Part shown: piece by piece, positions 1-64,000 of the stretch
Position numbering within the stretch: the stretch's first letter is position 1
Layout of the letters: each line of letters begins with the position of its first letter
Assembly (NCBI GenBank): GCA_013203315.1
Contig: JABMQJ010000007.1
Span: 3,270-67,269 of the forward strand
Direction: 5' to 3'
Length of the DNA stretch: 64,000 bases
Source of the DNA: Candidatus Omnitrophota bacterium
GTDB taxonomy: Bacteria > Omnitrophota > Gorgyraeia > JABMRN01 > RBG-13-46-9
Program-made: the position numbers and the translations under genes
Notes under the pieces: generated by a model
Database searches by the model: none
Seen by the model: the letters and a program-made list of their open reading frames with translations, nothing else
Told to the model about the DNA's origin: nothing

Positions 1-530
1 ATTTTTAAAATAGCTTCTTTTATTGAGAAAAGATGCATGAGGACCTGGGATAGAATTATTACATCGTATTTTTCGTCTATTTCAACATCTTCGAAAGCGC
101 CTTCATATACCTTAAAACCTTTACTCCTCAGATATTCTGCCCTTCCGTGGTTTACTTCCGCAGCATCAACTTCACATCCCCTTTTTTTTAGATAATTTCC
201 AGCTTCGCCGTGCCCCGCGCCAACATCTAATATTTTGCTATTTGGTCCTATATACTTCAAAAATTTATACACTTTCGGCATTATTGCTTTTTGTTTTACC
301 GCACCTACCATAAGTAAGAAATACTGTCGCAATGTTTCTTTTGTAACCCTCGGAAATGGGTATATAAGAGAACAATGCGAACATTTTTTGAAATCATAAA
401 AAAATGCTCTAGCTGTCTGCGGACTATCCATGATCTCCCCATCAGTTTTATCACAATATGGGCAGCCCTTATAAGTTAATTTATCAATGCTATTCATTTC
501 GTACAAAAATACTTCTTTTGCTTTATTCAT
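1..530 (-). CDS. Class I SAM-dependent methyltransferase with N-terminal Cys4 zinc ribbon (3' end truncated by window edge)
   Basis: Reverse-strand ATG at 530..528 is preceded by AGGAG 9 nt upstream. Translation reads MNKAKEVFLYEM..KGCPYCDK..CSHCSL.. followed by SAM motif I LDVGAGHGEAGNYL. It is absent from the ORF track because it runs off the window. Confidence 0.6.
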   Translation of the reverse strand, partial: MNKAKEVFLYEMNSIDKLTYKGCPYCDKTDGEIMDSPQTARAFFYDFKKCSHCSLIYPFPRVTKETLRQYFLLMVGAVKQKAIMPKVYKFLKYIGPNSKILDVGAGHGEAGNYLKKRGCEVDAAEVNHGRAEYLRSKGFKVYEGAFEDVEIDEKYDVIILSQVLMHLFSIKEAILK

Positions 531-601
531 TTTTTATTGCTCCTGTTTTTCAAAAAGAATCGCCTTACCCGGGTGTTCCACTTGTTTGTATACTTTACAG
601 C

Positions 602-637
602 TTATTCTTTGTTTAGAACGTTCTAAACAAAGAATAA
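602..637. promoter_or_regulatory. 36-bp perfect palindrome (18-bp arms, no spacer): candidate operator or hairpin in the 252-bp gap between GT-C gene and methyltransferase gene
   Basis: ttattctttgtttagaac / gttctaaacaaagaataa; 602..619 is the exact reverse complement of 620..637. No flanking T-tract, so it is not a canonical intrinsic terminator. Confidence 0.5.
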
Positions 638-782
638 CATAGCCCCCCCATATGTGTCAAGTATTATCTCGCTTCTACTTCGCCTTAGCGGAAACTCATA
701 GAAGCCATGCTTTGTGGAGATTAAACAAGAAATGGCGAGCTTTTTGTGGTATTCTTGAGGATTTTCGTGAAGAAAATAAGGC

Positions 783-2333
783 TTATAACGCGTACTCTAA
801 CCTTGGCATAAGCTTCAAAATTAGGCCCCTTACCCTATCGTTCTTGATAATCTGCACCCAGTGGCGTTTTTCCGCGGGTAAAGAGTCTATAAACTTGTTT
901 ATTTCCCCGGCAGCTACCCTAAAAAGGGTATTATTGTCAGAATCATAGACAACTATATACCGGTCTACCTTCTTTTTCCACTTGTATTTCGTATCCACTA
1001 AATACCCGTCTTCATATTTGTGCCTTTTATTGATCGGTTCCGCAGTTTTTACGCTATTTTCAGTTAAAAAATTCAATAGTGGATCTACGGCCATGTTTTC
1101 CGAAAAAAATTCAATATGGCTTATGGGGCCGTATTTTGAGTATTGATTCCCCGCAACGTAGACTATCCTTTTATCTTTATAATTTTTGAGACTTTGATTA
1201 TTTTTTATGGTTTCTATAACCCTTTGCTGCTCAGTATTCCATTCTTTCCAATGGTCCGAGATGCCCAAAATTGAGAATATTATAAGGGCGAAAAGAGCGG
1301 TTTTCCATTTGCGGGATAGGGGCATTAAAACAATAAGGTACGTCAATAATAATGAGCCAAAAATAGTAACTCTATTACCCAGGTTAAAGGCAAGTTGGGG
1401 ATAGAAACCGGTAACGGCGAACATTGCGAAAGACAGGCCCGTTAAAGCCGTTAGTCCCAACACAAGATTTCTATTGTATTTTTCCGTACGTTTTTCATAT
1501 GTTTTGTAGAAGACAACTACAAGAAGGACTCCGATTATAAGTGAGGTGATCGTCAATTGCGAAAATGAATAGTAGATCTTTAGCCACATCGAAGGGCCAA
1601 TCATGGAATCGGTAAACGTTACAATTTGAAGAATAAACTGTCTGGCTATGACCGGTATATTAATTTCGAGCGGAATTCTATTTGTGCCCGTTTTAAGAAC
1701 CTGTGTAAGAAAAACATAATAAACTGAATATATCACATTGGGAATAAGTAAAACCAGCCCTTTCTTAAGTTTTTTATCAAGCAGAAAAACAAGGAATAAC
1801 GAAAGGGCGATTACAGGTGACCCGTAAGAAACAAAAGATGCTGCCAGGGCCATTAGTAAAGCGCCCCAAAAGCGATTGCGATATGCCAGGTAATAAGCAT
1901 ATAGGTAAAAAGCCATTGATAGGGTAAGATACTGCCCCAGGAACCAGTAAGTGGTTGAGTCATGTGAAGGGAAAAATAGAAAAAGAAACGAAGCTATATA
2001 CGCATTTATTTGATTGAGATATAAACTGAAAAATTTTGTTACAAAATAAAAAGAAAGAGCGATGTAGAAAATTTTTAGGATTTCCGCAACAATAAAATTA
2101 TCGAGTCGAAAAAGCGGATACCAGATAAAGTGGGTAAAATTTTCAAATGGCGTGGTAAAACATTTGACTTCAAACAAAAGCATTTTTATAAAACTTTTGT
2201 TTTTTAAAACAACAGTGTAGGTGAAATCGTCGGATACTATCCCTGTATTAATTAAAAGATAAGCAATTAGGGCAAGAAACGAAAAAAACCATATCTTTTT
2301 CTTCGTTTGGTTTACTACGTGCATGTTCTCCAT
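783..2333 (-). CDS. GT-C fold membrane glycosyltransferase (ArnT / PMT_2-like, polyprenyl-phosphate-sugar dependent)
   Basis: 516 aa. About 11 predicted TM helices in the first ~380 aa. Acidic SDDF motif in the first predicted loop, typical of GT-C donors-site loop. Soluble ~130 aa C-terminal domain. Positioned like arnT at the end of the Arn-like module. Confidence 0.5.
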   Translation of the reverse strand: MENMHVVNQTKKKIWFFSFLALIAYLLINTGIVSDDFTYTVVLKNKSFIKMLLFEVKCFTTPFENFTHFIWYPLFRLDNFIVAEILKIFYIALSFYFVTKFFSLYLNQINAYIASFLFLFFPSHDSTTYWFLGQYLTLSMAFYLYAYYLAYRNRFWGALLMALAASFVSYGSPVIALSLFLVFLLDKKLKKGLVLLIPNVIYSVYYVFLTQVLKTGTNRIPLEINIPVIARQFILQIVTFTDSMIGPSMWLKIYYSFSQLTITSLIIGVLLVVVFYKTYEKRTEKYNRNLVLGLTALTGLSFAMFAVTGFYPQLAFNLGNRVTIFGSLLLTYLIVLMPLSRKWKTALFALIIFSILGISDHWKEWNTEQQRVIETIKNNQSLKNYKDKRIVYVAGNQYSKYGPISHIEFFSENMAVDPLLNFLTENSVKTAEPINKRHKYEDGYLVDTKYKWKKKVDRYIVVYDSDNNTLFRVAAGEINKFIDSLPAEKRHWVQIIKNDRVRGLILKLMPRLEYAL

Positions 2334-3128
2334 CTAACTACTTACCCTACCGACGGCGATTATAGAACTCCCGAAAGGGAAACTCAGGAACTTACCTATG
2401 AATAGCTCTACTTTGCCGATCAGTGTAAACAAAGCATTAAAAAATGTATTAATCTTGAATTCTCTTTTGATAAACTCCTCGCTATAAGCGTTTTCCGCAA
2501 ATTTAGGGGTTGCCCGTACTATTCTTCTTCTCAAAAACAAAAAAATACTTGTAAGAAAAAAGAAATATCTTATAAAAATACATTCCAGGCCCGAGGCCTG
2601 TATTTCCCTTTTTAGCGTATCCCTACTGTATCGCCGTTTATGGCCGCTTATAGCGTCGTATTCCGACCATAGCTTTGCCAGCGCCGGAACTGTAATAATA
2701 ATTATTCCTTTTTTTTTGCAAAAATATTTTGCGTTTCGCATAGCAAGAACCGGGTCGTTCAAATGCTCAACTATGTCTGCTAAAATTATTACCTCGTATT
2801 TTTCTTTTAAATCTTTTACTTCGGTTTTTCTGGGATCAACCCCTAGGTCATACTTAAAGACCTTTCCGGCGCGCTCGGAGATATACGAAAGTGATTCACT
2901 GTAGATATCGGATCCGTCCACGTCGAGATTTTTTGCGGAAAGAAAGGAGAGCACGTTTCCCGAGCCGGCCCCCAGCTCCAATATTTTAGGGTTTTTTTTG
3001 CGGCAGAATTGAGTTATGGTGCGATAAATTATCTCATTCCTGTGGGAATACCAGAAGTGCTTGCGGGAATAAGCCAAGCTTTTTAAGAATTCCTTGTTAT
3101 AATCACTTATCCCCATTTTTTCTTTCAA
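2334..3128 (-). CDS. Class I SAM-dependent methyltransferase with hydrophobic C-terminal tail
   Basis: Motif I ILELGAGSGNVLSFL and acidic motif II ILADIVEHL. C-terminal ~70 aa is hydrophobic (FFFLTSIFLFL..), suggesting membrane association. Confidence 0.6.
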   Translation of the reverse strand: MKEKMGISDYNKEFLKSLAYSRKHFWYSHRNEIIYRTITQFCRKKNPKILELGAGSGNVLSFLSAKNLDVDGSDIYSESLSYISERAGKVFKYDLGVDPRKTEVKDLKEKYEVIILADIVEHLNDPVLAMRNAKYFCKKKGIIIITVPALAKLWSEYDAISGHKRRYSRDTLKREIQASGLECIFIRYFFFLTSIFLFLRRRIVRATPKFAENAYSEEFIKREFKINTFFNALFTLIGKVELFIGKFLSFPFGSSIIAVGRVSS

Positions 3129-4050
3129 ATTTTTCTTTTATTATATACAGCGGTCTCTTCCTTGTTTCTATGGACATTCTGACCAAATATTCACTGACAA
3201 CGCCGATAAAAAATGTCGTGACCCCGGAAAGAAACAATAAAATCGCTACAAATGTGGTAAGCGGGCTGGGTGTGCCGAAGAAAAACCTAAAGGACAAAAG
3301 ATACCCGGTCAATAAAACGCTTATAATCAAGAATACCGCACCCACTATGCTTATCAGCTGAATGGGCACAAGCGTGTATGCGGTGATGAGGTCAAAGGCT
3401 TGGCGCAGAAAACTTAATAAATTATATTTTGATTTTCCGTATTTTCTGGGATTGTCTTTTACCGGTACTTCTATTACGCTGCCGGTAAGCCAACTTGCAA
3501 AAGCCGGTATGTACACGCATTTTTCTCCATATTGCAACAGATAATTTATTATGCTCCTTTTATAGGCCCGTAGCATACACCCGTAGTCCTTTAATTTCAC
3601 GCCGGTTAGTTTTGAAATTATAATGTTCATGACAGCTGAGGAAAACTTTCGGAGTATGCCCTCTTTTCGGCCCATACGCCTTCCTGCAACAACATCGAAG
3701 CCCTCTTCGATTTTCTCTAAAAGTTTTGGTATTTCGCCCGGAGGATTTTGGAGATCAGCGTCGAGCGTGACAACTACTTCGCCTTCGGAAGAGTTAAATC
3801 CGGCCATTACTGCGGCATGCTGACCGAAGTTTCTGCAAAATGAGATAATTTTTACGTTTTGTCCGGTGTTTTTAAACCCTTCCAGTATCTCGAGGCTCTT
3901 ATCCTTGCTGCCGTCATCGACAAAGATGATCTCATAGCTTTTGCCGATACCCTTAAGAACCGAACTCAGTTCACTATATAACTCTCGCAAGCCGTCTTCC
4001 TCGTTAAAGACGGGAACAACTATTGAAACGTATGCACCCTTATTCATCAC
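3103..4050 (-). CDS. GT2 polyprenyl-phosphate sugar transferase with two C-terminal TM helices (ArnC / GtrB-like)
   Basis: VSIVVPVFNEE..FVDDGSKDKS..DADLQNP (DXD) GT-A core followed by two TM helices (ITAYTLVPIQLISIVGAVFLI.. and TFVAILLFLSGVTTFFIGVV), the ArnC/GtrB architecture. Confidence 0.75.
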   Translation of the reverse strand: MMNKGAYVSIVVPVFNEEDGLRELYSELSSVLKGIGKSYEIIFVDDGSKDKSLEILEGFKNTGQNVKIISFCRNFGQHAAVMAGFNSSEGEVVVTLDADLQNPPGEIPKLLEKIEEGFDVVAGRRMGRKEGILRKFSSAVMNIIISKLTGVKLKDYGCMLRAYKRSIINYLLQYGEKCVYIPAFASWLTGSVIEVPVKDNPRKYGKSKYNLLSFLRQAFDLITAYTLVPIQLISIVGAVFLIISVLLTGYLLSFRFFFGTPSPLTTFVAILLFLSGVTTFFIGVVSEYLVRMSIETRKRPLYIIKEKFERKNGDK

Positions 4051-5102
4051 TTATTCACTACCTTTCTTGAAAATTTATTGTCAGCAAGATAATAGTCAAT
4101 GGTTTTACGGAGGGCTGCATCCAGGCCTATCAGGGGTTCCCAGCCCAGAACGTCCCGAGCCTTTTTGATAGACGGGACCCTGAAAGACACATCCTGATAA
4201 CCTTCCCCGTAAAAAATCTTTTCGCTGACATCTTCTATGTCGATTTTTTTGATCAGATTTGTTGATTTTATAATCGGATGTTTATAAAATATTTTCCGAA
4301 CTCTGGAGGCCAACTCTCTTATGGTAACGTTATTTTTCGGATTTCCGATATTAAAAATCATTCCGTTCGTTACTCCGCTCTTATCTCCGATAATTTTCGT
4401 TAAACATTTAATGCCGTCATCAATATAAAGAAAACATCTTTTCTGATGCCCACCATTAACCAGTTTCATGGGCTCGTTTTTTAAGACATTCCCTATGAAT
4501 TGTGTGAGGACCCTTGAGCCGCCCTCTTTGGTTGTGTAAATATCATCGAGTTTCGGCCCTATCCAGTTATACGGTCTGAAAATTGTAAATTTAAAATCTT
4601 TTTCGAATCCATAGGCCCACATGACTCTATCCAGCAATTGTTTACAGCAGCTGTAAATCCATCTCTGCTTATTGGTAGGGCCCAGTATGAAGTTGCTTTT
4701 ATCCTCATCAAAGGCCTCATCGGTGCACATACCGTAAACCTCAGACGTAGAGGGAAAAACAACCCTTGTCTTGTATTTAACTGCTTTTTTGATAATTTCC
4801 AGGTTTGTCTCAAAATCCAGTTCAAAGACCTTTAACGGATTTTTTATATAAGTCGCGGGCGTGGCGATGGCCACCAGCGGCAAAACTACGTCACATTCTT
4901 TTATGTTATGTTCTATCCACTCCTTATCTTTATCTACGGTAACGTCCCCTTTTACGAAATTAAATCGCGGATTGTCGACTATATCGCTTATTTTATTACT
5001 TTCGACGTCAAGCCCGTAGACTTCCCAATCTGTGGTTTTTAATATATTTTCCGAAAGATGACTTCCTATAAAACCGTTAACGCCTAAAATTAGTACCTTC
5101 AT
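4047..5102 (-). CDS. UDP-glucuronic acid oxidative decarboxylase, ArnA C-terminal-domain-like (stand-alone SDR)
   Basis: Near-collinear match to the E. coli ArnA decarboxylase domain: KVLILGVNGFIGSHL..YGLD..CDVVLPLVAIATPA.Y..NPL.VFELDFE.NL.II..VKY..R..FPSTSEVYGMC..RWIYS..KQLLDRV.WAYG. There is no formyltransferase domain upstream. Confidence 0.7.
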   Translation of the reverse strand: MKVLILGVNGFIGSHLSENILKTTDWEVYGLDVESNKISDIVDNPRFNFVKGDVTVDKDKEWIEHNIKECDVVLPLVAIATPATYIKNPLKVFELDFETNLEIIKKAVKYKTRVVFPSTSEVYGMCTDEAFDEDKSNFILGPTNKQRWIYSCCKQLLDRVMWAYGFEKDFKFTIFRPYNWIGPKLDDIYTTKEGGSRVLTQFIGNVLKNEPMKLVNGGHQKRCFLYIDDGIKCLTKIIGDKSGVTNGMIFNIGNPKNNVTIRELASRVRKIFYKHPIIKSTNLIKKIDIEDVSEKIFYGEGYQDVSFRVPSIKKARDVLGWEPLIGLDAALRKTIDYYLADNKFSRKVVNK

Positions 5103-5123
5103 TGGTTTTTATTATACCTTTTT

Positions 5124-5954
5124 CTACGCAACATTTGAAGCATAAAAATTAAAAGATCCCAGCCAATCATAACAGCCTAGCAATTTCTTTTCAAATTTAA
5201 TCGGAGAATCGTCAAAACCGGTTATTTCCGTTCGTTTCAGGGTAAAAATATCCGCATTTTTATCGTTTATACCGTTTACACTTGAACACGCACAGAGAAA
5301 ACCCTCTTGCTTTAAAATGTTTTTTGTCTCGTTTGTGTATTTGCCATGCGGAAAGCTAAACGCATAAATTTTATCATGTATATTCTTTTCGATTGTTTCC
5401 CTGGATCCTGCTATTTCCCCTATCAATGCTTCTCTATCGATTTCAGTGAGCCTTTTATGCGTTAGTGCATGGGAACCGATCGAAAAACCGGCCTGACCAA
5501 GTTTGATAAGATCTCCCCAATCAAGTGTCTGCCAACTATGCCAATAGACGTGTTTCGGCAGTTTTTGTTCCAGAAAATATATGTTTACAAAAAGCGTGGC
5601 TTTAAAATCGAATTTCTTTACTATTGGCATAGCATTCGTCAGGATACTTTTATACCCATCGTCAAATGTAATCACTATGGATCTTTTAGGCGGGGCTATG
5701 CCCTTTCTGAGGCTCTCTGCCAAATCAAGAAGCCCTATTACACAAAAGCCCTCTTCCTTTAAATATCTCATGTGCATTTCGAATACTGACGGCAAAACAG
5801 CAAGCCCCATAAGGTCTTTTGAAGGGTCAGAACTTTCTATCGCATGATATGCAAGGATGCGACAACTTTCTTTGTCTAATATTTTTGATTTCGCAATTCG
5901 TCGTCGGGCAAAAATAATGTTTGAGGCTATATTTTTGGAAATTCTTTTAATCAT
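5124..5954 (-). CDS. NodB-type polysaccharide deacetylase (possible ArnD-like deformylase/deacetylase)
   Basis: VITFDDGYKS motif, a downstream His (GSHALTH) and conserved LxxFxxK region. Sits in the ArnD position of the module. Confidence 0.65.
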   Translation of the reverse strand: MIKRISKNIASNIIFARRRIAKSKILDKESCRILAYHAIESSDPSKDLMGLAVLPSVFEMHMRYLKEEGFCVIGLLDLAESLRKGIAPPKRSIVITFDDGYKSILTNAMPIVKKFDFKATLFVNIYFLEQKLPKHVYWHSWQTLDWGDLIKLGQAGFSIGSHALTHKRLTEIDREALIGEIAGSRETIEKNIHDKIYAFSFPHGKYTNETKNILKQEGFLCACSSVNGINDKNADIFTLKRTEITGFDDSPIKFEKKLLGCYDWLGSFNFYASNVA

Positions 5955-7023
5955 TCAAGACACCTAAAAGCCGGTCTATGTTGCGAGTGAGTGAACATTT
6001 CTCCACGACCGTGGCTCTCCCCTTTTGTCCGACTGTTTGCCTTAGTCTTTCGTTTTCTATAAGTTCCGATAAAACGCGTATCCATTCTTCAGTTGTGACA
6101 GTGAAAAATCCGTTTTCTCCATTTTTTATCATCTCTGCGTTGGTAGGGGTATAAGACACAACCGCAGGTATGCCTACCGCCATATATTGAAGCATTTTAC
6201 AGCCTAGCTTCCCCCTGGTCCATTCATTGTCAGGCATCGGCATTATACCTATATCGCACCCTTGTAAATTACGAACCTCGCTATCATAACTCCAATCGAC
6301 CCTTTCATGTCTTACACCGGGATTTGTGTACTTTCCGAGGCCAATAAATTTAAATTTGACAAAGTCATATTTTTCACTGACACGTCTAAGGGCGTCATTA
6401 AGCATATAAAGATACGCAGTAGTAGCCGGCGAACCTATCCAGCCAACTACCACGCTTTTGTCTTTTTCTTTGGGTAGGACAAAAAAGCGTTCTGTGTCTA
6501 TGGGCCCCGGTATCTTGACGACGCGATTACAATATCTGGAAACAAATTCTCTTATATACTCATTTTCCACTATAACGGTTTTGGATACCTTAAGTATATT
6601 AATAACCTCACCCTTTTTGACATATTTTTTTATTCGCGTGACGAGATCGCGGCCTTCTTTATCAGGTAGATATATCGCGTCGTCTATATCAAATATAATA
6701 TTCTTATTTAGGATTTTTAATAGGATTTCGAGTCTGAATGGAAACGTGGTTCTTTGCAAGAAAATCGCATTAAATCTTCTCGCAATAAATATCACGTGTA
6801 TTAGGCGCAACATTCGCTCGATAGATACGTATACATAGTACAAAAGTTTCGTGAGCGGGCCAAAATCCGGTGATTTTATCATAAGTGCTGTTGAAATTCC
6901 GGAGATCGCGGAAAAAGAGCGGTATTTTATGCCGCGTTTTTCCAGCTGCGGTAAGTACTGCGATACCCTATACCGCGTAGCTGGGGCTTTTTCGGTGCCG
7001 TAAGATACAAAAAGAATTCTCAT
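5947..7023 (-). CDS. GT4-family (GT-B) glycosyltransferase
   Basis: C-terminal GT-B donor-binding region: IGIMPMPDNEWTRGKLGCKMLQYMAVGIPAVVSYTPTNAEMIKNGENGF. The likely true start is MRILFVSYG at 7023, giving an ATGA overlap with the upstream stop at 7020; the longer track ORF 5947..7122 overlaps the aminotransferase. Paralogous to 19985..21013. Confidence 0.65.
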   Translation of the reverse strand: MRILFVSYGTEKAPATRYRVSQYLPQLEKRGIKYRSFSAISGISTALMIKSPDFGPLTKLLYYVYVSIERMLRLIHVIFIARRFNAIFLQRTTFPFRLEILLKILNKNIIFDIDDAIYLPDKEGRDLVTRIKKYVKKGEVINILKVSKTVIVENEYIREFVSRYCNRVVKIPGPIDTERFFVLPKEKDKSVVVGWIGSPATTAYLYMLNDALRRVSEKYDFVKFKFIGLGKYTNPGVRHERVDWSYDSEVRNLQGCDIGIMPMPDNEWTRGKLGCKMLQYMAVGIPAVVSYTPTNAEMIKNGENGFFTVTTEEWIRVLSELIENERLRQTVGQKGRATVVEKCSLTRNIDRLLGVLND

Positions 7024-8144
7024 AATTTTTCTTCCATAAATTTCTTTACACAGTATTTTACTTTCTGCACTTGTTTTTTTGTCATATCGTAGAAAAGCGG
7101 CAAGGAGACTATCTCCTTCCATACCCTCTCTGTAACCGGTAGTTTTTTGCTGAACTCTTTAAATAACGGCTGGATATGATTTGGGATATAGTTTATGCCT
7201 ATCGATATGCCTTGTTCCTGCATAAACTGTATGAATTTATCCCTGTTTTTCTTAATTCGTATTGTATAATTGAAGGGGGCAATTTCCGAATAATTTTTTC
7301 GTAGAATCTCTATTCGCTTTACGTTTTTAAAGAAATTGTCGTATTCTTTTACTATGCTTTTACGTTTTTTTATAAAACTTCCAAATCTTTTAAGCTGTTC
7401 CAGGCCTATGGCTGCATTTATGTTGCTCATATGATATCTGTAACCCTCTGTAACAACTTCATAGAACCAACTTCTCTTATTTTTGTACCGCATCCAGGTA
7501 TCCTTGCTTATGCCCAGAAGTCTTTTTCTTCTCAAGGTTTCCGCAAGCTTTGCGCTGTTTGTGGTAACGCATCCCCCTTCCCCGCAGGTCAGGTTCTTTA
7601 TGGGGTCGAAGCTAAAACAAGCTAGCTCCCCGAAGCTACCTATTTTCCTGCCTTTATGCGAGGCGCCGAAGGCGTGCGCCGCGTCTTCTATTATATGTAT
7701 TCTTTTCTTTTTCCCTATTTTTAAAATTTCATCTATGTCGCAGGGCATACCGCCGTAATGCACCACAAGTATGGCTTTTGTTTTCTTTGTTATACGTTTT
7801 TTGGCGTCTTCTACGTCGATATTCAAGGTATCCGGCATGATCTCGCAAAATACCGGTTTGGCACCGACATTTATTATCGGCTGGATGGACCCTACGAAGG
7901 TAAGCGACGGTACTATCACTTCGTCACCCGGACCGACGCCTGCGCTTGAAAGGGCCATATGAATGGCGCTGGTTCCCGTACTTACGGCTATGGCGTGCTT
8001 TACGCCAAGATAGGCTTGGATCTTTTTTTCAAACTCATACACAAAAGACCCCATGCCGAGCCAATGGGTCTTGAAAACTTTTTCTACATTTTTCAGTTCT
8101 TTTTTCCCTATATTGGGTCTTGCGAGTGGAATCATTCTATTCAC
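7020..8144 (-). CDS. DegT/DnrJ/EryC1/StrS-family PLP sugar aminotransferase (ArnB-like)
   Basis: Fold-type I aminotransferase with internal aldimine lysine context (..SFDPIKNLTCGEGG..). Heads the Arn-like module as arnB does. Confidence 0.75.
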   Translation of the reverse strand: MNRMIPLARPNIGKKELKNVEKVFKTHWLGMGSFVYEFEKKIQAYLGVKHAIAVSTGTSAIHMALSSAGVGPGDEVIVPSLTFVGSIQPIINVGAKPVFCEIMPDTLNIDVEDAKKRITKKTKAILVVHYGGMPCDIDEILKIGKKKRIHIIEDAAHAFGASHKGRKIGSFGELACFSFDPIKNLTCGEGGCVTTNSAKLAETLRRKRLLGISKDTWMRYKNKRSWFYEVVTEGYRYHMSNINAAIGLEQLKRFGSFIKKRKSIVKEYDNFFKNVKRIEILRKNYSEIAPFNYTIRIKKNRDKFIQFMQEQGISIGINYIPNHIQPLFKEFSKKLPVTERVWKEIVSLPLFYDMTKKQVQKVKYCVKKFMEEKL

Positions 8145-9045
8145 CTCTTTCCGCTATACAAAAAATCAAATGGCCATTGCCTGTCATGCCCCCGAGCAGC
8201 ACAATAGCTTTCCGTATAAGATTTACTACCTTATTCACTAAACCCTTTCCTATAATCTTTCCGCCGCCGCATATTCCCATTATCTTGACGTTCGACACCT
8301 TAAAACCGGCCTCGTTTAATGCTCTCGAAAGAGACTTTTTATTAAATCCGTAAATCTGAAAAGTCGGAAAAAGCGGCGAAAGATGGGTAGTAATCTGTTC
8401 CCCGGAAACCAGGGTTTTAAAAAAATCTCCCATTTTAAAAACCAGGGCATCCTCATTGGTAATCTCAATAAAAAGAATGCCGGTTTTTTTAAGCAATGAC
8501 TTTGCCTTTTTCAACATCCCTAAAGGGTCCTGCACATATTGTAAAACGGAATTAAGGCATATGACGTCGAAACTTTTTTCCTGGAGTGCCAAATTATTCA
8601 CATCCCCCAGAAGCAAATCTATGTTAAATGCTTCTTTTGCATATTGCGTAAGTTTCTTCGACACCTCGATGCCTGTTGCCTGCCAGCCTTGCTTACCTGC
8701 AACATAAACAAGCTCCCCTACTCCGCACCCGATATCCAGCAAATTACCTTTTTGGGGCTTACTTTTTTCTATCATACGTATTCTCTTTTTATTTTTTCTT
8801 ATTTGCCCCTGGAGCGCTTCGCGGGAAAGACTAATTATTTCAGGATTAAAATTAAGTCTATCGCTACTTTGTGTTGAGCGCGGCATTGGGTTAGGATAAA
8901 GAAGACCGCAAGAAGAACACCGGGCTATAGTTGTATCAAGCTCCGGATTTCCCTCGGGGCTTTTCCTTTTGCCCAACGATTCTGTCGCCTCAGAGCCACA
9001 TATATTGCATTTCACATATTCAAAATTCATATCTTGGCCTCTCAA
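8137..9045 (-). CDS. Class I SAM-dependent methyltransferase with N-terminal zinc ribbon
   Basis: CNICGS..CSSCGL zinc ribbon, then motif I LLDIGCGVGELVYVA. Same architecture as the truncated gene at 1..530. Confidence 0.6.
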   Translation of the reverse strand: MRGQDMNFEYVKCNICGSEATESLGKRKSPEGNPELDTTIARCSSCGLLYPNPMPRSTQSSDRLNFNPEIISLSREALQGQIRKNKKRIRMIEKSKPQKGNLLDIGCGVGELVYVAGKQGWQATGIEVSKKLTQYAKEAFNIDLLLGDVNNLALQEKSFDVICLNSVLQYVQDPLGMLKKAKSLLKKTGILFIEITNEDALVFKMGDFFKTLVSGEQITTHLSPLFPTFQIYGFNKKSLSRALNEAGFKVSNVKIMGICGGGKIIGKGLVNKVVNLIRKAIVLLGGMTGNGHLIFCIAERGE

Positions 9046-10253
9046 GAGGAAAGACTCTTGTATATACCCTCGTATTTGTCAACGGCTGCGTTAAGTGATA
9101 AATATTTTTCTGCTGCCTGTCTACAACGCGCAGGAAGCCCTGTGTCTTTAAGCAAGTTTTTCAATTCTAAGATCGCATTTTTATAAGATTCCTTGTCGAA
9201 ACTGTTTATTACAACGCCTACTTTATCATTGCGCACAATTTCTTCCGTATCTCCTATTCCGCTGTTTATTACAACGGGCAAGCCGCATGCCAAATATTCG
9301 CCGAATTTCACCGGTGAAGACGATAGCTTTGAAAAAACCGGTTTAATAAAGAACATTCCCAGGTTAGAGCTTGAAAGATAATCAGGTATAATATCGTAAG
9401 AAACAGAATCAATTGTAAACTGTTGTGCGCCAAGGCCTTTCTTGTCAGCCATATTCTTTGCATAGTCCCTATCTTTCCCGATTAGAAGTAAAAGATGCGC
9501 ATTATCGATACATTGCCTGGCGGCTTTAAAAAAATCTATCATCTCTTCCAACATGTACCAAGTACCCACGGAACCAATATACGTAATAATAAATTTGTTT
9601 TTAAAAGCAGGTGCCTGGGATAAGCGAATACTTTCGTTCCTTTTTGGCTTAAACTTTTCTGTGTCAGCAGCGCAAGGAATAACGGAAAACTTTATGCCAG
9701 ATTCATGGTATTTATTTTTTAGGATTTCAAAAAATTTCTCTGTTAGAACAATTACATGGTCCGAGGACCTGGTTAAAACCCCTTCTAAGAAGCTGACTAT
9801 TTTGTGTTTGACTCCGTTTCTTTTCCACAAACCTGCATCTACATATTCTTCGGAATCTATTCCCCTTGTATCGAATATAAATTTCCGCGATAGCAGCCTT
9901 GCAACCGGATAGCCTATTAAAGCCGCAACCACTGCCCTTGCGTGAACGATGTTAATTCCGTTCCGACTAATAATGTAGAGGCTGTAAAAAAACCCACAAA
10001 TCACATCGAACGCAGTCGCGGGAATTGTAGGTTTTTTGTGGTATTTCAAACTGAACCATTCAATGCCGGGTATTTTGTAAATATTTTTTTCTTTTATAGC
10101 CTTTTTTTCGAATGTTAGAAGATAGAATTTAATGCCTCTTTTCGAAAGTTCCCTTAAGTATGGAATAACTTGCGATTGAACTATTGGCTCGGATATTCCG
10201 TTGTAGGATATATAAAGCGCTTTTACTATTTTATCCGGCATCTTTTCCGCCAT
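9042..10253 (-). CDS. GT4-family glycosyltransferase
   Basis: GT-B C-terminal domain with KFGEYLACGLPVVINSGIGDTEEIV (E-x7-E-like motif). ATGA overlap with the downstream methyltransferase. Confidence 0.65.
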   Translation of the reverse strand: MAEKMPDKIVKALYISYNGISEPIVQSQVIPYLRELSKRGIKFYLLTFEKKAIKEKNIYKIPGIEWFSLKYHKKPTIPATAFDVICGFFYSLYIISRNGINIVHARAVVAALIGYPVARLLSRKFIFDTRGIDSEEYVDAGLWKRNGVKHKIVSFLEGVLTRSSDHVIVLTEKFFEILKNKYHESGIKFSVIPCAADTEKFKPKRNESIRLSQAPAFKNKFIITYIGSVGTWYMLEEMIDFFKAARQCIDNAHLLLLIGKDRDYAKNMADKKGLGAQQFTIDSVSYDIIPDYLSSSNLGMFFIKPVFSKLSSSPVKFGEYLACGLPVVINSGIGDTEEIVRNDKVGVVINSFDKESYKNAILELKNLLKDTGLPARCRQAAEKYLSLNAAVDKYEGIYKSLSS

Positions 10254-11556
10254 CCACTTTACGCAACATCCTGTCGATTCCCAATCCGATGAAAATAAAA
10301 CCTATGTAATAAATAATGCACTTCTGCCGAATCAAAGTCCCCATATTAGCCTGCGTCAATCCCAGAATGCTTAACCAGCATAGAAATGTAAATAGCGGTA
10401 TAAATGTCTTTTTAAATTCTGCCTTTATCGAAATCCACATACCGCTTACAAGGAAAGGAAGAAGACACCACCATATGATTGATTCGATATTTGCCGCTAT
10501 ATGCAATGTGCTGGCCGGCAGCGCTAAAAAAGGTAAAAGTAAGGCGGCTAAAAAACCTAATGGGAAATAAAGTATTGTTGTAGCATGTGTCGATGTGGAT
10601 AACGTCCAGAGATACCCTGTATTGGTAAAAGAGCTGGAATATCTAACCTGGGAAAGCATTGCGGGAATTTGCTCCAGCTGTACATACAGATTAGATAAAA
10701 ATGGTCCTTTAAATACCTGTAGCAAAATAAGCGCTATCAGGGAAACTAATATAACAAAATTTTTATATCGCCATTTCCACAATGCGACAAAATAAAAAAT
10801 TATCGCTGGAAAGATTATGGCAAGAAACCTTTTCGTGAAATATACGACAAGAAGCGAAAGCAGTAAAAAAAGCACGTTTCTTAGATTCGGGCTTTTGCGT
10901 ATTTTCATGCATAAATAAAACGCGAGAATAAGCGCTAATACAAGCATTGGTTCCTTAAAATTGAAAAGTGACCAAAAAAATGTAGACGGCCAGAGCAAAA
11001 ACAGAGAAAGAACGAGAGTCGTAACTTCATTTCTTATATTTAGATCCTTACAGAGGAAATACACTGGTATAATAATGACGGCATAAAAAAAGCAATTTAA
11101 TATAAGAAGTATCTGCCCACCGCATGTGCCGAACAAATAAAAAATAAAAGCACTATATAACTGATAGCGTTGTACATCTTCACGGGCGCCGCCGATAAGG
11201 TTAAAATAAGAAAGCTTTTTAATTGGGAAAAATTTCCCTTCTCGCCATAAGTCTCCTACTATCGTACCAAAATCCCCGTATGTATAGTCGTCACCTTTGT
11301 AAGAAAATCCGTAAAATTTTGTATCCACTGTTTCGTTGTATAAAAAAAGACTTATCAAAACGTGTAAGAGAAAAGCCAACAAAAATAACGTTAAAATTTT
11401 TGTCCGCATGTTCTTTTCGACTTTGCGCGTAATAAAATAGATACCCGCCAAGGCAAGTCCGACAACGGCTATAAGCTGCGGCATTCTATCCATGCCTAGT
11501 AGCGCAATCACAAACGCAAACGCGGTAATTAAAATATATTTTAGCGGTCTTCGCAT
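10231..11556 (-). CDS. Polytopic membrane protein, function unknown (candidate Wzy/O-antigen-ligase-like or GT-C)
   Basis: 441 aa with about 11-12 hydrophobic helices. Periplasmic-like loop YKGDDYTYGDFG. I recognise no soluble catalytic domain. Confidence 0.35.
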   Translation of the reverse strand: MRRPLKYILITAFAFVIALLGMDRMPQLIAVVGLALAGIYFITRKVEKNMRTKILTLFLLAFLLHVLISLFLYNETVDTKFYGFSYKGDDYTYGDFGTIVGDLWREGKFFPIKKLSYFNLIGGAREDVQRYQLYSAFIFYLFGTCGGQILLILNCFFYAVIIIPVYFLCKDLNIRNEVTTLVLSLFLLWPSTFFWSLFNFKEPMLVLALILAFYLCMKIRKSPNLRNVLFLLLSLLVVYFTKRFLAIIFPAIIFYFVALWKWRYKNFVILVSLIALILLQVFKGPFLSNLYVQLEQIPAMLSQVRYSSSFTNTGYLWTLSTSTHATTILYFPLGFLAALLLPFLALPASTLHIAANIESIIWWCLLPFLVSGMWISIKAEFKKTFIPLFTFLCWLSILGLTQANMGTLIRQKCIIYYIGFIFIGLGIDRMLRKVDGGKDAG

Positions 11557-11562
11557 AACTTG

Positions 11563-13551
11563 TTATGCCTTTTTTACACTTGCTCCCACGACAACAATTA
11601 TAAGACTAAAAAGCGAAATCCCCACCCATAAAGGGTTAAAATAGTCAAAGTACAGATCCAGCCTATACAAGCCTTTCTCCGGCAGCGAAAGCTTCATGAG
11701 ATTATACTCGTCCCACATGATGCGCGCCGGCTCTCCGTTCAAGCGTGCACGCCAGAGCGGGTGGCGGGCGATTTTAACAAAAGCGACATTTCTTGGCGAA
11801 TCATTTCGTATATCGGCCTTTACACGCTGGTTCTCCAAAGATAACTTTTCATAAGCAGCTTCTTTTTCAAAGCTTATCCATTTGCCCCGAAAATCTTTTA
11901 AACGGAATATGCTGAAAATACCAAAATCCGCCTGATCAGAAAAGAATCCGGATTTGGCCAGTTTATTCTTTAAGTCCGGCTCCACGGTTACGATGTGGCT
12001 TGCGTTAAACCGATCCATTGTACTTTTGATCCGGGAATTTTCAATTTCTTTTACCGGCACACCGAATATCCTTCCCTGGTCATTACGCATGTACTTCTCC
12101 TGAGGAAAGGATGAAGCGGAGCGCGAAACGCCTATTTGCGGAATCCGTGTAAAAACGCCCGACAGGGCAAATGCGTCGCTTCTTTTTAAAATGGGGTCAT
12201 CCACATTGCCAATCGTGTTTTGATATACAATTCTGGACCGGCCGAGGGGTATATTCTCGTTAACCCAATCCCAAACCTTGTAAATGTCCGACATCTGGGG
12301 TGATTCCTCCAATGTCCGGGAAGCATCACGCGCAATATAATTGTAATGCGAGGCCGCGGAAAACATTAACAAAATTACGCATATAGCCGCCAGAATACCC
12401 CTTCTTCCGAAACGCTTGAACAATCTACCGGCGCCATAAGCCGCAAATACATACATACACAATTGTATGTACACGAAGAATCTGCTCATCTGTAGAGTTG
12501 GAACCAGAGGTATCTTGTGCCACCAATCAAAACCCGTAAAAAGATCTATAAAAAACGGGAAACATATTACCACGAACCAAAAGATACGCCATAAAGAACG
12601 CTTTGTATTTGGATTTTTTTCGCTTTTGAAAAATAGGAATGCACCCAAAAGGCTAAAGAAAATTCTTGCCATAACAGGCAAGTTTATTGCAAGCGTTGAG
12701 GCGCCGGTTACCGTTGTAAGCGGGCCAAAGAAGGATTTCGCGCCCCACCGGATGCCCTCTTCGAGGGGCGTTGCGCCACCCAATTTCTCAAAGTAATTCC
12801 CTCCGATAAAAAAACCTGCCAGATAGTAAAAAGAAATCATGACGGCTGACAAGGGTATTATATATGAACAGATTAAAGATTCCGTAAAACGAATTTTTCC
12901 TCTGTACGCATTTAGCACATAGGGAATCAAATATATAAAAAGAATGATTCCTGTGATTATCGCCGCGTAGATATGGACCAATATGATTGAAGCAAAAATA
13001 AGCCCCAAAAGAAAGGCCTTCTTTAACGTCATGGCCTTAATGTTTTTGTCCAGTAGGTGCAAAAATATGAAGAAAAGTCCGATTGCCAGAAAATTATTCC
13101 ACATGCCGACAAGAATTTTGTCGTAATAAATATCGCTTTGCAGCATAAGGCAGGCGGTAATAAGCATTGAGGGCATTTTGCCGAAACGAAACGAGGTAAA
13201 TTTATAAAATCCGGCGCCCATAAATACATAGCTAAACAGGACCATTAGTTTATAAGAAAAATTAAGCGGGAGGAAAAATACCTTGTTTAAAACGACCATT
13301 ACTAGCGACGTTAACTGGTTATAATCAATAAAAATAGGCATGCCGGCCATCCCCTGCATGCTCCAACCGCTTATCCAGTGGTATTTGGGAATGAGTGTAT
13401 TAGCTAAATAGTAGAGATCGTAATAATGGAAAGAGTTGTCATATCCTGACATAAGGCCGGGAGCAAATATGCCCCTAAACATGAAAAGCCCGAGGGCTGC
13501 GATCAGTACATAATAGATATAATATTTTGTATATTTTACCAAGATAGCCAT
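11563..13551 (-). CDS. Large membrane protein: ~400 aa polytopic N-terminal domain plus ~230 aa soluble domain and a C-terminal TM anchor (GT-C / YfhO-like architecture, unassigned)
   Basis: 662 aa. Many TM helices up to about residue 400, then a hydrophilic domain (..VTVEPDLKNKLAKSGFFSDQADFG..), ending in a hydrophobic helix LWVGISLFSLIIVVVGA. Confidence 0.35.
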   Translation of the reverse strand: MAILVKYTKYYIYYVLIAALGLFMFRGIFAPGLMSGYDNSFHYYDLYYLANTLIPKYHWISGWSMQGMAGMPIFIDYNQLTSLVMVVLNKVFFLPLNFSYKLMVLFSYVFMGAGFYKFTSFRFGKMPSMLITACLMLQSDIYYDKILVGMWNNFLAIGLFFIFLHLLDKNIKAMTLKKAFLLGLIFASIILVHIYAAIITGIILFIYLIPYVLNAYRGKIRFTESLICSYIIPLSAVMISFYYLAGFFIGGNYFEKLGGATPLEEGIRWGAKSFFGPLTTVTGASTLAINLPVMARIFFSLLGAFLFFKSEKNPNTKRSLWRIFWFVVICFPFFIDLFTGFDWWHKIPLVPTLQMSRFFVYIQLCMYVFAAYGAGRLFKRFGRRGILAAICVILLMFSAASHYNYIARDASRTLEESPQMSDIYKVWDWVNENIPLGRSRIVYQNTIGNVDDPILKRSDAFALSGVFTRIPQIGVSRSASSFPQEKYMRNDQGRIFGVPVKEIENSRIKSTMDRFNASHIVTVEPDLKNKLAKSGFFSDQADFGIFSIFRLKDFRGKWISFEKEAAYEKLSLENQRVKADIRNDSPRNVAFVKIARHPLWRARLNGEPARIMWDEYNLMKLSLPEKGLYRLDLYFDYFNPLWVGISLFSLIIVVVGASVKKA

Positions 13552-13723
13552 GCGTATTGTTCTCCTGAAACGGCTTGATTCGCACTCAACAGTTTCTCAT
13601 ATTCTTAGGCCAGCGTCAATTCATTTTTTGCAGATAGGGACGGTTCTGGCCTCGAACGTGAAATACGTTGAAATAAGCGCGAAGATGATATAAAATACAT
13701 AACCGTAATAAGGTGCTAAAAAA

Positions 13724-14103
13724 ATGGATAACAAGATTAAACACGTTTTATTTACCGTATTTTTGGCTTTACGACTACTTGAGTTCTCTTTCCGCATAAT
13801 ATATTCAATCAGGTACCGCAATTTTGACTATATAACTTATGGCTTTTTAAATATCGGGAGATTTAACCTCGACTACTTCAATGGTTATGCGAAATTAAGA
13901 ACCCCATCAAGACCGGAAGACAAGCTTAACCACGGACTAAAAGATTCCGAATATAAAGTCATCAATGCTGGGGTATCAAGTCAGACCCTCTATGGAGAGG
14001 TAAATTGGGCCTGATATTACGCGACAAGATTGTTCACATGACAGATTACGGAAAGGCGTTACTTGCAGAAATTATCGCGGAACAAATTATCGAATTACGG
14101 AAA
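13724..14103 (+). pseudogene. Possible frameshifted remnant ORF in the strand-switch region (distantly SGNH-hydrolase-like blocks)
   Basis: ORF 13724..14014 (..KVINAGVSSQTLYG..) terminates. The -1 frame then continues open to 14103 with ..LRDKIVHMTDYGKALLAEIIAEQI.. (a DxxH-type C-terminal block). The two pieces are too short to be an intact enzyme. Confidence 0.2.
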
Positions 14104-14111
14104 TAGTTAAA

Positions 14112-15665
14112 ATGGCCAACATTAGTTTTATTACACTTTATGACAAGGGATGCATGGGCACAAGATATCTATCCTCCTTGCTAAAAGCGGAGGGGCACGC
14201 AACATCTATAGTATACTTAGGAAGGCATGAGGGAAAAATCAAAAAGGGTAACGATGCCTTAAATTCCGACGAGGATCTGTGGATAAGTGTTAATGAGTAC
14301 GGGAAAGACTTGGTTCGTAGCTATTCTGACCCAATCAGCGAAAACGATATAGATATTTTACTGGATCTCCTGGCTAAAATAAAACCTGATGCGCTGGGCT
14401 TTTCCCTGCGATCCATGTTTTTAAACACAGCCACACAACTAGTAAATCGGATTCGGGAAAAGTTTGATTTCCCTATTATTTTCGGCGGAATAGCCGCGAC
14501 ATGCGATCCCGAAAAATGTATTCGTGAGGCAGACATAGTCTGCTTAGGCGATGGCGAACAGGCCATGTTAGAGATAGCCCGACGGATAGACAAGAAAGCC
14601 CCCTTAAACGACGTAAATAATCTCTGGGTGCGTTCTAACGATAATATTTATAAAAATGGGTTATACCCGCTTGAACAAAATCTGGATAAATTCCCCTTTC
14701 CGGACTACGACTCTTTAAATAAATTCTCGATTCACAATGGCGCGCTTATTGAAAACGATCCTGCCATCGGCAACATGAGTAAATATACCTACGAAATCGT
14801 AACATCACGCGGGTGCCCTTTTTCATGCACCTACTGCTGTAATGACGTGCTTAAAAATACTTATGAGGGGCAGAAATACCTTCGTCGGAGATCCGTAGAA
14901 AATGTTATCGACGAATTGAAAATCGCAAAAGAAAAGCACGGCATAAAATCCGTCCTATTCAAGGATGAAGTCTTCACGTTTGATTTGAATTGGATTAAAA
15001 ATTTTTCTGAAGCTTACAAAAAGGAAATTGCCCTCCCCTTCTGGTGTTATACGTATCCGGCGTTTGCTGATAGTCAAATTCTTAATTTGCTAAAAGATTC
15101 CGGCATGTTTAATGTAACGATGGGCATTCAGTCCGGCAGCGAAAGCATCCTTTACAATACTTTTAATCGAAGGACCTCGATAGAGAAAATTATTTCTGCC
15201 GCGGATACCCTGATACGTTTAAAATTGCCTATAAGGCCCCGTTATGATATCATAACCAATAATCCGTTTGAAACCGAGAACGATCGCCAGGCTACCCTTG
15301 AATTATTGATGCGCCTTGATAAGCCCGTAGATTTTGGATTAACCAAACTTTCCTTTATACCGGGATCCAAGATCGTCCGGATGCGGGAGGAAAAACACAT
15401 AACCGGAGTAGTCGACGAAGATCTTTATAAGTTTTGGAATACTTTATATTTATTGAATCAATATAGTTTTTTCCCTAACCGTTTCATTAGGGCTTTGAGT
15501 AGAAGTAAGTTTTTCCGGGACAAACCGCAATTTTTGCAGTTGTTGCTTGTGCCTAAATTCGCAGAAACCAAATTTCAGGGTTTTTTGGATTCATTGAAGG
15601 GATGTATACCCGGAAATGCTATCTTATTTTTGAAGAAAATCCGTTATATTGTAAAAAGATACTAA
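14112..15665 (+). CDS. B12-binding domain radical SAM enzyme (class B rSAM)
   Basis: N-terminal Rossmann-like cobalamin-binding region, then TSRGCPFSCTYC (CxxxCxxC) radical-SAM cluster motif. 517 aa. Confidence 0.75.
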   Translation: MANISFITLYDKGCMGTRYLSSLLKAEGHATSIVYLGRHEGKIKKGNDALNSDEDLWISVNEYGKDLVRSYSDPISENDIDILLDLLAKIKPDALGFSLRSMFLNTATQLVNRIREKFDFPIIFGGIAATCDPEKCIREADIVCLGDGEQAMLEIARRIDKKAPLNDVNNLWVRSNDNIYKNGLYPLEQNLDKFPFPDYDSLNKFSIHNGALIENDPAIGNMSKYTYEIVTSRGCPFSCTYCCNDVLKNTYEGQKYLRRRSVENVIDELKIAKEKHGIKSVLFKDEVFTFDLNWIKNFSEAYKKEIALPFWCYTYPAFADSQILNLLKDSGMFNVTMGIQSGSESILYNTFNRRTSIEKIISAADTLIRLKLPIRPRYDIITNNPFETENDRQATLELLMRLDKPVDFGLTKLSFIPGSKIVRMREEKHITGVVDEDLYKFWNTLYLLNQYSFFPNRFIRALSRSKFFRDKPQFLQLLLVPKFAETKFQGFLDSLKGCIPGNAILFLKKIRYIVKRY

Positions 15666-15692
15666 TCGCAGTACAGAGAGAAGGGTTAAATA

Positions 15693-16421
15693 ATGCTTTG
15701 GCTAATGTTTGCGGCCTATAACGAAAGAGAGAATCTTGCCAACCTGCTGCCCGGGCTATCAAACTTCCTGGAAGGCAAGATTAAAGACTATAAAATATTA
15801 ATCGTCGATGACGGCAGTACCGACTCGACAAAAAATATCGCCGATTCTTTGGATAAGCCCCTCCCCATCGAAATAATTTCGCATGAAAAAAATAAGGGAG
15901 TCGGTGAAGTATTTAAAACCGGCTTCTCTGCGATAAGCCGTCTCGCCGGGCAAGATGATCTCGTAGTCGTCCTGGAGGCAGATGGAACCAGTGACTACAC
16001 GTTAATACCTGAATTGGTCAGGAAACTCGAAGGCGGCATGGATATAGTCATCGCTTCTCGCTATATAAAAGGTGGTGCCTATAGGAATTTTCCGCTAAAA
16101 AGGCATTTAATAAGCCATATCGGCAATGTTATTTTAAGCATGGCATTCAGGAATAAACGCATAAAAGACTACACTATATTTTTTAGAGGCTACCGGGTCG
16201 AGCTCCTGAAGAAGGCCCTGTCGCAGTATAAGGACGGGTTTATTACATCAAATACGTTTCTTGCCAATACGGAAGCGCTTATAAACCTTACGAAACTTAC
16301 CGATAAGATAGATGAGGTCCCGTTCGTATATTCCTATGAGGTAAAAATCGGTAAGAGTAAAATGCCTCTTCTAAAGACGCTTTTTGATTATATCAAATTC
16401 CTGCTTACTAAACGCGCTTGA
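15693..16421 (+). CDS. DPM1-like GT2 polyprenyl-phosphate monosaccharide synthase (no TM)
   Basis: LIVDDGSTDST..EADGTSD (DXD) GT-A core, about 240 aa, DPM1/Ppm1-like size and motifs. Confidence 0.7.
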   Translation: MLWLMFAAYNERENLANLLPGLSNFLEGKIKDYKILIVDDGSTDSTKNIADSLDKPLPIEIISHEKNKGVGEVFKTGFSAISRLAGQDDLVVVLEADGTSDYTLIPELVRKLEGGMDIVIASRYIKGGAYRNFPLKRHLISHIGNVILSMAFRNKRIKDYTIFFRGYRVELLKKALSQYKDGFITSNTFLANTEALINLTKLTDKIDEVPFVYSYEVKIGKSKMPLLKTLFDYIKFLLTKRA

Positions 16422-17142
16422 CCGCTCGAGCACTTCGCTCGCGAAAATAAATCGCATACCACACACGCCAAACGTCCGCCATGGCGCCAAAAAGTACGCC
16501 CATCCTAATTCCGTGCGAGCGGCCGCTTCTCCTGGGAGAAGTTTCAACCGGATAGTCAATTATGCGATACCCGGCGCGGGTTGCGCGTATTAAACGTTCC
16601 GCCTCCGAAAACGGAGTTTTAGAAACCAATGTAAATTTCTCGATAATTTCACGCTTCATAAGCTTGACAGCCCCCGCGTCAAATGTATGAATCCCAAATA
16701 ATGCACGAGGCACCATATTAAAAAACCATGAAATAAATTCCCTCCATAGCCCGTAATTCTTTTTCTTCCGTCGCGCGATAACTATATCGCACTTCCTCAC
16801 CAAAGGCAACATTTTCAAAATTATCGCGGTATCCCATTGTCTGTCGGAGGCATTCACGAAAATAAAGTCCTTTCTGGATTCTTTATATAAATGTTCAAAA
16901 CTGGCGTGTATCCCGATATTGCGCGGATGGTTAATTACGCGAATGTCGGGAAAGCGTCCGACCATCTCCCTGATTTTCTCGGGTGAACGATCCGTTGAAC
17001 CGTCGTTGCAAACTAAGATTTCATAATCCAGCCCGGAATTTGCGAGAAGCCGGTGAGAACTTTCCAGTACTTCGCTTATCGTAGCTTCCTCGTTATATAC
17101 GGGAAATCCTACCGAGACACTGGGAAGATTCATGTTTTTCAT
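16408..17142 (-). CDS. DPM1-like GT2 polyprenyl-phosphate monosaccharide synthase
   Basis: VGFPVYNEE..VCNDGSTDRS..NASDRQ motifs. Its 3' end overlaps the convergent + strand GT2 by about 14 nt. Confidence 0.7.
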   Translation of the reverse strand: MKNMNLPSVSVGFPVYNEEATISEVLESSHRLLANSGLDYEILVCNDGSTDRSPEKIREMVGRFPDIRVINHPRNIGIHASFEHLYKESRKDFIFVNASDRQWDTAIILKMLPLVRKCDIVIARRKKKNYGLWREFISWFFNMVPRALFGIHTFDAGAVKLMKREIIEKFTLVSKTPFSEAERLIRATRAGYRIIDYPVETSPRRSGRSHGIRMGVLFGAMADVWRVWYAIYFRERSARAVKRV

Positions 17143-18167
17143 TTTGCTATTTTCATCGTGGTAAGTTTAATCGGACGGCCTTTGCAAGATATGGACTTAG
17201 TAGCCGCTTCCAGGATTTGCACTACCCTTAATCCTGATTCACCGTCAGTGATGGGGTGTTTCTTTTTTTCTATACAATTGACAAAATGCGCCGCCTCTGT
17301 ACGTAAGGCTTCGGTTATATCAAGTTGTGGAACCCATATATCGCCTGTTCGGTAGCTTACTAACATCTTGTATATGCTTTTAGCATCGCTCTTAACATTG
17401 ATCCCTTTGTCGTAAACCTTAACCTTCTCGCTCGGTTCCAGATCATCATAAACAATCATTTTCTGGCTTCCGCCTATTAACGTGCGGCGGACTTTCACCG
17501 GAGCCAGCCAATTGACATGTATATGGGCTATCAAACGATTCTTAAAAAACAACGTAAGATAAGCAATGTTCTCCGGCTGATTGGCAACATGACTCATGCC
17601 GGTAGCAGATACGGCGTACGGCCGCATCGGTAGTAGATAATCTATGACCGAGACATCGTGTACGGCTAAGTCCCATATAACGTTGACGTCATGCTGGAAC
17701 AGGCCAAGATTAACGCGCACCGCATCGTAATAATAGATATCCCCGAGTTCCTTGCTTTTTATTAATTCTTTAATCCTGCGAACTGCCCCTGTGTATACAA
17801 ATGTGTGATCCACCATTAGAACACGTTTTCTGCGATCGGCTTCTTTTATGAGCAATGACGCTTTTTCTTTTGTTGTCGCCAGAGGCTTTTCCAGCAAAAC
17901 GTGCTTGCCGGCCTTTAACGCCTCCATCGCTATCTTAAAATGGGTTGAACATGGCGTAGCTATTGCAACGGCGTCGAGATCCTTGTTGGTGAGCAAATCT
18001 CGATAATCATTTGTTGTTTTTACATATGGATATCTCTGCTTTACAGCACTTAGGCGTTCCGGTCGGAGATCCGTTACGGCAATAACTTTGCAGCCCGGCG
18101 TTTCAGCAAAATTCCGCACTAAATTCGGCCCCCAATAACCATAGCCAATCACACCAATGTGAACCAT
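17139..18167 (-). CDS. Gfo/Idh/MocA-family NAD-dependent sugar oxidoreductase (WbpB-like UDP-sugar 3-dehydrogenase)
   Basis: N-terminal VIGYGYWGPNLVRNF Rossmann motif and EKP motif (LLEKPLA). Confidence 0.75.
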   Translation of the reverse strand: MVHIGVIGYGYWGPNLVRNFAETPGCKVIAVTDLRPERLSAVKQRYPYVKTTNDYRDLLTNKDLDAVAIATPCSTHFKIAMEALKAGKHVLLEKPLATTKEKASLLIKEADRRKRVLMVDHTFVYTGAVRRIKELIKSKELGDIYYYDAVRVNLGLFQHDVNVIWDLAVHDVSVIDYLLPMRPYAVSATGMSHVANQPENIAYLTLFFKNRLIAHIHVNWLAPVKVRRTLIGGSQKMIVYDDLEPSEKVKVYDKGINVKSDAKSIYKMLVSYRTGDIWVPQLDITEALRTEAAHFVNCIEKKKHPITDGESGLRVVQILEAATKSISCKGRPIKLTTMKIAK

Positions 18168-18169
18168 TA

Positions 18170-18679
18170 TTACACTCCTTTTTTGCGCACGTCACCTATG
18201 ACTTTAGCCGGCACCCCGGCTACGATAGAGTAATCCGGCACATCCTGCGTCACCACGGCACCCGCGCCTATCATGGCGCTTTTACCTATGGTAACCCCGC
18301 ACATGATCGTAGCAGAGCTGCCGATTGAACAGCCGCTCTTGACACAAATTGCGCTAACCTTCCAATCGGTTTCGGTTTTCAAGCGCCCTCCTACGGCAGA
18401 TCTCGGATAGCGGTCATTAATGAACATGGCGCCGTGGCCTACAAATACTTCGTCTTCAATTGTCACGCCTTCACAGATAAATGTATGCGAAGATATCTTA
18501 CAACGCGCGCCTACTTTGGCATTTTTTTGAATTTCTACGAAAGAACCTATTTTAGTTTCATCGCCTATGCTGCAACCATAGAGATTTACAAGTTCGGGGT
18601 GCGGTATTTTTACGTCTTTCCCCAGTCGTACATCTTTTTCTATCGGCATATTATGCTCCTCTCCTCCGGCGGTCACCAC
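18170..18679 (-). CDS. Hexapeptide-repeat (left-handed beta-helix) acetyltransferase (WbpD-like)
   Basis: Repeated [LIV]G.....[IV] hexapeptide units (IGSFVEI, VGARCKI, VFVGHGA, CSIGSSATI, VTIGKSAMIGAG). Confidence 0.7.
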   Translation of the reverse strand: MVTAGGEEHNMPIEKDVRLGKDVKIPHPELVNLYGCSIGDETKIGSFVEIQKNAKVGARCKISSHTFICEGVTIEDEVFVGHGAMFINDRYPRSAVGGRLKTETDWKVSAICVKSGCSIGSSATIMCGVTIGKSAMIGAGAVVTQDVPDYSIVAGVPAKVIGDVRKKGV

Positions 18680-20004
18680 AGTCCTATGCGTTCGGCGAAT
18701 CCTTTAACAAAACTTTTTGTTATGGCGGAATATTTAAATAAAAAATATGTGAAAATAAAATATCCGCTCACATATAGCAGGGAATATATTTTTTGTCCTC
18801 CCTTATTTACAAACCCGTAGATACCGTAAGAACCCAGAAGGATAATATAGCCGTCTATCGGCATCCTGTAACGCGAGAACCCCGGGAATAATAAGGTAAA
18901 CGACATAAAATATAAAATTACAATAAGTATGTTCCAAATTTCTTTATTCTCTTTAAACGCGAAAAAAGTGCCTAAAAAAGCGAAGGGTAACATAAAAATA
19001 TACTGAAAATTAATAACATTCCCTCCCAAGATTTCCCAATCAATGATATTCCAGAAAAATAAAAATCTTATGGCAAACATTTTAAGCGCAAATAAGGGTT
19101 GTGTTCTATAAATTTTTATCGCCTCGTGCATGAAAAAATTATTACGTTCGGCCTCATTCGACATAGTATCATAGTTAATCGACATCGGGCTGCCCGGAGG
19201 GAAAGTAAATATCATGCCGTCCGCGGGCTTGCAGAGCCCTTGGTACATATTGATCCCGCCGTTTGTCGAGACTAATACAAATTTTCCATGGGCCCTGTAG
19301 TTTCGGACCGTCCAGGGCACTATTAGGATTAAAAAACAGAGGGCGAGCGCTAAAGAAAAGGCCGCGATTTTCGTCCATGGTAACTTGTTTTTACGCATTT
19401 TTGGAAGTAAAATAAAAAGTACTATAAAAGGCAGGAAGACGGCTGCTGATCTTGTGAGAGTAGCAATGCCGCATAATATACCCAACAGACAAAACCATTT
19501 CACGCCCGGTTTCTTGGCGATAATAGCCAGATAGATTATGGAAACCAAAAGAAACGTAAAAAGTGTTTCGGTGTATAGCATTTTTGAGCAAATAATAAAC
19601 GTCATGTAAAGGGATGAAAAAATACCCGTGATTATCGCCGTGGGCTTGTTAAAAATTTTCTCTGCCGTTAGATAAAGGATGCATACCGTGATAGAAGATA
19701 TGATAACTTGGATAACCCGAACGGCAAAATAACTGTGGCCGAATATGGCGTAAATAAACGCCAGGAAGCCTGCGTAAAACGGCGGTCTGTACGAAGTTGC
19801 GGCACCATCGGAATCCACATAGGCCCTTTCCTCCAAAAGCCTCATAGCTAGATTATCATGCTCGATTTCGTCCGTTTCTATTCCGGTGGGGCTACCCGCC
19901 AAATACAGGACCCGGATCGAAAATGCCGCAGCAAAGATAAGCAGAACTATTAGTAAACCTTTGTACTTGTTTCCCATAATAATATTACGTTTTGTTGGCC
20001 GCAA
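18673..20004 (-). CDS. GT-C fold membrane glycosyltransferase, ArnT/PMT (GT39/GT83-like) family
   Basis: N-terminal TM helix then loop with IETDEIEHD acidic motif (the DE motif of PMT/ArnT enzymes). YRPPFY and about 11 TM helices over 443 aa. Confidence 0.6.
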   Translation of the reverse strand: MRPTKRNIIMGNKYKGLLIVLLIFAAAFSIRVLYLAGSPTGIETDEIEHDNLAMRLLEERAYVDSDGAATSYRPPFYAGFLAFIYAIFGHSYFAVRVIQVIISSITVCILYLTAEKIFNKPTAIITGIFSSLYMTFIICSKMLYTETLFTFLLVSIIYLAIIAKKPGVKWFCLLGILCGIATLTRSAAVFLPFIVLFILLPKMRKNKLPWTKIAAFSLALALCFLILIVPWTVRNYRAHGKFVLVSTNGGINMYQGLCKPADGMIFTFPPGSPMSINYDTMSNEAERNNFFMHEAIKIYRTQPLFALKMFAIRFLFFWNIIDWEILGGNVINFQYIFMLPFAFLGTFFAFKENKEIWNILIVILYFMSFTLLFPGFSRYRMPIDGYIILLGSYGIYGFVNKGGQKIYSLLYVSGYFIFTYFLFKYSAITKSFVKGFAERIGLW

Positions 20005-21013
20005 CCCCTGCCAGTATATCCGTCATCCTTGGCCCGCACACATTGTAAGAATAATATTCTTTCACCCGCTGCCTGCCCTGCTGCCCCATTCTCTCCCGCA
20101 ACGAACGATCTTCAATCATTCGAGAAAGTTTATCAAACCACTCTTTGTCGGTTTCTGCTAAATATCCGTTTGTGCCGTCAGTAATTAAACTGGCGTTTAT
20201 GCCTACGGGGCTTGCAACGCAAGGGATCCCTCTGGACATGTAAAGTAATAATTTATATCCGGCCTTTTTACAGGACCACTCGTTTTGCTCCAGAGGCATG
20301 ATGCCTATATCGATCTCATCGAGAAATTTATTTTGTTTTTCGATAGACCATTCTGGTATCGTTACACCCAAAGCCTCAAGGCCTTGATTCCTTTCGGCGC
20401 CCATGAATTCTATATTCAGATTTTTAAATTTGTCTTTTAAATCTTTTAAAACAGGCAAAATAATGGAAAGATATTTGGAGGTTTCCGGGGAACCCACCCA
20501 TCCTAAAGTAGCAAAGCTTTTCCTTTTCGGCAAAACTTGATTACTTACATCAACCGGGCTAATCAAGTAATGTACGTTTCGATTGTGCTTGCATGCGAAT
20601 TGCCCAAATTCTTTATGTGAAACGATAACAGAAGCTGCATCTTTTAACATATATCCGATATCCCTATCGAGGTAAATTGCGTCGTCAAAGTCGAACACAA
20701 TGTTTTTGTTTAAGGCTTTGAGCATCTTCAGTATTATTTTAGGCAGTATTACTTTTTGCACAAAGATAATATCGTATCTTTTCGATAATATAAAAACAGC
20801 CATAAAGATGTATATTTTATAGAAAGTTTCTAAAATATATTGCCATGCGCTGTCCTTCTTTAAGTTCAGTATCCGCCTGCATTTAGCGTGCGTGGTAAAA
20901 GAAAGAACGTTATAAGCTATGCCCTTTTCTTTCAGAAAAGGCAGATATCCATATACCCTAGCCCTTGTGCTTGCAACAGTTTTATCGCCTATGGTCAAAA
21001 AAAGTACTTTCAT
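19985..21013 (-). CDS. GT4-family glycosyltransferase (paralog of 5947..7023)
   Basis: N-terminus TRARVYGYLPFLKEKGI versus TRYRVSQYLPQLEKRGI in the other copy. C-terminal GT-B motifs IGIMPLEQNEWSCKKAGYKLLLYMSRGIPCVASPVG. Confidence 0.65.
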   Translation of the reverse strand: MKVLFLTIGDKTVASTRARVYGYLPFLKEKGIAYNVLSFTTHAKCRRILNLKKDSAWQYILETFYKIYIFMAVFILSKRYDIIFVQKVILPKIILKMLKALNKNIVFDFDDAIYLDRDIGYMLKDAASVIVSHKEFGQFACKHNRNVHYLISPVDVSNQVLPKRKSFATLGWVGSPETSKYLSIILPVLKDLKDKFKNLNIEFMGAERNQGLEALGVTIPEWSIEKQNKFLDEIDIGIMPLEQNEWSCKKAGYKLLLYMSRGIPCVASPVGINASLITDGTNGYLAETDKEWFDKLSRMIEDRSLRERMGQQGRQRVKEYYSYNVCGPRMTDILAGVAANKT

Positions 21014-21026
21014 TATAAAATTGGGT

Positions 21027-22151
21027 TTATTTGAATTCCTTGCATTTACCTTTTCGAATTACATCTACAATTCTTTTGGCAGCCATTCCGTCGCCGAAAG
21101 GATTTTTTGCAAATCTTCCACTGCTGCTTTTTGCTTTCAACGCCTTGTTAACATGCTTATTTATTTTACGCGGGTCCGTCCCTACAAGAATCGAGGTACC
21201 TGCCCTAACAGCTTCCGGGCGCTCGGTACAGATCCTGGTCACAAATACTTTTTTCTTTAAGAACGGCGCTTCTTCCTGAACCCCTCCGGAATCGGAAATA
21301 ATAAACTTGGAACGGTCCATTAAATGCACAAATTCTTTATATGGCGGGGGCTCAATAAGCTTAACATTTTTTAATCCGCTTAAAGTCCTAAAAACGACTC
21401 CTCTTGCGTTCGGGTTAAGGTGAGCTGCCCAGAGCCAGCGAAAATCGGGATGTTTCTTTGCCAGGGACTTGATAGTAAGGCATATGTTTTTCATTCCGCC
21501 GTTAAAGTTTTCCCGTCTGTGGCCTGTAATAAGCGCGTAAGGTATCTCTAAAAAGGTTTTGTTAACACCTGTCACGTCAGGCGCATTTCGCCTTACTTTC
21601 TTTAAGACCCCTTTTAAAGCATCTATCACGGTATTGCCGGTTACAAATATTCTTTTCGGGTCCGTGCCCTCTTTCAGTAAGCTAAGTTTTGCGTACGGTG
21701 TAGGGCAAAAATTAAATCTCGCTACAAGTGAAACAAATTCGCGGTTTACCTCCTCGGGAAAAGGATTTCTGTTATCCCCGGAACGCAAACCCGCCTCAAT
21801 ATGGCCCACATCTATGTTTTCGTAATAAGCGGCCAGCGCTGCAGCAAAAACCGTAGAGGTGTCCCCTTGTAGAAGAACAAGATCCGGTTGTACTTTGCGG
21901 TATATTTTTCCTATTGCCTTCATAACACCTGAGGTAACATCGTAAAGTGTCTGTTTCGGCTTCATTAGGTTAAGATCTATATCGGGTTTAATGCCGAATT
22001 CGGCTAAGGCTTGGTCCAATAGATACCGATGTTGGGCCGTAACGCAGACGATGGGCTTTAAGCCCTTAGTTTTTTTTGCAAGCTCGATTACCGGAGCCAT
22101 TTTTATGGCTTCCGGCCGCGTTCCGAAAACAAATAAGATCTTTTTCGGCAT
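21027..22151 (-). CDS. UDP-N-acetylglucosamine 2-epimerase, non-hydrolysing (WecB/WbpI-like)
   Basis: KILFVFGTRPEAIKMAPVI N-terminus and HIEAGLRS catalytic-region motif. Confidence 0.8.
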   Translation of the reverse strand: MPKKILFVFGTRPEAIKMAPVIELAKKTKGLKPIVCVTAQHRYLLDQALAEFGIKPDIDLNLMKPKQTLYDVTSGVMKAIGKIYRKVQPDLVLLQGDTSTVFAAALAAYYENIDVGHIEAGLRSGDNRNPFPEEVNREFVSLVARFNFCPTPYAKLSLLKEGTDPKRIFVTGNTVIDALKGVLKKVRRNAPDVTGVNKTFLEIPYALITGHRRENFNGGMKNICLTIKSLAKKHPDFRWLWAAHLNPNARGVVFRTLSGLKNVKLIEPPPYKEFVHLMDRSKFIISDSGGVQEEAPFLKKKVFVTRICTERPEAVRAGTSILVGTDPRKINKHVNKALKAKSSSGRFAKNPFGDGMAAKRIVDVIRKGKCKEFK

Positions 22152-22153
22152 AA

Positions 22154-22717
22154 TCAGATTTTCCTTTTACATGAAGTGCATCGGCTATTCTTACTTTTCA
22201 ACGGTTGTCCGCAATAGCATGCATATCCTTTTACCACAGCCGGCACACCGTAAACAAGCGCATGAGGCGGCACATTTTTAGTTACTACCGAGCCCATTCC
22301 TATCATGCAATATTTTCCCAGGGTTATGCCGCACCCTATGACTGCGCCGGCGCCTATGGTTACGCCTTCCTCGACTAGGGTTTCTTCTGTTTCCTCGGTG
22401 GGTCCGGACGTGTAGAGCTTGTTCCCCGGGCCCTTAACTGATCTTGGAAATCTATCATTTGTAAAAATTGTACCTGCCGATATCATGACCTTGTCTTTTA
22501 TTGTAACTCCGGCACATATGTAAGCGGACGAGTTTATCTTAACTAGATTTCCGATCTTGACATCATAGGCGATGTAGGTTTTACCTCCTATTATGGAATT
22601 TTTACCTATCTCGGCGTTTTTTCTTATGTGAACGTTATCCCAAACACTTGTGCCCGCGCCGATCTTGACATCTTTTTCTATGATTGCTGTTTTGTGTATA
22701 AAAACGTCCTTACCCAT
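22154..22717 (-). CDS. Hexapeptide-repeat acetyltransferase (second WbpD-like copy)
   Basis: Tandem hexapeptide repeats (IGKNSIIGGKTYIAYDVKIGNLVKI..). C-terminal CxxC pair. Confidence 0.7.
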   Translation of the reverse strand: MGKDVFIHKTAIIEKDVKIGAGTSVWDNVHIRKNAEIGKNSIIGGKTYIAYDVKIGNLVKINSSAYICAGVTIKDKVMISAGTIFTNDRFPRSVKGPGNKLYTSGPTEETEETLVEEGVTIGAGAVIGCGITLGKYCMIGMGSVVTKNVPPHALVYGVPAVVKGYACYCGQPLKSKNSRCTSCKRKI

Positions 22718-22718
22718 A

Positions 22719-23705
22719 TCAACCTACCTTTATCCATTTATTCATTCTGCCAGATTCATAGGCCTTTTCAATAACCTTTACGGATTCAAACCCGTCCACA
22801 TCTGTTATTATGGGTTTTATACCCGTTGTTATGCATTCTATGAAGTGCTTACCCTGGTTAGAGAAAGCCCTTTGTTTATCATAACCGCTTCCAAAAACCT
22901 GCCAGTTATCTTTTCCGTGCAGTTTATACTGTGACGACTTCCACCCTATGAGAAGCGTTCCTTCGGTCCCATAAATGCTTATGTAGCTGGGCATGTCTTT
23001 ATTTAAACTCCAGCTTAAGTCAATGGTTCCCATCACTTTGGATTTACTCTGGAAATATATACGCGCGGTATCTTCTACCGGTACCCTCTGTATCTGGCAA
23101 CCGAATTGCGCCTGCGTAAGGGCTATGGGGCCCAAGAGGAATCTTGCGATATCAACCGAATGCGCGCCGTTATCGATCAATACGCCGCCACCTGAGATTT
23201 TTTTATTCGAGTTCCATCTTTTTGTCATATCAACCCTGCTGCAAAAAACATTTTCAAAAAGCACAAGCTTACCGAGAGTCCCTGATTCTATTATGGCTTT
23301 CGCCTTAACTACGTCGTCGGTAAACCTGAACTTTGATGCCATCATGAGCACTACACGATTTTTCTTAGCTGACTCACGCATCTTTTGCGCCGCGGATCTA
23401 TTTAAGGCAAACGGTTTTTCACAGAGTACGTGGATCCCGTTTGACATCGCAAAAATCGATATTTCCGCATGCACATTAGGCGGAGCGCAAATAACAATGG
23501 CGTCGAGCTCTTCTTTTTTTATCATTGTCTTGTAATTTGTGTAGGCGCTACATTTGTATTGCTCGGCAAAGCTTTTTGCTTTCGTCTCTTCCTTGTCGGC
23601 AACGGCTTTTATGTTTACGTTCTTTATTTTAGCAAAAGCCCTTAAATGGTCCTGGGCTATTCTGCCGCAGCCTACAATAGCTAAATTTATTGTCTTTTTC
23701 TTCAT
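22719..23705 (-). CDS. Gfo/Idh/MocA-family sugar oxidoreductase (second WbpB-like copy)
   Basis: LAIVGCGRIAQDHL Rossmann motif and EKP motif (LCEKPFA). Confidence 0.75.
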   Translation of the reverse strand: MKKKTINLAIVGCGRIAQDHLRAFAKIKNVNIKAVADKEETKAKSFAEQYKCSAYTNYKTMIKKEELDAIVICAPPNVHAEISIFAMSNGIHVLCEKPFALNRSAAQKMRESAKKNRVVLMMASKFRFTDDVVKAKAIIESGTLGKLVLFENVFCSRVDMTKRWNSNKKISGGGVLIDNGAHSVDIARFLLGPIALTQAQFGCQIQRVPVEDTARIYFQSKSKVMGTIDLSWSLNKDMPSYISIYGTEGTLLIGWKSSQYKLHGKDNWQVFGSGYDKQRAFSNQGKHFIECITTGIKPIITDVDGFESVKVIEKAYESGRMNKWIKVG

Positions 23706-24931
23706 CGCACCCCCTGTTTTTTCTTATTCAGAAAAGATTCGGTGACTTCTTTTATGTTTTTCGCTATGTAATCTACGTGCTCTGTGGTATAGAACTCATT
23801 CCACGGTAAAACCAGGACCTGCTCAAGAGCCTTCATCGTGCCGGGATATTCGGCAGTATCGTAAACAACTTCTTTTTCACCTTTCCTGCTTGAGCAATCG
23901 TATGGACAATGGCTCTTGCCGTAGGTTACCTTGTCTTTTAAAACTTTGCACATAAAGGCCGGTTTCTGTATATATCGCGGTACCGAAAAAATGTCTTTTT
24001 CCTTAAGTACCTTAGAGATTTCCGTTACACCTACGCCGAATAAATCGGTATCAACGATAAGGGCGTATTTCCAGAAAACATGCTCGCTATCTTTCGTAGA
24101 TTCCGGCAAGGTTATACCGGGCGTACCCCGAAGACGCTCTGTAAGCAATTTTGCTGTATCCTGTCGTCTTTTCACAACGCCTCTTACTTTCCTAAGCTGC
24201 GCCAAGGCTACTGCGCCCTGAAGATCGGTCATTCTATAGTTTAAAGCGAGGAAATAGTGATCCGGATTCGGGTCTCCGTATCCCCAGGCTTTATCGATGA
24301 ATAGCCTTATCCTTCGCTCGAGTGCGGCGTCTTTTGTAATGATTATACCGCCCTCGCCTGTTGTCATGTGCTTACCCTGTTGCAGGCTAAAACAGCCTAT
24401 GTCGCCTATAGTTCCAACGTTTTTGCCCTTGTAAGTGGCAAAATAGGCCTGACAGCAATCCTCTATTACAGGAATTTTATGTTCTCGCGCAAGATCCATT
24501 ATAGGATCCATTTCAGCGGGTTTTCCGAACAAATGCACAACTATTATGGCTTTGGTGCGTTTTGTAATCTTCGGTCTTATGGTATCAGCCGTAATGTTGA
24601 GTGTTACAGGATCCGTATCCGCAAAAATAGGTATCGCATTTTGATAAAGTATGGGTGTTATGCCTCCCATGTCCGTTATAGGGGTTGAGATGATTTCATC
24701 CCCCGGATCAGGGTTTACAGCAGCAATCGCTGTGTGGAGCGAAGATGTTCCGGAGGTCGTAGCATGAGCAAACCTTACACCGCATTCTTCGGCAAACTCC
24801 TTTACGAGTTTCTTAACCATAGTCCCCTTTGTCGCGTTTAGCGTACCGGATTCGATCACCTCTTTTAAAAGAGCTATTTCTTCTTTTCCTAAATCCCTTC
24901 CGGTTGAATTAGAATCGTTTGGCAGTTTCAT
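23702..24931 (-). CDS. DegT-family PLP sugar aminotransferase (WbpE-like)
   Basis: Fold-type I aminotransferase. The likely start is MKLPNDS at 24931 (ATGA overlap with the upstream gene) rather than the track start at 24970. Confidence 0.75.
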   Translation of the reverse strand: MKLPNDSNSTGRDLGKEEIALLKEVIESGTLNATKGTMVKKLVKEFAEECGVRFAHATTSGTSSLHTAIAAVNPDPGDEIISTPITDMGGITPILYQNAIPIFADTDPVTLNITADTIRPKITKRTKAIIVVHLFGKPAEMDPIMDLAREHKIPVIEDCCQAYFATYKGKNVGTIGDIGCFSLQQGKHMTTGEGGIIITKDAALERRIRLFIDKAWGYGDPNPDHYFLALNYRMTDLQGAVALAQLRKVRGVVKRRQDTAKLLTERLRGTPGITLPESTKDSEHVFWKYALIVDTDLFGVGVTEISKVLKEKDIFSVPRYIQKPAFMCKVLKDKVTYGKSHCPYDCSSRKGEKEVVYDTAEYPGTMKALEQVLVLPWNEFYTTEHVDYIAKNIKEVTESFLNKKKQGVR

Positions 24932-25641
24932 GCGTTCTCCTTTCTTAACAATGTTCTCATAATAAAACACAAATGTTCCCTTATTAACTTTAAGCTTTTT
25001 GCGTGAGAAGATCCGAATTGTCTCACCTTTAAGGTAGCCGGGTATTCCACTATCTTCAGACCTTTCTTTCGCGCTTTTATCAATATCTCCGCCATTGCGA
25101 GAAACCCGTCAGACCTAAAATATGAATTTTTCAGGGCTTCTCTTTTATATATCCTAAACATGCTAGTATAGGTATAAAACTTGGATTTTACCACAATATT
25201 GTATAAATTTGAAAGATTTCTGCTCAAAAACAGCCTATAAGCCGGCACGTTAAGCGTCGAGCCCTTTGGGTGATAAGGAGAAGCTGTGACAATATCAGCG
25301 TTTTCGTTTTTGATAATGTCTAGCATTTTAACTAAATAGCTTGGTTCGTAAGTACAATCTGAGTCTATTGTTGCTATATAATCCCCGCGCGAATTCGATG
25401 CGCCTGTCTTAATAGCAGCGCCTACGCCCGTATTTTTAGCGTGCTTTACGACCTTGACATCATTTCCGATTCGATCTCTATAGAGGCTGCGCAAGCGATC
25501 GTACGTAGAGTCTGAACTTCCGTCATCAACAAAAACAAACTCATGATCCTCGCGCAGATCCTGCTCCAGGTCTTTAAGCTTGGAGGCAAGATGTTCCAGG
25601 CCTTCTTCTTCATTAAAACATGGGATAACAATAGATATCAT
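24928..25641 (-). CDS. DPM1-like GT2 polyprenyl-phosphate monosaccharide synthase
   Basis: ISIVIPCFNEE..FVDDGSSDST..IDSDCTYEP motifs. 237 aa, no TM. Confidence 0.7.
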   Translation of the reverse strand: MISIVIPCFNEEEGLEHLASKLKDLEQDLREDHEFVFVDDGSSDSTYDRLRSLYRDRIGNDVKVVKHAKNTGVGAAIKTGASNSRGDYIATIDSDCTYEPSYLVKMLDIIKNENADIVTASPYHPKGSTLNVPAYRLFLSRNLSNLYNIVVKSKFYTYTSMFRIYKREALKNSYFRSDGFLAMAEILIKARKKGLKIVEYPATLKVRQFGSSHAKSLKLIREHLCFIMRTLLRKENA

Positions 25642-25650
25642 TTTGAATTC

Positions 25651-27045
25651 CTATTTTATCATTGCCTTTAAAAGATTTTTTCCGGCGTCAAAATTAAGTT
25701 TTAATCGATGAATGGATTTTAATCTGCGTGCCTGTTTCAGAAAAATGCCGGGCCTCAAATAAAATTCTCTGTAGGCACGTTTTTGCAAATCCCTGATCTC
25801 CTCTGCGGTTAGATCTTTTAATCTGTGCACCGGTGAAGTATGTATGCCGTAATTATCAAAATTATGTTCGAAAATGAGGTTGTTGCCAAGCAGTTCATCG
25901 TAAACCTCTGTACCGGGAAAAGGCTTCAATATATGAAATTTTGCGATATCAGGATTGATTTTCTTCGCAAATTCAATGGTTTTCCTTATATCATCGGCTG
26001 TTTCGCCGGGTAAACCCATTATAAAAAATGCCCATATTTCTATGCCATATTTGCGCGTTATCTTAAAAACCTCCTCAATCCGTTCAAGCTTAATGCCCTT
26101 TTTGATTCTGTCCAGTATTTTCTGGCTACCCGATTCAATCCCGAAAGCGATGCTATAGATACCCATCTCCTTTAGAGCGCTAAGAAGCTCCTCGTCGACA
26201 GAATCGATCCTCATGCCGTCCGGTACTGCAAAGTTCAGGCGTAAATTTCTCTTTTTTATTTCATCCTTGATCCGGATGACCCTCGATTTTATAAGCGCGA
26301 AATTATCGTCCCAGATATGTATTTCTTTAGCTCCGAATTCTCTGACCAGGTATTCTATTTCATCAACTATATTCTTAGGCGATCTTGTCCTGAATTTTCG
26401 TTTAAAAATACAGCTTCCCGCGCAATAGGTGCAACGGGCAGGACAGCCTCTGCTTGTAATAATCGGAAATACAGGGGTAGCCAATGTATCGGGATATGTA
26501 TAGTTGCGGTTGTTGCAAAGGTGCCTTGCCGGAAAGGGAACTTCGTCGAGATTGTCAATGAGTTCCCTATCTTTATTTTTATGTACCTTCCCGTTCTTTC
26601 TATAATAAATGCCGTCTATCGATTCCGGGCCACGACGGCCTTCCAGATAATCGGCGAGTTCAACTATTGTCCTTTCCCCTTCGCCCTTAACGATAAAGTC
26701 GACTGAATCAAACTTCATTGACTCTTCCGGTAGCGCCGTTACGTGAATGCCGCCTAGGACTGTAAGTGCTTTGGAATATTTTTTAACCAGCTTTGACAGG
26801 GAAATGGCTTCGTTAAAAGTAGGCGTAGTCGTGGTTATCCCTACCAGATCATAATTATGTTCTTCTAATTTTTTTATAAAATCCTTTTCAGAAATCTTAT
26901 CGGCATCCATATCGATAATGTTAACTGTACGGCCCGCCGCCTCCAGGACCGAGCCGATATATCCAAGCCCAAGGGGCGGAAAATCCGGAGCCGAAAGCTT
27001 TCCGTATATTTTTGACTGTGAGGGAGCGGCTAATAAAATTTTCAT
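25651..27045 (-). CDS. B12-binding domain radical SAM enzyme
   Basis: PLGLGYIGSVLEAAGRTVNIIDMD cobalamin-domain-like N-terminus, then TSRGCPARCTYC. Confidence 0.75.
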   Translation of the reverse strand: MKILLAAPSQSKIYGKLSAPDFPPLGLGYIGSVLEAAGRTVNIIDMDADKISEKDFIKKLEEHNYDLVGITTTTPTFNEAISLSKLVKKYSKALTVLGGIHVTALPEESMKFDSVDFIVKGEGERTIVELADYLEGRRGPESIDGIYYRKNGKVHKNKDRELIDNLDEVPFPARHLCNNRNYTYPDTLATPVFPIITSRGCPARCTYCAGSCIFKRKFRTRSPKNIVDEIEYLVREFGAKEIHIWDDNFALIKSRVIRIKDEIKKRNLRLNFAVPDGMRIDSVDEELLSALKEMGIYSIAFGIESGSQKILDRIKKGIKLERIEEVFKITRKYGIEIWAFFIMGLPGETADDIRKTIEFAKKINPDIAKFHILKPFPGTEVYDELLGNNLIFEHNFDNYGIHTSPVHRLKDLTAEEIRDLQKRAYREFYLRPGIFLKQARRLKSIHRLKLNFDAGKNLLKAMIK

Positions 27046-28076
27046 CGTAACAATGTCCTTGCCATTACGCCGGGGTTAAAAAGAGAATTTATCAGGTAAA
27101 CGCAGGAGTGGGTACAAAAGCAACTCTTGATCTTTTGCCTGATCTGGTCAGCTTTTTTTGATGTCCACAATTTATTAAAATCGTATCCAAAATCCCTGAG
27201 ATTGCCTATTTTTTCATTTATCAATTCACATGCATAGACATCGCCGTACGGGTTTATCACAGCACTTAAACGGCCTGCAAAACAATCTATCTTCTTTTTG
27301 TTTCTTTCCAAAGTTTCCAAAATCAAATCATGTTCATAAAGCTTGGTTTTTTGCAGTATTTTTCCTTTCCATCCGCCGCCATAGCCGTAGGAGCTTATGC
27401 ACCCCTTTATTACCGGAAACAGTTCCCTGCACCGGGCTATATCGGGTAAAGAAACAGATAGAGAGCGTGGCTGTCCCCTTAAAAACTCGAAGCTGTGCAT
27501 ATCCGCACGAAATGAACGCTTAACATAATCTATAATCTTTGTGATTTCGGATTCATTTTCTTTCATTATTACTGTATTAAAACTGATCTTAAAATTTGGG
27601 TGCTTCTCCCTTAGCCTGCTAACTCTTTGGTATGTTTCGGTTACTTTGTCAAAATTGCCGCCAACGCCCCGTATCGCATCATGCGTATCCCGGAGACCAT
27701 CCAGAGAGAGTGATAGTAATAGGCTTGACCTATTATTTTTCAATATTTCTTTAAGGGCCTTCTCAATCCCCTCGGGATCAAGGCAGTTAGTAGGAATTGC
27801 TGTGGTATTTACTTTTCCGAACGCATCACAGATCCCGGGTAAATCTTTCCTTAAAAAAGGTTCTCCCCCGCCGATTTGTAGCCAGATAATATCATCGAGG
27901 TGCTTTCGAATTTTCCTTATTTCATCGACTGTCAATTCATTTTCTACGGCGCTTTCGTCAATTTCCTTCCATAAAAAACAGCTCCTACATTTAGAATTAC
28001 ACCTATAAGTACAATGAAACATGATATGAATCGGAAGCCCATTTTTATTCCACATTTTCGCTAAATAATTTATCAT
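27042..28076 (-). CDS. Radical SAM enzyme with C-terminal Cys-rich SPASM/twitch-like auxiliary-cluster domain
   Basis: CNSKCRSC (Cx3Cx2C) near the N-terminus, GGGEP motif, and C-terminal cysteines (CFAGR..YACE..CFCTHSC). Confidence 0.65.
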   Translation of the reverse strand: MINYLAKMWNKNGLPIHIMFHCTYRCNSKCRSCFLWKEIDESAVENELTVDEIRKIRKHLDDIIWLQIGGGEPFLRKDLPGICDAFGKVNTTAIPTNCLDPEGIEKALKEILKNNRSSLLLSLSLDGLRDTHDAIRGVGGNFDKVTETYQRVSRLREKHPNFKISFNTVIMKENESEITKIIDYVKRSFRADMHSFEFLRGQPRSLSVSLPDIARCRELFPVIKGCISSYGYGGGWKGKILQKTKLYEHDLILETLERNKKKIDCFAGRLSAVINPYGDVYACELINEKIGNLRDFGYDFNKLWTSKKADQIRQKIKSCFCTHSCVYLINSLFNPGVMARTLLR

Positions 28077-28900
28077 CGCTTCCTCTTTATTAAAAAAGCT
28101 ACAAACCTCGATACTACCCCGAGTGAGTAACTTAAAAAATGTAGCGTGATAGGTAATAAGGCTAGACCTATTATTACGGCGAGCTTAAAGTGAAAAATAA
28201 GCATCGCGAAACTCACAGAAATCAGGATAAAAGATCCCCATATATCCGGTCTTTTAAAAACAAACGGGTAATCCAGAACCATCTGCATGTTTCCGTATCC
28301 CCACAAAAATACCTGCTTCATATGCGCGAAAGGAAAAGTGCGGCGCTTATGGTAAAGAAAGAAGTCCGGTGAATTGTAAAGGGAAAGCCCTTTAATCTTG
28401 CATTTCAAAAAGAATTCCATGTCCTCGGTGTATTTATAATCTTCATTAAAATATCCTACTTTTTCAAAAACACCTTTACGCATCATTATGTTGCATGTAG
28501 CAAAATGTTTATAATCGCAAAAAGCGGCGCGCTTGGCCTTTTTGAACTTTTTTCTGAAACCGCTGAATATGCTGGTCGAGATCAAAAAATCACTTATTCT
28601 TTCACTGATTGAGGCCTGTGGAAAAATAAGATTCGGCCCGCCCACAATATGCGCGCCGCTTCTCTCCAGGAGCTCTACGCCCATAGATACCCATTCTTTA
28701 GGCAGCACGACATCGTCATCGATGAAAGCAATTATGTTTCCCTTCGCCCTTCTGACTCCTATATTCCTCGCTTCGGCTGCCTTATAGCCCTTTACAAGGA
28801 TCACTTCATAATTGGGATACTCCTGTTTCTTTAATGACTCCTCGTAAAGAGGGTTATCCCTACCGACAGCTATTATTACGGAAACCTTCGGGTGATCCAT
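28073..28900 (-). CDS. GT2-family glycosyltransferase with C-terminal TM helices
   Basis: VSVIIAV..FIDDDV GT-A motifs. Last ~60 aa hydrophobic (SFILISVSFAMLIF..IIGLALLPITL). Confidence 0.65.
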   Translation of the reverse strand: MDHPKVSVIIAVGRDNPLYEESLKKQEYPNYEVILVKGYKAAEARNIGVRRAKGNIIAFIDDDVVLPKEWVSMGVELLERSGAHIVGGPNLIFPQASISERISDFLISTSIFSGFRKKFKKAKRAAFCDYKHFATCNIMMRKGVFEKVGYFNEDYKYTEDMEFFLKCKIKGLSLYNSPDFFLYHKRRTFPFAHMKQVFLWGYGNMQMVLDYPFVFKRPDIWGSFILISVSFAMLIFHFKLAVIIGLALLPITLHFLSYSLGVVSRFVAFLIKRKR

Positions 28901-29632
28901 TTATCTATCCCTTATTTCATCCTTCAAAAGAAGCTTTTCCAGCCATGCGTATAAAACCGTAAAAAGATATTTTCTACCCATTTCCTTGACGCTTAGTTTT
29001 GAGACACCGCTTTTTCTGCCGTACCAGTTTATGGGTATTTGAACAAACTTAAATTTTCGCGCAATCGCCTTTAAAGGGAGCTCTACAGTAATATTGAAAT
29101 ATAGCGCCTGAATAGGCTGGATTTTTCTTATAACCTTTGTCCTGTAAAATTTAAAGGCATTTGTGATGTCGTTGGCTCTGGTAAGAAATAAAACCTGTAT
29201 AAAGGTATTGGCTAATCTATTTATGAACAATTTGAGCGGTGGGTAGTCTTTTACAACGCTGCCTTTCATGAATCTTGAACCAAATACACAGTCGTATCCT
29301 TCTTCTATTTTTCGGAAACACTTCACAATGTCCCTGGGGTCATCGGAGAGGTCACCCATAACAATTCCCACAACATCACCTGTTACCTGGTTTAAACCGT
29401 CTTTTATTGCCCGTCCGAATCCGGAAGGTTTCTGACGATTAATCAGTTTAATTACCGAGTGCGTTTTCATGAGATCCGCGACGATCCCAATAGTATTGTC
29501 AGTGCTATTATCATTTACAACGATAATCTCGTATTCAATACCTTCTTTATTAAGGACAGTTATAATATCACAAATTGTCTGACCTATACAGTCTTCTTCG
29601 TTGTGTGCCGGGGTAACTATCGATAACTTCAT
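28901..29632 (-). CDS. DPM1-like GT2 polyprenyl-phosphate monosaccharide synthase
   Basis: LSIVTPAHNEE..VVNDNSTDNT..MGDLSDDP motifs. 243 aa. Confidence 0.7.
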   Translation of the reverse strand: MKLSIVTPAHNEEDCIGQTICDIITVLNKEGIEYEIIVVNDNSTDNTIGIVADLMKTHSVIKLINRQKPSGFGRAIKDGLNQVTGDVVGIVMGDLSDDPRDIVKCFRKIEEGYDCVFGSRFMKGSVVKDYPPLKLFINRLANTFIQVLFLTRANDITNAFKFYRTKVIRKIQPIQALYFNITVELPLKAIARKFKFVQIPINWYGRKSGVSKLSVKEMGRKYLFTVLYAWLEKLLLKDEIRDR

Positions 29633-29634
29633 AC

Positions 29635-30615
29635 TTACTCCTTTGCGGATGAAATAGCTTCTTCTTCACCAAACAAACTAAATAGCCCTAGCGGAATTAT
29701 AAACACATAAAAAGGTATGAGAATCCTTACCTCGCTTATGGCGCCTCCTCTTGAAAAACCGTAAAGCAAAAAAAGCGTCATGGGTATTAATGCCCTTTTC
29801 AGTATGCTGGGTTTCTTGCGAAAATTCATAAACGCCAAAAACCAATAAAAACCACATAAATATAATATAAAATAAAAATGATTATATGGGTTCGGCGATT
29901 CAAATATTTTTAATAACCCTGCCACATTAACCCGGAAATGGTGAAAATAGCCCGGTAAATCCCTGATACCGAAAATTGAAATGAGTATTGCCGAAGGAAT
30001 AAGCCATAGCAAAAAGTAAATTGCCGTCCTTCTTATTAGGACAAACCAATTTTCTTTTCCGATCTCGTTGAAGAAATAAATAAGAACAAGTGCTATCGAG
30101 GTTTCCCTGTTAAGTGAGGCCAACGGTATCAGAATAAACAAGTTCTTATGTTTCCCATCCCGAATCCACATTACTCCTAGGATAAACATTATGAGCTCCG
30201 GCATATCCGTAGGTACCGAATACCAGTTAGTAAGGGTTAAAGGCAAAGAGGCTATTAGTGACAGCGTCCCTATCATTGCCGTTTTCTGGCCAAACCATTT
30301 TCGTAGATACATATGAAAAAGCGCAAAAGCCAGAAAGTAAAAAAGGAATCTGAACAATGCATATGAGTATTCTAATGAGATATGCGAAACCTTATGAAAG
30401 AAATAGACCGTATAAGGAACTAATATGCGATGATTCATGGGAGGATTAAAGTCACCCTTCACAACACTCTCTAAGGCTTGGGTAGATCTCTCAAAAGTAA
30501 GCACCCTCCGATCAAAATCGATATATCCCATTACAAAGGTGAGAAAGAAATATATCAATAAAATCTTTACTAAATCCCTGTTATTTTCTAGGTATCTACG
30601 CATTTTGTTTAACAC
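29635..30615 (-). CDS. Polytopic membrane protein, unknown function (tandem paralog 1)
   Basis: About 9 TM helices. Shares YFFLTFV.GYIDFDRRV.TFE.ST..L......G......RILIPYTV and C-terminal NPYNH.YF.LYLCGFYW.LAFM motifs with the upstream neighbour. Confidence 0.45.
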   Translation of the reverse strand: MLNKMRRYLENNRDLVKILLIYFFLTFVMGYIDFDRRVLTFERSTQALESVVKGDFNPPMNHRILVPYTVYFFHKVSHISLEYSYALFRFLFYFLAFALFHMYLRKWFGQKTAMIGTLSLIASLPLTLTNWYSVPTDMPELIMFILGVMWIRDGKHKNLFILIPLASLNRETSIALVLIYFFNEIGKENWFVLIRRTAIYFLLWLIPSAILISIFGIRDLPGYFHHFRVNVAGLLKIFESPNPYNHFYFILYLCGFYWFLAFMNFRKKPSILKRALIPMTLFLLYGFSRGGAISEVRILIPFYVFIIPLGLFSLFGEEEAISSAKE

Positions 30616-31573
30616 GCTTTTTTCCTTCAGTGAAGAGACTCGATAATCCCAATGGTATCACAAAAACATAAAACGGCATAAATATTCTCGTCTCATTTAT
30701 AGCGCTGACTCTTATAAAAACATAAAGGAAGTAAAGTATCATAACAATAACGGACCTCTTTAGTAGCGGGTCTTTCTTATGAAAATCCATGAACGCCAGT
30801 ATCCAGTAGAAACCACATAAATAAAGCAGAAAATAATAGTGGTTGTACGGATTGGGATTCTTAAATACGTGCAGAAGCCCTGCTACGTTATGTTCCAAGG
30901 TGACAAAATTCGAAAACTTCTCAAAACCAACCATGGCAATCATGATGCCAAATGGTATTGCCCACAAAAGACCATATATAATAGTCCTCCTGATTAAAAT
31001 AAGTGGTTTTTCCCTGCCTATACCGTATAGAAAATAAAGCAGAACAAGCGCAAGCGTTGCTTCCTTGTTAAATGTCGCAATCGGTATTAATATATAAAGA
31101 AGTTTATATTGATTTTTTTTGATCCACATCATCCCAAGGATGAAGGCTATAAAGTTTGGCATATCGCTCGAGATACAATACCAGTTAGTGAGAAATAACG
31201 GCAAAGAGGCAATCACCGATAACGTACCGATCATGGCACGCTTATCGTCAAACCACATTTTGAGATATATGTGAAAAAGGATAAAGGCCAGCAAAAAGAA
31301 AATGAACCTAAAAAACGCATAACTGTATGTGAGCGGTATGTGCGTTACCTTGTGAAAAAGATCTACCGTATAGGGAATCAAAATACGCCGCCCAAGAGGA
31401 GCACCAACTTCTCCGGTAATTATGTTCTTTAACTTCTCGGTAGATTGTTCAAACGTAAACACCCGCCGGTCAAAATCTATGTACCCTATTACAAAAGTAA
31501 GGAAAAAATATACCATGAAAATCTTGAGCGTGGTTTTATTATTGTGGGAATATTCGCGTATACGGTTTAACAT
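30596..31573 (-). CDS. Polytopic membrane protein, unknown function (tandem paralog 2)
   Basis: Collinear with 29635..30615 along its whole length, overlapping it by 20 nt. Confidence 0.45.
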   Translation of the reverse strand: MLNRIREYSHNNKTTLKIFMVYFFLTFVIGYIDFDRRVFTFEQSTEKLKNIITGEVGAPLGRRILIPYTVDLFHKVTHIPLTYSYAFFRFIFFLLAFILFHIYLKMWFDDKRAMIGTLSVIASLPLFLTNWYCISSDMPNFIAFILGMMWIKKNQYKLLYILIPIATFNKEATLALVLLYFLYGIGREKPLILIRRTIIYGLLWAIPFGIMIAMVGFEKFSNFVTLEHNVAGLLHVFKNPNPYNHYYFLLYLCGFYWILAFMDFHKKDPLLKRSVIVMILYFLYVFIRVSAINETRIFMPFYVFVIPLGLSSLFTEGKKRVKQNA

Positions 31574-32856
31574 GACATCACTTCTTTTGCTTCGTTACCA
31601 AGCTTAATACGCCAAACCCATGCCGCTGCGGCCAAAAATGATAAGAATAGCGCCCGCGCCAGAACTTTATACACTATCTCGATATTTACGAAACGGCCCA
31701 CGATCTCCTGGATAGTGGGTAAGCTTGAAAAATATACCGGATTAAGCGGGGCGAACAAGCCCAATTGCAGGTCTCTCTGATACAACCACTGGAATCCTAG
31801 CATTGCTATTATCGCAAACACCAATATACCAAACTTCTTATAGTACGGGATGATCAAGGCTAAAAGTGGTGTTATAAAAATGAAATATCTGAATCGTATC
31901 GGTAATGCCGCATAACTTATAAACATCACGGTTATGAAATAGTATAAAAGTTTTCCGGCCGGGTTTGTTTGGCGGGAGTCTTTTACGGCGTTTATGCAAA
32001 GCAAAGAAAACAAAACCATAAATATACCTCTTAGTACCCATTTTGTGATGCCGGAGTATTGTACGTGTGACAACATAAAAATACCAAAAACCGCATCTCC
32101 GGAAGATAGATAAAACGGCACATATGGTAAGATTGCAGCTACAGTCGCTACCAACAGAAGTAAAAATCTTTTTCGCCAATTATCGCCTAAAAGTAGACAC
32201 GCGGGCAATATCAAAATATACGGGAATAATACCGTACCCCCGCCCAAGCCTAAAAGAATAACGCAAAAAAACGGCTTTTTCTTCCAGGCCGCATATAAGG
32301 CAGCTGCTATAAAAAACGTAGGGATTAAATACGCGCCGCCTACCATATATACGCTATGTAAAACTACGATGTTAAGCATCCAGAGTTTATAGGTATCTAT
32401 TGCAAATTTTTGTGACGTTGCTAATTTGAGCAAAATTCCGCCTATCAAAAAATCGAAAATAAGATATGGGATCTTCATTATAAATAAATTCTTAACTAGT
32501 CCGAGATTTGCAAAGGCGTGTACATAATCAACTGTAGTAAAATGCTTCCCCATCATTGTACCCGAAAGCTCTAACATCGCGATAAGCGAAGCGGGATTAG
32601 ACAATTTTATAATTATAAAGTCTGTGATAGACATGATGAAAAATAAAACGGGACCGTAGTATGTAAAATTAAAATGTGAAAAATTGGTAGCGATCAAAGC
32701 ATATGGATCCCAAATACCCTCTGTTATGAACTTCATCGGGAAATAATTTAAAAAGAGTAGATCCTGGCCATGCATGGTAAACGGTACTAAGGTTAGCCTG
32801 AGCGACAAACCGATGCATGTCCATAAAGCGATCTGTATGTAGTATTTTTTTACCAT
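31567..32856 (-). CDS. Polytopic membrane protein, unknown function (candidate GT-C / Wzy-like)
   Basis: 429 aa, at least 10 hydrophobic helices, no soluble domain. Confidence 0.35.
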   Translation of the reverse strand: MVKKYYIQIALWTCIGLSLRLTLVPFTMHGQDLLFLNYFPMKFITEGIWDPYALIATNFSHFNFTYYGPVLFFIMSITDFIIIKLSNPASLIAMLELSGTMMGKHFTTVDYVHAFANLGLVKNLFIMKIPYLIFDFLIGGILLKLATSQKFAIDTYKLWMLNIVVLHSVYMVGGAYLIPTFFIAAALYAAWKKKPFFCVILLGLGGGTVLFPYILILPACLLLGDNWRKRFLLLLVATVAAILPYVPFYLSSGDAVFGIFMLSHVQYSGITKWVLRGIFMVLFSLLCINAVKDSRQTNPAGKLLYYFITVMFISYAALPIRFRYFIFITPLLALIIPYYKKFGILVFAIIAMLGFQWLYQRDLQLGLFAPLNPVYFSSLPTIQEIVGRFVNIEIVYKVLARALFLSFLAAAAWVWRIKLGNEAKEVMSC

Positions 32857-32866
32857 TTTGTTTCAG

Positions 32867-34711
32867 TTAAAAGTCTTTAATCAATTTTCTTACGCGCTCC
32901 CGGCATTTGCCGTCAAGCTTGTAGACAAAATCGTTAACAAAATCCTTCCTTGCTAATTCCATGCTTTTCTTTACTTCCTTGTCATGCAGGGCCTTTTCAA
33001 TGGCATTTTTTATGTCGTCGCCCTTGTAAACGCCAAGGGCTACCCCGTTTTCCGTAAAAGGCAGCAAGCTCGGTCTTTTGCCTAAATTAATCGCAACAAC
33101 CGGTTTTTGCATAATCACTGCCTCGAGCCCCACTGTCGAATCAGGCGTCATTACTACGTCTGATGCCGCTATTAGCTTATGTAAATTTGTTTTGTGGACA
33201 AAGATTACGTAGTTCTTATCTTCTTTCTTAAATAACTCCATAAAAGCGCGGATATTCTGGTTTGGATGAAGCTTAACAACCAAATTCATCTCACCGATTG
33301 ATTTGACTGCTTTAATAGCGTGTTTTATCAGATTATAAGATACATCATCGGTTTCAAAAGAGGAAAACCTATGCACTTCCGTACAAGGTGTTATAAGCGT
33401 CGAAAGATATTTCTTTCTGCTAAGTTTAAGCGCGTTCTGAATGTACTTATTTTTGTCGAGACGCATGGGTTTGGTTAGTGCGTCAAAGCTCGGGTTTCCT
33501 ATTGCTTCGGTTTTAGAGGGGCCGTTGTCAAATTTTTCGTACCAAGATACGGCACGATTTCCCCATACCGCAATCTTATCTGCGAGAATAACATTGTGTC
33601 CATTGGGTTCGGCAAGTATGCCGTGTTGAATAACCAGCGTCGGAATGTCGTTTTTCTTTGATACCGATACAAGGGTTTTTTCAAGTTCTCTTATGTCATT
33701 CCTAAGTATAGTAGCCTTTATATTATAGGCGTTCTCGACCATAAGAAAAGTGTCGATATTTCTTCTGAATCTTACAAAGTCATGGAATATTAAAGTTATT
33801 ATTTTATCCTCTACCAACGCCCAGTAATTTACGCCGTCCAAAAAAAACAGTTTTGCCAGAGACTGAGTGTCAAAATCTTTAAACTCCACCGGTGGAACCG
33901 CTAATCTTTTTCGTTCTGATTCACCCATGCGAAATGAAATATAGCCACGGTTTTTAAAAAGACACTTCAGCCTTAACCTCATCCCTTCTTCTATCGGGGC
34001 TAAAATGAACCCTTTCTTTTCCTTTATGCCAAGTTCGCCATACAACCTCGCATCAATAAGTTTTATCGGGCCTTTTTTTCTGATAAAATATCCCGCAAGT
34101 TTATCAAGGACATTTGAAATGGATTCGGATATTTGCATTTTTACAAAGTTTCTGACTGAACTTTGTTTTTGAATTTTGACAAGATCGGCCCGGATGTGAT
34201 AATGTGCGCTTAGGAAGCTATCAAAACCGTTAAGCTCGCCGGTTGAGTCCATGATAAAAAATGCCTTATAATTTTCTTTCTTCATCGCCCTTTCGAACAC
34301 CAGAGAGGCCTTTACCTTTAAAAGCAAAAACAGTTGAAGATCATAATCTGCAAATCTCGCCAATTCGACACCGCGATACGTGAATAATTCTCGGTATTCG
34401 CCAGAGACGGCCTTATCCCAGTTTTGCGAAACTTCATTGAAAACGTGATGGTCTATTCCGGTGTAATCTTCATCGGCTAGATAGTCTTCTGAAACCTTAA
34501 CATAATCCGAAAAACCGGCAAATTCTTCGGGGATACGTGCTTTGAAACATAAAATTTCCGTATTATTTCCGAAGTGATCCAAATTATCTTCTATTGCCGC
34601 GGCAAATTCGCCTATCTTGTCGAAGCCATTTATGACCAGGACCTTTTTTTGCGAAGAATTTTGCGCCAAAAATTTCTTTAGCTTACTTTTTAAAAATATT
34701 AAATCCTGCAT
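32867..34711 (-). CDS. Soluble GT-B-like transferase of the Capsule_synth (KpsS/KpsC) / TagF-like class: candidate nonulosonic-acid or glycerophosphate transferase
   Basis: C-terminal region VVKLHPNQN..LIAASDVVMTPDSTVGLEAVIMQKPVVAINL resembles the HP motif and donor-binding half of capsule Kdo-transferase/TagF-type enzymes. No TM segments. Confidence 0.4.
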   Translation of the reverse strand: MQDLIFLKSKLKKFLAQNSSQKKVLVINGFDKIGEFAAAIEDNLDHFGNNTEILCFKARIPEEFAGFSDYVKVSEDYLADEDYTGIDHHVFNEVSQNWDKAVSGEYRELFTYRGVELARFADYDLQLFLLLKVKASLVFERAMKKENYKAFFIMDSTGELNGFDSFLSAHYHIRADLVKIQKQSSVRNFVKMQISESISNVLDKLAGYFIRKKGPIKLIDARLYGELGIKEKKGFILAPIEEGMRLRLKCLFKNRGYISFRMGESERKRLAVPPVEFKDFDTQSLAKLFFLDGVNYWALVEDKIITLIFHDFVRFRRNIDTFLMVENAYNIKATILRNDIRELEKTLVSVSKKNDIPTLVIQHGILAEPNGHNVILADKIAVWGNRAVSWYEKFDNGPSKTEAIGNPSFDALTKPMRLDKNKYIQNALKLSRKKYLSTLITPCTEVHRFSSFETDDVSYNLIKHAIKAVKSIGEMNLVVKLHPNQNIRAFMELFKKEDKNYVIFVHKTNLHKLIAASDVVMTPDSTVGLEAVIMQKPVVAINLGKRPSLLPFTENGVALGVYKGDDIKNAIEKALHDKEVKKSMELARKDFVNDFVYKLDGKCRERVRKLIKDF

Positions 34712-36185
34712 TTTTTACCCGATTGTATAAATCCATTTTTTTATTTACATGCATCAAAAGCGGAAATGTCAGCGCTAAAAAAATGAGCATTTGCCATATC
34801 GCCCTTCCGATATCCGACGGCAAATCTTTGAAGCCACCGTAAAACATGCGGCCTACGACATAGAAAGCAAAAATGCTCCATATGATCGGCGCATTGAGGT
34901 TTATGAAAAAAGTTATTCTCTTATAGAGATTAGGTATGTGATATTTTACGGCGTATCCTATTGTAAAACTGCTGTATAAGAAATAGGTGACTGCTGTGCC
35001 AAGGGCTATTCCCCTGATCCCTAGATTAAATACCTTCACAAACAAGAGATTTAGCCCTGCGCTGATAGCAATACATAATACGCCAATTATCAGGATCAGG
35101 TGTTGTTTCTTCAGGGCAATTAAGAGATACCTTGACATGTACCCTATCGATATAAAAAAGGTGCCAAAGAGCAGTATCGACGCAGCCGTGATCCCATTTG
35201 TATATTTCGGCAGCACATAATTTACGAAAACAGGCATTGTTATTGCCGCTAATCCTATTATAACGGGGAATAAATACGCGAACGCGAGCGTTGGTTTTTC
35301 GACATAGTTCTTTATTTTGCTGACATCGTCTTTTGAGTCGCCAAAGGCTTCGTAAAAACGCGGAAACAAAACAACGTAAATCAAATTAGGTAGCTGAAAA
35401 AGGAAAGAGTGCACCATAATGGCAATGCTGTAATACCCCAGGTCGTTCTTCGTGAGAAGAGATAATATCATGATCCGATCTATGTTCCTTAGGGCCATAA
35501 AAGTAAAGCCTCCCAAGAATATAGGAAAGCCTATGGCTAAAAGCATTTTAAGGGTCTTGGCGGATATTTTAAACGTTATCCTGAACCGCACCTTAGTCTT
35601 TTTGAATAGATACAGAAGCCCCACCGTAAGGCTTAAGATCGTCGCCCAGAGGACTCCTATTACTCCGAATTTTATACCCAATAAGGCCTTAAAAAGAACA
35701 TCACATAGGGCCAGGATAATAATGTATTTGCTCAGAACCCCGAACAAGTGGTGGGTCCGAGCCAGGGTAACGTAAAAAGTATTCATGGACTGTATAACCA
35801 CCAGTGCGGCAATTACCTTTATCCCGATAGACATCACCGGCGTTAGCGTGTTCCTGAAAACGTAGGATATAACCAGTATAATTAAAGCTGAAGCGAGCGC
35901 GGTAAAAAGACCAAAGCTTATGCCCACATTTTTTGCTTCTTCCACCTTTTTGGTTTCTTTTTTTCCGTTATAATACGGTATTTGCCTATCCAGGGAATCG
36001 TATATACCCACGTGGCTATATTTGGCGTACTCAAAGATCAGCAATAATTCCAGATACACGCCCATAAAAAAAGAATCCAGCACCTTGCGGACAATGGTTG
36101 CGCTTATAAATGAGCAAAAACTCGATATATAACCGCTTATGCTAAATCTGGTTGCGTCTTTTAATATCTCTTTGGATTTACTCAA
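34683..36185 (-). CDS. MOP-superfamily polysaccharide flippase (Wzx-like)
   Basis: 500 aa, about 12-14 TM helices, Polysacc_synt-like arrangement. Confidence 0.6.
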   Translation of the reverse strand: MSKSKEILKDATRFSISGYISSFCSFISATIVRKVLDSFFMGVYLELLLIFEYAKYSHVGIYDSLDRQIPYYNGKKETKKVEEAKNVGISFGLFTALASALIILVISYVFRNTLTPVMSIGIKVIAALVVIQSMNTFYVTLARTHHLFGVLSKYIIILALCDVLFKALLGIKFGVIGVLWATILSLTVGLLYLFKKTKVRFRITFKISAKTLKMLLAIGFPIFLGGFTFMALRNIDRIMILSLLTKNDLGYYSIAIMVHSFLFQLPNLIYVVLFPRFYEAFGDSKDDVSKIKNYVEKPTLAFAYLFPVIIGLAAITMPVFVNYVLPKYTNGITAASILLFGTFFISIGYMSRYLLIALKKQHLILIIGVLCIAISAGLNLLFVKVFNLGIRGIALGTAVTYFLYSSFTIGYAVKYHIPNLYKRITFFINLNAPIIWSIFAFYVVGRMFYGGFKDLPSDIGRAIWQMLIFLALTFPLLMHVNKKMDLYNRVKNAGFNIFKK

Positions 36186-37608
36186 CGCCTATTTTCTCCT
36201 TCACCTTGCCTAATGACCAGCCAAAGGTCTTCATTGCGCCCTCGGCTTTTATTCGTTTTTTAAGGTCTTCGAATATCCTTTTTGATTCTTCGGTCGCAAT
36301 TTCAATCCTGGAACGCAGGCTAAAGTTTTCTCTTATTTTCGCTTCCGCTCTTTCTTTCAAACTCTTAAGCTCCTTATCGGACATCGTGGTTAAATTCACC
36401 AGAAGCGTGTTATACATCTCGCCTAGCGAGCTTACATATTTATTTTCGTCATCCGGTATTTTCCGCATTTCTTTCGCCATCTCATAAAGCGGGGTATTGG
36501 GATAAGGCGTTGTGTAGAAAAACCGGTGAAGCGTTAGGCCCGTTCTTTTTATAAACTCTACGGTTTCATTAACACTTTCCTCGGTTTCGCCGATCATTCC
36601 TATCATGAAAGAGCCCTCTATGCCGATACCCGCTTTTCTTGTAAATTCCACCGCTTTTTCCGCCTGTTCTACTCTTACCCCTTTCTTTATGCTATCCAGC
36701 ATTCTTTGGCTCCCCGACTCAAATCCATAGCTTAAAGCCTCGCAGCCCGCTTTTTTCATCTTTTTAAGTAAGTTCAGATCCACCAGATTTACTCTTGCTG
36801 AAGCGCCCCAGCCGATTTTAAGTTTTTCTTTTATCAGGGCATCGCAAAACTCCTCTACCCAGGACCTGTCGATCGTAAAGAGGTCGTCGGTAAAGCCTAT
36901 GAACTCTATATTATAACACCGTTTAAGCTCTTTTATTTCGGCGACAATGCTTGCCGGTGAGCGTTTATATACACGGGGACCAAAGGGCCTGGAGCAATAG
37001 ATGCATTGAAACGGGCACCCCCGCACCGTGGAGATATTCATGCTTCTTCTACCGTATTCAGTGTGGATCGGATTATTAATATAAGTTTCCATTTGAAAAA
37101 GATCCCAAGCCGGAAAGGGAATTCTGTCCAGGTCTTTTATTCTCTCTCTGGGAGCCGTAGAGACAATCCGATTTCCTTTCTTAAAAACTATTCCTTTGAC
37201 GCTATCTATTTCAGGAAAATCTTTTATTCTTTGCATTAGCTCTCTTATTGTTTCTTCGCCCTCGTCAATCACGCATATATCAATCTGTGAATGACGCAGC
37301 AATAACTCCGGAGATGAGGTTGAAACCATGTTGCCCGCGATCATCATGACATTCGGTTTTACTTTTTTTGCAATGTTGGAAAACTTTTTTACAAAGTCAT
37401 AAGTTGTAGTTAACCCACCGATACCTATGGCATCACAATCTACTGTTTCAAGCTCCCTCTCAATGGCTTCGTATGGCTTCTTGCTCACGTTGAAATCCAT
37501 TAAAGACACGTTGTGACCTTCCTGCCTCAGCACGCTTGCGACATATCCCAGTCCCAGAGGAATAAGGGAAGGCGTTCTGCACGGCGGATTAACCAAGAGA
37601 ATATGCAC
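36178..37608 (-). CDS. B12-binding domain radical SAM enzyme
   Basis: LIPLGLGYVASVLRQEGHNVSLMD N-terminus and TVRGCPFQCIYC motif. Confidence 0.75.
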   Translation of the reverse strand: MHILLVNPPCRTPSLIPLGLGYVASVLRQEGHNVSLMDFNVSKKPYEAIERELETVDCDAIGIGGLTTTYDFVKKFSNIAKKVKPNVMMIAGNMVSTSSPELLLRHSQIDICVIDEGEETIRELMQRIKDFPEIDSVKGIVFKKGNRIVSTAPRERIKDLDRIPFPAWDLFQMETYINNPIHTEYGRRSMNISTVRGCPFQCIYCSRPFGPRVYKRSPASIVAEIKELKRCYNIEFIGFTDDLFTIDRSWVEEFCDALIKEKLKIGWGASARVNLVDLNLLKKMKKAGCEALSYGFESGSQRMLDSIKKGVRVEQAEKAVEFTRKAGIGIEGSFMIGMIGETEESVNETVEFIKRTGLTLHRFFYTTPYPNTPLYEMAKEMRKIPDDENKYVSSLGEMYNTLLVNLTTMSDKELKSLKERAEAKIRENFSLRSRIEIATEESKRIFEDLKKRIKAEGAMKTFGWSLGKVKEKIGVE

Positions 37609-37621
37609 ATTTACCTCTTTT

Positions 37622-38638
37622 TCATTTAATCAAACTTAATTTAAGGGGACTGCCTTTTGCAATGGACTTCGTTGCTCTTTTGTTTAATATGGATTTTAAA
37701 TGCTTGGGCGGCAGCCCGAATCCGGGCCTGACAGACCTCACATTTTCGTGTGTAAAAATCTCTCCTTTTTTTATGCTTTTAGCTGCGAAGAGAGAGCGCC
37801 TGAAAATAAGATTCTTCTTTTCCTCTTCTGATAGACCGCTATGCGTATCCCCTATCGCCTCTTCAACGATCCTTATGTCATCTACGAGTTCTTTGAGTTC
37901 CTGCGGTTCGATAGAGAAAAAACTGTCCGGAGTTTTAATTTTTCGCGATAATGTAAAATGTTTCTCGATAACTTCCGCCCCGAGGGCAACGGCTGCTATT
38001 GACACGCCTATCCCCATCGTATGATCCGAAAGCCCCACAGGGCACTTAAATGTCTTTTTCATGCGCGAAATACCTTTTAAGTTCATTTGAGTCGGTTTGG
38101 CCGGATAGCTACTTACGCATTTCAGTAAAGTTATGTTCTTTGCGCCCGCGGATTTGGCTGTTCGGACAGCGTCATTTATCTCTGAATCGGTTGCCAATCC
38201 GGTCGATAGGATGAGGGGTTTTTTTGTTCTGGCCGCATGTTCAACAAGAGGCAAATCCACTAATTCAAAGGAAGCGACCTTGTGAATGGGCACATTGAGT
38301 TCCTCTAAAAAATCAACACTTGTTTTATCAAACGCTGTCGAAAAAAATAGTATATCTTCTTCCTCGGCAACTTTTTTTAGTTTTTTAAACCAGCTCCATG
38401 GCGTATATGCCTTCTTATATAATTGATACAGCGTTCGCTTGCCCCATTTGGGGTGTTTTACCTGGAAGTACTTGTTGTCTACATTTAGGGTTAGCGTATT
38501 GGCTGTGTAGGTTTGAAATTTTATCGCGTCGGCACCGCATGCTTTTGCTTTTCTTATCATGGAAACAGCTTTTTTAAAATCCTGGCCGTGGTTGGCCGAA
38601 ACCTCCGCAATAATAAAAACTCTTTTGGATTTAGGCAT
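37622..38638 (-). CDS. pseI: Pseudaminic acid synthase (NeuB family)
   Basis: VFIIAEVSANHGQD..AKACGADAIKFQTYT..LKCVSSYP..GLSDHT..EKHFTL, plus a C-terminal SAF domain (RSLFAAKSIKKGEIFTHENVRSVRP). Collinear with Campylobacter PseI. Confidence 0.8.
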   Translation of the reverse strand: MPKSKRVFIIAEVSANHGQDFKKAVSMIRKAKACGADAIKFQTYTANTLTLNVDNKYFQVKHPKWGKRTLYQLYKKAYTPWSWFKKLKKVAEEEDILFFSTAFDKTSVDFLEELNVPIHKVASFELVDLPLVEHAARTKKPLILSTGLATDSEINDAVRTAKSAGAKNITLLKCVSSYPAKPTQMNLKGISRMKKTFKCPVGLSDHTMGIGVSIAAVALGAEVIEKHFTLSRKIKTPDSFFSIEPQELKELVDDIRIVEEAIGDTHSGLSEEEKKNLIFRRSLFAAKSIKKGEIFTHENVRSVRPGFGLPPKHLKSILNKRATKSIAKGSPLKLSLIK

Positions 38639-38639
38639 T

Positions 38640-40106
38640 TTATTTTCCTCTTGCGTAAAACTTTGTTTTATATCGATTAATTTTAATGTTCTTCTGAAAA
38701 TTAAACCCGGCCTTTTTGAAAGCTCTTATGGAAGGTATATTTTTTTCTCTTATATATGCGTTTATGCTGTTTATGTCCGGCCTCTCGGCAAAAAAAGTAT
38801 TTACGGCTATATTCAAAATATATGAAGAAAGATTCAAGCCGCGTGCGCTCTTTACCAGGCTAAAACTGATTGCGGCTTCATTTTTTGGTTTGTCAATATC
38901 AAATCTTATTTGACCATAAAATTGGTTTGAAACGGAAATTATAAAAAGTACGCAATCTTTATCTTTCATTCTTTTCTTCATCCATCCAAGATGATGGTCC
39001 CAGCTTATTATTTTAGGATCAAAGGAACCTTCCCTGACCCTTCTTTCGTTAAATAAGTTAAGTATATCTCGCGCATCTTGAATGCGGGCTTTCCGTAACG
39101 AAAGATTGTTTTCAAACCACTGCGATAAAATTGCCTTTACAGCCGTTTGGCTGCCGCTGCCGCCTATAAGAAGTTTGGCTATTTTCGATCTTTGTTTTCT
39201 TACTTTTACGCTTTTAAATCTTTCTATCGATCTTTTAACTCTTTTTTTAAGATTTCCATCATTGAACCGGCCTGCGTATTCCAGAAAACCGGCCTTTTCC
39301 CAACCCTTGGCGTTCTTAAGTTGATTTTTCGCGACACATACGCCTATTGTCGGAATACCAACACGCGCGAGCTCATAAAGAGTTTGCCCCGCAGCGGAAA
39401 TCGCTATGTCTGATCTTATCATTATTCTTTTCATCTTTTCTGAACTCGGATTATGGATAAATTTTGTTTTCGAATCTTTCAAACTATCTATTTTTTCTAT
39501 GCTCCGAAACCCTCCGCCTATGACCACAAGTTTCCTGAATTGTGGGTACTCATTTTTTAACAAATTAAGTATAAGCGGGGTCATTTGTCTTTTATCGTCT
39601 CCTCCAAAAGTAACCAATACGCGGTTTACAGCTTTCTTTATTTTTATATTCGGCATATTCCAAAATTCTCTTCGTATGAGGGTGTAGTTTGTTCCGAGAA
39701 GATATGAAATCTCTCTATCTTTGGCATAATTAAGCGTCGTAGCGTACACAGATCCATTAAGAACAACCCCCTTGTCATACTTTAGTCTATTATTGTCATC
39801 GACATAAACAGCAAGGTCAACATTGTTAGAAATTTCCTTATAGAATCTCTCATCACACATGTAGGAATCTACAATACAAATTGCAGATCCCCGAACGGTC
39901 TCAAGAAGCCTCTTTTTCTCTTTTAACCAATCAAAAATAAAGTATTTTCTTTTCCCGAGAATATTGCATACGCTTTTATCGCCGTTTATTATAAATACAG
40001 GGCTGATGCTGCGTTCCTCAAAGGCCTGAGAAAGAGAAACACACCTTGCTAAATGACCGAAGCCCACATTCTTACCACCCTCTGTTATTATGAAAACTTT
40101 TCTCAT
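38640..40106 (-). CDS. Fusion protein: PseG-like UDP-sugar hydrolase (N-terminal) plus GNAT N-acetyltransferase PseH-like (C-terminal)
   Basis: N-terminus KVFIITEGGKNVGFGHLARCVSL matches the PseG GFGH signature and MurG-like fold order. The C-terminal ~160 aa have GNAT-like motifs. Confidence 0.65.
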   Translation of the reverse strand: MRKVFIITEGGKNVGFGHLARCVSLSQAFEERSISPVFIINGDKSVCNILGKRKYFIFDWLKEKKRLLETVRGSAICIVDSYMCDERFYKEISNNVDLAVYVDDNNRLKYDKGVVLNGSVYATTLNYAKDREISYLLGTNYTLIRREFWNMPNIKIKKAVNRVLVTFGGDDKRQMTPLILNLLKNEYPQFRKLVVIGGGFRSIEKIDSLKDSKTKFIHNPSSEKMKRIMIRSDIAISAAGQTLYELARVGIPTIGVCVAKNQLKNAKGWEKAGFLEYAGRFNDGNLKKRVKRSIERFKSVKVRKQRSKIAKLLIGGSGSQTAVKAILSQWFENNLSLRKARIQDARDILNLFNERRVREGSFDPKIISWDHHLGWMKKRMKDKDCVLFIISVSNQFYGQIRFDIDKPKNEAAISFSLVKSARGLNLSSYILNIAVNTFFAERPDINSINAYIREKNIPSIRAFKKAGFNFQKNIKINRYKTKFYARGK

Positions 40107-40843
40107 ATTTTCTTTTGAATCACTTTATTGTTTAGCGATTTAAGCCACGGATTTTCGCGTAATGTCTTGACCACATCAAAAGCTGTAAATTTAGCCTTCT
40201 TTTTAAAAAGAAGGCTAAATATCGCATTGATGAATGAGTAATCCTCTTTGGTATCAAGCACAAGCCTTATATCCGGGCCGTAAAGCTCCCGCGGTGCTTT
40301 AACTTGAGTAATCTTAAAAGCCTTTGGCCTTTTGTAAATATAAGGAGTTACATGCTCTTTTTCACTTGGTTTCTTGGCATTTTTATACGCCTTTTCAAGG
40401 ACGCTAAAGTTAAAAACTTCGGTATCAAATCCGCGGGGATAGCTTCTCGTGAGTGTGTTTGAAGTATAATCGGACTTTGACTTTATGTGCCTGGTGATTA
40501 TTGAATCTACTATCTCCGGATCTATGCATGGGCAATCGCTACAAATTCTCACTATCACATCCAGTTCGTTTTCCTTTGCGCAAAAATAATACCGGGACAA
40601 AACATTCTCTTCGCTCCCCCTAAAAAGGGTAACCTTTTCTTTTTTTGCGACATTAGCGATTTCATCACTATCCTTTTTATTGACTGTCGCGACTATAATT
40701 TCGTCTAATCGCTTTGATTTTTTCAGTCTTCTTGTGACATGTTCGAGCACTGTAATGCCGCTTCCGGCAGGGACCTCTTTCAAGACCTTACCCGGAAGTC
40801 TGGTCGAAGAAAATCTCGCCTGTACTATAGCGCCTACCTTCAC
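40103..40843 (-). CDS. Acylneuraminate cytidylyltransferase-family enzyme (PseF/SpsF-like CMP-sugar synthetase)
   Basis: N-terminal AIVQARFSSTRLPGK nucleotidyltransferase motif. 246 aa. Confidence 0.6.
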   Translation of the reverse strand: MKVGAIVQARFSSTRLPGKVLKEVPAGSGITVLEHVTRRLKKSKRLDEIIVATVNKKDSDEIANVAKKEKVTLFRGSEENVLSRYYFCAKENELDVIVRICSDCPCIDPEIVDSIITRHIKSKSDYTSNTLTRSYPRGFDTEVFNFSVLEKAYKNAKKPSEKEHVTPYIYKRPKAFKITQVKAPRELYGPDIRLVLDTKEDYSFINAIFSLLFKKKAKFTAFDVVKTLRENPWLKSLNNKVIQKKI

Positions 40844-40902
40844 CTTGGCGTTCTCCTTTAAAGCCTAACGTTTATAAGGCATTTCTTTGTCAATTACATG
40901 AA

Positions 40903-42108
40903 TTAACGACGGCTACTCTTTTCATACGCTGCCTTAACAACGTTGTCATCGTTTATTCTTGTGAGGTTACCGGACTTATCCTTTAGGAGGCTTCCTCTTG
41001 AATCGCAAACAAAAAGTTTTTTGTTCGTAAAACGGTCGCAAATCTTTGTAAATTCCTCTATAGTCATGTCCATCTCTCCCAGTATCTCCTCAAGGGAATA
41101 CCCCAGATAGGTCCAGGGGAATTTACCGTCAAGCCTTTTTACCGCATCAAGCCCTTCTTCCCTCGTAAGACGCCCCCGACGTATGTTCAAAGATGCGTAG
41201 TCCGTTACTCGTCCAAAACCAAATTTCAAAAATTTGAAATAGTCGTGTATGCGCATCTGGCAATTATCGAGATTCTCGTAGTTTACGAGGTTGCCTTCTA
41301 CATTTTTGGGATATGTCTCAAGGCCGTGCGCCTGTGCTACCAGCGCGTTGCTATAGCTGTCCCATGGCGTATAATGACCCAAGAAAAGCCCTGTAACGCC
41401 CACGCGCTTTAGTTCTTCATCTTTGGGATAGGTAAACTGGATGAGATGCTTTGCTTCAATTCCATCTTTCCCTATTAAATCGGACACTTTCAAGCCCAAT
41501 AAGCCGCCGAATTTCTCAAGCCACGGCCGGTCCAAAACGTTATTTTCGGCTGCCGCTGCCGGGCCGCCATACTCGTTTTGGGAGTTCTCTCCCCATATGA
41601 TCAATGGGACATTGAACTGCACTGCTATCCTAACGGGAATCGTAAATATGGTCAAATGTTCCGGCCACGAAATATCGCCTACTTCGGACATGGCGAAGCG
41701 GTTGATCTTTCTCCTGACCACACGATTTGTGGTAACTTCGATATAGTCGACGCCTAGTTTTTTTAAATTCTCGATATTGCGCCGCCCTATGTCAGATAGC
41801 TTACAGGTTGTAGCCGTAACACATAAAGGATTCATTCCTAATTCCAACATTTTTAGGGTCTGAAAGTGGCTATCCTTACCTCCGCTAACCGGAATAATGC
41901 AATCATAGTTACTGTTATTTTTTGAGCGGTAGCGATCGAGTATTTTTACCAACTCCTCTTTCCGCTTGTTCCAGTCTATGCTTTTTCTCTCTGTGAATGA
42001 GCGGCATGCGTTACAAACCCCTTCTTCATCAATATAAAGATCCGGTCTCGTTTCAGGCATAACACAGCGTTTGCAATATTTTATGCTTTTCTCCGTCATA
42101 CAGTACAA
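40903..42108 (-). CDS. N-acetyl sugar amidotransferase (PseA/WbpG family, PP-loop ATP pyrophosphatase)
   Basis: N-terminal Cys4 (CKRCV..CNAC), then PP-loop IIPVSGGKDSHFQ. Confidence 0.7.
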   Translation of the reverse strand: MYCMTEKSIKYCKRCVMPETRPDLYIDEEGVCNACRSFTERKSIDWNKRKEELVKILDRYRSKNNSNYDCIIPVSGGKDSHFQTLKMLELGMNPLCVTATTCKLSDIGRRNIENLKKLGVDYIEVTTNRVVRRKINRFAMSEVGDISWPEHLTIFTIPVRIAVQFNVPLIIWGENSQNEYGGPAAAAENNVLDRPWLEKFGGLLGLKVSDLIGKDGIEAKHLIQFTYPKDEELKRVGVTGLFLGHYTPWDSYSNALVAQAHGLETYPKNVEGNLVNYENLDNCQMRIHDYFKFLKFGFGRVTDYASLNIRRGRLTREEGLDAVKRLDGKFPWTYLGYSLEEILGEMDMTIEEFTKICDRFTNKKLFVCDSRGSLLKDKSGNLTRINDDNVVKAAYEKSSRR

Positions 42109-43118
42109 CTCTCCTTTTCCGTTCGTGTTTCTTTTTTGTTAATTTGTAAACTTTTTTTAATTAATGCTTCCATCTCTTTTCCTGTTAACCATTCGGGATT
42201 ATTGTTGCTCGCGTATCGAAAACCGTCCTTTAGCTTCTTGCCGCCCTTAAAGTTATCATCTGACCACCAGTGAAATTCCGGTTCAATTACAAAGAAATCG
42301 CTAAATTCTTTCGCGTGTCTTGCCTCATCTTCGGTAACCAGAACCTCGTCTATTTTTTCGCCGGGCCTTATGCCTATCTCTTTAATCCTGCAACCCTTAA
42401 CCATTAATTTCGCCAAATCTACGACCTTCATGCTAGGAATTTTAGGCACAAATATCTCTCCTCCCTGCATGAGATCTACGGACTTTACTACAAATTCAAC
42501 GCCTTTTTCCAGAGTGATCCAGAATCTTGTCATGCGCTTGTCAGTAACCGTAACGGTGCCTTTTTTTTCCTGCTCTTTAAACTTATGCACGACGCTCCCA
42601 CGGCTTCCTATTACGTTCCCATATCGGGCGCAACTAAATCTTGTACCGCTTTTGCCGGAATAGGAATTGCCCTGGATGAATATTTTCTCCGCGCACAATT
42701 TCGTCGCCCCGTACAGATTAATTGGGTTTACGGCTTTGTCGGTACTGATCGCCATTACCTTTTTGACGCCGGCATTTATTGCAGTATCTATTATGTTTTG
42801 CGCGCCTAAAATATTTGTCTTTACGGCTTCGAAGGGATTGTACTCACAGGCTGGAACCTGCTTTAGCGCGGCGGCATGAACTACCAGGTCCACACCCTGC
42901 ATGGCCCTTTCGAGCCTCTCTTTATCGCGAACATCGCCTATAAAAAATCTTACGGGCCCTTTATTCCCGTAACGGTGTTCCATTTCGGACTGCTTGAGCT
43001 CATCCCGGCTATACACCCTTATAACCTTAGGCTTATACTTTTTTAACATGATCTCGATAAATTTCTTTCCGAATGAACCGGTTCCGCCCGTAACAAGAAT
43101 TGTCTCGTTATTTAACAT
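42096..43118 (-). CDS. pseB: UDP-N-acetylglucosamine 4,6-dehydratase (inverting), PseB/FlaA1-like
   Basis: ILVTGGTGSFGKKFIE N-terminus, short-chain dehydratase with YGATKLCAEK catalytic motif. About 340 aa, as for PseB. Confidence 0.8.
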   Translation of the reverse strand: MLNNETILVTGGTGSFGKKFIEIMLKKYKPKVIRVYSRDELKQSEMEHRYGNKGPVRFFIGDVRDKERLERAMQGVDLVVHAAALKQVPACEYNPFEAVKTNILGAQNIIDTAINAGVKKVMAISTDKAVNPINLYGATKLCAEKIFIQGNSYSGKSGTRFSCARYGNVIGSRGSVVHKFKEQEKKGTVTVTDKRMTRFWITLEKGVEFVVKSVDLMQGGEIFVPKIPSMKVVDLAKLMVKGCRIKEIGIRPGEKIDEVLVTEDEARHAKEFSDFFVIEPEFHWWSDDNFKGGKKLKDGFRYASNNNPEWLTGKEMEALIKKSLQINKKETRTEKESCTV

Positions 43119-43127
43119 TGTATCCTC

Positions 43128-43487
43128 CTAGACTATGTTCTCTGTCTTTTTGTTTTCTTGTGTTTTCGCCGTGTACTTCTCATACTCTTCTTTTAATCTT
43201 CTATACTCTTTTTCCTTTGCTTTCAAAAAATAGAATGTGAGCGTCATCTTCTCCTCAATACCTTTTTGAGTAAGAATATACTTTAGTTTTTTGCTTTTTT
43301 CGGGATTCTTGGAAAACGCACCCATCATGATCATGCCCTTTTTGACAAGCTCTTTTAAAAGATAATTGGTTTTTCCCAGGGAAATGTTGAGCTTCTGGGA
43401 AAGGAGGCGCTGGTTTAAGGATGGATCATCCTCCAGTTCCCTTATAAGGCGGAGTGTCTCTTCTTTAGAAAAGCTATGTTCATTCAT
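43128..43487 (-). CDS. Small winged-helix regulator (MarR-like, EPS-locus-associated type)
   Basis: 119 aa. LNQRLLSQKLNISLGKTNYLLKELVKKGMI helix-turn-helix-like segment. Lysine/glutamate-rich C-terminal tail. Confidence 0.45.
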   Translation of the reverse strand: MNEHSFSKEETLRLIRELEDDPSLNQRLLSQKLNISLGKTNYLLKELVKKGMIMMGAFSKNPEKSKKLKYILTQKGIEEKMTLTFYFLKAKEKEYRRLKEEYEKYTAKTQENKKTENIV

Positions 43488-43495
43488 TGAACATC

Positions 43496-43524
43496 ATTGT
43501 ATACTCTGACGTGTTCTAAGTCAA
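43496..43524 (-). promoter_or_regulatory. Sigma70-like promoter (TTGACT-17 nt-TACAAT) placing the predicted transcription start 1-2 nt upstream of the regulator ATG (leaderless mRNA)
   Basis: Minus-strand reading: TTGACT (43524..43519), 17-nt spacer, TACAAT (43501..43496). ATG at 43487. No Shine-Dalgarno. Located in the only sizeable (132 bp) gap of the long array. Confidence 0.35.
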
Positions 43525-43619
43525 CAGAAAAGTAGTATCAGCGGGGTGAGGGGCAGTAATCAGATAGCGTCTCTTTTCCGTAATCGCTTAACTTGCCGTT
43601 CATACATTTTTATCTTCGG

Positions 43620-44714
43620 CTAAACTTTTTTAATCGTGGCTACGATATAATCTTTTTCTTCTTTTGTCAATTCGGGGTAAACGGGAATTGCGAAACTTTC
43701 TTTGGATAGTTTCTCCGATTCCGGAAAATCACCCGGTTTGTGTCCCAAGGATTTGAAGCATTCCTGCAAGTGTAACGGCAGAGGATAATACGTTCGCGAT
43801 TCTATTCCGCTATCAAGGAGATGCTTAACGATTTTTCCCGCATCTTTGCTTCTTAGAACGTACTGATGATAGGAATGTCGATAGCCCTCGGGAACGTGGG
43901 GCGTTGTAATAGAACATCCTGCAAGATTCTTGTTAAAGAATGCGGCATTCTCGATCCTTTGATCTATCCATTTATCCAAATAAGTAAGTTTTATGTTCAG
44001 AACGGCTGCCTGAAGATTGTCGAGACGGCTATTGTATCCTACAATTTTGTGATAATAACTTTTTTCCGAGCCGTGGTTTCTAAGTAGCTTGACTTTCTTG
44101 TACAGAGCCTCCTCGTTGGTTACCACCATACCGCCGTCACCGAAGCAACCCAGGTTTTTGCCCGGATAGAAGCTTATAGCTCCTGCTACTCCTAAACTAC
44201 CGGCCTTTTTCCCTTTATACGTAGAGCCTATTGCCTGCGCGCAGTCTTCGAGCACCGGGAGCTTGTGTTTCTTCGCAATGCTTGAAATAGGGTCCATGTC
44301 CGCGCATAAACCATACAAGTGGACCGGCACTATGGCCTTGGTCTTCTCGGTTATCTTTGCTTCTACGAGGCCCGGATCTATATTGTAAGTTTTAGGGTCT
44401 ATATCGACAAAAACCGGTTTCCCTCCCACCAGGGAAATAGCTTCCACTGTAGCTACAAACGTAAAAGGCGTAGTAATTACTTCGTCACCCTTGCAAATGC
44501 CCATAGCATTTAAAGCCAATATCAGTGCGTCTGTGCCGGAATTTACACCTATCGCATATTGTGTGTTACAATATTCGGAAATATTTTTTTCGATCAGGGA
44601 AACCTCTTCCCCTAACACAAATGACTGATTGTCGCATATCTTTGATATACGTGCTTCTATTTCTTTTTTTAGCCCCTTGTACTGTTTCTTTAAGTCAAGT
44701 ATAGGTATTTTCAT
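43620..44714 (-). CDS. pseC: DegT-family aminotransferase, PseC-like (UDP-4-keto-6-deoxy-hexosamine 4-aminotransferase)
   Basis: Fold-type I PLP enzyme immediately upstream of pseB in the Pse block. Confidence 0.7.
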
Positions 44715-45643
44715 AGTTCTCCAATATGTTCAATGGTTTTTGTTAATCCTTTTTTCAAGTCTATCTTTGGCTTCCATTTAAGTTTAGATTTAGCGAGCGT
44801 TATATTCGGCCTTCTTACTTTAGGGTCGTCTATAGGCAGTGGTTTATGAATAATTTTGCTTTTACTTTTTGTGAGTTTGATTATAAGGCGTGCCAACTGC
44901 ATGATAGAGAATTCGCGGGGATTTCCTATGTTAACTGGATAATTTATATTTGATTTCAGCAATTTGTAAATTCCTTCTATCAAATCGCTTACATAACAAA
45001 AGCTCCTGGTTTGAGTGCCGTTTCCGTATACGGTTATGGGACTACCCTTAAGGGCTTGATCCAGGAAATTCGGTATTGCCCTGCCGTCACGCTTTCGCAT
45101 CCTTTCACCGTAAGTGTTAAAAATACGGATTATTCTCGTATCTACATTGTGAGCGTTATGATATGCCATTGTTATCGCTTCGGCGAATCTTTTCGCTTCG
45201 TCATAGACACCGCGCGGGCCAACAGGATTAACGTTGCCCCAATACGACTCTTTCTGCGGGTGAACAAGAGGGTCTCCATAGATTTCACTCGTAGAGGCAA
45301 GCATGAATTTGGCCTTTTTTGCTTTGGCTACTCCCAGGGCATTATGTGTACCGAGAGAACCCACTTTTAAAGTTTTTATGGGATACTTCAGATAGTCAAT
45401 GGGGCTCGCCGGAGAAGCGAAATGTAAAACATAATTTATGCCGCCTTTTATCTCGATGCGCTTCGATACATCGTGCTTTACGAATCTAAAATTCTTGTGT
45501 TTCAGGAGGTGTTCAATGTTGCCCTTGGAACCGGTTATCAAATTATCCATGCAGATAACAGAGTAGCCTTCTTTTATAAAAAAATCACATAAATGCGAAC
45601 CGATGAAACCCGCTCCGCCGGTTATTAATATTCTTTTTTTCAT
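44711..45643 (-). CDS. uxs: UDP-glucuronate decarboxylase (UDP-xylose synthase)
   Basis: [47 protein letters not shown] collinear with UXS enzymes. YDEAKR catalytic motif. Confidence 0.8.
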
Positions 45644-45645
45644 TT

Positions 45646-46557
45646 TTATTGATCCCCCTTTAACATTGTTCTTAATCCATGTTCAAAACCAATGGGCTTG
45701 AAACTCAATTCACCCTGGGCAGAGCCGATGTCCGCCAGTTTATCCTGGTCTATGCTTAAAATTTGCTGACTATGAGTTCGCAGAAAACGGTTAATTTTCC
45801 CTAAAACCAGGCACAGCCTTTTAACCGGGGCTATGGGTAAATGAACTATCATCCTTTTTTTACCCAATACCCTTAGGATAGTCTGTACAATCTCGTTCAT
45901 GGTCAATGCAGAAGGTCCGGCTATGTCATAAATCTTTCCGGTAGTTCCTTCAAGCTCTATACATTTTTTTATGGCATAGATTAAATCGCCTACATATACG
46001 GGTTGCCGCTTGTAATACCCGTCTCCGAATATGGGCACTAAAGGTGAATGTCCTATAAACTTTATGAGAGAAGATATGTGTTTGTCGTCGGACTGGCCGT
46101 ATACAACGGTTGACCTTAAGATCGTATAATTTAAAGAGCTTTCCTTTAGTTTTTTTTCGGCGGCCAATTTGGTACCGCCATACAAAGAATGCGGTACCAG
46201 TTCTGCATCAATTGAGCTTACATAAACAAACTTTTCTATATTCGCGCCCAACGATACATCTATCATGTTTGACATGCCGCGAACATTTACGTCTTCGAAT
46301 TCAGCCTTATTCTTAGAATTTATTACAGAGGCCAGGTGTATGCAAAAATTTGCATTGCCGATTGCATTTTCCAGTGAGTCTCTATCCTGCAGATCGCCCA
46401 GAACTGTGGTTATGTTCTTTGACTTCCACAAATCCTTATGTCTGTCACGGCGAACAAGGCATCGAACGTGAGAGCCCTCTTTTGCGAGCTTGTCTACCAA
46501 ATGCCTCCCGATAAAACCGCCGGCTCCGGTTACAAAGTAGATATTATTTTTTTTCAT
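45646..46557 (-). CDS. NAD(P)-dependent epimerase/dehydratase-family SDR (nucleotide-sugar reductase/epimerase, specificity unknown)
   Basis: [15 protein letters not shown] Rossmann motif and [10 protein letters not shown] catalytic YxxxK. Confidence 0.6.
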
Positions 46558-48064
46558 GCCGCCTATGCTTATAAAGCATCTCCTGCAATACCCGGTCTAC
46601 TTTCGTTTCCTGTTTTCCGGTAAATAGGTTAACCAAAAGTCTTACGAACCTCCAGGGTCTAATAGCAAAGGAAATAGCATAAAACATAATCAATCCGCGT
46701 ATCTTAAAGCCTAAAAGCTCACTTTTGCTCAAGCTGGAATTCCAGGAATCTGTTTTATTCAATGACAACGAAGAAAATAGCGCAAAATAAAATTCATTGG
46801 TTAATTCAAAACGTTTTGGATCTTTTTCCTTGAGCTCATCAAATACGGAAGTACCCGGAATCGGGATAAAAGTCGAGATGGCAATCTCGTGTACCCCTAT
46901 AAGGGCCATCTTTCTTATTAGTTTAAATGTCTTTTTAATATCCTCGACGGTTTCGCCCGGGAAACCGATTAGAAAGAAAAGGCAGACGGTCATTTTGGAA
47001 CTTATGGCGGCCTTTATCGAATTTTCTAATTGACGAAGGTCAATCGTTTTACCCATTTTATCTAATACATCTTTACTGCCGCTCTCCGGCGCAAATGTGA
47101 TATCCCTGCAGCCGGATTTCACAAGCAGCTCGGTAACCTCCTTGTCGATAACAACGGTCCTAGTACCCACCGGCAGCTGCCAGCGTATTCCAAGATTACG
47201 GCGTAATATTTCGTTCGCAAAACGCACTATCCAGTCCTTGCGTATAATGGCTGTCAGATCCATAAGGTGAAAATCATTGGTTTTATATTTATTCATATAA
47301 AATTCGATTTCGTCGACAACTTTTTCAACGCTCCTCGGCACCCAGACGGAACCCCACATGTTCCGGGCCGTGCAAAAACGGCATCTATAGGGGCATCCGC
47401 GGGTTGCGATTATGGGCATCGTGCGCCCTTTGCTCGCACCCATAAAAAGTCCTCTTTCGATATACTTTTCCACATCTATCAAATCCCACGCAGGGGGCGG
47501 GATAGAATCTAAATTTCTTATGCGCGGACGCGGCTTATTTGCAATAGGTTTTTGCCCGTCCATATAAGCAATGCCGCTTATGTCATTTAAACGATCGCCT
47601 TTCTTTATTGAATCGGTTAATTCCTCAAATGTAATTTCGCCCTCGCCCAAAACACAGAAATCCACGGGGGAACTCGACAAAACTGCTTCCCACATACCGG
47701 TAGCATGTTCGCCTCCCATGACAAGGGGTATGTCCGGAAAACGCTTCTTTATTGCTTTTACCAATTCGCGCACATACGGCCAAACGGGTGTAAACATGCA
47801 GGTAATACCGATTACGTCCGATTCCGCCGGAATATTATTGACTATTTCATCTGTAGCTAATCCCTGCACGACGATATCTCTGTTAAGCGAGTGACCTGAC
47901 CGTTTGTCCATGGCCTGCCCCACAGCATCTATAACGTGCACATTATGGCCCTTCTCGCGCATATATGAAGCTATGTAACATAGTCCCAGCGGTGGATGGA
48001 AAATAGATGAGTAATTTAATTTTAACTCGAAATGCGGGGGATTAATCAACGTTATGTTATTCAT
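46544..48064 (-). CDS. B12-binding domain radical SAM enzyme
   Basis: PPLGLCYIASYMREKGHNVHVIDA N-terminus and ATRGCPYRCRFC motif. 506 aa. Confidence 0.75.
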   Translation of the reverse strand: MNNITLINPPHFELKLNYSSIFHPPLGLCYIASYMREKGHNVHVIDAVGQAMDKRSGHSLNRDIVVQGLATDEIVNNIPAESDVIGITCMFTPVWPYVRELVKAIKKRFPDIPLVMGGEHATGMWEAVLSSSPVDFCVLGEGEITFEELTDSIKKGDRLNDISGIAYMDGQKPIANKPRPRIRNLDSIPPPAWDLIDVEKYIERGLFMGASKGRTMPIIATRGCPYRCRFCTARNMWGSVWVPRSVEKVVDEIEFYMNKYKTNDFHLMDLTAIIRKDWIVRFANEILRRNLGIRWQLPVGTRTVVIDKEVTELLVKSGCRDITFAPESGSKDVLDKMGKTIDLRQLENSIKAAISSKMTVCLFFLIGFPGETVEDIKKTFKLIRKMALIGVHEIAISTFIPIPGTSVFDELKEKDPKRFELTNEFYFALFSSLSLNKTDSWNSSLSKSELLGFKIRGLIMFYAISFAIRPWRFVRLLVNLFTGKQETKVDRVLQEMLYKHRRHEKK

Positions 48065-48104
48065 CGTCTCTTTCTTTGATAAAAAAATACAAGCCGCGCT
48101 TCTT

Positions 48105-49430
48105 TTAAAAAGGTAAAAATTTCCTCCATAGCTGTACCAGATGTTTAAATTGTTTTCTTATGTATGAAAATCTGAAATAATAGTTAAGAAAAGCCCATTC
48201 CTTAAGGTTCTTCAGGGTCTCTTTCGACATATTTTTGTTGCGTACGACCGGGGTAAAAGAATTAAACTTCTCCCAATCGGGCTCTGTTATAAGTTTCTTG
48301 ATCCGTCTATAAAATTCTGTTCCCGGAAAAGGCGTGAGAATGTGAAATTGCGCCAAAAAAGTATTTAATTTCTTTGCGTAACTAACGGTTTCTTTTATAG
48401 TCTGGACCGTATCGTCCGGAAGCCCCAGGAGATAAAACGCTATTATTTTAATGCCTTTTTTTTCGCAGTATCTGATGATCCTTTCCTGGCGTTTTATGTC
48501 CACGGCTTTTCTGCTGGCTTTGTCCAGGAGATCCTGCCTGGCCGACTCGATTCCGAGATTAATGGCTTTTAAGCCCGCCTTGTACATGCTATCAATCAAG
48601 CTTTCGTCAAGCAAATCGGTTCTCGTCTCGCAGGCCCATTCAAGATTAAATTTATTTTTGATCATGCCTTCAGCAATTTGCCTGGATCGCTCTTTATCCA
48701 ACGTGAATAGCGGATCCCGGAATAAAAGGCCTTTTATTTTAAATCGATCTTTCAAATATTTTATTTCTTCAATTACGTTCTCCGGGCTTCTCGCCCTCCA
48801 GTTTTTCTGGTACGTGAGATATGGGCAATAATTACAGGCAAATGCGCAACCCCTGCTTGATTGCATGGAAAGGAACGGCTTCTTTCTTATCGAAGGGGAA
48901 TAATAGTAGTTACTAATATCAAAAAAATCCCATTTCGGAAAAGGTAACTTATCCAGCTCCTGCAAAGAAGGGCTATCTACCACACCTTTTGGAATAAAGC
49001 CTTTTGAAATTTCCATCGCCGCATGTTCGGGTTCGCCTTTTATGATAAAATCCCCGAATTTAAGGTATTCATCGGTTAAGTACCCCGCAAATGGCCCTAT
49101 GAAACCTATTTTAGCCTCCGGGTATTTCTTTTTTATTTCCGAGGCCCTGCGCAATTCTGACTTATAATCTACTATTGAAGAAGCCAGAATAAATAAATCC
49201 CCCTGTGGTATTTTATCGCCGTGCATAACTTCAATTTCATGCCCACCTTTCGAAAATATGCTTGCCATATACCCCAGGCTTAATATCGGAATGTTTCGTA
49301 AAACTTTTTTCTGCCGCATAATCCATCTGGCAAAAAAAGATTCTCCGACCTGGGTGTTAATTCCGTAACCCCCCATTTGGTCCTTATTTACAGCGCTATC
49401 CGAGGTTCGTTCAACTAATACTATTTTCAT
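48105..49430 (-). CDS. B12-binding domain radical SAM enzyme
   Basis: SSRGCAFACNYC motif. N-terminal Rossmann-like domain. Confidence 0.7.
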   Translation of the reverse strand: MKIVLVERTSDSAVNKDQMGGYGINTQVGESFFARWIMRQKKVLRNIPILSLGYMASIFSKGGHEIEVMHGDKIPQGDLFILASSIVDYKSELRRASEIKKKYPEAKIGFIGPFAGYLTDEYLKFGDFIIKGEPEHAAMEISKGFIPKGVVDSPSLQELDKLPFPKWDFFDISNYYYSPSIRKKPFLSMQSSRGCAFACNYCPYLTYQKNWRARSPENVIEEIKYLKDRFKIKGLLFRDPLFTLDKERSRQIAEGMIKNKFNLEWACETRTDLLDESLIDSMYKAGLKAINLGIESARQDLLDKASRKAVDIKRQERIIRYCEKKGIKIIAFYLLGLPDDTVQTIKETVSYAKKLNTFLAQFHILTPFPGTEFYRRIKKLITEPDWEKFNSFTPVVRNKNMSKETLKNLKEWAFLNYYFRFSYIRKQFKHLVQLWRKFLPF

Positions 49431-50835
49431 TGCATAAATAGGATTGAATCAATCCGTTAATTTCCGTTTTCCACATTGCATACAACGGAAACAGTAGTAT
49501 AAGAAGCGGTATAAGCGGAGAAAAATGGGTTATAACATTAAGATTTCGTATATGGTGTGTGGTTATGTTATGCAGCCATTGGGCAAGATTCGAATTTAGG
49601 CCTTTAAATGCAAATAGCCCAATGTTTATAAAGGAACTGTCCGCGTCACCGTATTGAACCCCGCACCAGTTAATAAGCATAGACAGTGCGGCTACCCAAA
49701 GTATTATTTTGTATTTAACTTTTCTATAGACAAATACAAGCGGTATCATTAGAAAGGGTACAAAACACAAAAGATACCTTGGTCCGAAATCTCCTCCCCA
49801 CGGCCATATCCAATTGGCGAACATGGCGATGACGATAAAAACAGAAAGTGAGAATGCGGATATTAAAAGTATCTCGGCCATATATTTTTTTTCCGGTTTC
49901 TTAAAAAAAAGAGCTATTCCGTAGACTGAAAAAAGCAGCACCGGCATATACATAAACATACCGCGATAAGTGCCAAAAGTAAGCTCGAATATCATTCTCG
50001 GCCGCGGGAAAGATAGCGGTACGCGCCCTACCATAGCGCTGTAAGTAGTAGCCATCGCGAACGGATTATCGAAACATCGGTAGTGATAATATGCATATAT
50101 GGCGCCGATTGATAAAGCGCCCAGAATAAGAAAAACATAATTTAATATTTTATCCTTCCTGAAGCTCAAGATACCATATGCAAAGATAAGGAAAGATCCT
50201 ATGGCCAGCATATAATCCGTAAGTACTGCTAGCCCAAGACATATCCCCGTTAAGAAAAATGAAAGGTTTCCTGATGGTGTACTCTTAGATCTAAATAGTA
50301 AATAAAAAGCGCTAAACAACGCAAAAGCCCCTAATGTTTGGGACAAAAATCTTGTTGAGCAATAAAATAAAATAGTTCCGAACGCGCATATGAAAACGGT
50401 AAGAATCCTTTCTTTCTCCTTCATATCAAATTTTTGCAGCAAATCGTACAGCAAAACCGCGATTACCGCGCCCGGTAGAACTGAAAGAAAAAAAGCGAAA
50501 AAGAGGTTTAAAATACTAAATTCGAAATTCTGGTAGATTGCTTGCGGAATAGCGCTCAATAATGGTTTGAGAATAACATAAAGCGGTGCAGCCAGCAAAC
50601 TTAAGCCGGGAGCAGCGCCTATGTAGTAGTGTCCTTTAAAGAATGCCTTATCGCGGGTATGATCAGAATACTTATCTATAACAAAAGTTCTGTCTTCAAC
50701 AATAGATTTCGTCAATATTATATAACGATTGGTACCGGCAGTTACGTAGCCGGGAGCAATATAGAACAGGTAGACAAGCAATACCGTTAAGAAGATCTTA
50801 ACTTTGGTATTCCGTAGTATCTGCATATTTTTCAT
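49411..50835 (-). CDS. Polytopic membrane protein, unknown (candidate GT-C)
   Basis: 474 aa, about 12 hydrophobic helices. Early loop with acidic residues (EDRTFVIDKYSDHTRD). Confidence 0.35.
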   Translation of the reverse strand: MKNMQILRNTKVKIFLTVLLVYLFYIAPGYVTAGTNRYIILTKSIVEDRTFVIDKYSDHTRDKAFFKGHYYIGAAPGLSLLAAPLYVILKPLLSAIPQAIYQNFEFSILNLFFAFFLSVLPGAVIAVLLYDLLQKFDMKEKERILTVFICAFGTILFYCSTRFLSQTLGAFALFSAFYLLFRSKSTPSGNLSFFLTGICLGLAVLTDYMLAIGSFLIFAYGILSFRKDKILNYVFLILGALSIGAIYAYYHYRCFDNPFAMATTYSAMVGRVPLSFPRPRMIFELTFGTYRGMFMYMPVLLFSVYGIALFFKKPEKKYMAEILLISAFSLSVFIVIAMFANWIWPWGGDFGPRYLLCFVPFLMIPLVFVYRKVKYKIILWVAALSMLINWCGVQYGDADSSFINIGLFAFKGLNSNLAQWLHNITTHHIRNLNVITHFSPLIPLLILLFPLYAMWKTEINGLIQSYLCNENSIS

Positions 50836-50842
50836 TTATTGC

Positions 50843-51784
50843 TTACGGCTTATTCTTAAACCATTCGACGGCGCGCTTAAGGCCTTCGTCGAATTGGATG
50901 AAACTTGTTATTCCCAGCTTATCCTTAAGCTTGGTGACGTCGGCAAGAGTTTTTCTGACATCCCCAGCCCTACTGGGCCCGAGCTTAGGTTTAATGTCTT
51001 TACCGAGAATCTTGTTAACCTTTTCTACTATGCTTAAAACAGTGTTCGCAGAGCCGCAAGCAATATTGAAAACTTGGCCCGATACACCACTTACGGTTGC
51101 GGCCTTTATGTTGGCCTCTACGACGTTATCAACATACGTAAAATCCCTCTCCTGTAAACCGTCTCCGTGTATGGGTGGGGATTCGTTTTTTAGAATGCAG
51201 GTAATGAATTTGGGTATAACAACGGCGTATTGATTATCCAGGGATTGCCTCGGGCCAAATACGTTGAAATATCTTAAAGACACTGTTTCAAGGCCGAAAC
51301 TATTTGAAAAGAGTTTGCAGTAATATTCGTCTATCAATTTTGTGGTCGCGTAAGGAGATATGGGATTTGTTGAATCTTCTTCCCTTTCCGGGAACGTATT
51401 CCTTTCTCCGTAAACCGAGCTTGAAGAAGCGAAAACGACTCTTTTTATCTTATGTTCTTTTGCTTTCATTAGAAGCTTCAGAGTCCCGTTTACGTTCACG
51501 TCATTGTATTCAAGCGGATATTCCATGGATTTCGGAACCGACCTTAAAGCCGCCTGGTGTAATACGAAATCGGTGCCTTTTAGAGCGCCGTCGAGATCTT
51601 TTTCGTTTCTTATATCACCTTTTATAAACGTGATTTTGTCTTTTACCAGCGACAAATTCTCCATTTTCCCCGCATAGAGGTTATCCAGGACGCGAACCCG
51701 GCAACCATTCCCAACAAGTTTTTCGACAATGTTAGAACCGATAAATCCGGCTCCGCCCGTAACTAAAAAAGTGGTTTTATTCAT
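50843..51784 (-). CDS. UDP-N-acetylhexosamine(uronate) 4-epimerase (WbpP/TviC-like GalE-family)
   Basis: [34 protein letters not shown]. Paired with the dehydrogenase upstream, as in WbpO/WbpP and TviB/TviC. Confidence 0.65.
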   Translation of the reverse strand: MNKTTFLVTGGAGFIGSNIVEKLVGNGCRVRVLDNLYAGKMENLSLVKDKITFIKGDIRNEKDLDGALKGTDFVLHQAALRSVPKSMEYPLEYNDVNVNGTLKLLMKAKEHKIKRVVFASSSSVYGERNTFPEREEDSTNPISPYATTKLIDEYYCKLFSNSFGLETVSLRYFNVFGPRQSLDNQYAVVIPKFITCILKNESPPIHGDGLQERDFTYVDNVVEANIKAATVSGVSGQVFNIACGSANTVLSIVEKVNKILGKDIKPKLGPSRAGDVRKTLADVTKLKDKLGITSFIQFDEGLKRAVEWFKNKP

Positions 51785-53106
51785 AACGTAATTATCTTTC
51801 CTTTAAGTTTCCTGCTCTTCGTGTTTACGATTTTTCGCAAGATGCCTCTCGTATCCAGTATTACCTTTGCGTTATCAATCAGGAACCTGTAGTCCAGAGA
51901 AGAGTGGGCAGCGGTTATCACAACGCAATCCTGGCTTCTTAAAAATGCCTTTGTGAACGGCGAGCGTTTAAGATTTATCCCGCTAATTTTCAAAAACGGA
52001 AAGAAAGAATCGTGGTATGATATTTTGGCATTTTGCGCCTGGAGTATTTTAATTACATCTATGGCCGGAGATTCTCTCAAATCTTTCACATCCTTCTTAT
52101 AGGCAACGCCCAAAACGAGAATTTTTGCTTTATTAAGCGTCTTTTTTTGTTTCGCTAATATCCTTTCCAATTTATCTATCGTATATTGCGGCATTAGTTC
52201 GTTTACGGATGAGGCAAGATTGATGAACTTGGTTTCAAATCCGTGTTCCTTTGCCTTCCATGAGAGATATAACGGATCCACCGGTATGCAGTGTCCTCCG
52301 CAACCTGGGCCCGGGTAAAACGGCATGTAACCGTATGGTTTACTTTTGGCGGAATCAATGATTTCCCATATGTCGAGGCCCAACTTGTCGCACAGTACCG
52401 TTATCTCGTTAACAAGGGCTATGTTTACTATGCGAAAGGTGTTCTCTAAAAGCTTCACCATTTCCGCAGCACTCGCGGAAGTTACGGGGATAACCTCGTC
52501 TATTACCTGGTCATAAAGAACCTTGGCAACGGCTGTTGATTTTGCGGAAATACCGCCTATTATTTTCGGTGTATTTTCCGTTTTATAAACCTCGTTGCCC
52601 GGGTCTATCCTCTCCGGAGAAAACGCGAGGTAGAAATCCCTTCCCTCTTTGAGTCCCGTGGATTGCAGGACGGGTAAAAGTATTTCCCTTGTAGTGCCCG
52701 GATATGTGGTAGACTCCAGAACGACTATTTGCCCTTTACGTATGTTATCCCTCACCTTGGTAACAGCCTCTCTTATGTAGGAAATATCCGGTTCCCTGTT
52801 TTTGCCAAGCGGCGTCGGGACACAGATAATTACGGCGTCCAGTTTCTTTATAAACGATGCATCCGTTGTTGCCTTAAAATTTCTACCGTTTAAAGTGCTC
52901 TTAAGCTCTGCGTTAGAGACGTCTGTAATGTAAGAGACGCGCTTTTTAAGCTGCTCTATCCTGTCTTTATCTATGTCTATCCCTATGACATTGAAACCTT
53001 TTTTGGCAAATGACAATGCAAGCGGAAGCCCGACATAGCCAAGGCCGATTACGCCTACTTTGGCTTTTTTACTCTTTATTCTTTTTTTTAAGTTTTTAAT
53101 CGACAT
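51781..53106 (-). CDS. UDP-N-acetyl-hexosamine 6-dehydrogenase (WbpO/WbpA/TviB/WecC-like nucleotide-sugar dehydrogenase)
   Basis: VGVIGLGYVGLPLALSFAKKG N-terminal NAD motif and catalytic Cys context GPGCGGHCIPVDP. Confidence 0.75.
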   Translation of the reverse strand: MSIKNLKKRIKSKKAKVGVIGLGYVGLPLALSFAKKGFNVIGIDIDKDRIEQLKKRVSYITDVSNAELKSTLNGRNFKATTDASFIKKLDAVIICVPTPLGKNREPDISYIREAVTKVRDNIRKGQIVVLESTTYPGTTREILLPVLQSTGLKEGRDFYLAFSPERIDPGNEVYKTENTPKIIGGISAKSTAVAKVLYDQVIDEVIPVTSASAAEMVKLLENTFRIVNIALVNEITVLCDKLGLDIWEIIDSAKSKPYGYMPFYPGPGCGGHCIPVDPLYLSWKAKEHGFETKFINLASSVNELMPQYTIDKLERILAKQKKTLNKAKILVLGVAYKKDVKDLRESPAIDVIKILQAQNAKISYHDSFFPFLKISGINLKRSPFTKAFLRSQDCVVITAAHSSLDYRFLIDNAKVILDTRGILRKIVNTKSRKLKGKIITL

Positions 53107-53999
53107 TTTTCCCTCCCGACATACTCCTTTAACGTTTCTTTCCAGGAGCGCATTTTAAAATTTGTTACCTTTTCGAATTTACTATTGTCCAGTACCGAAA
53201 ACGCGGGCCTTTTAGCGGGCCTGGCCAGATCCTTGCTTTTTATAGGCAACACCTTCACGTTCTCAAGTTTTGCTAATTTTACTATTTCCCTCGCGTAATC
53301 AAACCACGAAACCGCACCTTTATTGGAGACGTGGTATACTTCTTGGATCGTTTTAGATTCCCAGTTCAGCCTGTCCAGAAGCCTACCAATCGCTTCGGCA
53401 AAATCTTTCGTATATGTGGGGCACCCCGCCTGATCGTCTACAACCTTTAATTCGTTTCTTGTCTTTGCGTTATCTATTATCGTATCAACAAAGTTTTTCC
53501 CGTTTGCGCCGTAAAGCCAGCCTGTTCTAAGTATCACATATTTACGTAATGCCACGACTTTTTGCTCTGCAACAAGCTTGGTTTTGCCATAAACGCTTAA
53601 AGGATTAGGCGTATCCTCTTCTGTATAAGGGTTTTTCTTTTCTCCGTCGAACACGAAGTCTGTACTTATGTAAATAAGCGGAATATCTAATTTCGACGCG
53701 GCAAGCGCAATATTTTCGGTTCCGCCCTCGTTTATTTTTTTTGCTTTATCCGGATCTTTTTCACACCCGTCCACATCTGTCCAGGCAGCTGTATGGATTA
53801 CAAGGTCCGGTTTTTCATCTACGATAGACTTTATGGTTTTATCTATATCGGTGATATCGCATTGAATGTCGGATTTTGAAATATCTAAACCCAAGACATC
53901 ATAATTGCGCGATAGCACCTTCGAGAGGTCTACACCGAGCATGCCGTGCGAGCCGGTTACCAGAATTTTTCTTGTCTTTTTTTTAGCCTTTTCCACCAT
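53088..53999 (-). CDS. rmlD: dTDP-4-dehydrorhamnose reductase
   Basis: ILVTGSHGMLG N-terminus and YGKTKLVAEQ. About 300 aa, adjacent to rmlB. Confidence 0.75.
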   Translation of the reverse strand: MVEKAKKKTRKILVTGSHGMLGVDLSKVLSRNYDVLGLDISKSDIQCDITDIDKTIKSIVDEKPDLVIHTAAWTDVDGCEKDPDKAKKINEGGTENIALAASKLDIPLIYISTDFVFDGEKKNPYTEEDTPNPLSVYGKTKLVAEQKVVALRKYVILRTGWLYGANGKNFVDTIIDNAKTRNELKVVDDQAGCPTYTKDFAEAIGRLLDRLNWESKTIQEVYHVSNKGAVSWFDYAREIVKLAKLENVKVLPIKSKDLARPAKRPAFSVLDNSKFEKVTNFKMRSWKETLKEYVGREKCRLKT

Positions 54000-54955
54000 T
54001 TCACATTTTCTTTATACCAAAGAACGGTAGCTTCTAACGCGTCTTTGAATTTATGCTGAGGTTCCCAACCGAGTTCCTTTAGCTTCCTAAAAGTTAAAGC
54101 GTATCGTTTATCATGTCCGGGCCTGTCTTTAACAAATTTTATGAGCTTTTCGTCTTTTCCCAATATTTTTAGCACCATCTTTGTAAGATCTATGTTTCTC
54201 ATCTCGTTTTTGCTGCTGATATTGTATATTTCGCCGACTTTTCCGAAATTAAGTATAAAATCTATCGCGGAACAGTTGTCTTCCACATAGAGCCACTCTC
54301 TTACGTTGCTTCCGTCCGCATAAAGCGGAACTTTTTTATTTTCAAGCGCGTTTGTAACGAAAAGCGGGATAACTTTTTCCGGATATTGGTATGGCCCAAA
54401 ATTATTTGAGCTTCTTGTAATAATCGCGGGGAGATTATGCGTTACAAAATAAGAGCGTACAAGAAGGTCCGCGGCTGCCTTGCTTGCCGCGTAAGGGGAA
54501 TTCGGGGCCAGCATCGAATCTTCGTTAAAATGCCCTTTCACAATACTGCCGTATACTTCATCAGTGCTTATGTGAATAAAGCGGCGTATACCGTTTTCTT
54601 TTGCCGCATCAAGCAAAACCTGCGTCCCGCTGACATTGGTCCTTATAAATTCCCTTGAATCCCTAATAGAACGGTCAACGTGCGATTCGGCGGCAAAGTT
54701 TATAATTGCGTCGATACCTTTAGCTAACTCGGAAACGCACCTCCTGTCGCATATATCCCCTTTCACGAATTTATAACGCTCATCTTTTTCGATATCCTTA
54801 AGGTTCGCGAGATTACCCGAATATGTAAGCTTATCCAGGTTCACTATCTTTATTTTTTGTTTCTCGCCTTTTGTCTTCCGCAGCAAGTACCTGACAAAGT
54901 TCGAGCCTATGAACCCTGCTCCGCCTGTTATTAGTATTTTTTTGAATTTTGGCAT
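53957..54955 (-). CDS. rmlB: dTDP-glucose 4,6-dehydratase
   Basis: [44 protein letters not shown], highly characteristic. Confidence 0.85.
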   Translation of the reverse strand: MPKFKKILITGGAGFIGSNFVRYLLRKTKGEKQKIKIVNLDKLTYSGNLANLKDIEKDERYKFVKGDICDRRCVSELAKGIDAIINFAAESHVDRSIRDSREFIRTNVSGTQVLLDAAKENGIRRFIHISTDEVYGSIVKGHFNEDSMLAPNSPYAASKAAADLLVRSYFVTHNLPAIITRSSNNFGPYQYPEKVIPLFVTNALENKKVPLYADGSNVREWLYVEDNCSAIDFILNFGKVGEIYNISSKNEMRNIDLTKMVLKILGKDEKLIKFVKDRPGHDKRYALTFRKLKELGWEPQHKFKDALEATVLWYKENVKWWKRLKKRQEKFW

Positions 54956-54969
54956 TCTACACCTTTAAT

Positions 54970-56025
54970 TTAAAAATACGCGTCGGGAGATCCGGCGACT
55001 TTACTGAAATCTTCAAGCGCCCTTTCTCTGTCACCTAAGTTTGCATAAATGCTGGAGCGCAATCCATACGCATAAGGTAGCCAGGAGCTCTTATCGCGAC
55101 TCCCTATAATTTCTGTTAAAACCTCTACACTTTCATCAGGCCTTTTTTCATCCCGCAGCAAAAGAGCCAGAAAAAAACGCGTCTTATCCCTTAGAGCCGA
55201 AGAGGCGCTTTTATCCAATATTTCCAGATATAGTTCTTCCGCCGCTTCTTTTCTTCCTGCTAAATGGTAATTCCTGGCCTTGAAATACAAAAATTCGTTA
55301 GGCTCGGAGAATTTTCTTTTATTACTCAGAATATATGCTTCCTGTACGGCATAAACAAATAATTTTCGTAAAAACTCTGGAAAAAATCCGAGTGGTCTGA
55401 TACGCGACCCCTCCTTTGTAACTATGTAGCCCGGCGTCCTATAATACATAGTAAGATTTTCTTCGTTTTCCCACCATGGGTTATAACGGGCGAATTCCCG
55501 AACCCTTTCATTTTTGAGCACTATATCAAAGTCTTCGGTGATATCGGACATCGAAGCCATTTTTCCGTTTTTGTTAAGAAATTCGATATCATAAGCCGCA
55601 TCCACTAAAACCCACCTCTTGCCGTCCCAGGCTTCCGCAATGCTATGCGGCGAAGACCCTTTCGCATTGGATAAAAAAAGTAGCCTTGTGGTTATACCTT
55701 GTTTTTTCGCAAGCTGTATAAAGACCCTGCTTACCTGGTCGCACCACCCTATACCCGAAACAAGCTTGTCAATTCCAACGGTATCCAGTCTATTCTTTTC
55801 GCCGTACACCGGATGCACGTTTTCATGCGTAAAGTTTCTTAAGAGGCGCACCTTTTCCTCGAATACATCGCTTCGGCCTGCAACCTCACCTGATATGTAT
55901 TCCATAAGAATTGAATTATAATTTTTTTCCTTTACCAGTTGGCTAAATAGCACAAAAGAAAAAATTAAAATTATCGCTAAACTTACGAAGAAAATCGGCC
56001 TTTTAATATTGCTAATCGGAAACAT
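54970..56025 (-). CDS. Membrane-anchored transglutaminase-like Cys-protease-fold protein with C-terminal TPR repeats
   Basis: N-terminal TM helix. Cys/His/Asp triad context GIGWCDQVSRVF..HSIAEAWDGKRWVLVDAAYD. The C-terminal ~130 aa are TPR-like. Confidence 0.55.
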   Translation of the reverse strand: MFPISNIKRPIFFVSLAIILIFSFVLFSQLVKEKNYNSILMEYISGEVAGRSDVFEEKVRLLRNFTHENVHPVYGEKNRLDTVGIDKLVSGIGWCDQVSRVFIQLAKKQGITTRLLFLSNAKGSSPHSIAEAWDGKRWVLVDAAYDIEFLNKNGKMASMSDITEDFDIVLKNERVREFARYNPWWENEENLTMYYRTPGYIVTKEGSRIRPLGFFPEFLRKLFVYAVQEAYILSNKRKFSEPNEFLYFKARNYHLAGRKEAAEELYLEILDKSASSALRDKTRFFLALLLRDEKRPDESVEVLTEIIGSRDKSSWLPYAYGLRSSIYANLGDRERALEDFSKVAGSPDAYF

Positions 56026-56034
56026 ATCTTGTAG

Positions 56035-56778
56035 CTACTTTTTTTTGATTTTTTTCGTCACCAGGATATTGGCGCGATGAAGCGAATCAAAGGTTCCGCT
56101 ATCGGTCCACCACCCTTTTAGAATACTGTACGTAAGTTCGCCTTTTTTTAAATACGCGTTATTTACATCGGTAATTTCGAGCTCCCCTCTCCCGGAGGGC
56201 TTTAGCGTCTTTACAATGTCGAAAACCTGATTGTCGTACATATAAATACCTGTAACAATATAATTTGATTTCGTTTTTTTTGGTTTCTCTACGATCCCAG
56301 ATATGCGCATTTTATCATCGAATTCAACGACACCGAAACGCTCAGGATCTGGAACCTTCTGCACCATGACCTTCGCCCCTCTAGGTTGTTCCCTGAAATC
56401 TTCCACTGCCTTTTTTATGCTTTTTTCTATAATGTTGTCTCCGAGAATAACAACTATTTTGTCGTTGTCTGCAAAATGTTCCGCCAGCCCTAATGCCTCG
56501 GCGATACCGCCTTCTCCCTCCTGATAAGTATAATTTATGTGTTTTAGCCCGAACTGATGCCCGTCACCCAAAAGGCGCAGGAATTCGCCCGCGTGATTGC
56601 CGCCTGTAACGATCAAAATATCTTTTATGCCTGCCTCGACAAGGGTTTCTATGGGATAATAGATCATGGGCTTATTGTAAATCGGCAATAAATGCTTATT
56701 TGTAATTTTTGTCAAGGGATACAGTCTTTTACCTAAACCACCTGCTAAGATTACGCCTTTCATGTTTATTTCCTCCAA
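56035..56778 (-). CDS. rmlA: Glucose-1-phosphate thymidylyltransferase
   Basis: MKGVILAGGLGKRLYPLTKITNKHLLPIY N-terminus. Confidence 0.8.
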   Translation of the reverse strand: MEEINMKGVILAGGLGKRLYPLTKITNKHLLPIYNKPMIYYPIETLVEAGIKDILIVTGGNHAGEFLRLLGDGHQFGLKHINYTYQEGEGGIAEALGLAEHFADNDKIVVILGDNIIEKSIKKAVEDFREQPRGAKVMVQKVPDPERFGVVEFDDKMRISGIVEKPKKTKSNYIVTGIYMYDNQVFDIVKTLKPSGRGELEITDVNNAYLKKGELTYSILKGWWTDSGTFDSLHRANILVTKKIKKK

Positions 56779-57212
56779 TCGAACGGTATATCGTTTTTAT
56801 AAGGATCTAACCTGTGTTCATCCGGACTCTTGTGATTATATATCTCTGTCGGTGTGTTTATTACAACTGACTCCTCATCCGCTACCCCTTTGAACCCGTG
56901 ATACACGTTATTCGGAATAGAGACGAGCTTCGGATCCTCGAGGCTAAGTGCGATATCCATTGTTTTCTTAAAAGTAGGAGAGCCTTCTCTTGCGTCATAC
57001 AGCCCTAAACGGATTTTTCCTTTAACACAACAGAAATTATCCCTCTGGAGTTTGTGATAGTGCCAGGCTTTTACAACGCCCGGTTTCACTGTTGTCATAT
57101 AAACCTGTCCGAATTTTTCAAAAAGTTCATCGTCGGAGCGCAATATTTCCATGAGTCTTCCGCGCTCATCAGGAATAATCTTTAATTTTTTTATCTTTAC
57201 ACCCTCTATCAC
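56766..57212 (-). CDS. rmlC: dTDP-4-dehydrorhamnose 3,5-epimerase (short cupin form)
   Basis: IPDERGRLMEIL, SPTF and IPNNVYHGF motifs. 148 aa. Confidence 0.65.
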   Translation of the reverse strand: MIEGVKIKKLKIIPDERGRLMEILRSDDELFEKFGQVYMTTVKPGVVKAWHYHKLQRDNFCCVKGKIRLGLYDAREGSPTFKKTMDIALSLEDPKLVSIPNNVYHGFKGVADEESVVINTPTEIYNHKSPDEHRLDPYKNDIPFDWRK

Positions 57213-58514
57213 TTAAATCCTCCTCCCCATTCCAATATAAACAAATCCCATCTTTTTCATCCTTCTCGGGTCATACATATTCCGGCCATCAACTATAATC
57301 GATCGTTTTAATAGTCTTTTTAACTTCTTAAAATTGAGCTTTTTAAACTCATCCCATTCTGTAACAACGGCTAAACAATCACTTCCCTTTGCAACAGCGT
57401 ATGGATCGCTGCAAAATCTCAGTTTCTTATTTTTAATTTCTTTTTTCGTGTTTTCCATTGCCTGCGGATCATATACCTTTACAAAAGCTTTTTCGTCCAG
57501 TAATCTTTTTATTATACCAAGCGAAGGAGCGCTCCTTATATCATCCGTATCAGGTTTAAATGAAAGGCCAAGCACACCGATTGTCTTACCCTTGACTCCA
57601 CCAAGTGATGCATGGATTTTGTTGAAAAATACTACCTTCTGCTGTTCGTTGATATCCCCCACATTCTTCAACAATTTAAAGTCATAGCCCAATTTCTTAC
57701 AGATATGTATAAAAGCGGCGACATCTTTCGGAAAACATGATCCGCCAAAGCCAATACCGGCATTAAAAAAACTCTCATTTATTCTCTTATCCATCCCAAT
57801 GCCTTTGGCTACCTCAACCACATCTGCCCCTGTGCGTTCGCAGATATTACTGATTTCGTTGATAAATGAGATTTTTGTGGCAAGAAATGCGTTTGAGGCA
57901 TGTTTTACTATTTCCGCACCCTTAATATCGGTTATGATGATGGGGGCATTAAGTGGTTTATAAAGTTTTGTCATCAATCTTTTCGCTTTTTCCGTTTCAA
58001 CGCCGACCACAATCCTGTCAGGATGCATGAAATCCTTTATTGCGGAGCCTTCCCGTAAAAATTCCGGATTACAGGCAATATCAAAGTCCACGCGTTTTTT
58101 CTTTAAAAATCTGATTGTATCCTTTACCCATTCACCGGTTTTTACCGGAACAGTGCTTTTTTCGACTATAAGCTTATATGACTGCATATGGCGTGCTATT
58201 TCGTGGCAGACTTTCTCGATATTCGAAAGGTCGGCTTCGCCGTTTTTTCGGGCCGGTGTTCCCACGCAAATAAAGATTATCTCGGATTTTTTAATGCTGT
58301 CTTTAATATTTGTTGAAAAAGAAATCCTGCCTTCTTTTATGTTGCGCTTGACCATTTCCGCGAGGCCGGGCTCGTATATGGTAATCTTTCCTTTTTTAAG
58401 GGAAATGACCTTTTTAGGGTCGCTGTCTACGCAGTAAACACGATTACCCAAGTTCGCAAAACAAGCCCCTGTTACAAGGCCAACATATCCTGTACCGATT
58501 ATAGTAATCTTCAT
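57213..58514 (-). CDS. ugd: UDP-glucose 6-dehydrogenase
   Basis: MKITIIGTGYVGLVTGACFANLGNRVYCVDSD and catalytic GFGGSCFPKD. Start taken at 58514 (AGGGAGAG 6-8 nt upstream) rather than the track start at 58577. Confidence 0.8.
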   Translation of the reverse strand: MKITIIGTGYVGLVTGACFANLGNRVYCVDSDPKKVISLKKGKITIYEPGLAEMVKRNIKEGRISFSTNIKDSIKKSEIIFICVGTPARKNGEADLSNIEKVCHEIARHMQSYKLIVEKSTVPVKTGEWVKDTIRFLKKKRVDFDIACNPEFLREGSAIKDFMHPDRIVVGVETEKAKRLMTKLYKPLNAPIIITDIKGAEIVKHASNAFLATKISFINEISNICERTGADVVEVAKGIGMDKRINESFFNAGIGFGGSCFPKDVAAFIHICKKLGYDFKLLKNVGDINEQQKVVFFNKIHASLGGVKGKTIGVLGLSFKPDTDDIRSAPSLGIIKRLLDEKAFVKVYDPQAMENTKKEIKNKKLRFCSDPYAVAKGSDCLAVVTEWDEFKKLNFKKLKRLLKRSIIVDGRNMYDPRRMKKMGFVYIGMGRRI

Positions 58515-58597
58515 TTTCTCTCCCTTTATATGGCTTGATAAGATTATTATTATACCAATAAAGGGGGTCTTTGACAACGAAAAATAGAGGAAAAACC

Positions 58598-60766
58598 TTA
58601 GCGTTGAATGCCAGGTCGGGCCCTTTGGTAGGTTGTTCTGAAAAGCCCTATAGGTATCTTTGGGAATGCCTTCAACCTAAATACGAGCCATGTGGTATAT
58701 TCGTCGCCTCGCTTATTAAAGGTGACTTCGGCTTCCCAGCAGTGAAGATCTTTAAATACGGTGTATTCCTGCTCTTCCCATTTCTCATTTGAAAAATCAA
58801 AACGCTGGTAAACTTTGACTTTCCACTCATCGTTAATCCTGTAGAACAATTCTCCGGTAAGCTGGTTTGTCTTGCCTGCATCAGTAGCTTCATACCGTTG
58901 TCCCAAACCGAGCGAAAAATCCTTGCTCATGTCGATATACACGTCTATGTTAGCGGAATTGAGGTCATTGTCCTTGCTGTCCAGGGTCATGTTGGAATCT
59001 ATTGAAAGCCCAGGATACGGGTTAACTTCCAGGTCGAATCTTATGTCGCCGAATTTACCTACCCCCTTAGGCCTGAAGCCCCCCTTTTTCAGCCTGAAGT
59101 CATAATTCGTGCTCACGATAAAAGTTGCAAGATCCACTGTTTTCATGTCACCATTCTCGGATCTTTTGGTCTGGAGTTTGTTTTCCAGTGAAAAATCGAA
59201 ACCGTTGTGGTATTCAATGTCGTCTATCTCGTCAAACTGATATAGGTTATCCGGCGATATGGTCGGCTGATGCCTGAAAAGGTACCCGACTGTCGGGGTT
59301 ACGACGTGGCGCAAGCGGTTTAAGTCCAGCCCTAAGATATTCGAGTTCACGTCAAAAATGTTGTAGAATTTCGTGCTTAAATCAATGCCTTCTTCGTAAA
59401 GGCTCCGAAGTTGCGATTTCACTTTCCATCTATTTTGGGAATAAAATGTCTGTCGCGTCGCCATAAAGGGTGTCGCATATAAAAAGTTAAAAAGCTTCGC
59501 TGCATAAGAAAGCTTGTAGTAATTATCCATTCTCACGCTTTCTTCGCGCGATTGATTGGTGTCATTGTCGTATCGTTTAACAAAGTTTGTCATGGAATTT
59601 TTACTAAAATAATAAAAATTGGTATCCCAAAGCCTTTGATTGTTTATCTCCAGGTTCAGCTCCGGAAGCCTTTCTACGACGGTAAAAAAGTTGTTCATCC
59701 TCTTACGCGTGAGAACGTTTATTATATAATTCGGTTTTCTTGTTTCCACAAGAATATAGTTGTCGGGATTGGGGTCTTCTTCATACTCGCGGTAAAAATA
59801 ATCCTTGATAATGTTTCTATCGCTTAGCTGGTTATACTCCATGGTTAGGTAGGTATCTTCCGGGAGCTCGAGGTTATGCATGAACTGTATTCTCCAACGA
59901 TCGTCTTTTGATCCGCTGGGATCAATAGCAAAGTCATCGTTTTCGTGGGCATAATAAAATCTTGCTACACCCGTTCCCAGCTCCTTGGTGTTATACTTGT
60001 AGTCGAAGCCTTCGCCAAATCCTTTCTTTTCCCTGTAATCAATATGTATATTTCCTTTTGCATTTTCGTTAAGATAATATCTCCACGCCGTAAGAGCGTA
60101 ATATCCCCAGTCGCTGGTCCGTCCGGGCACTATGGTAACTTCCGGCCTCTCTTCCCAAAGCGGCTGAACATAATACGGCATAAAAAGAACGGGCAAATTT
60201 CCTACGTAAAGGCGAATGTTCCTGGCAACTACTTTATCATCAAGAAAAATCCGAACTTCTTTTGCCTGGACCCTGTAATGGGGTTTTTCTAAATCGCAAG
60301 TCGTTACGTAGCCTTTTTCTAGCTCGAATTCCTTGTCACCTTTTTGCTCCACCCGTTCGGCCTGGCCGTATAAAGGTTTCGCTTTTATCTTGCTATCTAT
60401 GGCATATCCTCTCTTTGTCGCAAAATTATAATGAATCTTCTCGCCCTCCATCGACATGCCTTCCTGGCTGATTTTGACATTCCCTTCGCATATGGCTTCT
60501 TTGGTATCCATGTAAACAACGATTTTGTCGCAGCGAAGTTCTGTTTCGCCGTAATCAACGGAAACGCCTCCGTGGCCCGTAACTTTTTTCTCCTCATGGA
60601 AATATTCGACCTTATTCCCTTTAACAATAATGGGCTCTTTGGATTTTTTAACGCTATCGAGAATATCTTTCTGGATAGCGTATGTCTGCGACGCAGGAAC
60701 CTGCGTCAATATAAGGGATAATACAATGGAGAGGATTATATATTTTCTAATTTTGAACATATTCAC
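58598..60766 (-). CDS. LptD-like outer-membrane LPS-assembly protein (OstA N-terminal domain plus large beta-barrel)
   Basis: Signal peptide ..LTQVPASQTYA. N-terminal OstA/LptA-like beta-jellyroll (IVKGNKVEYFHEEKKVTGHGGVSVDYGETELRCDKIVVY), then ~550 aa rich in alternating aromatic beta-strands. C-terminal aromatic residue. Confidence 0.55.
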   Translation of the reverse strand: MNMFKIRKYIILSIVLSLILTQVPASQTYAIQKDILDSVKKSKEPIIVKGNKVEYFHEEKKVTGHGGVSVDYGETELRCDKIVVYMDTKEAICEGNVKISQEGMSMEGEKIHYNFATKRGYAIDSKIKAKPLYGQAERVEQKGDKEFELEKGYVTTCDLEKPHYRVQAKEVRIFLDDKVVARNIRLYVGNLPVLFMPYYVQPLWEERPEVTIVPGRTSDWGYYALTAWRYYLNENAKGNIHIDYREKKGFGEGFDYKYNTKELGTGVARFYYAHENDDFAIDPSGSKDDRWRIQFMHNLELPEDTYLTMEYNQLSDRNIIKDYFYREYEEDPNPDNYILVETRKPNYIINVLTRKRMNNFFTVVERLPELNLEINNQRLWDTNFYYFSKNSMTNFVKRYDNDTNQSREESVRMDNYYKLSYAAKLFNFLYATPFMATRQTFYSQNRWKVKSQLRSLYEEGIDLSTKFYNIFDVNSNILGLDLNRLRHVVTPTVGYLFRHQPTISPDNLYQFDEIDDIEYHNGFDFSLENKLQTKRSENGDMKTVDLATFIVSTNYDFRLKKGGFRPKGVGKFGDIRFDLEVNPYPGLSIDSNMTLDSKDNDLNSANIDVYIDMSKDFSLGLGQRYEATDAGKTNQLTGELFYRINDEWKVKVYQRFDFSNEKWEEQEYTVFKDLHCWEAEVTFNKRGDEYTTWLVFRLKAFPKIPIGLFRTTYQRARPGIQR

Positions 60767-60795
60767 CGGTTAATTATGCGACAGTATAACATACG

Positions 60796-62034
60796 TTACC
60801 CGGCAAGACAAGTCTTATCTCTTCCGGTTTTCTTTGCCTCGTAAAGCGCAAGGTCGGCTTTTTCGATGAGCCCTGCTAATTCCTTAGAATCCTCCGGGAA
60901 AGAACTTATACCTAAACTTATGGTTATTGTTACGGATTCGTCATAAGCCTTTATGGCGTGATCCTCAACCGCTTTTCTGATTCTTTCTCCTACGGCATAC
61001 GCGCCCTGTTTACTAGTTTCCGGAAGAAGTATGCAAAATTCTTCTCCGCCATATCTGGCCACAAGATCTATTTCTCTCACACCTTTTTTTAAAATAGCTG
61101 CCACATTTTTTAGAACGACGTCTCCGGTGAGATGCCCGAAATTATCATTGCACTTCTTGAAATAATCCAGGTCCGCCATGATAAAAGAGAGATTTGTCTT
61201 CGAATGGCTTGCCCTTTCCATTTCTTCTTTGAGCCTTTTTAGAAAGGATCTGCGCAAGAAGCAACCGGTAAGCCCGTCGGTTACGGAGAGTCTTTCCACT
61301 TCGTCGAAAAGGCGCACCCTCTCCATCTCTAAAGCAATCTGCGGGGCAAGTATTAAAAATTTGTCATATTCTTCTTTTTGAATATCCTCGGCTAAAATTA
61401 CAGAAATTACATTTTTCTGCACGACTAGCGGCAGGGCTAATATATTATTTATCTTTAAGTCGAATCCGTATTTTAAAAGACTGTCTTTTTCTTCAAGGAA
61501 CAAAGGTTTTCTTGATTTTGCAACAACCCCGGTTAAAGCGCTAATTGTTTTATCCGGCGCTACAAAACCGGATGACTTCGCCCCTATTTCATAAGCCTTA
61601 TCAATCGATGCTTGATTATCTTTGCGTGTCAATAAAACGGTAGTAAATTTTTTAAATCGGAAGTTATCTTCTAGAAAGTTTTTTAACGAGCCAAATAGCT
61701 CACTCAATCTTATATCAGAAGACATCTCCTTTGTCACGGTGTAGAGCCTTGAAAGGTTCGTAAGTTTTTTTTCTAAATATGCCCTCTCGCGTTTTACGTT
61801 TTCCAGGTTACCTGTTAAAAGACTACGCTCCCCATTTCTTTTATCTAATTTATCTTCGAGTGCCGTTATTTCTTCTCTTCCCACATCACTTCCAAGCCGG
61901 ATAAAAATCGGTAAAAGCCATATGAGGCCTATGAAAAAAATTATATTGTTTGTGCTTACTTTGTAAAAATGCGAGGTCGCAATCGTTGCTGCCGTTGCTA
62001 ACACAAGTATTAAAAGATATCTTATTTCGCGCAT
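60796..62034 (-). CDS. Membrane-anchored GAF-like / GGDEF diguanylate cyclase
   Basis: Two N-terminal TM helices, coiled coil, sensory domain, then RYGGEEFCILLPE (GGEEF active site) and DGLTGCFLRRSF. Confidence 0.8.
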   Translation of the reverse strand: MREIRYLLILVLATAATIATSHFYKVSTNNIIFFIGLIWLLPIFIRLGSDVGREEITALEDKLDKRNGERSLLTGNLENVKRERAYLEKKLTNLSRLYTVTKEMSSDIRLSELFGSLKNFLEDNFRFKKFTTVLLTRKDNQASIDKAYEIGAKSSGFVAPDKTISALTGVVAKSRKPLFLEEKDSLLKYGFDLKINNILALPLVVQKNVISVILAEDIQKEEYDKFLILAPQIALEMERVRLFDEVERLSVTDGLTGCFLRRSFLKRLKEEMERASHSKTNLSFIMADLDYFKKCNDNFGHLTGDVVLKNVAAILKKGVREIDLVARYGGEEFCILLPETSKQGAYAVGERIRKAVEDHAIKAYDESVTITISLGISSFPEDSKELAGLIEKADLALYEAKKTGRDKTCLAG

Positions 62035-63440
62035 ACCCTGTTTCTTCCTTTTTGCTTTGCCCTATAAAGTCGCGAATCGGCCAAGGTCAAAAGTTCTTCA
62101 TGTGTTTTCTTTTCCGACGGGCAAGCTGCGATTCCGATGGAAACGGTTATTTTTGTTTTTTCTTGTCTCAAAACAAGCGGTGTCTGGTTCACTTTCTTTC
62201 TTATGTTTTCTGCGATTTCGTAGGCGGCATCTTTTTTGCTATCTAACAAAAGAAGCGCGAATTCTTCCCCGCCATACCGGCAAAGGATGTCGTCAGGACG
62301 GGCAAAGGATTCAAGTATCGAGGAAACGCGTTTCAGCGCAAGGTCCCCCGCATTGTGGCCATAGGCATCGTTATAAGCCTTGAAGTGGTCCAAGTCCAGC
62401 GTTAACACAGAAAAATCTTTACCGGATTGCTCGGACCTTTTTGACTCCTGGGTAAGCCTTTCAACAAAATAATTATGCACATAAAGCCCTGTCAGGCCGT
62501 CATGGAGAGCAAGGTTTTGCACTTTCTTATAAAGGGCGGCGTTTTGGAGAGAGATACTTGAAAGATCCGCTACAATATTCAGAAGCCGGAGATCTGATTG
62601 TGTAAATTTTCTGCGCACAGCACTTCCGATACGCAATACACCGATAATTTTTTGTTCACTTGTAAGTGGCATGCTGATTATCGAGGCGGAACCTTCGTCA
62701 AGTTTTTCTTTTACGGAAAATCTGAAGTCATTCTGGGTATCTCCTACCAAAAGCGGCATTCTGTGTTTCAGAATCCAGCGATCGAATATGTCACCTTTTT
62801 TTGCTTTTACAGCGCCGCCCGTTTTCTTTTTTGACCGCGCAAGCGCTAGCTCCTGCTTCTCAGTATCAACCAGGTAAAGCAACACCCGATCCGCCTCACT
62901 AAACAGCTCGAAAGTATCTTTTGTTATAGAATCTAAAATTTCTTCTTCGGAAAGAGTCTGACCGTAGTCTTCGATTACGTTCTTTAAGTATGTGATTTTC
63001 TTTAAGCTGTCCCTCATCCTCAAATTATCTTTTTCTGCGGATACAATCGCATCTTTCAGCACGTTGAATTCCATGTAGGACTTTTCCATATCAACCTCCA
63101 GGCGCTTTTTTTCGACCGCAAGTGAGGCGTTTAGCCGGTAACCTACAAAGCTTGTTACGGTAAAAGAAATAACCGGAAAAATAAAAATGCCGTTTTTAAA
63201 GGAGATTGCTATAAAAAGGCTGGTCAAAAGTGTGGCCGGAAACGCGAAAGCAGCGCTCGATAAAAGCCAGATAAAAAGAATAGGAATATTAAAATAGAGA
63301 AGTAAAATTCTAATGGTCTCCTGGAAGCGAAGCTCGTCTAAGTTAAACGTTGTTTTTAGGTATTTGACAAGAAAGAGAAGAAAGATCCATGTGAAGAGCG
63401 AAGCAACACTTATCGAAGTTTTAAGTTTCGCGTGGCCCAT
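62022..63440 (-). CDS. Membrane-anchored GAF / GGDEF diguanylate cyclase (tandem paralog)
   Basis: N-terminal TM helices, coiled coil, GAF-like segment, then RYGGEEFALLLLD and HDGLTGLYVHNYF. Overlaps the downstream DGC gene by 13 nt. Confidence 0.8.
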   Translation of the reverse strand: MGHAKLKTSISVASLFTWIFLLFLVKYLKTTFNLDELRFQETIRILLLYFNIPILFIWLLSSAAFAFPATLLTSLFIAISFKNGIFIFPVISFTVTSFVGYRLNASLAVEKKRLEVDMEKSYMEFNVLKDAIVSAEKDNLRMRDSLKKITYLKNVIEDYGQTLSEEEILDSITKDTFELFSEADRVLLYLVDTEKQELALARSKKKTGGAVKAKKGDIFDRWILKHRMPLLVGDTQNDFRFSVKEKLDEGSASIISMPLTSEQKIIGVLRIGSAVRRKFTQSDLRLLNIVADLSSISLQNAALYKKVQNLALHDGLTGLYVHNYFVERLTQESKRSEQSGKDFSVLTLDLDHFKAYNDAYGHNAGDLALKRVSSILESFARPDDILCRYGGEEFALLLLDSKKDAAYEIAENIRKKVNQTPLVLRQEKTKITVSIGIAACPSEKKTHEELLTLADSRLYRAKQKGRNRVCAK

Positions 63441-63455
63441 AAAAATTGTGGCTTG

Positions 63456-64000
63456 TTAAATAATAGCCTGGCCTGTATCTTTATCGAAGAAGTGGACTTT
63501 ACTCATATCAAAAACAAGGCTCATATCCTGGTTCAAGGGGGGGTTATCGTGTCCGCCTACTTTCGCTATAATCGTCCGTTTTCCCGTGGAAAGGTACAAG
63601 AATACCTCGCTACCCGTGGGTTCCACTACTTCGCACGCCAGTGTTACAGTGTTTTCAGGAGCGGCCTCTGAGGCAAAAAGCTTATCATATATGTCTTCGC
63701 TCCGGATACCGAATGTGATCTCTTTATTTACGTAAGATTCAAGCTTTGGCATCATTTCATCGACAACCTTTACCTTTACCCTGCCACCGGGTTCGATAAA
63801 GAAAAACTTTGAATCTTTCTTTACTATTCTGCCTTCGACAAAATTCATTGGTGGGCTTCCTATAAAACCGGCGACAAACTTGTTAACCGGTTTATCATAA
63901 ATGACTGTAGGGGTATCGATTTGCTGAATTGCGCCGTCGTTCATGACAACGATCCTGTCCCCCAGGGTCATTGCCTCGGTCTGGTCATGTGTGACATAAA
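63456..64000 (-). CDS. ABC transporter ATP-binding protein, MalK/UgpC-like with C-terminal TOBE regulatory domain (5' end beyond window)
   Basis: ..[21 protein letters not shown].. (H-loop/D-loop region) continues to the window edge. C-terminal domain typical of carbohydrate-importer ATPases. Confidence 0.7.

Follow-up and report, generated by a model that had tools for sequence, protein, structure and literature searches.

What do radical SAM enzymes do, several at a time, in the gene cluster for a bacterial surface glycan? The window, i.e., the whole 64,000-nucleotide stretch analysed here, comes from an Omnitrophota MAG and represents one ~57-kb surface-glycan (LPS/O-antigen-like) operon, encoded almost throughout on the minus strand. 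All 55 ORFs were annotated with Pfam and NCBIfam, and the surface-glycan setting proposed in the earlier note was borne out by the presence of GT2, GT4 and GT-C enzymes, Wzx, DegT proteins, SDRs, the Pse pathway and rml genes. The operon encodes ~6 GT2s resembling polyprenyl-P-sugar synthases and ~6 GT-C-like membrane proteins; nucleotide-sugar enzymes are abundant, including RmlA/B/D, two NDP-sugar dehydrogenases, three DegT proteins and many SDRs in addition to the Pse pathway.

Radical SAM genes of the operon

The operon contains six radical SAM genes, five of them class-B-like (R1-R5) and one of the SPASM type (R6):

14112..15665 (+): R1, class-B-type radical SAM enzyme and outlier among R1-R5 (Radical_SAM 67.5 bits; B12-binding 35.6 bits, marginal)
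25651..27045 (-): R2, class-B radical SAM enzyme (Radical_SAM 98.5, B12-binding 86.4 bits)
27042..28076 (-): R6, SPASM-type radical SAM enzyme with no B12 domain (Radical_SAM 49, SPASM 30 bits)
36178..37608 (-): R3, class-B radical SAM enzyme flanked by PseI on one side and by Wzx plus a putative NulO transferase on the other (Radical_SAM 95.5, B12-binding 74.1 bits)
46544..48064 (-): R4, class-B radical SAM enzyme that separates R5 from an SDR denoted SDR* (Radical_SAM 78.8, B12-binding 75.9 bits)
48105..49430 (-): R5, radical SAM enzyme whose Rossmann N-domain is degenerate (Pfam Radical_SAM only)

R1-R5, taken from the ORF list, had already been recognised by their RGCxxxCxxC motif, and all were recovered. 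Each carries a single CxxxCxxC preceded by RG (SRGCPFSCTYC, SRGCPARCTYC, VRGCPFQCIYC, TRGCPYRCRFC and SRGCAFACNYC, in order) and matches Pfam Radical_SAM at 67-98 bits (cut-off 29.5 bits; E-values 2e-18 to 6e-28), an assignment that, on these scores, is far beyond chance. A cobalamin-binding N-domain had also been ascribed to all five; Pfam B12-binding (cut-off 32.1 bits) matches R1-R4, whereas R5 yields no match at E<=1e-3, its N-domain being Rossmann-like in the AF2 model (pLDDT 91.8). The class-B architecture inside a surface-glycan operon is thereby supported, although the count of five had missed R6, which reaches none of the NCBIfam cut-offs.

Nor are the five enzymes copies of one thing, as the term "paralogs" had implied. 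Pairwise phmmer scores among R1-R5 are 65-204 bits versus ~1,000-1,190 bits for self-comparisons, with R1 scoring 65-95 bits against the other four at 21-24% identity. Judged by these distances, R1-R5 are neither close paralogs nor duplicates, and those that were traced (R2, R3 and R5) represent separate, old and widely distributed families with different partners. All five stay far below every NCBIfam cut-off, the highest scores being 251 bits of R2 to HpnJ (cut-off 578) and 225 bits of R3 to BchE (cut-off 481); R4 scores 180 bits with BchE. These scores place R1-R5 outside every clade of known non-glycan function, as anticipated.

The R2, R3 and R5 families are each widespread across Omnitrophota, CPR and DPANN genomes, where the orthologues again sit among glycan genes and the conserved neighbourhoods span phyla and domains. 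Every relative stems from a MAG of an anoxic-habitat lineage, and the suggested obligately anaerobic, cobalamin-using host is plausible for an Omnitrophota MAG, although neither cobalamin genes nor a riboswitch are present in the window. Our literature searches turned up no account of enzymes like these in O-antigen, capsule or S-layer pathways, in agreement with the earlier note; the arrangement itself, however, is not unique. Of the 46 R2-relative loci that span at least 15 kb, 16 contain at least three class-B-like radical SAM genes and four contain at least five; a second Omnitrophota locus (L090) also has five. Clusters of at least three such enzymes are common in MAGs of uncultured anaerobes.

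Conserved neighbourhoods of the individual enzymes

Two genes of the window flank R5 and R4:

45646..46557 (-): SDR*, 303 aa, NmrA/3beta-HSD type (Pfam Epimerase, 3Beta_HSD, NAD_binding_10; best NCBIfam match HpnA, 83 bits, below cut-off)
49411..50835 (-): GT-C-like member of the LA_3751/LA_3752 putative glycosyltransferase family, directly 5' of R5 (NF047440 76 bits, cut-off 200; ~11 TM segments)

In precomputed annotation, nearly all members of the R5 family carry PF04055 alone, and the N-domain is a diverged homologue of the B12-binding domain (hhalign against the R2 family: probability 100%, 406 columns). The closest solved relative of R5 in sequence is AprD4 (6fd2; 110.8 bits, E 7e-31), which also ranks first in a Foldseek search with the R5 model (TM 0.83/0.80, versus 0.61-0.67 for cobalamin-bound enzymes). 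AprD4 dehydrates diols by radical SAM chemistry, is partnered by an NADPH reductase, AprD3 (PMC5461906), and does not bind cobalamin (PMC12931638). R5 scores higher with R2 (181-184 bits) than with AprD4 (111 bits), and the R2 model also fits AprD4 best; some of the likeness to AprD4 is thus shared by the group at large, and the assignment of R5 as a dehydratase leans mainly on its SDR and DegT neighbours. Among the 67 R5 loci with a downstream gene, a same-strand SDR with SDR* as its best window match lies directly 3' of the R5 relative in 28 (26 of the 41 closer ones), and among the 26 more distant relatives a DegT gene occupies this position in 15. SDR and DegT enzymes alike use carbonyl sugars as substrates. 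R5 and SDR* are most likely an AprD4/AprD3-like deoxygenation pair, and R5 is probably cobalamin-independent. Compact R5 cassettes occur on a Parcubacteria contig (L093: GT2, R5, SDR, B12-rSAM, PMT_2) and an Aenigmarchaeota contig (R5, SDR, a Phosphodiest/Sulfatase-type gene, GT2, then two PMT_2 genes, one on the opposite strand). In the window, R5 and SDR* are not adjacent, with R4 in between. The best representative of R4 is 49% identical, and R4-like genes (33-38% identity) adjoin R5, SDR* or DPMS-like GT2 genes in L060, L105, L109 and L117. In the loci retrieved, neither R1 nor R4 has a close orthologue, hence their roles are guesses; ours for R4 is that it goes with the R5 module.

The surroundings of R2 and R6, together with two GT-C-like proteins, are as follows:

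18673..20004 (-): PMT_2/ArnT-like GT-C glycosyltransferase (Pfam PMT_2 69 bits, PMT 38 bits; 8 TM segments)
24928..25641 (-): small soluble GT2, 237 aa, directly 3' of R2 (Pfam GT2 112 bits; NCBIfam PgfS, ArnC and PpgS, none reaching cut-off)
28073..28900 (-): GT2, 275 aa, with two C-terminal hydrophobic helices, partner of R6 (Pfam Glyco_trans_2_3, GT2)
28901..29632 (-): DPMS/AglJ-like GT2, 243 aa, conserved partner of R2 (structure relatives; NCBIfam PgfS, AglJ and Dol-P-hexose transferase, below cut-off)
31567..32856 (-): candidate GT-C (GT87-like), nine-helix membrane protein (~9 TM segments)

Orthologues of R2 are found in Omnitrophota, Pacearchaeota, Woesearchaeota and Patescibacteria (45-76% identity), and its AF2 model (pLDDT 90.4) matches the folds of AprD4, MgmA and TsrM, with AprD4 the best (TM 0.78/0.80). 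The closest solved relatives of the GT2 at 28901-29632 are P. furiosus dolichol-phosphate mannose synthase (DPMS, 81 bits), GtrB and ArnC, all of which are polyprenyl-phosphate sugar synthases. Three genes separate this GT2 from R2 in the window; of 10 loci belonging to different phyla, seven place the GT2 orthologue (33-67% identity) no more than two genes away from that of R2; GT2s being abundant in any glycan locus, part of this adjacency is expected by chance, and the shortness of many metagenome contigs limits both GT2 and GT-C counts. Two loci (L005 and L006) have the gene order GT2, R2, PMT_2 GT-C, and further R2 neighbours in L011 and L014 match the window PMT_2 protein best. The nine-helix protein has no Pfam match of its own; its homologues in L005 and L089 (37-62% identity) carry a weak precomputed match to GT87 (PF09594). 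The complete Omnitrophota genome CP070780 (L089) encodes an orthologue, 68% identical, of the GT2 at 24928-25641 and is syntenic with the window on both flanks, but lacks the R2/R6/GT2 block, which thus behaves as a cassette. Within this block, the start of R6 overlaps the upstream GT2 by 4 nt. A Pacearchaeota GT2-rSAM fusion (L007, 18568-20607) matches R6 in its C-terminal half (33% identity) and the GT2 at 28073-28900 in its N-terminal half (E 1e-8), which is also the gene order of the window.

R3 is embedded in a pseudaminic-acid branch:

32867..34711 (-): putative nonulosonic-acid (NulO) transferase of the BFO_1060 type, 614 aa (Pfam Epimerase_2, Capsule_synth, Glyphos_transf; NCBIfam BFO_1060 family 78 bits, cut-off 200)
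34683..36185 (-): Wzx-type flippase (Pfam Polysacc_synt_3, Polysacc_synt; 12 TM segments)
37622..43118 (-): pseudaminic-acid block as a whole (NCBIfam and Pfam)
37622-38638 (-): PseI (NCBIfam 468, cut-off 340)
38640-40106 (-): PseG-GNAT fusion (NCBIfam PseG 165, cut-off 154; Pfam GNAT)
40103-40843 (-): CMP-sugar synthetase (Pfam CTP_transf_3)
40903-42108 (-): WbuX-type amidotransferase (NCBIfam WbuX 350, cut-off 203)
42096-43118 (-): PseB (NCBIfam 503, cut-off 408)
43620..44714 (-): DegT-family aminotransferase, PseC-like (Pfam DegT 410 bits; PseC 249, under the cut-off of 424)

Orthologues of R3 are mostly from Omnitrophota (52-72% identity). NeuB adjoins R3 in L089 and L090 and is nearby in L176, and the order NeuB, R3, (Wzx), 620-aa BFO_1060-type transferase is kept down to 42-52% identity. 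The BFO_1060-type protein is the most constant partner, encoded at most three genes from the R3 relative in five of the six other loci and six genes away, at the locus edge, in the sixth. R3 is probably part of the pseudaminic-acid branch and would act at about the stage of transfer, on the nonulosonic acid itself or on its N-acyl group. Finally, R1 is followed by one gene:

15693..16421 (+): small soluble GT2, 242 aa, directly 3' of R1 (Glycos_transf_2 82 bits; top NCBIfam matches ArnC, AglJ, Dol-P-hexose transferase and PpgS, all below cut-offs)

The two form a plus-strand unit, and the GT2 resembles polyprenyl-phosphate sugar synthases; that they function as a pair is a guess.

Substrates and reactions

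From domain content, family distinctness and conserved neighbourhoods we infer every substrate and reaction that follows. The explanation we favour, with a probability of about one half, is a modular one, in which every radical SAM enzyme has a small cassette of sugar genes to itself and the enzymes tailor sugars, probably those linked to polyprenyl phosphate, ahead of GT-C transfer. Radical modification of lipid-linked intermediates had been raised before as an alternative, and it is this reading that the gene neighbourhoods favour, even if polyprenyl-phosphate-linked and nucleotide-sugar substrates look alike from neighbourhoods. On the cytoplasmic side of the membrane, a small DPMS/ArnC-like GT2 would charge polyprenyl phosphate with a common sugar, the radical SAM enzyme would take a hydrogen from the loaded sugar via a 5'-deoxyadenosyl radical and tailor it, and a GT-C (PMT_2/ArnT/GT87-like) would move the product to a glycan, lipid A or protein at the outer face. 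In the case of R5 and SDR*, a vicinal diol would be radically dehydrated to a keto-deoxy sugar, followed by NAD(P)H reduction or, in the distant R5 subclade, by DegT transamination instead. R2 would act with the GT2 at 28901-29632 and a GT-C; having no reductase partner, its reaction is probably redox-neutral, either methylcobalamin-dependent C-methylation or an HpnJ-like rearrangement. R6 may pair with the GT2 at 28073-28900. Collectively, this points to an undescribed route to unusual surface sugars, though one whose gene clusters have common counterparts in uncultured anaerobes.

The C-methylated or C-branched sugars originally envisaged are only one possible outcome of several, and R5 is more likely an AprD4-like dehydratase. 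Such sugars would arise if the enzymes were cobalamin-dependent C-methyltransferases of the GenK/GenD1/Fom3 kind acting on cytoplasmic nucleotide-activated sugars, to be incorporated by ordinary glycosyltransferases, a possibility that we regard as rather unlikely. It is consistent with the B12-binding domain in four of the five enzymes, with the plentiful nucleotide-sugar enzymes and with the closest solved relative of R2 in sequence, the protein glutamine C-methylase MgmA (99 bits). Indeed, C-methyltransferases occur in all B12 radical SAM groups that have been characterised, but also in this sequence group are the non-methylating BchE and HpnJ, and sequence does not separate methylases from non-methylases (PMC12931638). 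Furthermore, R5 has no recognisable B12 domain and its SDR/DegT partners suit a carbonyl product better; R2 and R5 are most tightly accompanied by a DPMS-like GT2 and by GT-C enzymes, not by nucleotidyltransferases; and genes for nucleotide sugars are absent altogether from compact cassettes like L093.

It is improbable that the substrate is the polyprenyl carrier or a membrane lipid, methylated, cyclised or cross-linked, with the operon position reflecting only shared membrane biology. Many lipid-modifying radical SAM enzymes are known (PMC13459092), the C-termini of all five enzymes are strongly basic (net charge +4 to +11 over the last 45 residues), an R2 orthologue in one Pacearchaeota genome lies between PAP2 and UbiA prenyltransferase genes, and the best NCBIfam match of R1 is a ladderane "lipid biosynthesis B12-binding/radical SAM protein". 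However, the latter score is far under the family cut-off (110 versus 360 bits), the annotation revealed no lipid-synthesis genes in the window, and the conserved partners are sugar enzymes (GT2, SDR, DegT, NeuB and NulO transferase). Slightly less probable still is that a surface glycoprotein or S-layer protein glycosylated by the locus undergoes Mmp10/MgmA-like C-methylation or RiPP-type maturation, a reading for which the kinship of R2 with MgmA, the RiPP models ApyD and rSAM_ocin_1 (93-183 bits) and the protein O-mannosyltransferases among PMT_2-type GT-C enzymes might speak, but those models remain far below their cut-offs, the conserved partners are sugar-modifying, and we saw no small ORFs resembling precursor peptides, nor any leader peptidases or transporters.

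Precedents for the tailoring of lipid-linked sugars

The tailoring of lipid-linked sugars has a counterpart within the same operon, in an Arn-like module:

3103..13551 (-): Arn-like module as a whole (Pfam, NCBIfam, TM counts)
3103-4050 (-): ArnC/GtrB-like GT2 (ArnC PRK10714 277 bits over the full length, missing the cut-off of 529)
4047-5102 (-): SDR (Pfam)
5124-5954 (-): polysaccharide deacetylase (Pfam)
7020-8144 (-): DegT (Pfam)
10231-11556 and 11563-13551 (-): two GT-C-like membrane proteins (TM counts)

The module also includes two GT4s and one methyltransferase. With its ArnC/ArnD-like genes, it provides a precedent for the tailoring of a lipid-linked sugar, as do the HpnI/HpnK/HpnJ and Cds systems (PMC13459092).

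Radical SAM genes within a surface-glycan operon

Six radical SAM genes are distributed over the window:

14112-15665 (+), R1, Radical_SAM domain with a marginal B12-binding match
25651-27045 (−), R2, Radical_SAM domain with a clear B12-binding domain
27042-28076 (−), R6, SPASM-type radical SAM protein without a B12 domain
36178-37608 (−), R3, Radical_SAM domain with a clear B12-binding domain
46544-48064 (−), R4, Radical_SAM domain with a clear B12-binding domain
48105-49430 (−), R5, Radical_SAM domain, no B12-binding match

The earlier note had described R1–R5 as five B12-binding radical SAM paralogs. All five open reading frames (ORFs) exist, R1 alone on the plus strand, and each contains a single CxxxCxxC motif preceded by RG together with a Radical_SAM domain (PF04055, 67–98 bits against a cut-off of 29.5). 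R6, which had escaped the first reading, likewise has one CxxxCxxC motif, and the PF04055 scores of all six proteins fall between 49 and 98 bits. The attribution of cobalamin-binding domains did not extend to R5: PF02310 is clear in R2 (86.4 bits), R3 (74.1 bits) and R4 (75.9 bits) and marginal in R1 (35.6 bits against a cut-off of 32.1), and the Pfam search of R5 returned no PF02310 match at E ≤ 1e-3, its B12 domain being degenerate. Nor do the genes behave as copies. R1 is 21–24% identical to the other four, and pairwise phmmer scores of 65–204 bits, compared with self-scores of approximately 1,000–1,190, rule out recent paralogy; judged by these comparisons, R1–R5 represent distant families rather than copies of one gene. 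Decay of the R genes to a non-functional state was rejected because all are intact and the orthologue families of R2, R3, and R5 are highly conserved.

Annotation of all 55 large ORFs with Pfam and NCBIfam confirmed the glycan-locus setting of the R genes. The minus-strand operon runs almost uninterrupted from approximately 783 to 58577, with only three gaps longer than 60 bp, and the surface-glycan context is real, as follows from its gene content (Pse, Wbp-like, Rml, Wzx, GT2, GT4, GT-C, and Arn-like genes). The pseudaminic acid pathway is represented above NCBIfam cut-offs by PseB (503 against 408), PseG (165 against 154), and PseI (468 against 340), and a WbuX-type amidotransferase in the same block also exceeds its curated cut-off. 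PseG is fused to a PseH-like GNAT domain and a CTP_transf_3 cytidylyltransferase is present; the DegT aminotransferase is only PseC-like, scoring 249, below the PseC cut-off of 424. The Pse block also includes a 501-bp gap, one of the three longer than 60 bp between large ORFs, within which lies a 119-aa winged-helix ORF (HTH_24/MarR-like; 43128-43487, −) that may be a locus-internal regulator. A WbpB/WbpE/WbpD/WbpI-like set (21027-24970) comprises a GFO oxidoreductase, a DegT aminotransferase, a hexapeptide acetyltransferase, and a 2-epimerase. Together with an NDP-sugar dehydrogenase (51781-53106), one of two in the operon, this set is as expected for synthesis of UDP-2,3-diacetamido-2,3-dideoxy-mannuronic acid; in the complete Omnitrophota genome CP070780 (17475-21446 of locus L089) the set is conserved in synteny at 73–81% identity, and a second GFO and hexapeptide pair is found at 17139-18679. 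RmlA, RmlB, RmlD, a Wzx flippase, and three GT4 glycosyltransferases complete the inventory. Between RmlA and RmlB lies a protein with a transglutaminase core and TPR repeats (54970-56025); a Transglut_core protein (6795-7997 of L092) is also encoded directly upstream of an R5 orthologue in another Omnitrophica contig.

The operon is furthermore rich in pairs of a putative polyprenyl-phosphate sugar synthase and a GT-C, the multi-helix membrane class of glycosyltransferases. Five of the six GT2 proteins are small and have ArnC, PgfS, AglJ, Dol-P-hexose transferase, and PpgS among their top NCBIfam models, all below cut-off, the exception being the GT2 at 28073-28900. The highest such score, 277 against an ArnC cut-off of 529, was obtained over the full length of the GT2 at 3103-4050. 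For the GT2 at 28901-29632 (−), the solved relatives at the top are the dolichol-phosphate mannose synthase (DPMS) of P. furiosus (81 bits), GtrB, and ArnC. Membrane proteins of the GT-C type number about six:

783-2333 (−), multi-helix protein without any Pfam match
10231-11556 (−), weak PMT match
11563-13551 (−), matching only the PTPS_related membrane-protein family
18673-20004 (−), PMT_2, without a match in the PDB sequence search
31567-32856 (−), GT87-like, assigned through homologues
49411-50835 (−), LA_3751/2 family

The 3′ end of the operon (3103-13551) forms an Arn-like module of an ArnC/GtrB-like GT2 with C-terminal helices, an SDR, a polysaccharide deacetylase, a DegT aminotransferase, a methyltransferase, two GT4, and two large GT-C-like proteins. 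Upstream of the operon, the region 58598-63440 encodes a 722-aa protein with LptD_N and LptC-like matches and two GGDEF diguanylate cyclases, one of them with a GAF domain, which is suggestive of an envelope of the LPS type and, possibly, of control by c-di-GMP.

Relation to characterized radical SAM families

The family search proposed in the earlier note assigned none of R1–R5 to a known non-glycan family, since no curated NCBIfam cut-off was reached by any of them. Scores remained below the thresholds of the HpnJ, BchE, AprD4, PhpK, HpnR, TsrM, MgmA, BzaD, and ladderane radical SAM models, and the curated methyltransferase models PhpK, Sden_1168, KedN5, TsrM, and HpnR were reached by none of the window proteins. 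Among the 55 annotated ORFs there are no genes for bacteriochlorophyll biosynthesis and none for hopanoid biosynthesis (shc, hpnH, and hpnG are absent).

Table. NCBIfam scores of R1–R5 against three models (cut-offs: HpnJ, TIGR03471, 577.6; BchE, TIGR02026, 481; AprD4, NF033070, 500) and the best model for each protein
Protein; HpnJ; BchE; AprD4; best model
R1; 71; 44; 53; ladderane-lipid radical SAM (110, cut-off 360)
R2; 251; 220; 98; HpnJ, nearly full length
R3; 186; 225.5; 105; BchE
R4; 110; 180; 70.5; BchE
R5; 179; 134; 132; HpnJ

Sequence searches of the PDB returned AprD4 as the top match of R5 (110.8 bits, E = 7e-31, approximately 20% identity). For R2, the top match was 9ccb (99 bits), identified through the fold search as MgmA, the methyl-coenzyme M reductase glutamine methylase, followed by AprD4 (85 bits). 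AprD4 and 9ccb were about equal for R3, with 9ccb second at 85.5 bits; R4 and R1 gave weak AprD4 matches, and R6 had no match in the PDB at all.

The structure model of R5 (pLDDT 91.8, pTM 0.91, from an alignment of 29 sequences) has an alternating beta-alpha domain in its N-terminal half, and in a Foldseek search of the PDB its first match is again AprD4 (6fd2; E = 7.5e-29, TM 0.83/0.80 over 469 columns), followed by the cobalamin-bound enzymes TsrM, MgmA, CysS, TokK, and OxsB with query-normalised TM scores of 0.61–0.67. The R2 model (pLDDT 90.4) also matches AprD4 best (TM 0.78/0.80), with MgmA (0.65/0.72) and TsrM (0.70) close behind. Thus, the cobalamin-binding fold, whose absence the earlier note would have counted against its proposal, is present in both models, a fold that by itself is no proof of binding. 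For R2, the comparison is uninformative as a test of cobalamin binding because AprD4 and the cobalamin-bound enzymes are matched about equally well. Homology between the R5 and R2 families extends over the full length, N-terminal domain included (profile-profile probability 100%, 406 columns). R5 is nearer in sequence to R2 than to AprD4 by pairwise scores, which weakens a dehydratase reading of R5, and the AprD4-like model of R2 is a second weak point of that reading. A conserved, (nearly) invariant insertion, NKDxMGGYG, follows the first beta strand throughout the R5 family (R5 residues 15–23), roughly at the position of the cobalamin loop in classical B12-binding domains; it may occupy the cofactor pocket or take its place. 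An Rfam scan of the window found no cobalamin or SAM riboswitch.

These ambiguities are in keeping with the state of the superfamily. A 2026 review counted 83,589 sequences of B12-type radical SAM enzymes, the largest group of which is unexplored; that group includes the non-methylating BchE and HpnJ, which sequence cannot separate from methylases, and no diagnostic motif divides its cobalamin binders from non-binders (PMC12931638). AprD4 itself clusters with B12 radical SAM enzymes yet binds no cobalamin, its domain being only remotely Rossmann-like (PMC12931638).

Conserved neighbourhoods in other genomes

Some neighbourhoods of the R genes are conserved across phyla and in both prokaryotic domains. 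Members of the R5 family (46–89% identical, approximately 435 aa, nearly always with PF04055 alone) are found in Omnitrophota, Parcubacteria, Aenigmarchaeota, Iainarchaeota, and Chloroflexi. On three long contigs, R5 is accompanied by an SDR and a GT2: in an Omnitrophica contig (R5, SDR, GT2), in Parcubacteria (GT2, R5, SDR, B12 radical SAM, PMT_2), and in Aenigmarchaeota (R5, SDR, a Phosphodiest/Sulfatase-type gene, GT2, and two PMT_2, one on the opposite strand). The SDRs of these three contigs share one best match in the window, the protein encoded at 45646-46557 (−). A metagenome scan added 80 R5 loci; 75 loci in all were usable, including the three long contigs, and a downstream gene was present in 67. 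An SDR of this type lies directly downstream of the R5 relative, on the same strand, in 28 of the 67 loci and in 26 of the 41 with closer relatives (raw counts), the latter spanning Omnitrophota, Parcubacteria, and Aenigmarchaeota. At the same position, 15 of the 26 distant relatives, largely from soil metagenomes and approximately 36–40% identical to R5, have a DegT aminotransferase (L139, L145, L147, L152, L155, L156, L162, L163, L166, L168-L172, and L174). Alternation of a reductase and an aminotransferase at one position points to a carbonyl-bearing product, which is what AprD4-type diol dehydration yields and hence fits an AprD4-like R5; for the DegT-associated subclade, the end product suggested is an amino-deoxy sugar instead of a deoxy sugar. 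The window itself has GT-C (49411), R5, R4, the partner SDR, a further SDR, and DegT in this order, the partner SDR thus being one gene further on. In roughly one locus in five, another class-B-like radical SAM gene is found no more than three genes from R5; four other loci have R4-like genes beside R5, a partner-type SDR, or a DPMS-like GT2. A carbamoyltransferase next to the aenigmarchaeal R5 cassette (5229-7943 of L094) has intein and LAGLIDADG matches in precomputed Pfam annotation and may contain an intein.

R2 belongs to a large family, with orthologues 50–76% identical over the full length in Omnitrophota, Pacearchaeota, Woesearchaeota, and Patescibacteria. Counting one genome per species, we found 579 relatives; the best 80 of the 579 all come from metagenome-assembled or single amplified genomes (MAGs or SAGs) of uncultured organisms, mostly of lineages from anoxic habitats. 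An orthologue (33–67% identical) of the DPMS-like GT2 at 28901-29632 is located within two genes of the R2 relative in 7 of 10 loci (raw count; R2 relatives 45–58% identical). In Omnitrophica CG11, the order is GT2, R2, PMT_2 GT-C, with two further B12 radical SAM genes within 21 kb, and in two other loci (L011 and L014) a neighbour of the R2 relative best matches the PMT_2 GT-C of the window. The R2/R6/GT2 block behaves as a cassette, since CP070780 is syntenic on both sides of it, with flanking orthologues 62–81% identical, yet lacks the block. A 679-aa GT2–radical SAM fusion in Pacearchaeota (18568-20607 of L007) unites counterparts of R6 and its upstream GT2 without change of order; its radical SAM half is 33% identical to R6 (E = 4e-37; GT2 half, E = 1e-8). 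In the window, R6 overlaps the stop of the upstream GT2 by 4 nt (27042-28900), and the adjacency of GT2 and SPASM genes recurs in L015, L041, L054, and L084.

R3 orthologues, 52–72% identical, are mostly from Omnitrophota, and the order NeuB, R3, (Wzx), and a Capsule_synth/Glyphos_transf protein of approximately 620 aa is repeated in CP070780 and in a second Omnitrophota MAG. A more distant relative (42% identical) shares a block with the 620-aa protein, a SPASM radical SAM protein, a methyltransferase, a cytidylyltransferase, and NeuB. Proteins of the 620-aa type are encoded no more than three genes from the R3 relative in 5 of 6 other loci; in the sixth (L175) the distance is six genes, at the locus edge. 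The window protein of this type matches, below cut-off, the BFO_1060 family, since proposed as the Pse/Leg transferase. In Tannerella forsythia, BFO_1060 lies at the margin of the nonulosonic-acid locus (PMC5378307). By virtue of its NeuB and BFO_1060-type neighbours, R3 is assigned here, on gene context, to the nonulosonic-acid branch.

For R1 and R4, no conserved partner could be defined in the fetched loci beyond multi-radical-SAM glycan clusters, with relatives only 27–38% identical. R1 and its partner GT2 (region 13552-16421) are the only large plus-strand ORFs in the window outside larger minus-strand ORFs; a 560-bp gap separates the unit from the divergent minus-strand genes upstream, and at its 3′ end the GT2 shares 14 nt with the convergent GT2 at 16408-17142. 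The pair looks like an inverted or inserted two-gene cassette; a promoter and terminator scan around it yielded nothing exceeding shuffled controls.

Clusters of this kind recur. Of the 46 loci around R2 relatives that span 15 kb or more, 16 have at least three class-B-like radical SAM ORFs and four have at least five; in L090, from Omnitrophota, five such ORFs fall within 21 kb, with PMT_2, GT2, NeuB, and Wzx genes between them. Some relatives of R4 are single proteins, 1,500–2,300 aa in length, in which four to six class-B radical SAM modules are combined, and in the giant proteins P0384, P0434, P0459, P0495, and P0504 (1,497–2,331 aa) R4 matches two to six separate stretches. Such multi-module giants may be related to the very long Omnitrophota proteins of a 2026 preprint, in which radical SAM appears only as a Pfam domain inside giant proteins. 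For class-B radical SAM enzymes, a literature search covering O-antigen, capsule, S-layer, and pseudaminic-acid loci as well as Omnitrophota, CPR, and DPANN found no description. That outcome is in keeping with the view that five such genes are foreign to described pathways, but the arrangement recurs in uncultured anaerobes and is not peculiar to this genome; being common in MAGs, such clusters make the locus less exceptional than was first held.

R2 is 57–58% identical to proteins of Pacearchaeota and Woesearchaeota (L007-L010), and R5 is 51–52% identical to those of Aenigmarchaeota (L094) and Parcubacteria (L093). Identities to archaeal and CPR proteins are about as high as those to other Omnitrophota, which points to cross-domain cassette transfer among ultra-small lineages; orthologues 50–58% identical in bacteria and archaea suggest exchange of surface-decoration cassettes.

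Candidate pathways and likeness to known systems

In the most far-reaching reading, to which we give a probability of roughly one in three (about 0.35), radical SAM tailoring of polyprenyl-phosphate monosaccharides constitutes a widespread branch of surface-glycan synthesis new to the literature. Each cassette would be self-contained, comprising a DPMS-like GT2, a GT-C, and between one and three radical SAM enzymes, in some cases joined by an SDR or DegT; its products on the carrier would be deoxy, amino-deoxy, C-methyl, or conceivably carbocyclic sugars for installation outside the membrane, and such cassettes would be swapped across domains among ultra-small, host-dependent anaerobes (Omnitrophota, CPR, DPANN) to diversify their surfaces. 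In the narrower mechanism that we favour for the locus, and consider about as likely as not, the cassettes follow the logic of the Arn and Gtr systems: the GT2 would make the polyprenyl-phosphate sugar, the radical SAM enzyme would tailor it, and the GT-C would transfer it outside the membrane. R5 and its partner SDR would act as an AprD4/AprD3-like deoxygenation pair, probably independent of cobalamin. R2, which is without a redox partner, would for that reason probably carry out a redox-neutral step, either cobalamin-dependent methylation or an HpnJ-like rearrangement. R3 would act on the pseudaminic-acid branch, and R1, R4, and R6 are provisionally assigned by adjacency. We infer all substrates and reactions from these contexts, above all that the sugar is lipid-linked rather than nucleotide-linked.

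Cytoplasmic C-methylation of nucleotide sugars, the main idea of the earlier note, is possible for R1–R4, and GenK, GenD1, and Fom3 share superfamily and domain order with the R genes and act on unactivated carbons of sugar-like substrates. These enzymes belong to secondary-metabolite clusters, however, the likeness being drawn from domain order, and nucleotide-sugar methylation is a poorer fit to R5 and to the GT2/GT-C partnerships; we consider it rather unlikely as a general account. Modification of lipids by the R enzymes, to which the ladderane-lipid model of R1 might point, is very improbable. So is modification of proteins or peptides: MgmA/QCMT (9ccb), similar to R2 in size, fold, and sequence (99 bits), has a protein substrate, but its model TIGR04014 scores 145 bits against a cut-off of 360 and a methanogenesis context is absent from the window.

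Should the tailoring of polyprenyl-phosphate sugars be borne out, surface glycans of Omnitrophota, CPR, and DPANN would hold sugars made by radical chemistry, and polyprenyl-phosphate sugars would be radical SAM substrates, a use for which we know of no described pathway. To our knowledge, the few B12-type radical SAM enzymes known to act on sugars all belong to the synthesis of antibiotics or hopanoids. Organisms of the Omnitrophota, CPR, and DPANN groups probably live attached to other cells, which lends importance to their surfaces. More generally, B12-type radical SAM proteins are among the largest enzyme blocks without known function, and the locus and its relatives give several orphan families a testable context, in the form of partner enzymes and four- to five-gene cassettes, and give R5 a specific predicted reaction.

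The proposed framework is that of the Arn and Gtr systems, in which a GT2 makes a polyprenyl-phosphate sugar that is tailored or flipped before a GT-C transfers it on the outer face. As in ArnC/ArnD/ArnT and GtrA/GtrB/GtrC, the small GT2s of the window match ArnC, GtrB, and DPMS best, about six GT-C-like proteins are present, and an Arn-like set occupies the same operon; unlike in the window, tailoring there is by the hydrolase ArnD or does not occur, and we know of no radical SAM enzyme in these systems. ArnD is nevertheless a precedent for remodelling a lipid-linked sugar. Others are HpnI/HpnK/HpnJ and the calditol synthase Cds (PMC13459092). In the former, a lipid receives GlcNAc from a GT2 and, after the action of a deacetylase, a putative radical SAM enzyme that scores among B12-type models converts the sugar to a cyclitol ether by ring contraction, the HpnJ reaction having been assigned genetically only (PMC13459092). 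HpnI/HpnK/HpnJ and Cds share with the window the logic of placing a sugar on a lipid and then remodelling it with a radical SAM enzyme, and polysaccharide deacetylases occur in the window operon and in a related locus (L005). The carrier in the window, by contrast, would be polyprenyl phosphate, with onward transfer by a GT-C. Indeed, polyprenyl, undecaprenyl, and dolichol are never mentioned in a review of lipid-modifying radical SAM enzymes (PMC13459092).

R5 resembles AprD4 in two-domain architecture and whole-chain fold, both are without a recognisable B12-binding domain, and both are placed in a sugar pathway; the partner SDR, likened by role and position, resembles AprD3 in being NAD(P)-dependent and encoded alongside. 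The two differ in that AprD4 belongs to an aminoglycoside cluster, whereas R5 lies in a surface-glycan/polyprenyl-phosphate-sugar cassette and has the NKDxMGGYG insertion. In apramycin biosynthesis, AprD4 and AprD3 carry out C3′ deoxygenation as a radical SAM 1,2-diol dehydratase and an NADPH reductase, respectively; that AprD4 works with AprD3 is documented (PMC5461906). Collectively, by analogy, the R genes would be most like AprD4/AprD3 and HpnI/HpnJ/HpnK in their working, within an Arn/Gtr-type framework.

What the first reader, a model, noticed from the sequence alone, without database searches (positions are those of the whole stretch)
27042..28076. SPASM/twitch-type radical SAM enzyme inside the glycan operon, with no RiPP precursor nearby
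The N-terminal Cx3Cx2C plus a C-terminal Cys-rich auxiliary-cluster domain resemble the AtsB/BtrN/PqqE-type class. BtrN is a precedent for a twitch-domain radical SAM acting as a sugar (aminocyclitol) dehydrogenase. Here the gene is translationally coupled (ATGA overlaps) between a B12-rSAM and a GT2, with no small peptide ORF around. A carbohydrate-directed radical oxidation or epimerisation is therefore more plausible than peptide maturation.
Basis: partly seen in the sequence, partly recalled or inferred. Interest (0 to 1): 0.6.

Follow-up and report, generated by a model that had tools for sequence, protein, structure and literature searches.

The report
Radical SAM partner of a glycosyltransferase
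This gene encodes an uncharacterised iron-sulfur radical enzyme that, across hundreds of bacteria and archaea, sits next to or is fused to a membrane glycosyltransferase, so it almost certainly alters a cell-surface sugar rather than a peptide.

Summary
A 344-aa ORF lies on the minus strand at 27042-28076. It has a CX3CX2C radical SAM core and a Cys-rich C-terminal domain, and ATGA overlaps join it to a GT2 upstream and a B12-radical SAM downstream. The C-terminal domain is a twitch, not a full SPASM. Only four C-terminal Cys are invariant in 150 diverse relatives (C265, C283, C319, C321), enough for one auxiliary cluster. Its only significant solved-structure match is the BtrN twitch.

The carbohydrate reading is strongly supported by comparative evidence:
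- A GT2 gene lies within 150 bp in 44 of 84 loci from many phyla, on the same strand in 42 of those 44.
- Nine of the 150 best representatives are GT2-transmembrane-radical SAM fusions, and these arose several times independently.
- No conserved small ORF, RRE domain or peptide-maturase orthology was found.

The family is large, with about 3,440 clusters at 50% identity. No NCBIfam model reaches its cutoff, and I found no open-access paper on it.

The chemistry is inferred, not shown. I think H-atom abstraction from a sugar on the GT2's membrane-bound substrate or product is most likely, leading to a two-electron oxidation or an epimerisation. I class it as a new variant of the sugar-modifying twitch radical SAM enzymes.

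The parts
27042..28076 (-). Radical SAM/twitch enzyme, 344 aa (the finding)
   Evidence: ORF call and translation. Pfam PF04055 and PF13186 both above gathering cutoff. An identical protein exists in a Candidatus Omnitrophica MAG, and there are 1214 homologues at E<=1e-3. AF2 mean pLDDT 94.3.
27978..28001 (-). CX3CX2C motif (C26, C30, C33), ligands of the SAM-binding [4Fe-4S] cluster
   Evidence: Read directly from the sequence. Invariant in 52 of 52 and in 150 of 150 relatives.
27525..28010 (-). Radical SAM core (residues 23-184), including the GGGEPFLR SAM-binding motif (residues 69-76)
   Evidence: Pfam PF04055, E 7.8e-13. G70, G71 and E72 are invariant.
27102..27284 (-). Twitch-type auxiliary-cluster domain: C265 - hairpin - (GDVYA)C283 ... 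C319-x-C321-x3-C325
   Evidence: PF13186 at 30 bits. C265, C283, C319 and C321 are present in 150/150 relatives and C325 in 135/150; no other conserved Cys. A C-terminal profile hits only the BtrN twitch in the PDB, with C265 and C283 aligned on the two BtrN hairpin cysteines.
28073..28900 (-). Partner GT2 glycosyltransferase, 275 aa: GT-A domain plus a C-terminal two-helix membrane hairpin (about residues 218-264). Its stop codon overlaps the radical SAM start codon.
   Evidence: Pfam PF13632, PF00535, PF13641. Hydropathy. AF2 pLDDT 92.6 with long C-terminal helices. Foldseek best matches are TarP, TarS, WrtF, BcsA and K4CP. Close orthologues have the same longest-contig length as close radical SAM orthologues, which suggests shared contigs. 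Family-wide adjacency and fusions.
25651..27045 (-). B12-binding radical SAM, 464 aa, translationally coupled downstream. An accessory neighbour, not a constant partner.
   Evidence: Pfam PF02310 and PF04055. Best NCBIfam hits are HpnJ at 251 bits (cutoff 577.6) and BchE at 220 bits (cutoff 481). A B12-radical SAM gene lies within 10 kb of a family member in only 19 of 84 loci.
24928..25641 (-). Short soluble GT2, 237 aa, resembling polyprenyl-phosphate sugar synthases. It lies 9 nt downstream of the B12-radical SAM gene.
   Evidence: Pfam PF00535 at 112 bits. NCBIfam similarity to ArnC, PpgS and PgfS, all below cutoff. The same pair occurs as a single fused protein in L044.
28901..29632 (-). 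Short GT2, 243 aa, resembling polyprenyl-phosphate hexose synthases. It abuts the partner GT2 upstream.
   Evidence: Pfam PF00535 at 99.5 bits. NCBIfam similarity to PgfS, AglJ, dolichyl-phosphate hexose transferase and ArnC, all below cutoff.

Best explanation
The gene encodes a twitch-type radical SAM enzyme. It has one SAM-binding [4Fe-4S] cluster (C26, C30, C33) and one fully Cys-ligated auxiliary cluster (C265, C283, C319, C321).

I propose that it works as the dedicated partner of the membrane-anchored GT2 glycosyltransferase encoded immediately upstream. Both catalytic domains would lie on the cytoplasmic face of the membrane, held together by the GT2's transmembrane hairpin. In some organisms the two are a single polypeptide.

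The likely sequence of events is as follows. The GT2 transfers a sugar from a nucleotide sugar onto a membrane-bound acceptor, such as a lipid-linked glycan or a glycolipid. The radical SAM enzyme then reductively cleaves SAM, and the 5'-deoxyadenosyl radical abstracts a hydrogen from an unactivated carbon of that sugar. The substrate radical is then resolved in one of two ways. Either an electron passes to the auxiliary cluster, giving a net two-electron oxidation such as a keto sugar, as in BtrN. Or a hydrogen atom returns to the opposite face, giving epimerisation as in NeoN; the 90%-conserved C325 is a candidate donor.

Shown: the domain content, the conserved ligands, the operon coupling, the GT2 adjacency and fusions, and the absence of a peptide substrate.

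Inferred: the order of the two enzymes, the identity of the substrate, and the type of chemistry. My rough split is 40% oxidation, 25% epimerisation and 35% other chemistry.
For: - Domains and motifs.
- Cysteine conservation: exactly four C-terminal Cys are invariant in 150 representatives that are at most 50% identical to one another, and no further conserved Cys exists that could bind a second cluster.
- Fold: the AF2 model has pLDDT 94.3. Its nearest solved folds include the sugar-acting BlsE (TM 0.61/0.63) and DesII, besides SkfB, CteB, anSME and SuiB.
- BtrN link: the C-terminal profile matches only the BtrN twitch (whole-family profile).
- Coupling in the window: ATGA overlaps.
- GT2 partnership:
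  - A GT2 lies within 150 bp in 44 of 84 loci, on the same strand in 42 of those 44.
  - GT2 density is 4.39 per 10 kb in the first kb, against about 0.0-0.8 per 10 kb at 4-10 kb from the gene.
  - Precomputed Pfam annotation shows a GT2 directly beside the radical SAM gene in 7 of the 8 annotated loci; in the eighth (L005) a short GT2 lies one gene away.
  - Adjacent GT2s usually share the partner's architecture, 300-360 aa with C-terminal hydrophobic helices.
- Fusions:
  - Nine of the 150 top representatives are GT2-TM-radical SAM fusions carrying the same GT2 Pfam signature.
  - Each fused radical SAM domain is closest to unfused members, which implies repeated independent fusion.
  - The fusions recur full-length in independent assemblies.
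- Precedents for a glycosyltransferase followed by a radical SAM enzyme acting on the glycosylated product: HpnI/HpnJ and Cds (PMC13459092) and PtmC (PMC9092360). BlsD/BlsE and NeoN are from my own knowledge.
Against: - No biochemical datum exists for any member.
- No characterised orthologue exists. All NCBIfam hits are far below cutoff, and TM-scores to solved structures are at most 0.63.
- At sequence level the closest solved relative of the catalytic core is a peptide maturase, SkfB (E 5e-20).
- Adjacency cannot say whether the enzyme acts after the GT2, before it (on the nucleotide-sugar donor), or on the lipid part of the acceptor.
- About a quarter of the loci show no GT2 within 3 kb. 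Short contigs and my crude ORF calling account for part of this.
- An auxiliary cluster does not distinguish oxidation from epimerisation or C-C bond formation.
- I could not read coordinates from the AF2 model, so the Cys geometry is unchecked.
Confidence: 0.6

Rival explanations
1. It tailors the nucleotide-sugar donor before glycosyl transfer. It would act on a soluble NDP-sugar, as DesII does on TDP-4-amino-4,6-dideoxyglucose, and the adjacent GT2 would then use the unusual product.
For: DesII and BlsE are among the best structural matches. The window is rich in nucleotide-sugar tailoring genes: GFO/DegT/hexapeptide transferase, a 2-epimerase and the NeuB pathway. Adjacency and fusion are equally compatible with a 'make the donor, then transfer it' order.
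Against: Fusion of a soluble donor-tailoring enzyme through a transmembrane hairpin to a GT2 is harder to explain than modification in situ at the membrane. No particular nucleotide-sugar pathway gene co-occurs consistently with the family; DegT, GFO and Epimerase_2 each appear in at most 7 of 85 loci.
Confidence: 0.2
2. It modifies the lipid part of a glycolipid or of the carrier rather than the sugar. Examples would be C-C bond formation or adenosylation on an isoprenoid or acyl chain, as done by Tes, GDGT-MAS and HpnH.
For: Tes/GDGT-MAS is the fourth-best PDB sequence hit for the family profile (2.9e-13). HpnH and Tes profiles give weak hits. The partner GT2 is membrane-embedded, and Pfam families PF13632 and PF13506 are common among lipid glycosyltransferases. 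The Thermoanaerobaculia locus L004 lies next to LpxB and MsbA-like genes.
Against: All these hits cover mainly the generic radical SAM core and are far below family cutoffs. The surrounding genes are overwhelmingly glycan-assembly genes (GT1/GT2, Wzx, GT-C, sugar epimerases) rather than lipid synthesis genes.
Confidence: 0.1
3. It is a RiPP or protein maturase (sactionine or other cross-link, or peptide epimerase) whose precursor is encoded elsewhere.
For: The closest solved relatives by sequence and by fold are peptide-modifying enzymes: SkfB, CteB, SuiB and anSME. Most characterised SPASM/twitch enzymes act on peptides.
Against: There is no intergenic room or free small ORF in the window. 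No small ORF is conserved within 2 kb in 84 loci. The two 42-43 aa gene calls after homologues in L001 and L088 show no evident similarity to each other on inspection. There is no PqqD/RRE domain and no N-terminal extension, since the CX3CX2C starts at residue 26. No maturase NCBIfam reaches its cutoff. The conserved partner is a GT2, which is even fused to it.
Confidence: 0.03
4. It acts on the GT2 protein itself, as an activase or by post-translational modification of its partner.
For: Tight pairing and fusion with a single protein partner.
Against: From my own knowledge, known radical SAM activases are small, lack twitch domains and act on glycyl-radical enzymes. The GT2 is an ordinary GT-A fold with no sign of a radical domain. 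An intramolecular single-turnover modification would not explain a family of this size with such diverse GT2 partners.
Confidence: 0.03

Closest known systems
BtrN (2-deoxy-scyllo-inosamine dehydrogenase, butirosin pathway; PDB 4M7S/4M7T)
   Same: Both are radical SAM enzymes with a single, fully Cys-ligated auxiliary cluster in a twitch domain, and BtrN acts on a carbohydrate-like substrate. BtrN is the only significant PDB match to this family's C-terminal domain. C265 and C283 align with the two BtrN hairpin cysteines, and C325 aligns with the first Cys of the BtrN CxxC.
   Different: The similarity is confined to the twitch domain (22-25 bits), and the catalytic cores are not detectably orthologous. 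BtrN is about 270 aa, soluble, and sits in an aminoglycoside cluster without a GT2 partner. Its distal Cys motif is CxxC, whereas here it is CxCx3C.
SkfB (sporulation killing factor maturase; PDB 6EFN)
   Same: SkfB is the best solved match by sequence (profile E 5.4e-20) and by Foldseek (1.6e-11). It is also a twitch enzyme with a CxC pair in the distal part of the domain (alignment).
   Different: SkfB has a roughly 100-aa N-terminal peptide-recognition region and a precursor gene alongside it. This protein has neither. TM-score is only 0.55/0.49. TIGR04403 (SkfB family) scores 45-49 bits in two relatives against a cutoff of 300.
BlsE and DesII (radical SAM enzymes acting on cytosylglucuronate and on a TDP-aminosugar; PDB 7VOB, 8HZV)
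   Same: Both act on sugars and are among the top structural neighbours (BlsE TM 0.61/0.63; DesII TM 0.60/0.45). BlsE acts on the product of a glycosyl-transfer step (my own knowledge).
   Different: Sequence similarity is limited to the radical SAM core (BlsE 28.8 bits). From my own knowledge, neither uses an auxiliary cluster. Both belong to antibiotic pathways, not to surface-glycan assembly.
HpnI/HpnJ and calditol synthase Cds (a glycosyltransferase followed by a radical SAM ring contraction on a glycolipid)
   Same: The logic is the same: a glycosyltransferase installs a hexose on a membrane lipid and a radical SAM enzyme then rebuilds that sugar in place (PMC13459092, PMC9092360). The B12-type radical SAM next door scores best against the HpnJ model.
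   Different: HpnJ is a B12-domain radical SAM enzyme, not a twitch enzyme. I could not obtain the Cds sequence, so its relationship is untested. The loci show no genes for hopanoid or tetraether lipid synthesis.
MftC/MftF (mycofactocin radical SAM/SPASM maturase and its GT2)
   Same: A SPASM-class radical SAM enzyme and a GT2 occur together. The GT2 halves of the fusions score best against the MftF model (168 bits in P0121), as does the window's GT2 (59 bits).
   Different: All scores are below cutoff (MftF 280, MftC 265). MftC acts on the MftA peptide with the MftB chaperone, and neither is present here. MftC has two auxiliary clusters.
NeoN (neomycin C-5''' radical SAM epimerase; from my own knowledge, not tested here)
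   Same: NeoN is a radical SAM enzyme with an auxiliary cluster that epimerises an unactivated sugar carbon after glycosylation, using a Cys thiol as hydrogen donor. The 90%-conserved fifth Cys (C325) could play that role here.
   Different: No sequence or structure comparison was possible with the tools available. NeoN is a soluble antibiotic-pathway enzyme.

Membership tests
Radical SAM superfamily | CX3CX2C motif providing three Cys to the SAM-binding [4Fe-4S] cluster | tested here: met
   C26-NSK-C30-RS-C33. Present in 150 of 150 relatives.
Radical SAM superfamily | Profile match to PF04055 above the gathering score, and a GGE-type SAM-binding motif | tested here: met
   49.4 bits against a cutoff of 29.5. 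GGGEPFLR at residues 69-76, with G70, G71 and E72 invariant.
SPASM domain (two auxiliary clusters) | Seven-Cys signature CX9-15GX4C - gap - CX2CX5CX3C - gap - C | tested here: not met
   Only 5 C-terminal Cys. The distal motif is CxCx3C, and no further conserved Cys exists in 150 relatives.
SPASM domain (two auxiliary clusters) | Pfam PF13186 match above the gathering score | tested here: met
   30.0 bits against a cutoff of 21.5, residues 265-322. Many homologues fall below it.
Twitch domain (one auxiliary cluster) | Truncated SPASM: a Cys before and a GX4C after a beta-hairpin, then a helix, then further Cys, giving four ligands in all | tested here: met
   C265, hairpin strands 271-274 and 279-281, G278-x4-C283, helices 293-316, then C319 and C321. 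The four Cys are invariant. The BtrN twitch is the only PDB hit of the domain profile.
Twitch domain (one auxiliary cluster) | Actual binding of an auxiliary Fe-S cluster | not testable with these tools
   Needs Fe/S analysis and EPR or Moessbauer spectroscopy of wild type and Cys-to-Ala variants. The model coordinates could not be read to measure Cys-Cys distances.
BtrN-type sugar dehydrogenase | Full-length orthology to BtrN | tested here: not met
   Only the twitch region aligns (22-25 bits). BtrN is absent from the top 50 Foldseek matches.
Anaerobic sulfatase-maturing enzyme (AtsB/anSME) | Full-length orthology and two auxiliary clusters | tested here: not met
   Structural neighbour only (E about 2e-9, TM 0.56). 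No sequence-level PDB hit at E<=1. No anSME model appears among the listed NCBIfam hits. Only one cluster's worth of Cys.
RiPP radical SAM maturase | Precursor peptide gene in the neighbourhood | tested here: not met
   No free small ORF in the window. No conserved small ORF in 84 loci.
RiPP radical SAM maturase | N-terminal RRE/PqqD-like peptide-recognition domain | tested here: not met
   The radical SAM motif starts at residue 26, and Pfam finds no PqqD domain.
Any curated NCBIfam radical SAM family (PTO1314, ACGX, MftC, NirJ, AhbD, HpnH, Tes, SkfB, PapB and others) | Score at or above the model's curated cutoff | tested here: not met
   Best hit for the window protein is TIGR03961 at 73.9 bits against a cutoff of 306. 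None of 7 family members reaches any cutoff.
Calditol synthase (Cds) | Sequence orthology to Saci_1489 | not tested
   The sequence was not obtainable with the tools, and the primary paper (PMC6305003) is not held.

The most novel reading that the evidence does not exclude
The GT2/twitch radical SAM pair, fused in some organisms, is a self-contained two-step machine. It would install a sugar on a membrane-bound glycan or lipid and immediately rebuild it by radical chemistry into something ordinary sugar enzymology cannot make. Examples are a carbocyclic (cyclitol-type) or C-C/ether-cross-linked residue, or a polymer-level epimer. On this reading it is a previously unrecognised, widespread class of surface-glycan modification, shared by ultra-small bacteria (Omnitrophota, Patescibacteria), DPANN archaea, Acidobacteriota and many anaerobes.
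Probability: 0.12. Interest if true: 0.85.

Novelty: new variant of a known kind. Interest (0 to 1): 0.6.

Why it matters
From my own knowledge, radical SAM enzymes that act on sugars are known almost only from antibiotic pathways (BtrN, DesII, BlsE, NeoN, AprD4) and from two glycolipid head-group cases (HpnJ, Cds). Here there is a large family, about 3,440 clusters at 50% identity, spread across bacteria and archaea. No NCBIfam model reaches its cutoff for it, and I found no open-access paper on it. It is tied to a membrane GT2 by adjacency and by repeated gene fusion, inside cell-surface glycan loci.

That gives a concrete, testable entry point. The natural fusions supply both enzymes in one polypeptide, which should help in finding out which radical sugar modification decorates the envelopes of many uncultivated lineages.

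It also matters for annotation. These genes should not be counted as RiPP maturases in genome-mining surveys that key on PF04055 plus PF13186.

Tried and rejected
- Plus-strand reading of the given coordinates: full of stop codons. The gene is on the minus strand.
- RiPP reading: rejected for the reasons given under the rival explanations.
- Partner GT2 as a GtrB/ArnC/DPMS-type polyprenyl-phosphate sugar synthase. I considered this because of its C-terminal TM hairpin. It is not supported. The profile and fold searches rank K4CP, GalT1, PglI, TarP/TarS, WrtF and BcsA well above DPMS, GtrB and ArnC. The acceptor therefore stays undefined.
- B12-radical SAM as an obligate partner: rejected. It is present within 10 kb in only 19 of 84 loci.
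- A consistent third partner such as an aminotransferase or a reductase, which would have hinted at a keto-sugar product: none found.
- Single-linkage clustering of neighbours merged the GT2 and B12-radical SAM families through a fusion protein. I replaced it with family HMMs.
- My ORF picking is crude in high-GC loci, so the Pfam counts for the -1 and +1 neighbours (GT2 in 24/78 and 12/81) are lower bounds.
- Literature searches for a characterised member found nothing relevant. Only open-access text is covered.
- The Cds primary paper is not held.
- I could not read model coordinates, so the Cys-cluster geometry was not measured.
Full report
**1. The observation**

The coordinates 27042-28076 hold a 344-aa ORF with an ATG start, on the minus strand. 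The plus-strand reading is full of stops. A GAGGA Shine-Dalgarno-like sequence lies a few bases upstream of the ATG.

The protein carries C26-x3-C30-x2-C33. Pfam gives Radical_SAM PF04055 at 49.4 bits (cutoff 29.5, residues 23-184) and SPASM PF13186 at 30.0 bits (cutoff 21.5, residues 265-322).

The stop of the upstream GT2 (28073-28900) overlaps the start codon. The stop of this gene overlaps the start of a B12-binding radical SAM gene (25651-27045; PF02310 plus PF04055).

From 23702 to 29632 the genes abut or overlap, with a largest gap of 9 nt. Every shorter ORF between 25000 and 30100 lies inside one of them. There is no room for a precursor-peptide gene.

**2. What the protein is**

*Origin and relatives.* An identical protein exists in a Candidatus Omnitrophica MAG. 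The word-indexed search returned 1214 homologues at E<=1e-3. An exhaustive profile search of 1.84 billion cluster representatives found 3,440 at E<=1e-30.

*Cysteines.* In a 52-sequence alignment (33-69% identity to the query), C26, C30, C33, C265, C283 and C321 are invariant, and C319 and C325 are at least 90% conserved. I then aligned the 150 best representatives, which are at most 50% identical to one another. In these, C26/C30/C33 and C265/C283/C319/C321 are present in 150 of 150, C325 in 135 of 150, and no other column is Cys-rich enough to build a second cluster.

So the C-terminal domain has four invariant ligands in the pattern C - hairpin - GX4C - helices - CxC. That is one auxiliary cluster, a twitch domain, not the seven-Cys two-cluster SPASM.

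*Structure.* The AF2 model is confident (mean pLDDT 94.3, pTM 0.92) and shows the expected hairpin and helices. Foldseek against the PDB gives SkfB, CteB, BlsE, DesII, anSME, SuiB, MoaA and PqqE, with TM-scores of at most 0.63. There is no close solved relative.

*Sequence profiles against the PDB.* The whole-family profile ranks SkfB (5e-20), MoaA and the tetraether synthase first. BtrN is picked up only through its C-terminal region. A profile of the C-terminal domain alone has exactly one significant PDB hit, the BtrN twitch (E 8.7e-4). In that alignment C265 and C283 fall on the two BtrN hairpin cysteines, and C325 falls on the first Cys of the BtrN CxxC.

*Curated families.* No NCBIfam model comes near its cutoff for the window protein. 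The best is the PTO1314 family at 74 bits against a cutoff of 306. The same holds for six other members, including two fusions. The family is not covered by that library.

**3. What it works with**

*The window.* It is a very large surface-glycan island. It contains:
- several short GT2s resembling polyprenyl-phosphate sugar synthases;
- GT1-fold (GT4-type) transferases;
- PMT_2/GT-C membrane transferases;
- a Wzx-type flippase;
- a GFO/DegT/hexapeptide-transferase trio with a UDP-GlcNAc 2-epimerase;
- a NeuB/cytidylyltransferase nonulosonic-acid set;
- three B12-radical SAM genes.

It holds only one member of the twitch family.

*Annotated homologue loci.* Eight loci carrying homologues (34-67% identity to the query) have precomputed Pfam annotation. 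They include a Woesearchaeota archaeon and a Thermoanaerobaculia bacterium. All eight are glycan loci. Seven have a GT2 directly beside the radical SAM gene; in the eighth (L005) a short GT2 lies one gene away. Most also carry B12-radical SAM, GT-C or Wzx genes.

*Genome-wide sample.* I fetched 80 further loci from one-genome-per-species contigs. They span Omnitrophota, Patescibacteria, Acidobacteriota, Planctomycetota, Chloroflexota, Deltaproteobacteria, Elusimicrobia, Pelagibacteraceae, DPANN archaea and methanogen relatives. I classified their ORFs with iterated family HMMs. The results are:
- A GT2 gene lies within 150 bp of the radical SAM gene in 44 of 84 loci (52%). It is on the same strand in 42 of those 44.
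- A GT2 lies within 3 kb in 73% of loci.
- GT2 density is 4.39 per 10 kb in the first kilobase, against about 0.0-0.8 per 10 kb at 4-10 kb from the gene. This is an internal control, and it shows that the association is with the radical SAM gene itself and not merely with glycan islands.
- B12-radical SAM genes (23% within 10 kb) and GT-C genes (29%) are occasional neighbours, not constant partners.

The adjacent GT2s are mostly 300-360 aa with C-terminal hydrophobic helices, like the window's 275-aa GT2, which has two helices at about residues 218-264.

*Close orthologues.* Close orthologues of the window's GT2 have the same longest-contig lengths as close orthologues of the radical SAM protein, which suggests they share contigs.

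*Fusions, the strongest evidence.* Nine of the 150 best family representatives are 618-719 aa proteins. Each has an N-terminal GT2 with the same Pfam signature as the window's partner (PF00535, PF10111 and PF13641, with PF13632 in all but two). A C-terminal radical SAM/twitch domain follows, and in eight of the nine a hydrophobic linker separates the two. For each fusion, the nearest relatives of its radical SAM half are unfused members (39-67% identity), never another fusion. So fusion or fission has happened repeatedly. One fusion cluster is seen full-length in 14 independent assemblies. Another comes from Candidatus Buchananbacteria, where it is annotated only as 'glycosyltransferase'.

*No peptide.* No small ORF within 2 kb is conserved across the 84 loci. 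Two 42-43 aa gene calls after homologues in L001 and L088 show no evident similarity to each other on inspection.

*Nature of the partner GT2.* Its AF2 model (pLDDT 92.6) and its profile are closest to ordinary inverting GT-A enzymes that extend glycans or polymers: K4CP, GalT1, PglI, TarP/TarS, WrtF and BcsA. The similarity to polyprenyl-phosphate sugar synthases (DPMS, GtrB, ArnC) is much weaker. I therefore describe it as a membrane-anchored GT2 with an undefined membrane-bound acceptor.

**4. How it most likely works**

*Shown:*
- a radical SAM core with an intact SAM cluster site;
- a twitch domain with four invariant Cys;
- translational coupling to a membrane GT2;
- family-wide adjacency to such GT2s and repeated fusion with them;
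- absence of the hallmarks of a peptide substrate.

*Inferred:*
- The two enzymes act consecutively on one membrane-bound molecule on the cytoplasmic face. Both need cytoplasmic cosubstrates, and the hydrophobic linker of the fusions could return the chain to that face.
- The GT2 most likely acts first. This follows the precedents HpnI then HpnJ and glycosyltransferase then Cds (PMC13459092), PtmC (PMC9092360), and BlsD then BlsE and NeoN (my own knowledge).
- The 5'-deoxyadenosyl radical then abstracts a hydrogen from the sugar.

A fully Cys-ligated auxiliary cluster, as in BtrN, is best known as an electron sink for a net two-electron oxidation. I therefore rank dehydrogenation or another oxidative outcome first (about 40%). 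Epimerisation comes second (about 25%), with the 90%-conserved C325 as a candidate hydrogen donor. Decarboxylation, dehydration, ring contraction and C-C coupling share the rest.

No aminotransferase or reductase travels consistently with the pair. The product therefore probably needs no obligatory follow-up enzyme.

**5. Rivals**

- Tailoring of the nucleotide-sugar donor before transfer. This is compatible with the adjacency. It fits less well with fusion through a membrane hairpin and with the lack of any consistently associated nucleotide-sugar pathway gene. Confidence about 0.2.
- Action on the lipid part of the substrate, as in Tes or HpnH. Only weak core-level similarity supports it. 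Confidence about 0.1.
- RiPP or protein maturase, or an activase of the GT2. Each about 0.03, for the reasons given above.

**6. Comparison with known families, and novelty**

The protein works like the sugar-acting twitch radical SAM enzymes but is not a member of any characterised family. It fails the strict SPASM signature. It fails full-length orthology to BtrN, anSME, SkfB and MftC. It fails every NCBIfam cutoff tested. I could not test its relationship to Cds or to NeoN.

Seven searches of the open-access library found no paper describing this family or GT2-radical SAM fusions.

I class it as a new variant of a known kind. The chemistry class has precedent. The family itself, its obligate pairing or fusion with a membrane GT2, and its role in surface-glycan loci across both prokaryotic domains are undescribed as far as I could determine.

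**7. Verdict**

- Confidence that this is a GT2-partnered enzyme directed at a glycan or glycolipid, not a RiPP enzyme: about 0.85.
- Confidence in the full mechanistic statement: 0.6.
- Confidence in any one chemistry: at most 0.4.
- Interest: 0.6. It is not a shock to a specialist, but it is a large, unexplored family with a ready-made experimental handle in the natural fusions.

Noticed in passing
window 25651-27045(-)/24928-25641(-) and 14112-15665(+)/15693-16421(+); L044:11107-13287: Two of the window's three B12-binding radical SAM genes are each followed directly by a short (about 240 aa) GT2 resembling polyprenyl-phosphate sugar synthases. In an Elusimicrobiales MAG the same two domains form one 727-aa protein: B12-binding, Radical_SAM, then Glycos_transf_2. 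This suggests a second radical SAM-GT2 partnership, independent of the twitch one. The same B12-then-GT2 order recurs in L001, L008, L018 and L074.
   Followed up: partly
window 25651-27045, 36178-37608 (both -), 14112-15665 (+): One glycan island holds three B12-binding radical SAM genes. The first scores best against HpnJ (251 bits, cutoff 577.6) and BchE (220 bits), so it belongs to no named family. Some related loci carry up to six such genes (L070, L074).
   Followed up: partly
window 29635-30615, 30596-31573, 31567-32856 (all -): Three consecutive ORFs of 325-429 aa just upstream of the GT2s have no significant Pfam or NCBIfam match. The first is visibly a hydrophobic multi-pass membrane protein. 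L001 has counterparts of the first and the third, and the counterpart of the third carries a weak GT87 hit. They may be GT-C-type or polymerase-like proteins.
   Followed up: no
window 37622-45643 (-): A nonulosonic-acid (pseudaminic/legionaminic-type) gene set: NeuB, a GNAT/Glyco_tran_28_C protein, a CMP-sugar cytidylyltransferase, a PseB-like Polysacc_synt_2 dehydratase, a DegT aminotransferase and an SDR epimerase. It includes one 401-aa ORF with no Pfam hit (40903-42108).
   Followed up: no
L004:10276-11190, L005:9091-10188, L089:4689-5684: A second, different radical SAM/SPASM family (305-366 aa) occurs in the same glycan loci as the twitch family. L004 and L005 give stronger PF13186 hits of 45-53 bits, and L089 is annotated with PF13186. 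More than one radical SAM lineage therefore seems to be recruited to glycan assembly.
   Followed up: partly
L090:3138-3716: In one locus a ferredoxin-like gene (Fer4_15 plus PterinBD-DUF4346) lies immediately upstream of the twitch radical SAM homologue. It could be a dedicated electron donor. There is no counterpart in the window.
   Followed up: no
L004 (Thermoanaerobaculia), also L009-L011, L015, L016, L022: In Thermoanaerobaculia and Acidobacteriota the module is a conserved GT2(-)/GT2(+)/radical SAM arrangement. In L004 it lies beside LpxB, an MsbA-like ABC transporter and FtsX-family (LolCE-like) genes, which hints at modification of LPS core or lipid A.
   Followed up: no
window 28073-28900 (-): The partner GT2 is short at its N-terminus. 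Where GT2s usually have the first nucleotide-binding Asp pair ('VVDDGS'), it reads EVILVKGYK, although the DDD (DxD) motif at residues 61-63 is intact. Its closest orthologues have the same length.
   Followed up: no

Follow-up and report, generated by a model that had tools for sequence, protein, structure and literature searches.

GT-C enzymes take sugars from lipid carriers and transfer them on the outer side of the cytoplasmic membrane. Small GT2 synthases and GT-C enzymes are known to work as partners, as in ArnC/ArnT. ArnT-type proteins fall under the Pfam model PMT_2 (PF13231), which we take to correspond to CAZy GT83/GT39. Paralogous GT-C proteins are also known to act together in pairs, such as EmbA-EmbB, encoded in tandem in embCAB, and Pmt1-Pmt2.

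The GT-C type A fold has a conserved N-terminal helix bundle, with juxtamembrane helices in the first extracytoplasmic loop. The GT87 enzymes (PimE, DUF2029) are of GT-C type A, use polyprenyl-phosphate-mannose-type donors and have short partial-span helices, and a GT-C-like fold is also found in the non-catalytic protein PIGU (PMC12041525). Common patterns in GT-C enzymes are a DxD-type motif that closely follows TM1 and an arginine with a conserved proline after it, Rx4-14P (PMC6801728). The GT136 pentofuranose system consists of a polyprenyl-phosphate-sugar synthase, a MOP/MATE-family flippase and a GT-C enzyme, and the product of decaprenyl-phosphate phosphoribosyltransferase is likewise a sugar donor linked to polyprenyl phosphate, on which GT-C enzymes draw (PMC11127046).

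Here we describe two tandem genes, X1 and X2, from a 64,000 nucleotide stretch of a contig of Candidatus Omnitrophota bacterium (JABMQJ010000007.1), hereafter the window. We suggest that they probably encode two periplasmic, lipid-sugar-dependent GT-C-type glycosyltransferases, each possibly with its own donor.

The X1 and X2 genes

The features discussed are listed in Table 1. X1 and X2 are collinear, with one 1-residue gap in their alignment. At the protein level 188 of 319 residues are identical (59%, with 76% positives; BLASTP E = 2e-139), which is far beyond chance. The nucleotide identity in the codon alignment is 62%, or 65, 80 and 42% at codon positions 1, 2 and 3, and not about three-quarters as the initial annotation had estimated by eye. 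It had also described the genes as full-length, diverged, overlapping tandem paralogues for polytopic proteins that are collinear and go back to an old split. The open reading frames, the overlap, the protein alignment and the 10-TM model bear this out, as do the saturated synonymous sites (pS 0.78) and a dN of 0.33. Two of the shared blocks that it quoted are correct, and the third, RILIPYTV, reads RILVPYTV in X2.

Table 1 Features of the window that are discussed in the text
Feature	Position	Strand	Description
X1	30596-31573	-	Upstream paralogue, 325 aa, ATG start; predicted minimal GT-C-fold membrane protein
X2	29635-30615	-	Downstream paralogue, 326 aa, GTG start; same family as X1
Overlap of X1 3' end and X2 5' end	30596-30615	-	20 nt, read from the sequence
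GAAGGA	30623-30628	-	Shine-Dalgarno-like site, 7 nt upstream of the X2 GTG
GT87-like	31567-32856	-	GT87/DUF2029-like GT-C membrane glycosyltransferase, 429 aa; 7-nt overlap with the beginning of X1
GT2_243	28901-29632	-	Small soluble DPM1/GtrB/ArnC-type GT2, 243 aa; Glycos_transf_2 E 2.7e-28
GT2_237	24928-25641	-	Small DPM1/GtrB-type GT2, 237 aa; Pfam and NCBIfam matches
Wzx/MOP	34683-36185	-	Wzx/MOP-family flippase, 500 aa; Polysacc_synt, Polysacc_synt_3; weak Wzx_EPS and MATE
PMT_2 protein	18673-20004	-	PMT_2/ArnT-like GT-C protein, 443 aa; PMT_2 E 5.3e-19; ArnT similarity

Both open reading frames are intact and keep all 63 positions that are invariant in the subfamily. X1 carries all family-invariant residues (D33, D35, R63, N169, E171, N229, E294, R296 and P307), and X2 retains every one of them.

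The length of the overlap presupposes the GTG start of X2; with the ATG at codon 5 as the start, the overlap with X1 would be 8 nt. The GTG is supported by the GAAGGA site upstream of it and by the N-terminus of X2, V/M-L-N-K, which lines up with the conserved MLNK/R start of the orthologues. The overlap and the GAAGGA site suggest that translation of X1 and X2 is coupled.

Gene neighbourhood

The operon to which X1 and X2 belong is one for cell-surface glycan, and the Omnitrophota bacterium that carries it is uncultivated. Across Omnitrophota loci the cassette recurs in the order GT87-like gene, X, small GT2. All Omnitrophota loci whose flank is long enough have a GT87-like gene upstream of X, and the pairing is kept at approximately 25% X identity in the distant loci L011 and L013. 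The two are fused in the X+GT87 protein P0109, and the X of L012 has no GT87 neighbour. A 722-aa frame spanning GT87 and X in L011 is not a fusion; we regard it as a chance open frame on a contig of 66% GC. About half of the homologues of the GT87-like protein have the PF09594 domain and bear the name DUF2029 or GT87, and its profile matches "GPI mannosyltransferase 1" in the PDB at 2e-10.

GT2_243 begins 2 nt past the stop codon of X2. Its best NCBIfam similarities are to PgfS, AglJ, dolichyl-phosphate hexose transferase and ArnC, all below the cut-offs, and it is a candidate polyprenyl-phosphate-sugar synthase. GT2_237, which is 23% identical to GT2_243, is a candidate donor synthase for X1. 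In L004 the stop of X is overlapped by a gene for decaprenyl-phosphate phosphoribosyltransferase (269.9 bits, cut-off 234). A Wzx/MOP gene is present upstream of the GT87-like gene in L002, L004, L007, L009, L010 and L021. We saw no GtrA-like flippase in the cassette and found no confident Wzy elsewhere in the window. GDSL/SGNH genes adjoin X in L002 and L019.

In L017, L020 and L021 the gene directly after an X2-like gene is an orthologue of GT2_243 (70-80% identity), and in L001, L016 and L018 the X1-like genes are followed by orthologues of GT2_237 (63-68% identity). There are exceptions: L009 breaks the pattern, L021 combines a single X with GT2 genes of both types, and neither type is present in L010 or L019. 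A strict one-to-one correspondence between the phylogenies of X and GT2 types was tested and rejected. The pattern is a trend, in which each X copy tends to resemble X genes found beside a different GT2 type.

Predicted fold, topology and conserved residues

The AlphaFold model of X1, computed with an alignment of 87 sequences, has a pLDDT of 90.6 and a pTM of 0.89; a model made from the single sequence (pLDDT 51.8) was discarded. When the X1 model was compared to the PDB with Foldseek, the best 16 matches were all GT-C glycosyltransferases, namely 639-706-residue chains in OST complexes (the size of STT3), AftA, AftD, AftB and ALG9. Foldseek probabilities were 0.99-1.00 for 15 of these and 0.93 for AftD, with query-normalised TM-scores of 0.34-0.61, and all matches below the best 16 had probabilities of 0.33 or less. 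The 50 fold matches listed include no WaaL, RodA, FtsW or acyltransferase-3 structure.

The model of X1 has 10 inferred membrane-spanning helices and additional juxtamembrane helices. In the inferred topology both termini are cytoplasmic and there is no soluble domain. A positive-inside count is consistent with this orientation, with 0.216 K+R per residue in the proposed cytoplasmic loops vs 0.091 in the periplasmic loops. Judged from the sequence and the predicted helices, the invariant polar residues are all on the periplasmic side. The conserved Asp and Arg residues that the initial annotation had noted in predicted loops are thus placed in extracytoplasmic loops. The N-terminal helix bundle and the juxtamembrane helices in the first extracytoplasmic loop are those of GT-C type A.

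D33-F-D35 is invariant across the 31-sequence Omnitrophota subfamily, X1 and X2 included. In the wider X family the acidic position after TM1 varies (D, Y or H), and a general catalytic base is therefore not pinned to D33xD35. R63, N169/E171, N229 and E294/R296 are conserved at 90-100%, with E294 present in 86 of the 87 family sequences and R296 in 84. P307 is present in 79 of the 87, and R296...P307 forms an R-x10-P that fits the Rx4-14P pattern.

Similarity to known families

No curated Pfam or NCBIfam model reaches its threshold for X1 or X2. At this level the initial annotation, to which no family seemed assignable, was right. The fold matches and the family-profile match described below do, however, make fold and superfamily assignable, and we place X1 and X2 in GT-C on the basis of the predicted structure.

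PMT_2 (gathering threshold 26.1 bits) has no match to X1 or X2 at E <= 0.1, and matches four of 87 family members (best E 1.1e-4), below the cut-off. There is also no Pfam match of X1 or X2 to GT87 (PF09594), and hhalign comparison of the X family with the GT87-like family of the window, run against the single sequence and against a 39-sequence profile, showed no similarity (probability 0.1% and 0.4%). GtrA, which had been named as a possible family, is a small four-helix protein of approximately 120 aa; Pfam gave no such match, and X has 325 aa and 10 inferred TM. PDB sequence searches with X1 and two family alignment profiles gave nothing meaningful; matches to NUOP8 (E 0.2-0.5) and KEI1 (E 0.035) were taken as chance similarity of hydrophobic stretches.

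The sole curated model that repeatedly touches the X family is NF046093, the AZOBR_p60025 family, named "cell surface glycopolymer formation protein". It matches X2 with 20.5 bits (E 2.2e-4; cut-off 150), has no match to X1, and weakly touches 32 of 87 family members (best E 4.1e-9) over a span of roughly TM2-TM7, all far below 150 bits. This model adds no tested function, since AZOBR_p60025 is not mentioned in the library of papers searched.

An HMM of the X family detects the PMT_2 protein of the window with 30.1-30.6 bits (E 8.9e-9 among 633 ORFs). Local shuffles of this protein (1000 controls) scored 1.1 bits or less vs 30.6 for the real sequence, and the HMM gave no score on the reversed sequence, on Wzx or on the GT87-like protein. 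A second PMT_2-type GT-C protein is matched in L010 (E 5e-7). Both matches cover positions 10-216. The HMM match pairs "YRvLvP" of X with "SYRPPFY" of the PMT_2 protein, and the 28 residues from D35 to R63 in X are identical in spacing to those from the D of "TDE" to the R of "YRPP". It should be noted that, when the X family is compared with the PMT_2 protein as a single sequence, hhalign gives just E 7.7e-4 and a probability of 25%, and that a Smith-Waterman alignment of X1 with the PMT_2 protein is not significant (z = 0.75). We regard the relation as remote homology only, seen by the family profile alone.

Distribution and ancestry of the pair

The initial annotation called the pair orphan genes. 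This label does not hold: the close X subfamily has 37 members in Omnitrophota, and clustering at 50% identity leaves 1,106 representatives of the wider family (E <= 1e-3). The synteny check that it proposed also spoke against its view of a duplication kept as a pair. A single X is found in all 12 related loci with both flanks visible, and two copies were seen only in the window and, as a tandem pair, on the short contig L006. The genome scan yielded four related loci and the metagenome scan three, which are short.

The nearest relatives of each copy in other genomes are 67-69% identical to it, vs 59% between X1 and X2, and the two copies were sisters in 0 of 200 bootstraps. As X1 and X2 are never sisters, the pair goes back to an ancient duplication that other lineages have lost, or else two versions that had already diverged came together. 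Within the wider family X-X fusions occur repeatedly, and their N-terminal half is often without the ExR motif or R63 (P0042a, P0107a, P0150a, P0096a).

Proposed function and alternatives

Our suggestion that X1 and X2 are GT-C-type glycosyltransferases draws on the fold, the remote homology, the charge bias of the topology, the synteny and the phylogeny; as to donor and acceptor, the residues that act in catalysis and the way in which X1 and X2 divide the work, we infer the following. In brief, the DPM1/GtrB-type GT2 encoded next to X would load a sugar onto polyprenyl phosphate in the cytoplasm, and the lipid-linked sugar would be flipped, possibly by the Wzx/MOP protein of the operon. At the periplasmic face of the inner membrane, X would then move the sugar onto a surface glycan that is also worked on by the adjacent GT87-like GT-C enzyme. 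In the Omnitrophota subfamily, D33-x-D35 at the end of TM1 is the putative catalytic base, and R63 (Y-R-x-L-x-P), the N169-K/R-E171 loop and E294-x-R296...P307 would hold the phosphate and the sugar of the donor. Two copies would be present because the operon appears to merge two cassette variants, with X2 coupled to GT2_243 and X1 resembling X genes that sit elsewhere with GT2_237-type synthases. From this we speculate that X1 and X2 add two different residues or linkages. By analogy with the fused X-X proteins, an X1-X2 heterodimer is a secondary possibility.

X might instead be a GT-C-fold protein that is not a transferase, an obligate partner of the GT87-like protein that stabilises it or binds, presents or flips the polyprenyl-phosphate sugar donor, with X1 and X2 as isoforms or dimer halves. 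The strict co-occurrence of the two genes even in the distant loci and the X+GT87 fusion are in line with this, and so are the N-terminal halves of X-X fusions without ExR or R63, which imply that non-catalytic copies are tolerated. PIGU offers a precedent, no acidic residue after TM1 is shared by the whole family, and the cassette has no dedicated flippase of the GtrA type. On the other hand, the residues conserved at 90-100% are all at the periplasmic face, which is the pattern of an extracytoplasmic active site and not of a mid-membrane transport path or a scaffold, and both copies of the window retain every invariant residue. The Wzx/MOP protein can serve as flippase, as in GT136 systems, and the X of L012 is found without GT87. 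We consider a non-catalytic partner rather unlikely. Unlikely, too, is a wider form of this idea, in which the whole X family consists of unrecognised GT-C-fold proteins that are obligate partners of GT87-type enzymes, working as a (pseudo)dimer in the capture, flipping or presentation of the polyprenyl-phosphate sugar donor; the cassette would then be a machine of four parts for periplasmic glycosylation, and X1/X2 a heterodimeric form of the X partner. That the pair is a mere redundant duplication, with one copy decaying and an effect on gene dosage only, agrees with the single copy being the norm in related genomes, but is very unlikely given the intact open reading frames with all subfamily-invariant positions, the dN of 0.33 beside saturated dS, the closer relatives of each copy in other genomes, the second tandem pair in L006 and the recurring X-X fusions.

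Unassignable polytopic proteins in Wzx-containing clusters usually turn out to be Wzy polymerases or O-antigen ligases, and Wzy was among the families that the initial annotation had considered. X1 and X2 would then polymerise repeat units or act like an O-antigen ligase, using oligosaccharides linked to polyprenyl diphosphate. The operon does have a Wzx-like flippase, the window has no other confident Wzy, and EpsG weakly matches two of 87 family members, both distant (best E 1.7e-5). However, neither X1 nor X2 matches the Wzy_C or EpsG models, GT-C enzymes with monophosphate-linked donors dominate the fold matches listed, and the profile similarity is instead to PMT_2/ArnT-type proteins. X is moreover coupled to polyprenyl-monophosphate-sugar synthases (small GT2, DPPR synthase) and not to initiating phosphoglycosyltransferases, which makes a polymerase or ligase quite unlikely. 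An OatA/OafA-like membrane O-acetyltransferase of the acyltransferase-3 family, modifying the glycan, is most improbable, although the initial annotation had named OatA-like proteins as well. It would be in keeping with the GDSL/SGNH genes beside X and with a weak match of X2 to Acyl_transf_3 (PF01757; E 0.0042), but this match has 16.6 bits against a cut-off of 31, X1 has none, only one of 87 family members matches, no such structure is among the fold matches listed, and the invariant residues of X are unlike those that an acyltransferase-3 would require.

Significance and comparison with known systems

If X1 and X2 are GT-C-type glycosyltransferases as we suggest, they would rank with the smallest proteins of the GT-C type, reduced in essence to the membrane core, and X could offer a simple system in which to study the binding of lipid-linked donors by GT-C enzymes. 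The family comprises about a thousand clusters at 50% identity without a Pfam model, and we know of no CAZy family that covers it. Recognising it would help to annotate the surface-glycan loci of Omnitrophota, and those of further uncultivated lineages, more accurately. Taken with the X+GT87 fusion and the repeated X-X fusions, the constant GT87 pairing points to an undescribed multi-protein periplasmic glycosylation unit. No concept is overturned, as the synthase-flippase-GT-C logic is already established, and the X family adds a small branch to a class of enzymes already known and is not a new kind of system.

X resembles the PMT_2/ArnT-type enzymes in its GT-C fold, in having TM1 followed by a long periplasmic loop with juxtamembrane helices, in an acidic motif that in the Omnitrophota subfamily lies where TM1 ends and precedes a conserved Y-R-(P/x) by 28 residues, in the profile match across its first approximately 210 residues, and in the operon partnership with a small GT2 polyprenyl-phosphate-sugar synthase. 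It differs from them in being approximately 325 aa long, with 10 inferred TM and no C-terminal periplasmic domain, and in staying below the Pfam PMT_2 threshold. The acidic motif after TM1 is not conserved in the wider X family, and the hallmark motifs of X are NRET and ExR...P. With GT87 it shares the GT-C type A architecture, and X is the constant gene neighbour of GT87 and is fused to it in P0109, but there is no profile-profile similarity and X is approximately 100 residues shorter. The NF046093 family, too, is named from context, for a role in the formation of surface glycopolymers.

The pair recalls EmbA-EmbB and Pmt1-Pmt2 as paired, diverged GT-C paralogues, and the X-X fusions suggest a two-protomer unit. 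A difference from those pairs is that most genomes have a single X. The three-component systems of periplasmic glycosylation (GtrA/B/C for glucosylation, and GT136) follow the same co-encoded logic of a cytoplasmic polyprenyl-phosphate-sugar synthase (GT2 or UbiA-type phosphoribosyltransferase), a flippase and a GT-C enzyme. The cassette described here differs from them in that it encodes two to three GT-C-type proteins, one GT87-like and one or two X, and that X has no carbohydrate-binding or other extramembrane domain.

The gene pair

The window contains two overlapping minus-strand genes for membrane proteins, here called X1 and X2, at exactly the coordinates given in the initial annotation. 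They overlap by 20 nt. A GAAGGA sequence lies upstream of the GTG start of X2 with a 7 nt spacer, and in alignment the first residues of X2 fall on the MLNK/R that is conserved at the N-terminus of its orthologues. X1 overlaps its upstream gene, which encodes a GT87-like protein, by 7 nt, and 2 nt separate the X2 stop from the start of the next gene. Based on these overlaps and the short gap, we regard the block as a tightly coupled operon segment.

The two proteins are collinear, with 59% identity and 76% similarity (E = 2e-139). Nucleotide identity, previously estimated at about 75%, is 62%, and third codon positions are 42% identical. The membrane helices are the most similar part (68% protein identity), followed by the periplasmic loops (51%) and the cytoplasmic segments (43%).

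Genes and gene groups of the window
Feature	Position	Strand	Details
X1	30596-31573	-	ORF, 325 aa, ATG start
X2	29635-30615	-	ORF, 326 aa, GTG start
GT87-like	31567-32856	-
614-aa protein	32867-34711	-	C-terminal half similar to BFO_1060, TIGR04396 'surface carbohydrate biosynthesis protein', KpsS, WecB-type folds
Wzx	34683-36185
GT2_243	28901-29632		small DPM1/GtrB-like GT2
GT2_237	24928-25641		small DPM1/GtrB-like GT2
Third small GT2	16408-17142		DPM1/GtrB-like
Fourth small GT2	15693-16421	+	DPM1/GtrB-like
PMT_2 protein	18673-20004	-	443 aa
Radical-SAM	14112-15665	+
Radical-SAM	25651-27045
Radical-SAM	27042-28076
Radical-SAM	36178-37608
Radical-SAM	46544-48064
Radical-SAM	48105-49430
Nonulosonic-acid genes	37622-43118		PseB-like, WbuX amidotransferase, CMP-transferase, PseG/GNAT fusion, NeuB
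UDP-glucose dehydrogenase and RmlD-like genes	50843-54955
Polytopic, no confident Pfam family	783-2333
Polytopic, no confident Pfam family	10231-11556
Polytopic, no confident Pfam family	11563-13551
Polytopic, no confident Pfam family	49411-50835
119-aa ORF	43128-43487	-	rich in lysine and glutamate

The glycan island

The entire window (1-64000) is a single surface-glycan biosynthesis island, with nearly all genes on the minus strand. It encodes sugar aminotransferases and dehydratases, one Wzx flippase and several GT-C-type proteins. The gene order at the pair is Wzx, the 614-aa BFO_1060-type transferase, GT87-like, X1, X2, GT2_243, GT2_275, two radical-SAM genes and GT2_237, the GT2 genes being named by their length in aa. 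About half of the homologues of the GT87-like protein have a PF09594 domain, under the names DUF2029 or GT87, and its profile matches 'GPI mannosyltransferase 1' in the PDB (2e-10). GT2_243 and GT2_237 are soluble, share 23% identity and resemble PgfS, ArnC, AglJ, dolichyl-phosphate hexose transferase and PpgS. These enzymes load a sugar onto polyprenyl phosphate. The four small GT2s (237-244 aa) suggest that several distinct polyprenyl-phosphate sugar donors may be made from this one locus. Pairwise identity among the four is just 23-29%.

Four of the six radical-SAM proteins have a B12-binding domain, one lacks it and one is an rSAM-SPASM protein. This density is unusual for a glycan cluster and points to extensive C-methylation of the sugars or other radical chemistry acting on them. 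Related loci are likewise enriched, with four such genes in L004. Among the additional polytopic proteins, that of 474 aa is similar, below cut-off (E 2e-21), to the LA_3751/LA_3752 putative glycosyltransferase family of NCBIfam; weak matches link the 662-aa protein to the PTPS_related membrane domain and the 441-aa protein to PMT. Counting also the PMT_2 and GT87-like proteins, X1 and X2, the GT-C-type proteins of the island may number seven or more. The 614-aa protein shows its family resemblance in the C-terminal half, whereas its N-terminal half of about 370 residues is unassigned, and in several loci its gene is kept 5' of the one for the GT87-like protein. The 119-aa ORF occupies the only sizeable operon gap, between an aminotransferase and the PseB-like gene.

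Family size and conservation

The exact X1 and X2 sequences are already deposited as hypothetical proteins HQ549_01645 and HQ549_01640 of a Candidatus Omnitrophica MAG. The genes had been described as orphans, a status that does not hold. A word-indexed search gave 37 relatives, all at least 57% identical, with no Pfam domain; the named ones are Omnitrophota. Searching 1.84 billion cluster representatives with a profile gave 1,106 proteins, most of them 300-350 aa long, at E <= 1e-3; the stricter limit of E <= 1e-10 left 424. A second indexed search, using a diverse alignment as query, returned only 'hypothetical protein' entries without Pfam domains, including one Krumholzibacteriia sequence. 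Curated family models gave no match to X1 or X2 at or above threshold. X2, and not X1, scores 20.5 bits (cut-off 150) with NF046093, the 'AZOBR_p60025 family cell surface glycopolymer formation protein' of NCBIfam. Of the 87 diverse members compared below, 32 have a match to this model, four to PMT_2 and two to EpsG.

Across 87 diverse family members, R63 is kept in all 87, E294 in 86, R296 in 84, N229 in 82, G116 in 80, P307 in 79, and N169 and E171 in 78 each. The D33-F-D35 motif and H101 are invariant in the Omnitrophota subfamily only.

Topology, fold and remote homology

From predicted helices, and with 41-52, 65-77 and 224-238 taken as juxtamembrane because they are polar or amphipathic, X is predicted to have 10 spans with both termini inside. 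In this topology K+R per residue averages 0.216 in cytoplasmic and 0.091 in periplasmic segments over the 87 sequences, and all invariant polar residues would be periplasmic.

A single-sequence AlphaFold model was not usable (pLDDT 51.8), whereas the 87-sequence alignment gave a pLDDT of 90.6 and a pTM of 0.89. The 16 best Foldseek matches in the PDB are without exception GT-C glycosyltransferase structures: 639-706-residue chains of human, canine and yeast oligosaccharyltransferase complexes, which we infer from their size to be STT3, and AftA, AftD, AftB and ALG9. Probability is 0.99-1.00 for 15 of these (AftD 0.93), with query-normalised TM-scores of 0.34-0.61. Subsequent matches are GPCRs and transporters (probability <= 0.33).

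Sequence comparison gave independent evidence. Searched against the 633 ORFs in the window and the fetched loci, the X-family HMM matched just two non-X proteins, both PMT_2-type GT-C proteins. The match to the one in the window scores 30.1 bits (E 8.9e-9), the match to the one in L010 has E 5e-7, and each spans model positions 10-216. The maximum over 1000 shuffles of the window protein in 20-residue windows was 1.1 bits, and its reversed sequence, Wzx and the GT87-like protein gave no score. The invariant Y-R-x-L-x-P of X aligns onto 'SYRPPFY' of the PMT_2 protein, and the 28 residues from D35 to R63 in X1 equal the spacing from the D of 'TDE' to that R.

Synteny

The order GT87-like, X, small GT2 is found in Omnitrophota loci L001, L002, L007, L009, L017, L018, L019, L020 and L021, and partially in L014, L015 and L016. 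In L004, also from Omnitrophota, a decaprenyl-phosphate phosphoribosyltransferase gene (6981-7853; 269.9 bits, NCBIfam cut-off 234) overlaps the X stop in place of the GT2, which implies a pentofuranose donor in that lineage. This enzyme is the other known route by which GT-C enzymes are supplied with a polyprenyl-phosphate sugar (PMC11127046). The GT87-X pair is retained in the distant L011 and L013, at about 25% X identity. It should be noted that the public 475-aa minus-strand ORF at 4539-5909 of L013, a 64% GC contig, is a wrong-strand call; tblastn places a GT87 homologue there on the plus strand, 77.6% identical to that of L011 and directly 5' of X. The family representative P0109 (734 aa), from outside the window, is a natural fusion of X (residues 27-338) and a GT87 Pfam match (434-637, E 3.2e-10) that mirrors the gene pair. 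Sequence similarity between the X and GT87-like families was not detectable.

Origin of the two copies

A single X is present in twelve loci whose flanks can be seen on both sides; two copies occur only in the window and in the 1.6-kb contig L006. X1 and X2 were sisters in 0 of 200 bootstraps. In 75% of replicates X1 clusters with P0019, P0023 and P0025; the group of X2 consists of P0015 and relatives of that protein. Orthologues of GT2_243 (70-80% identity) lie directly 3' of X2-like genes in L017, L020 and L021, and those of GT2_237 (63-68%) lie 3' of X1-like genes in L001, L016 and L018. L009 breaks this link, L021 combines one X with both GT2 types, and in L010 and L019 both types are absent. 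The window looks like a combination of two cassette variants, so that each X would have a candidate donor synthase of its own.

Among the best 150 family representatives, six (P0042, P0062, P0096, P0107, P0137 and P0150) are X-X fusions of 629-719 aa whose halves share 29-61% identity. Four of the six have lost ExR or R63 from the N-terminal half and have an intact C-terminal half. These fusions hint at a unit of two protomers as the working form of the family.

Proposed function

In our view X1 and X2 are rather likely to be minimal GT-C-type glycosyltransferases, which would act at the periplasmic face alongside the GT87-like enzyme. Their donors would be polyprenyl-phosphate sugars that the neighbouring GT2s produce, and each copy probably serves a donor or linkage of its own.

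An unlikely alternative role is that of a non-catalytic or donor-handling partner of GT87. We give less weight still to a Wzy or ligase-type enzyme. That the copies are redundant duplicates is improbable; pS is 0.78 (saturated) and dN 0.33, and the sequences indicate an old split with purifying selection on both copies. An acyltransferase is the most remote of these readings, X2 alone reaching 16.6 bits with Acyl_transf_3 (cut-off 31).

As minimal GT-C-type enzymes, X1 and X2 would belong to a known superfamily and follow the known logic of synthase, flippase and GT-C enzyme. New are the unannotated, unusually small family, its constant GT87 partner and its recurrent doubling. The type-A GT-C core, reported for PimE, ALG6, ArnT and PglB, combines seven helices with two juxtamembrane ones, the first of which bears the catalytic Asp (PMC12041525). 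GT-C enzymes commonly show a DxD-type motif behind TM1 and, in a late luminal loop, an R with a conserved P downstream of it (PMC6801728). X has R296-x10-P307 and, as an invariant motif in the Omnitrophota subfamily only, D33xD35.
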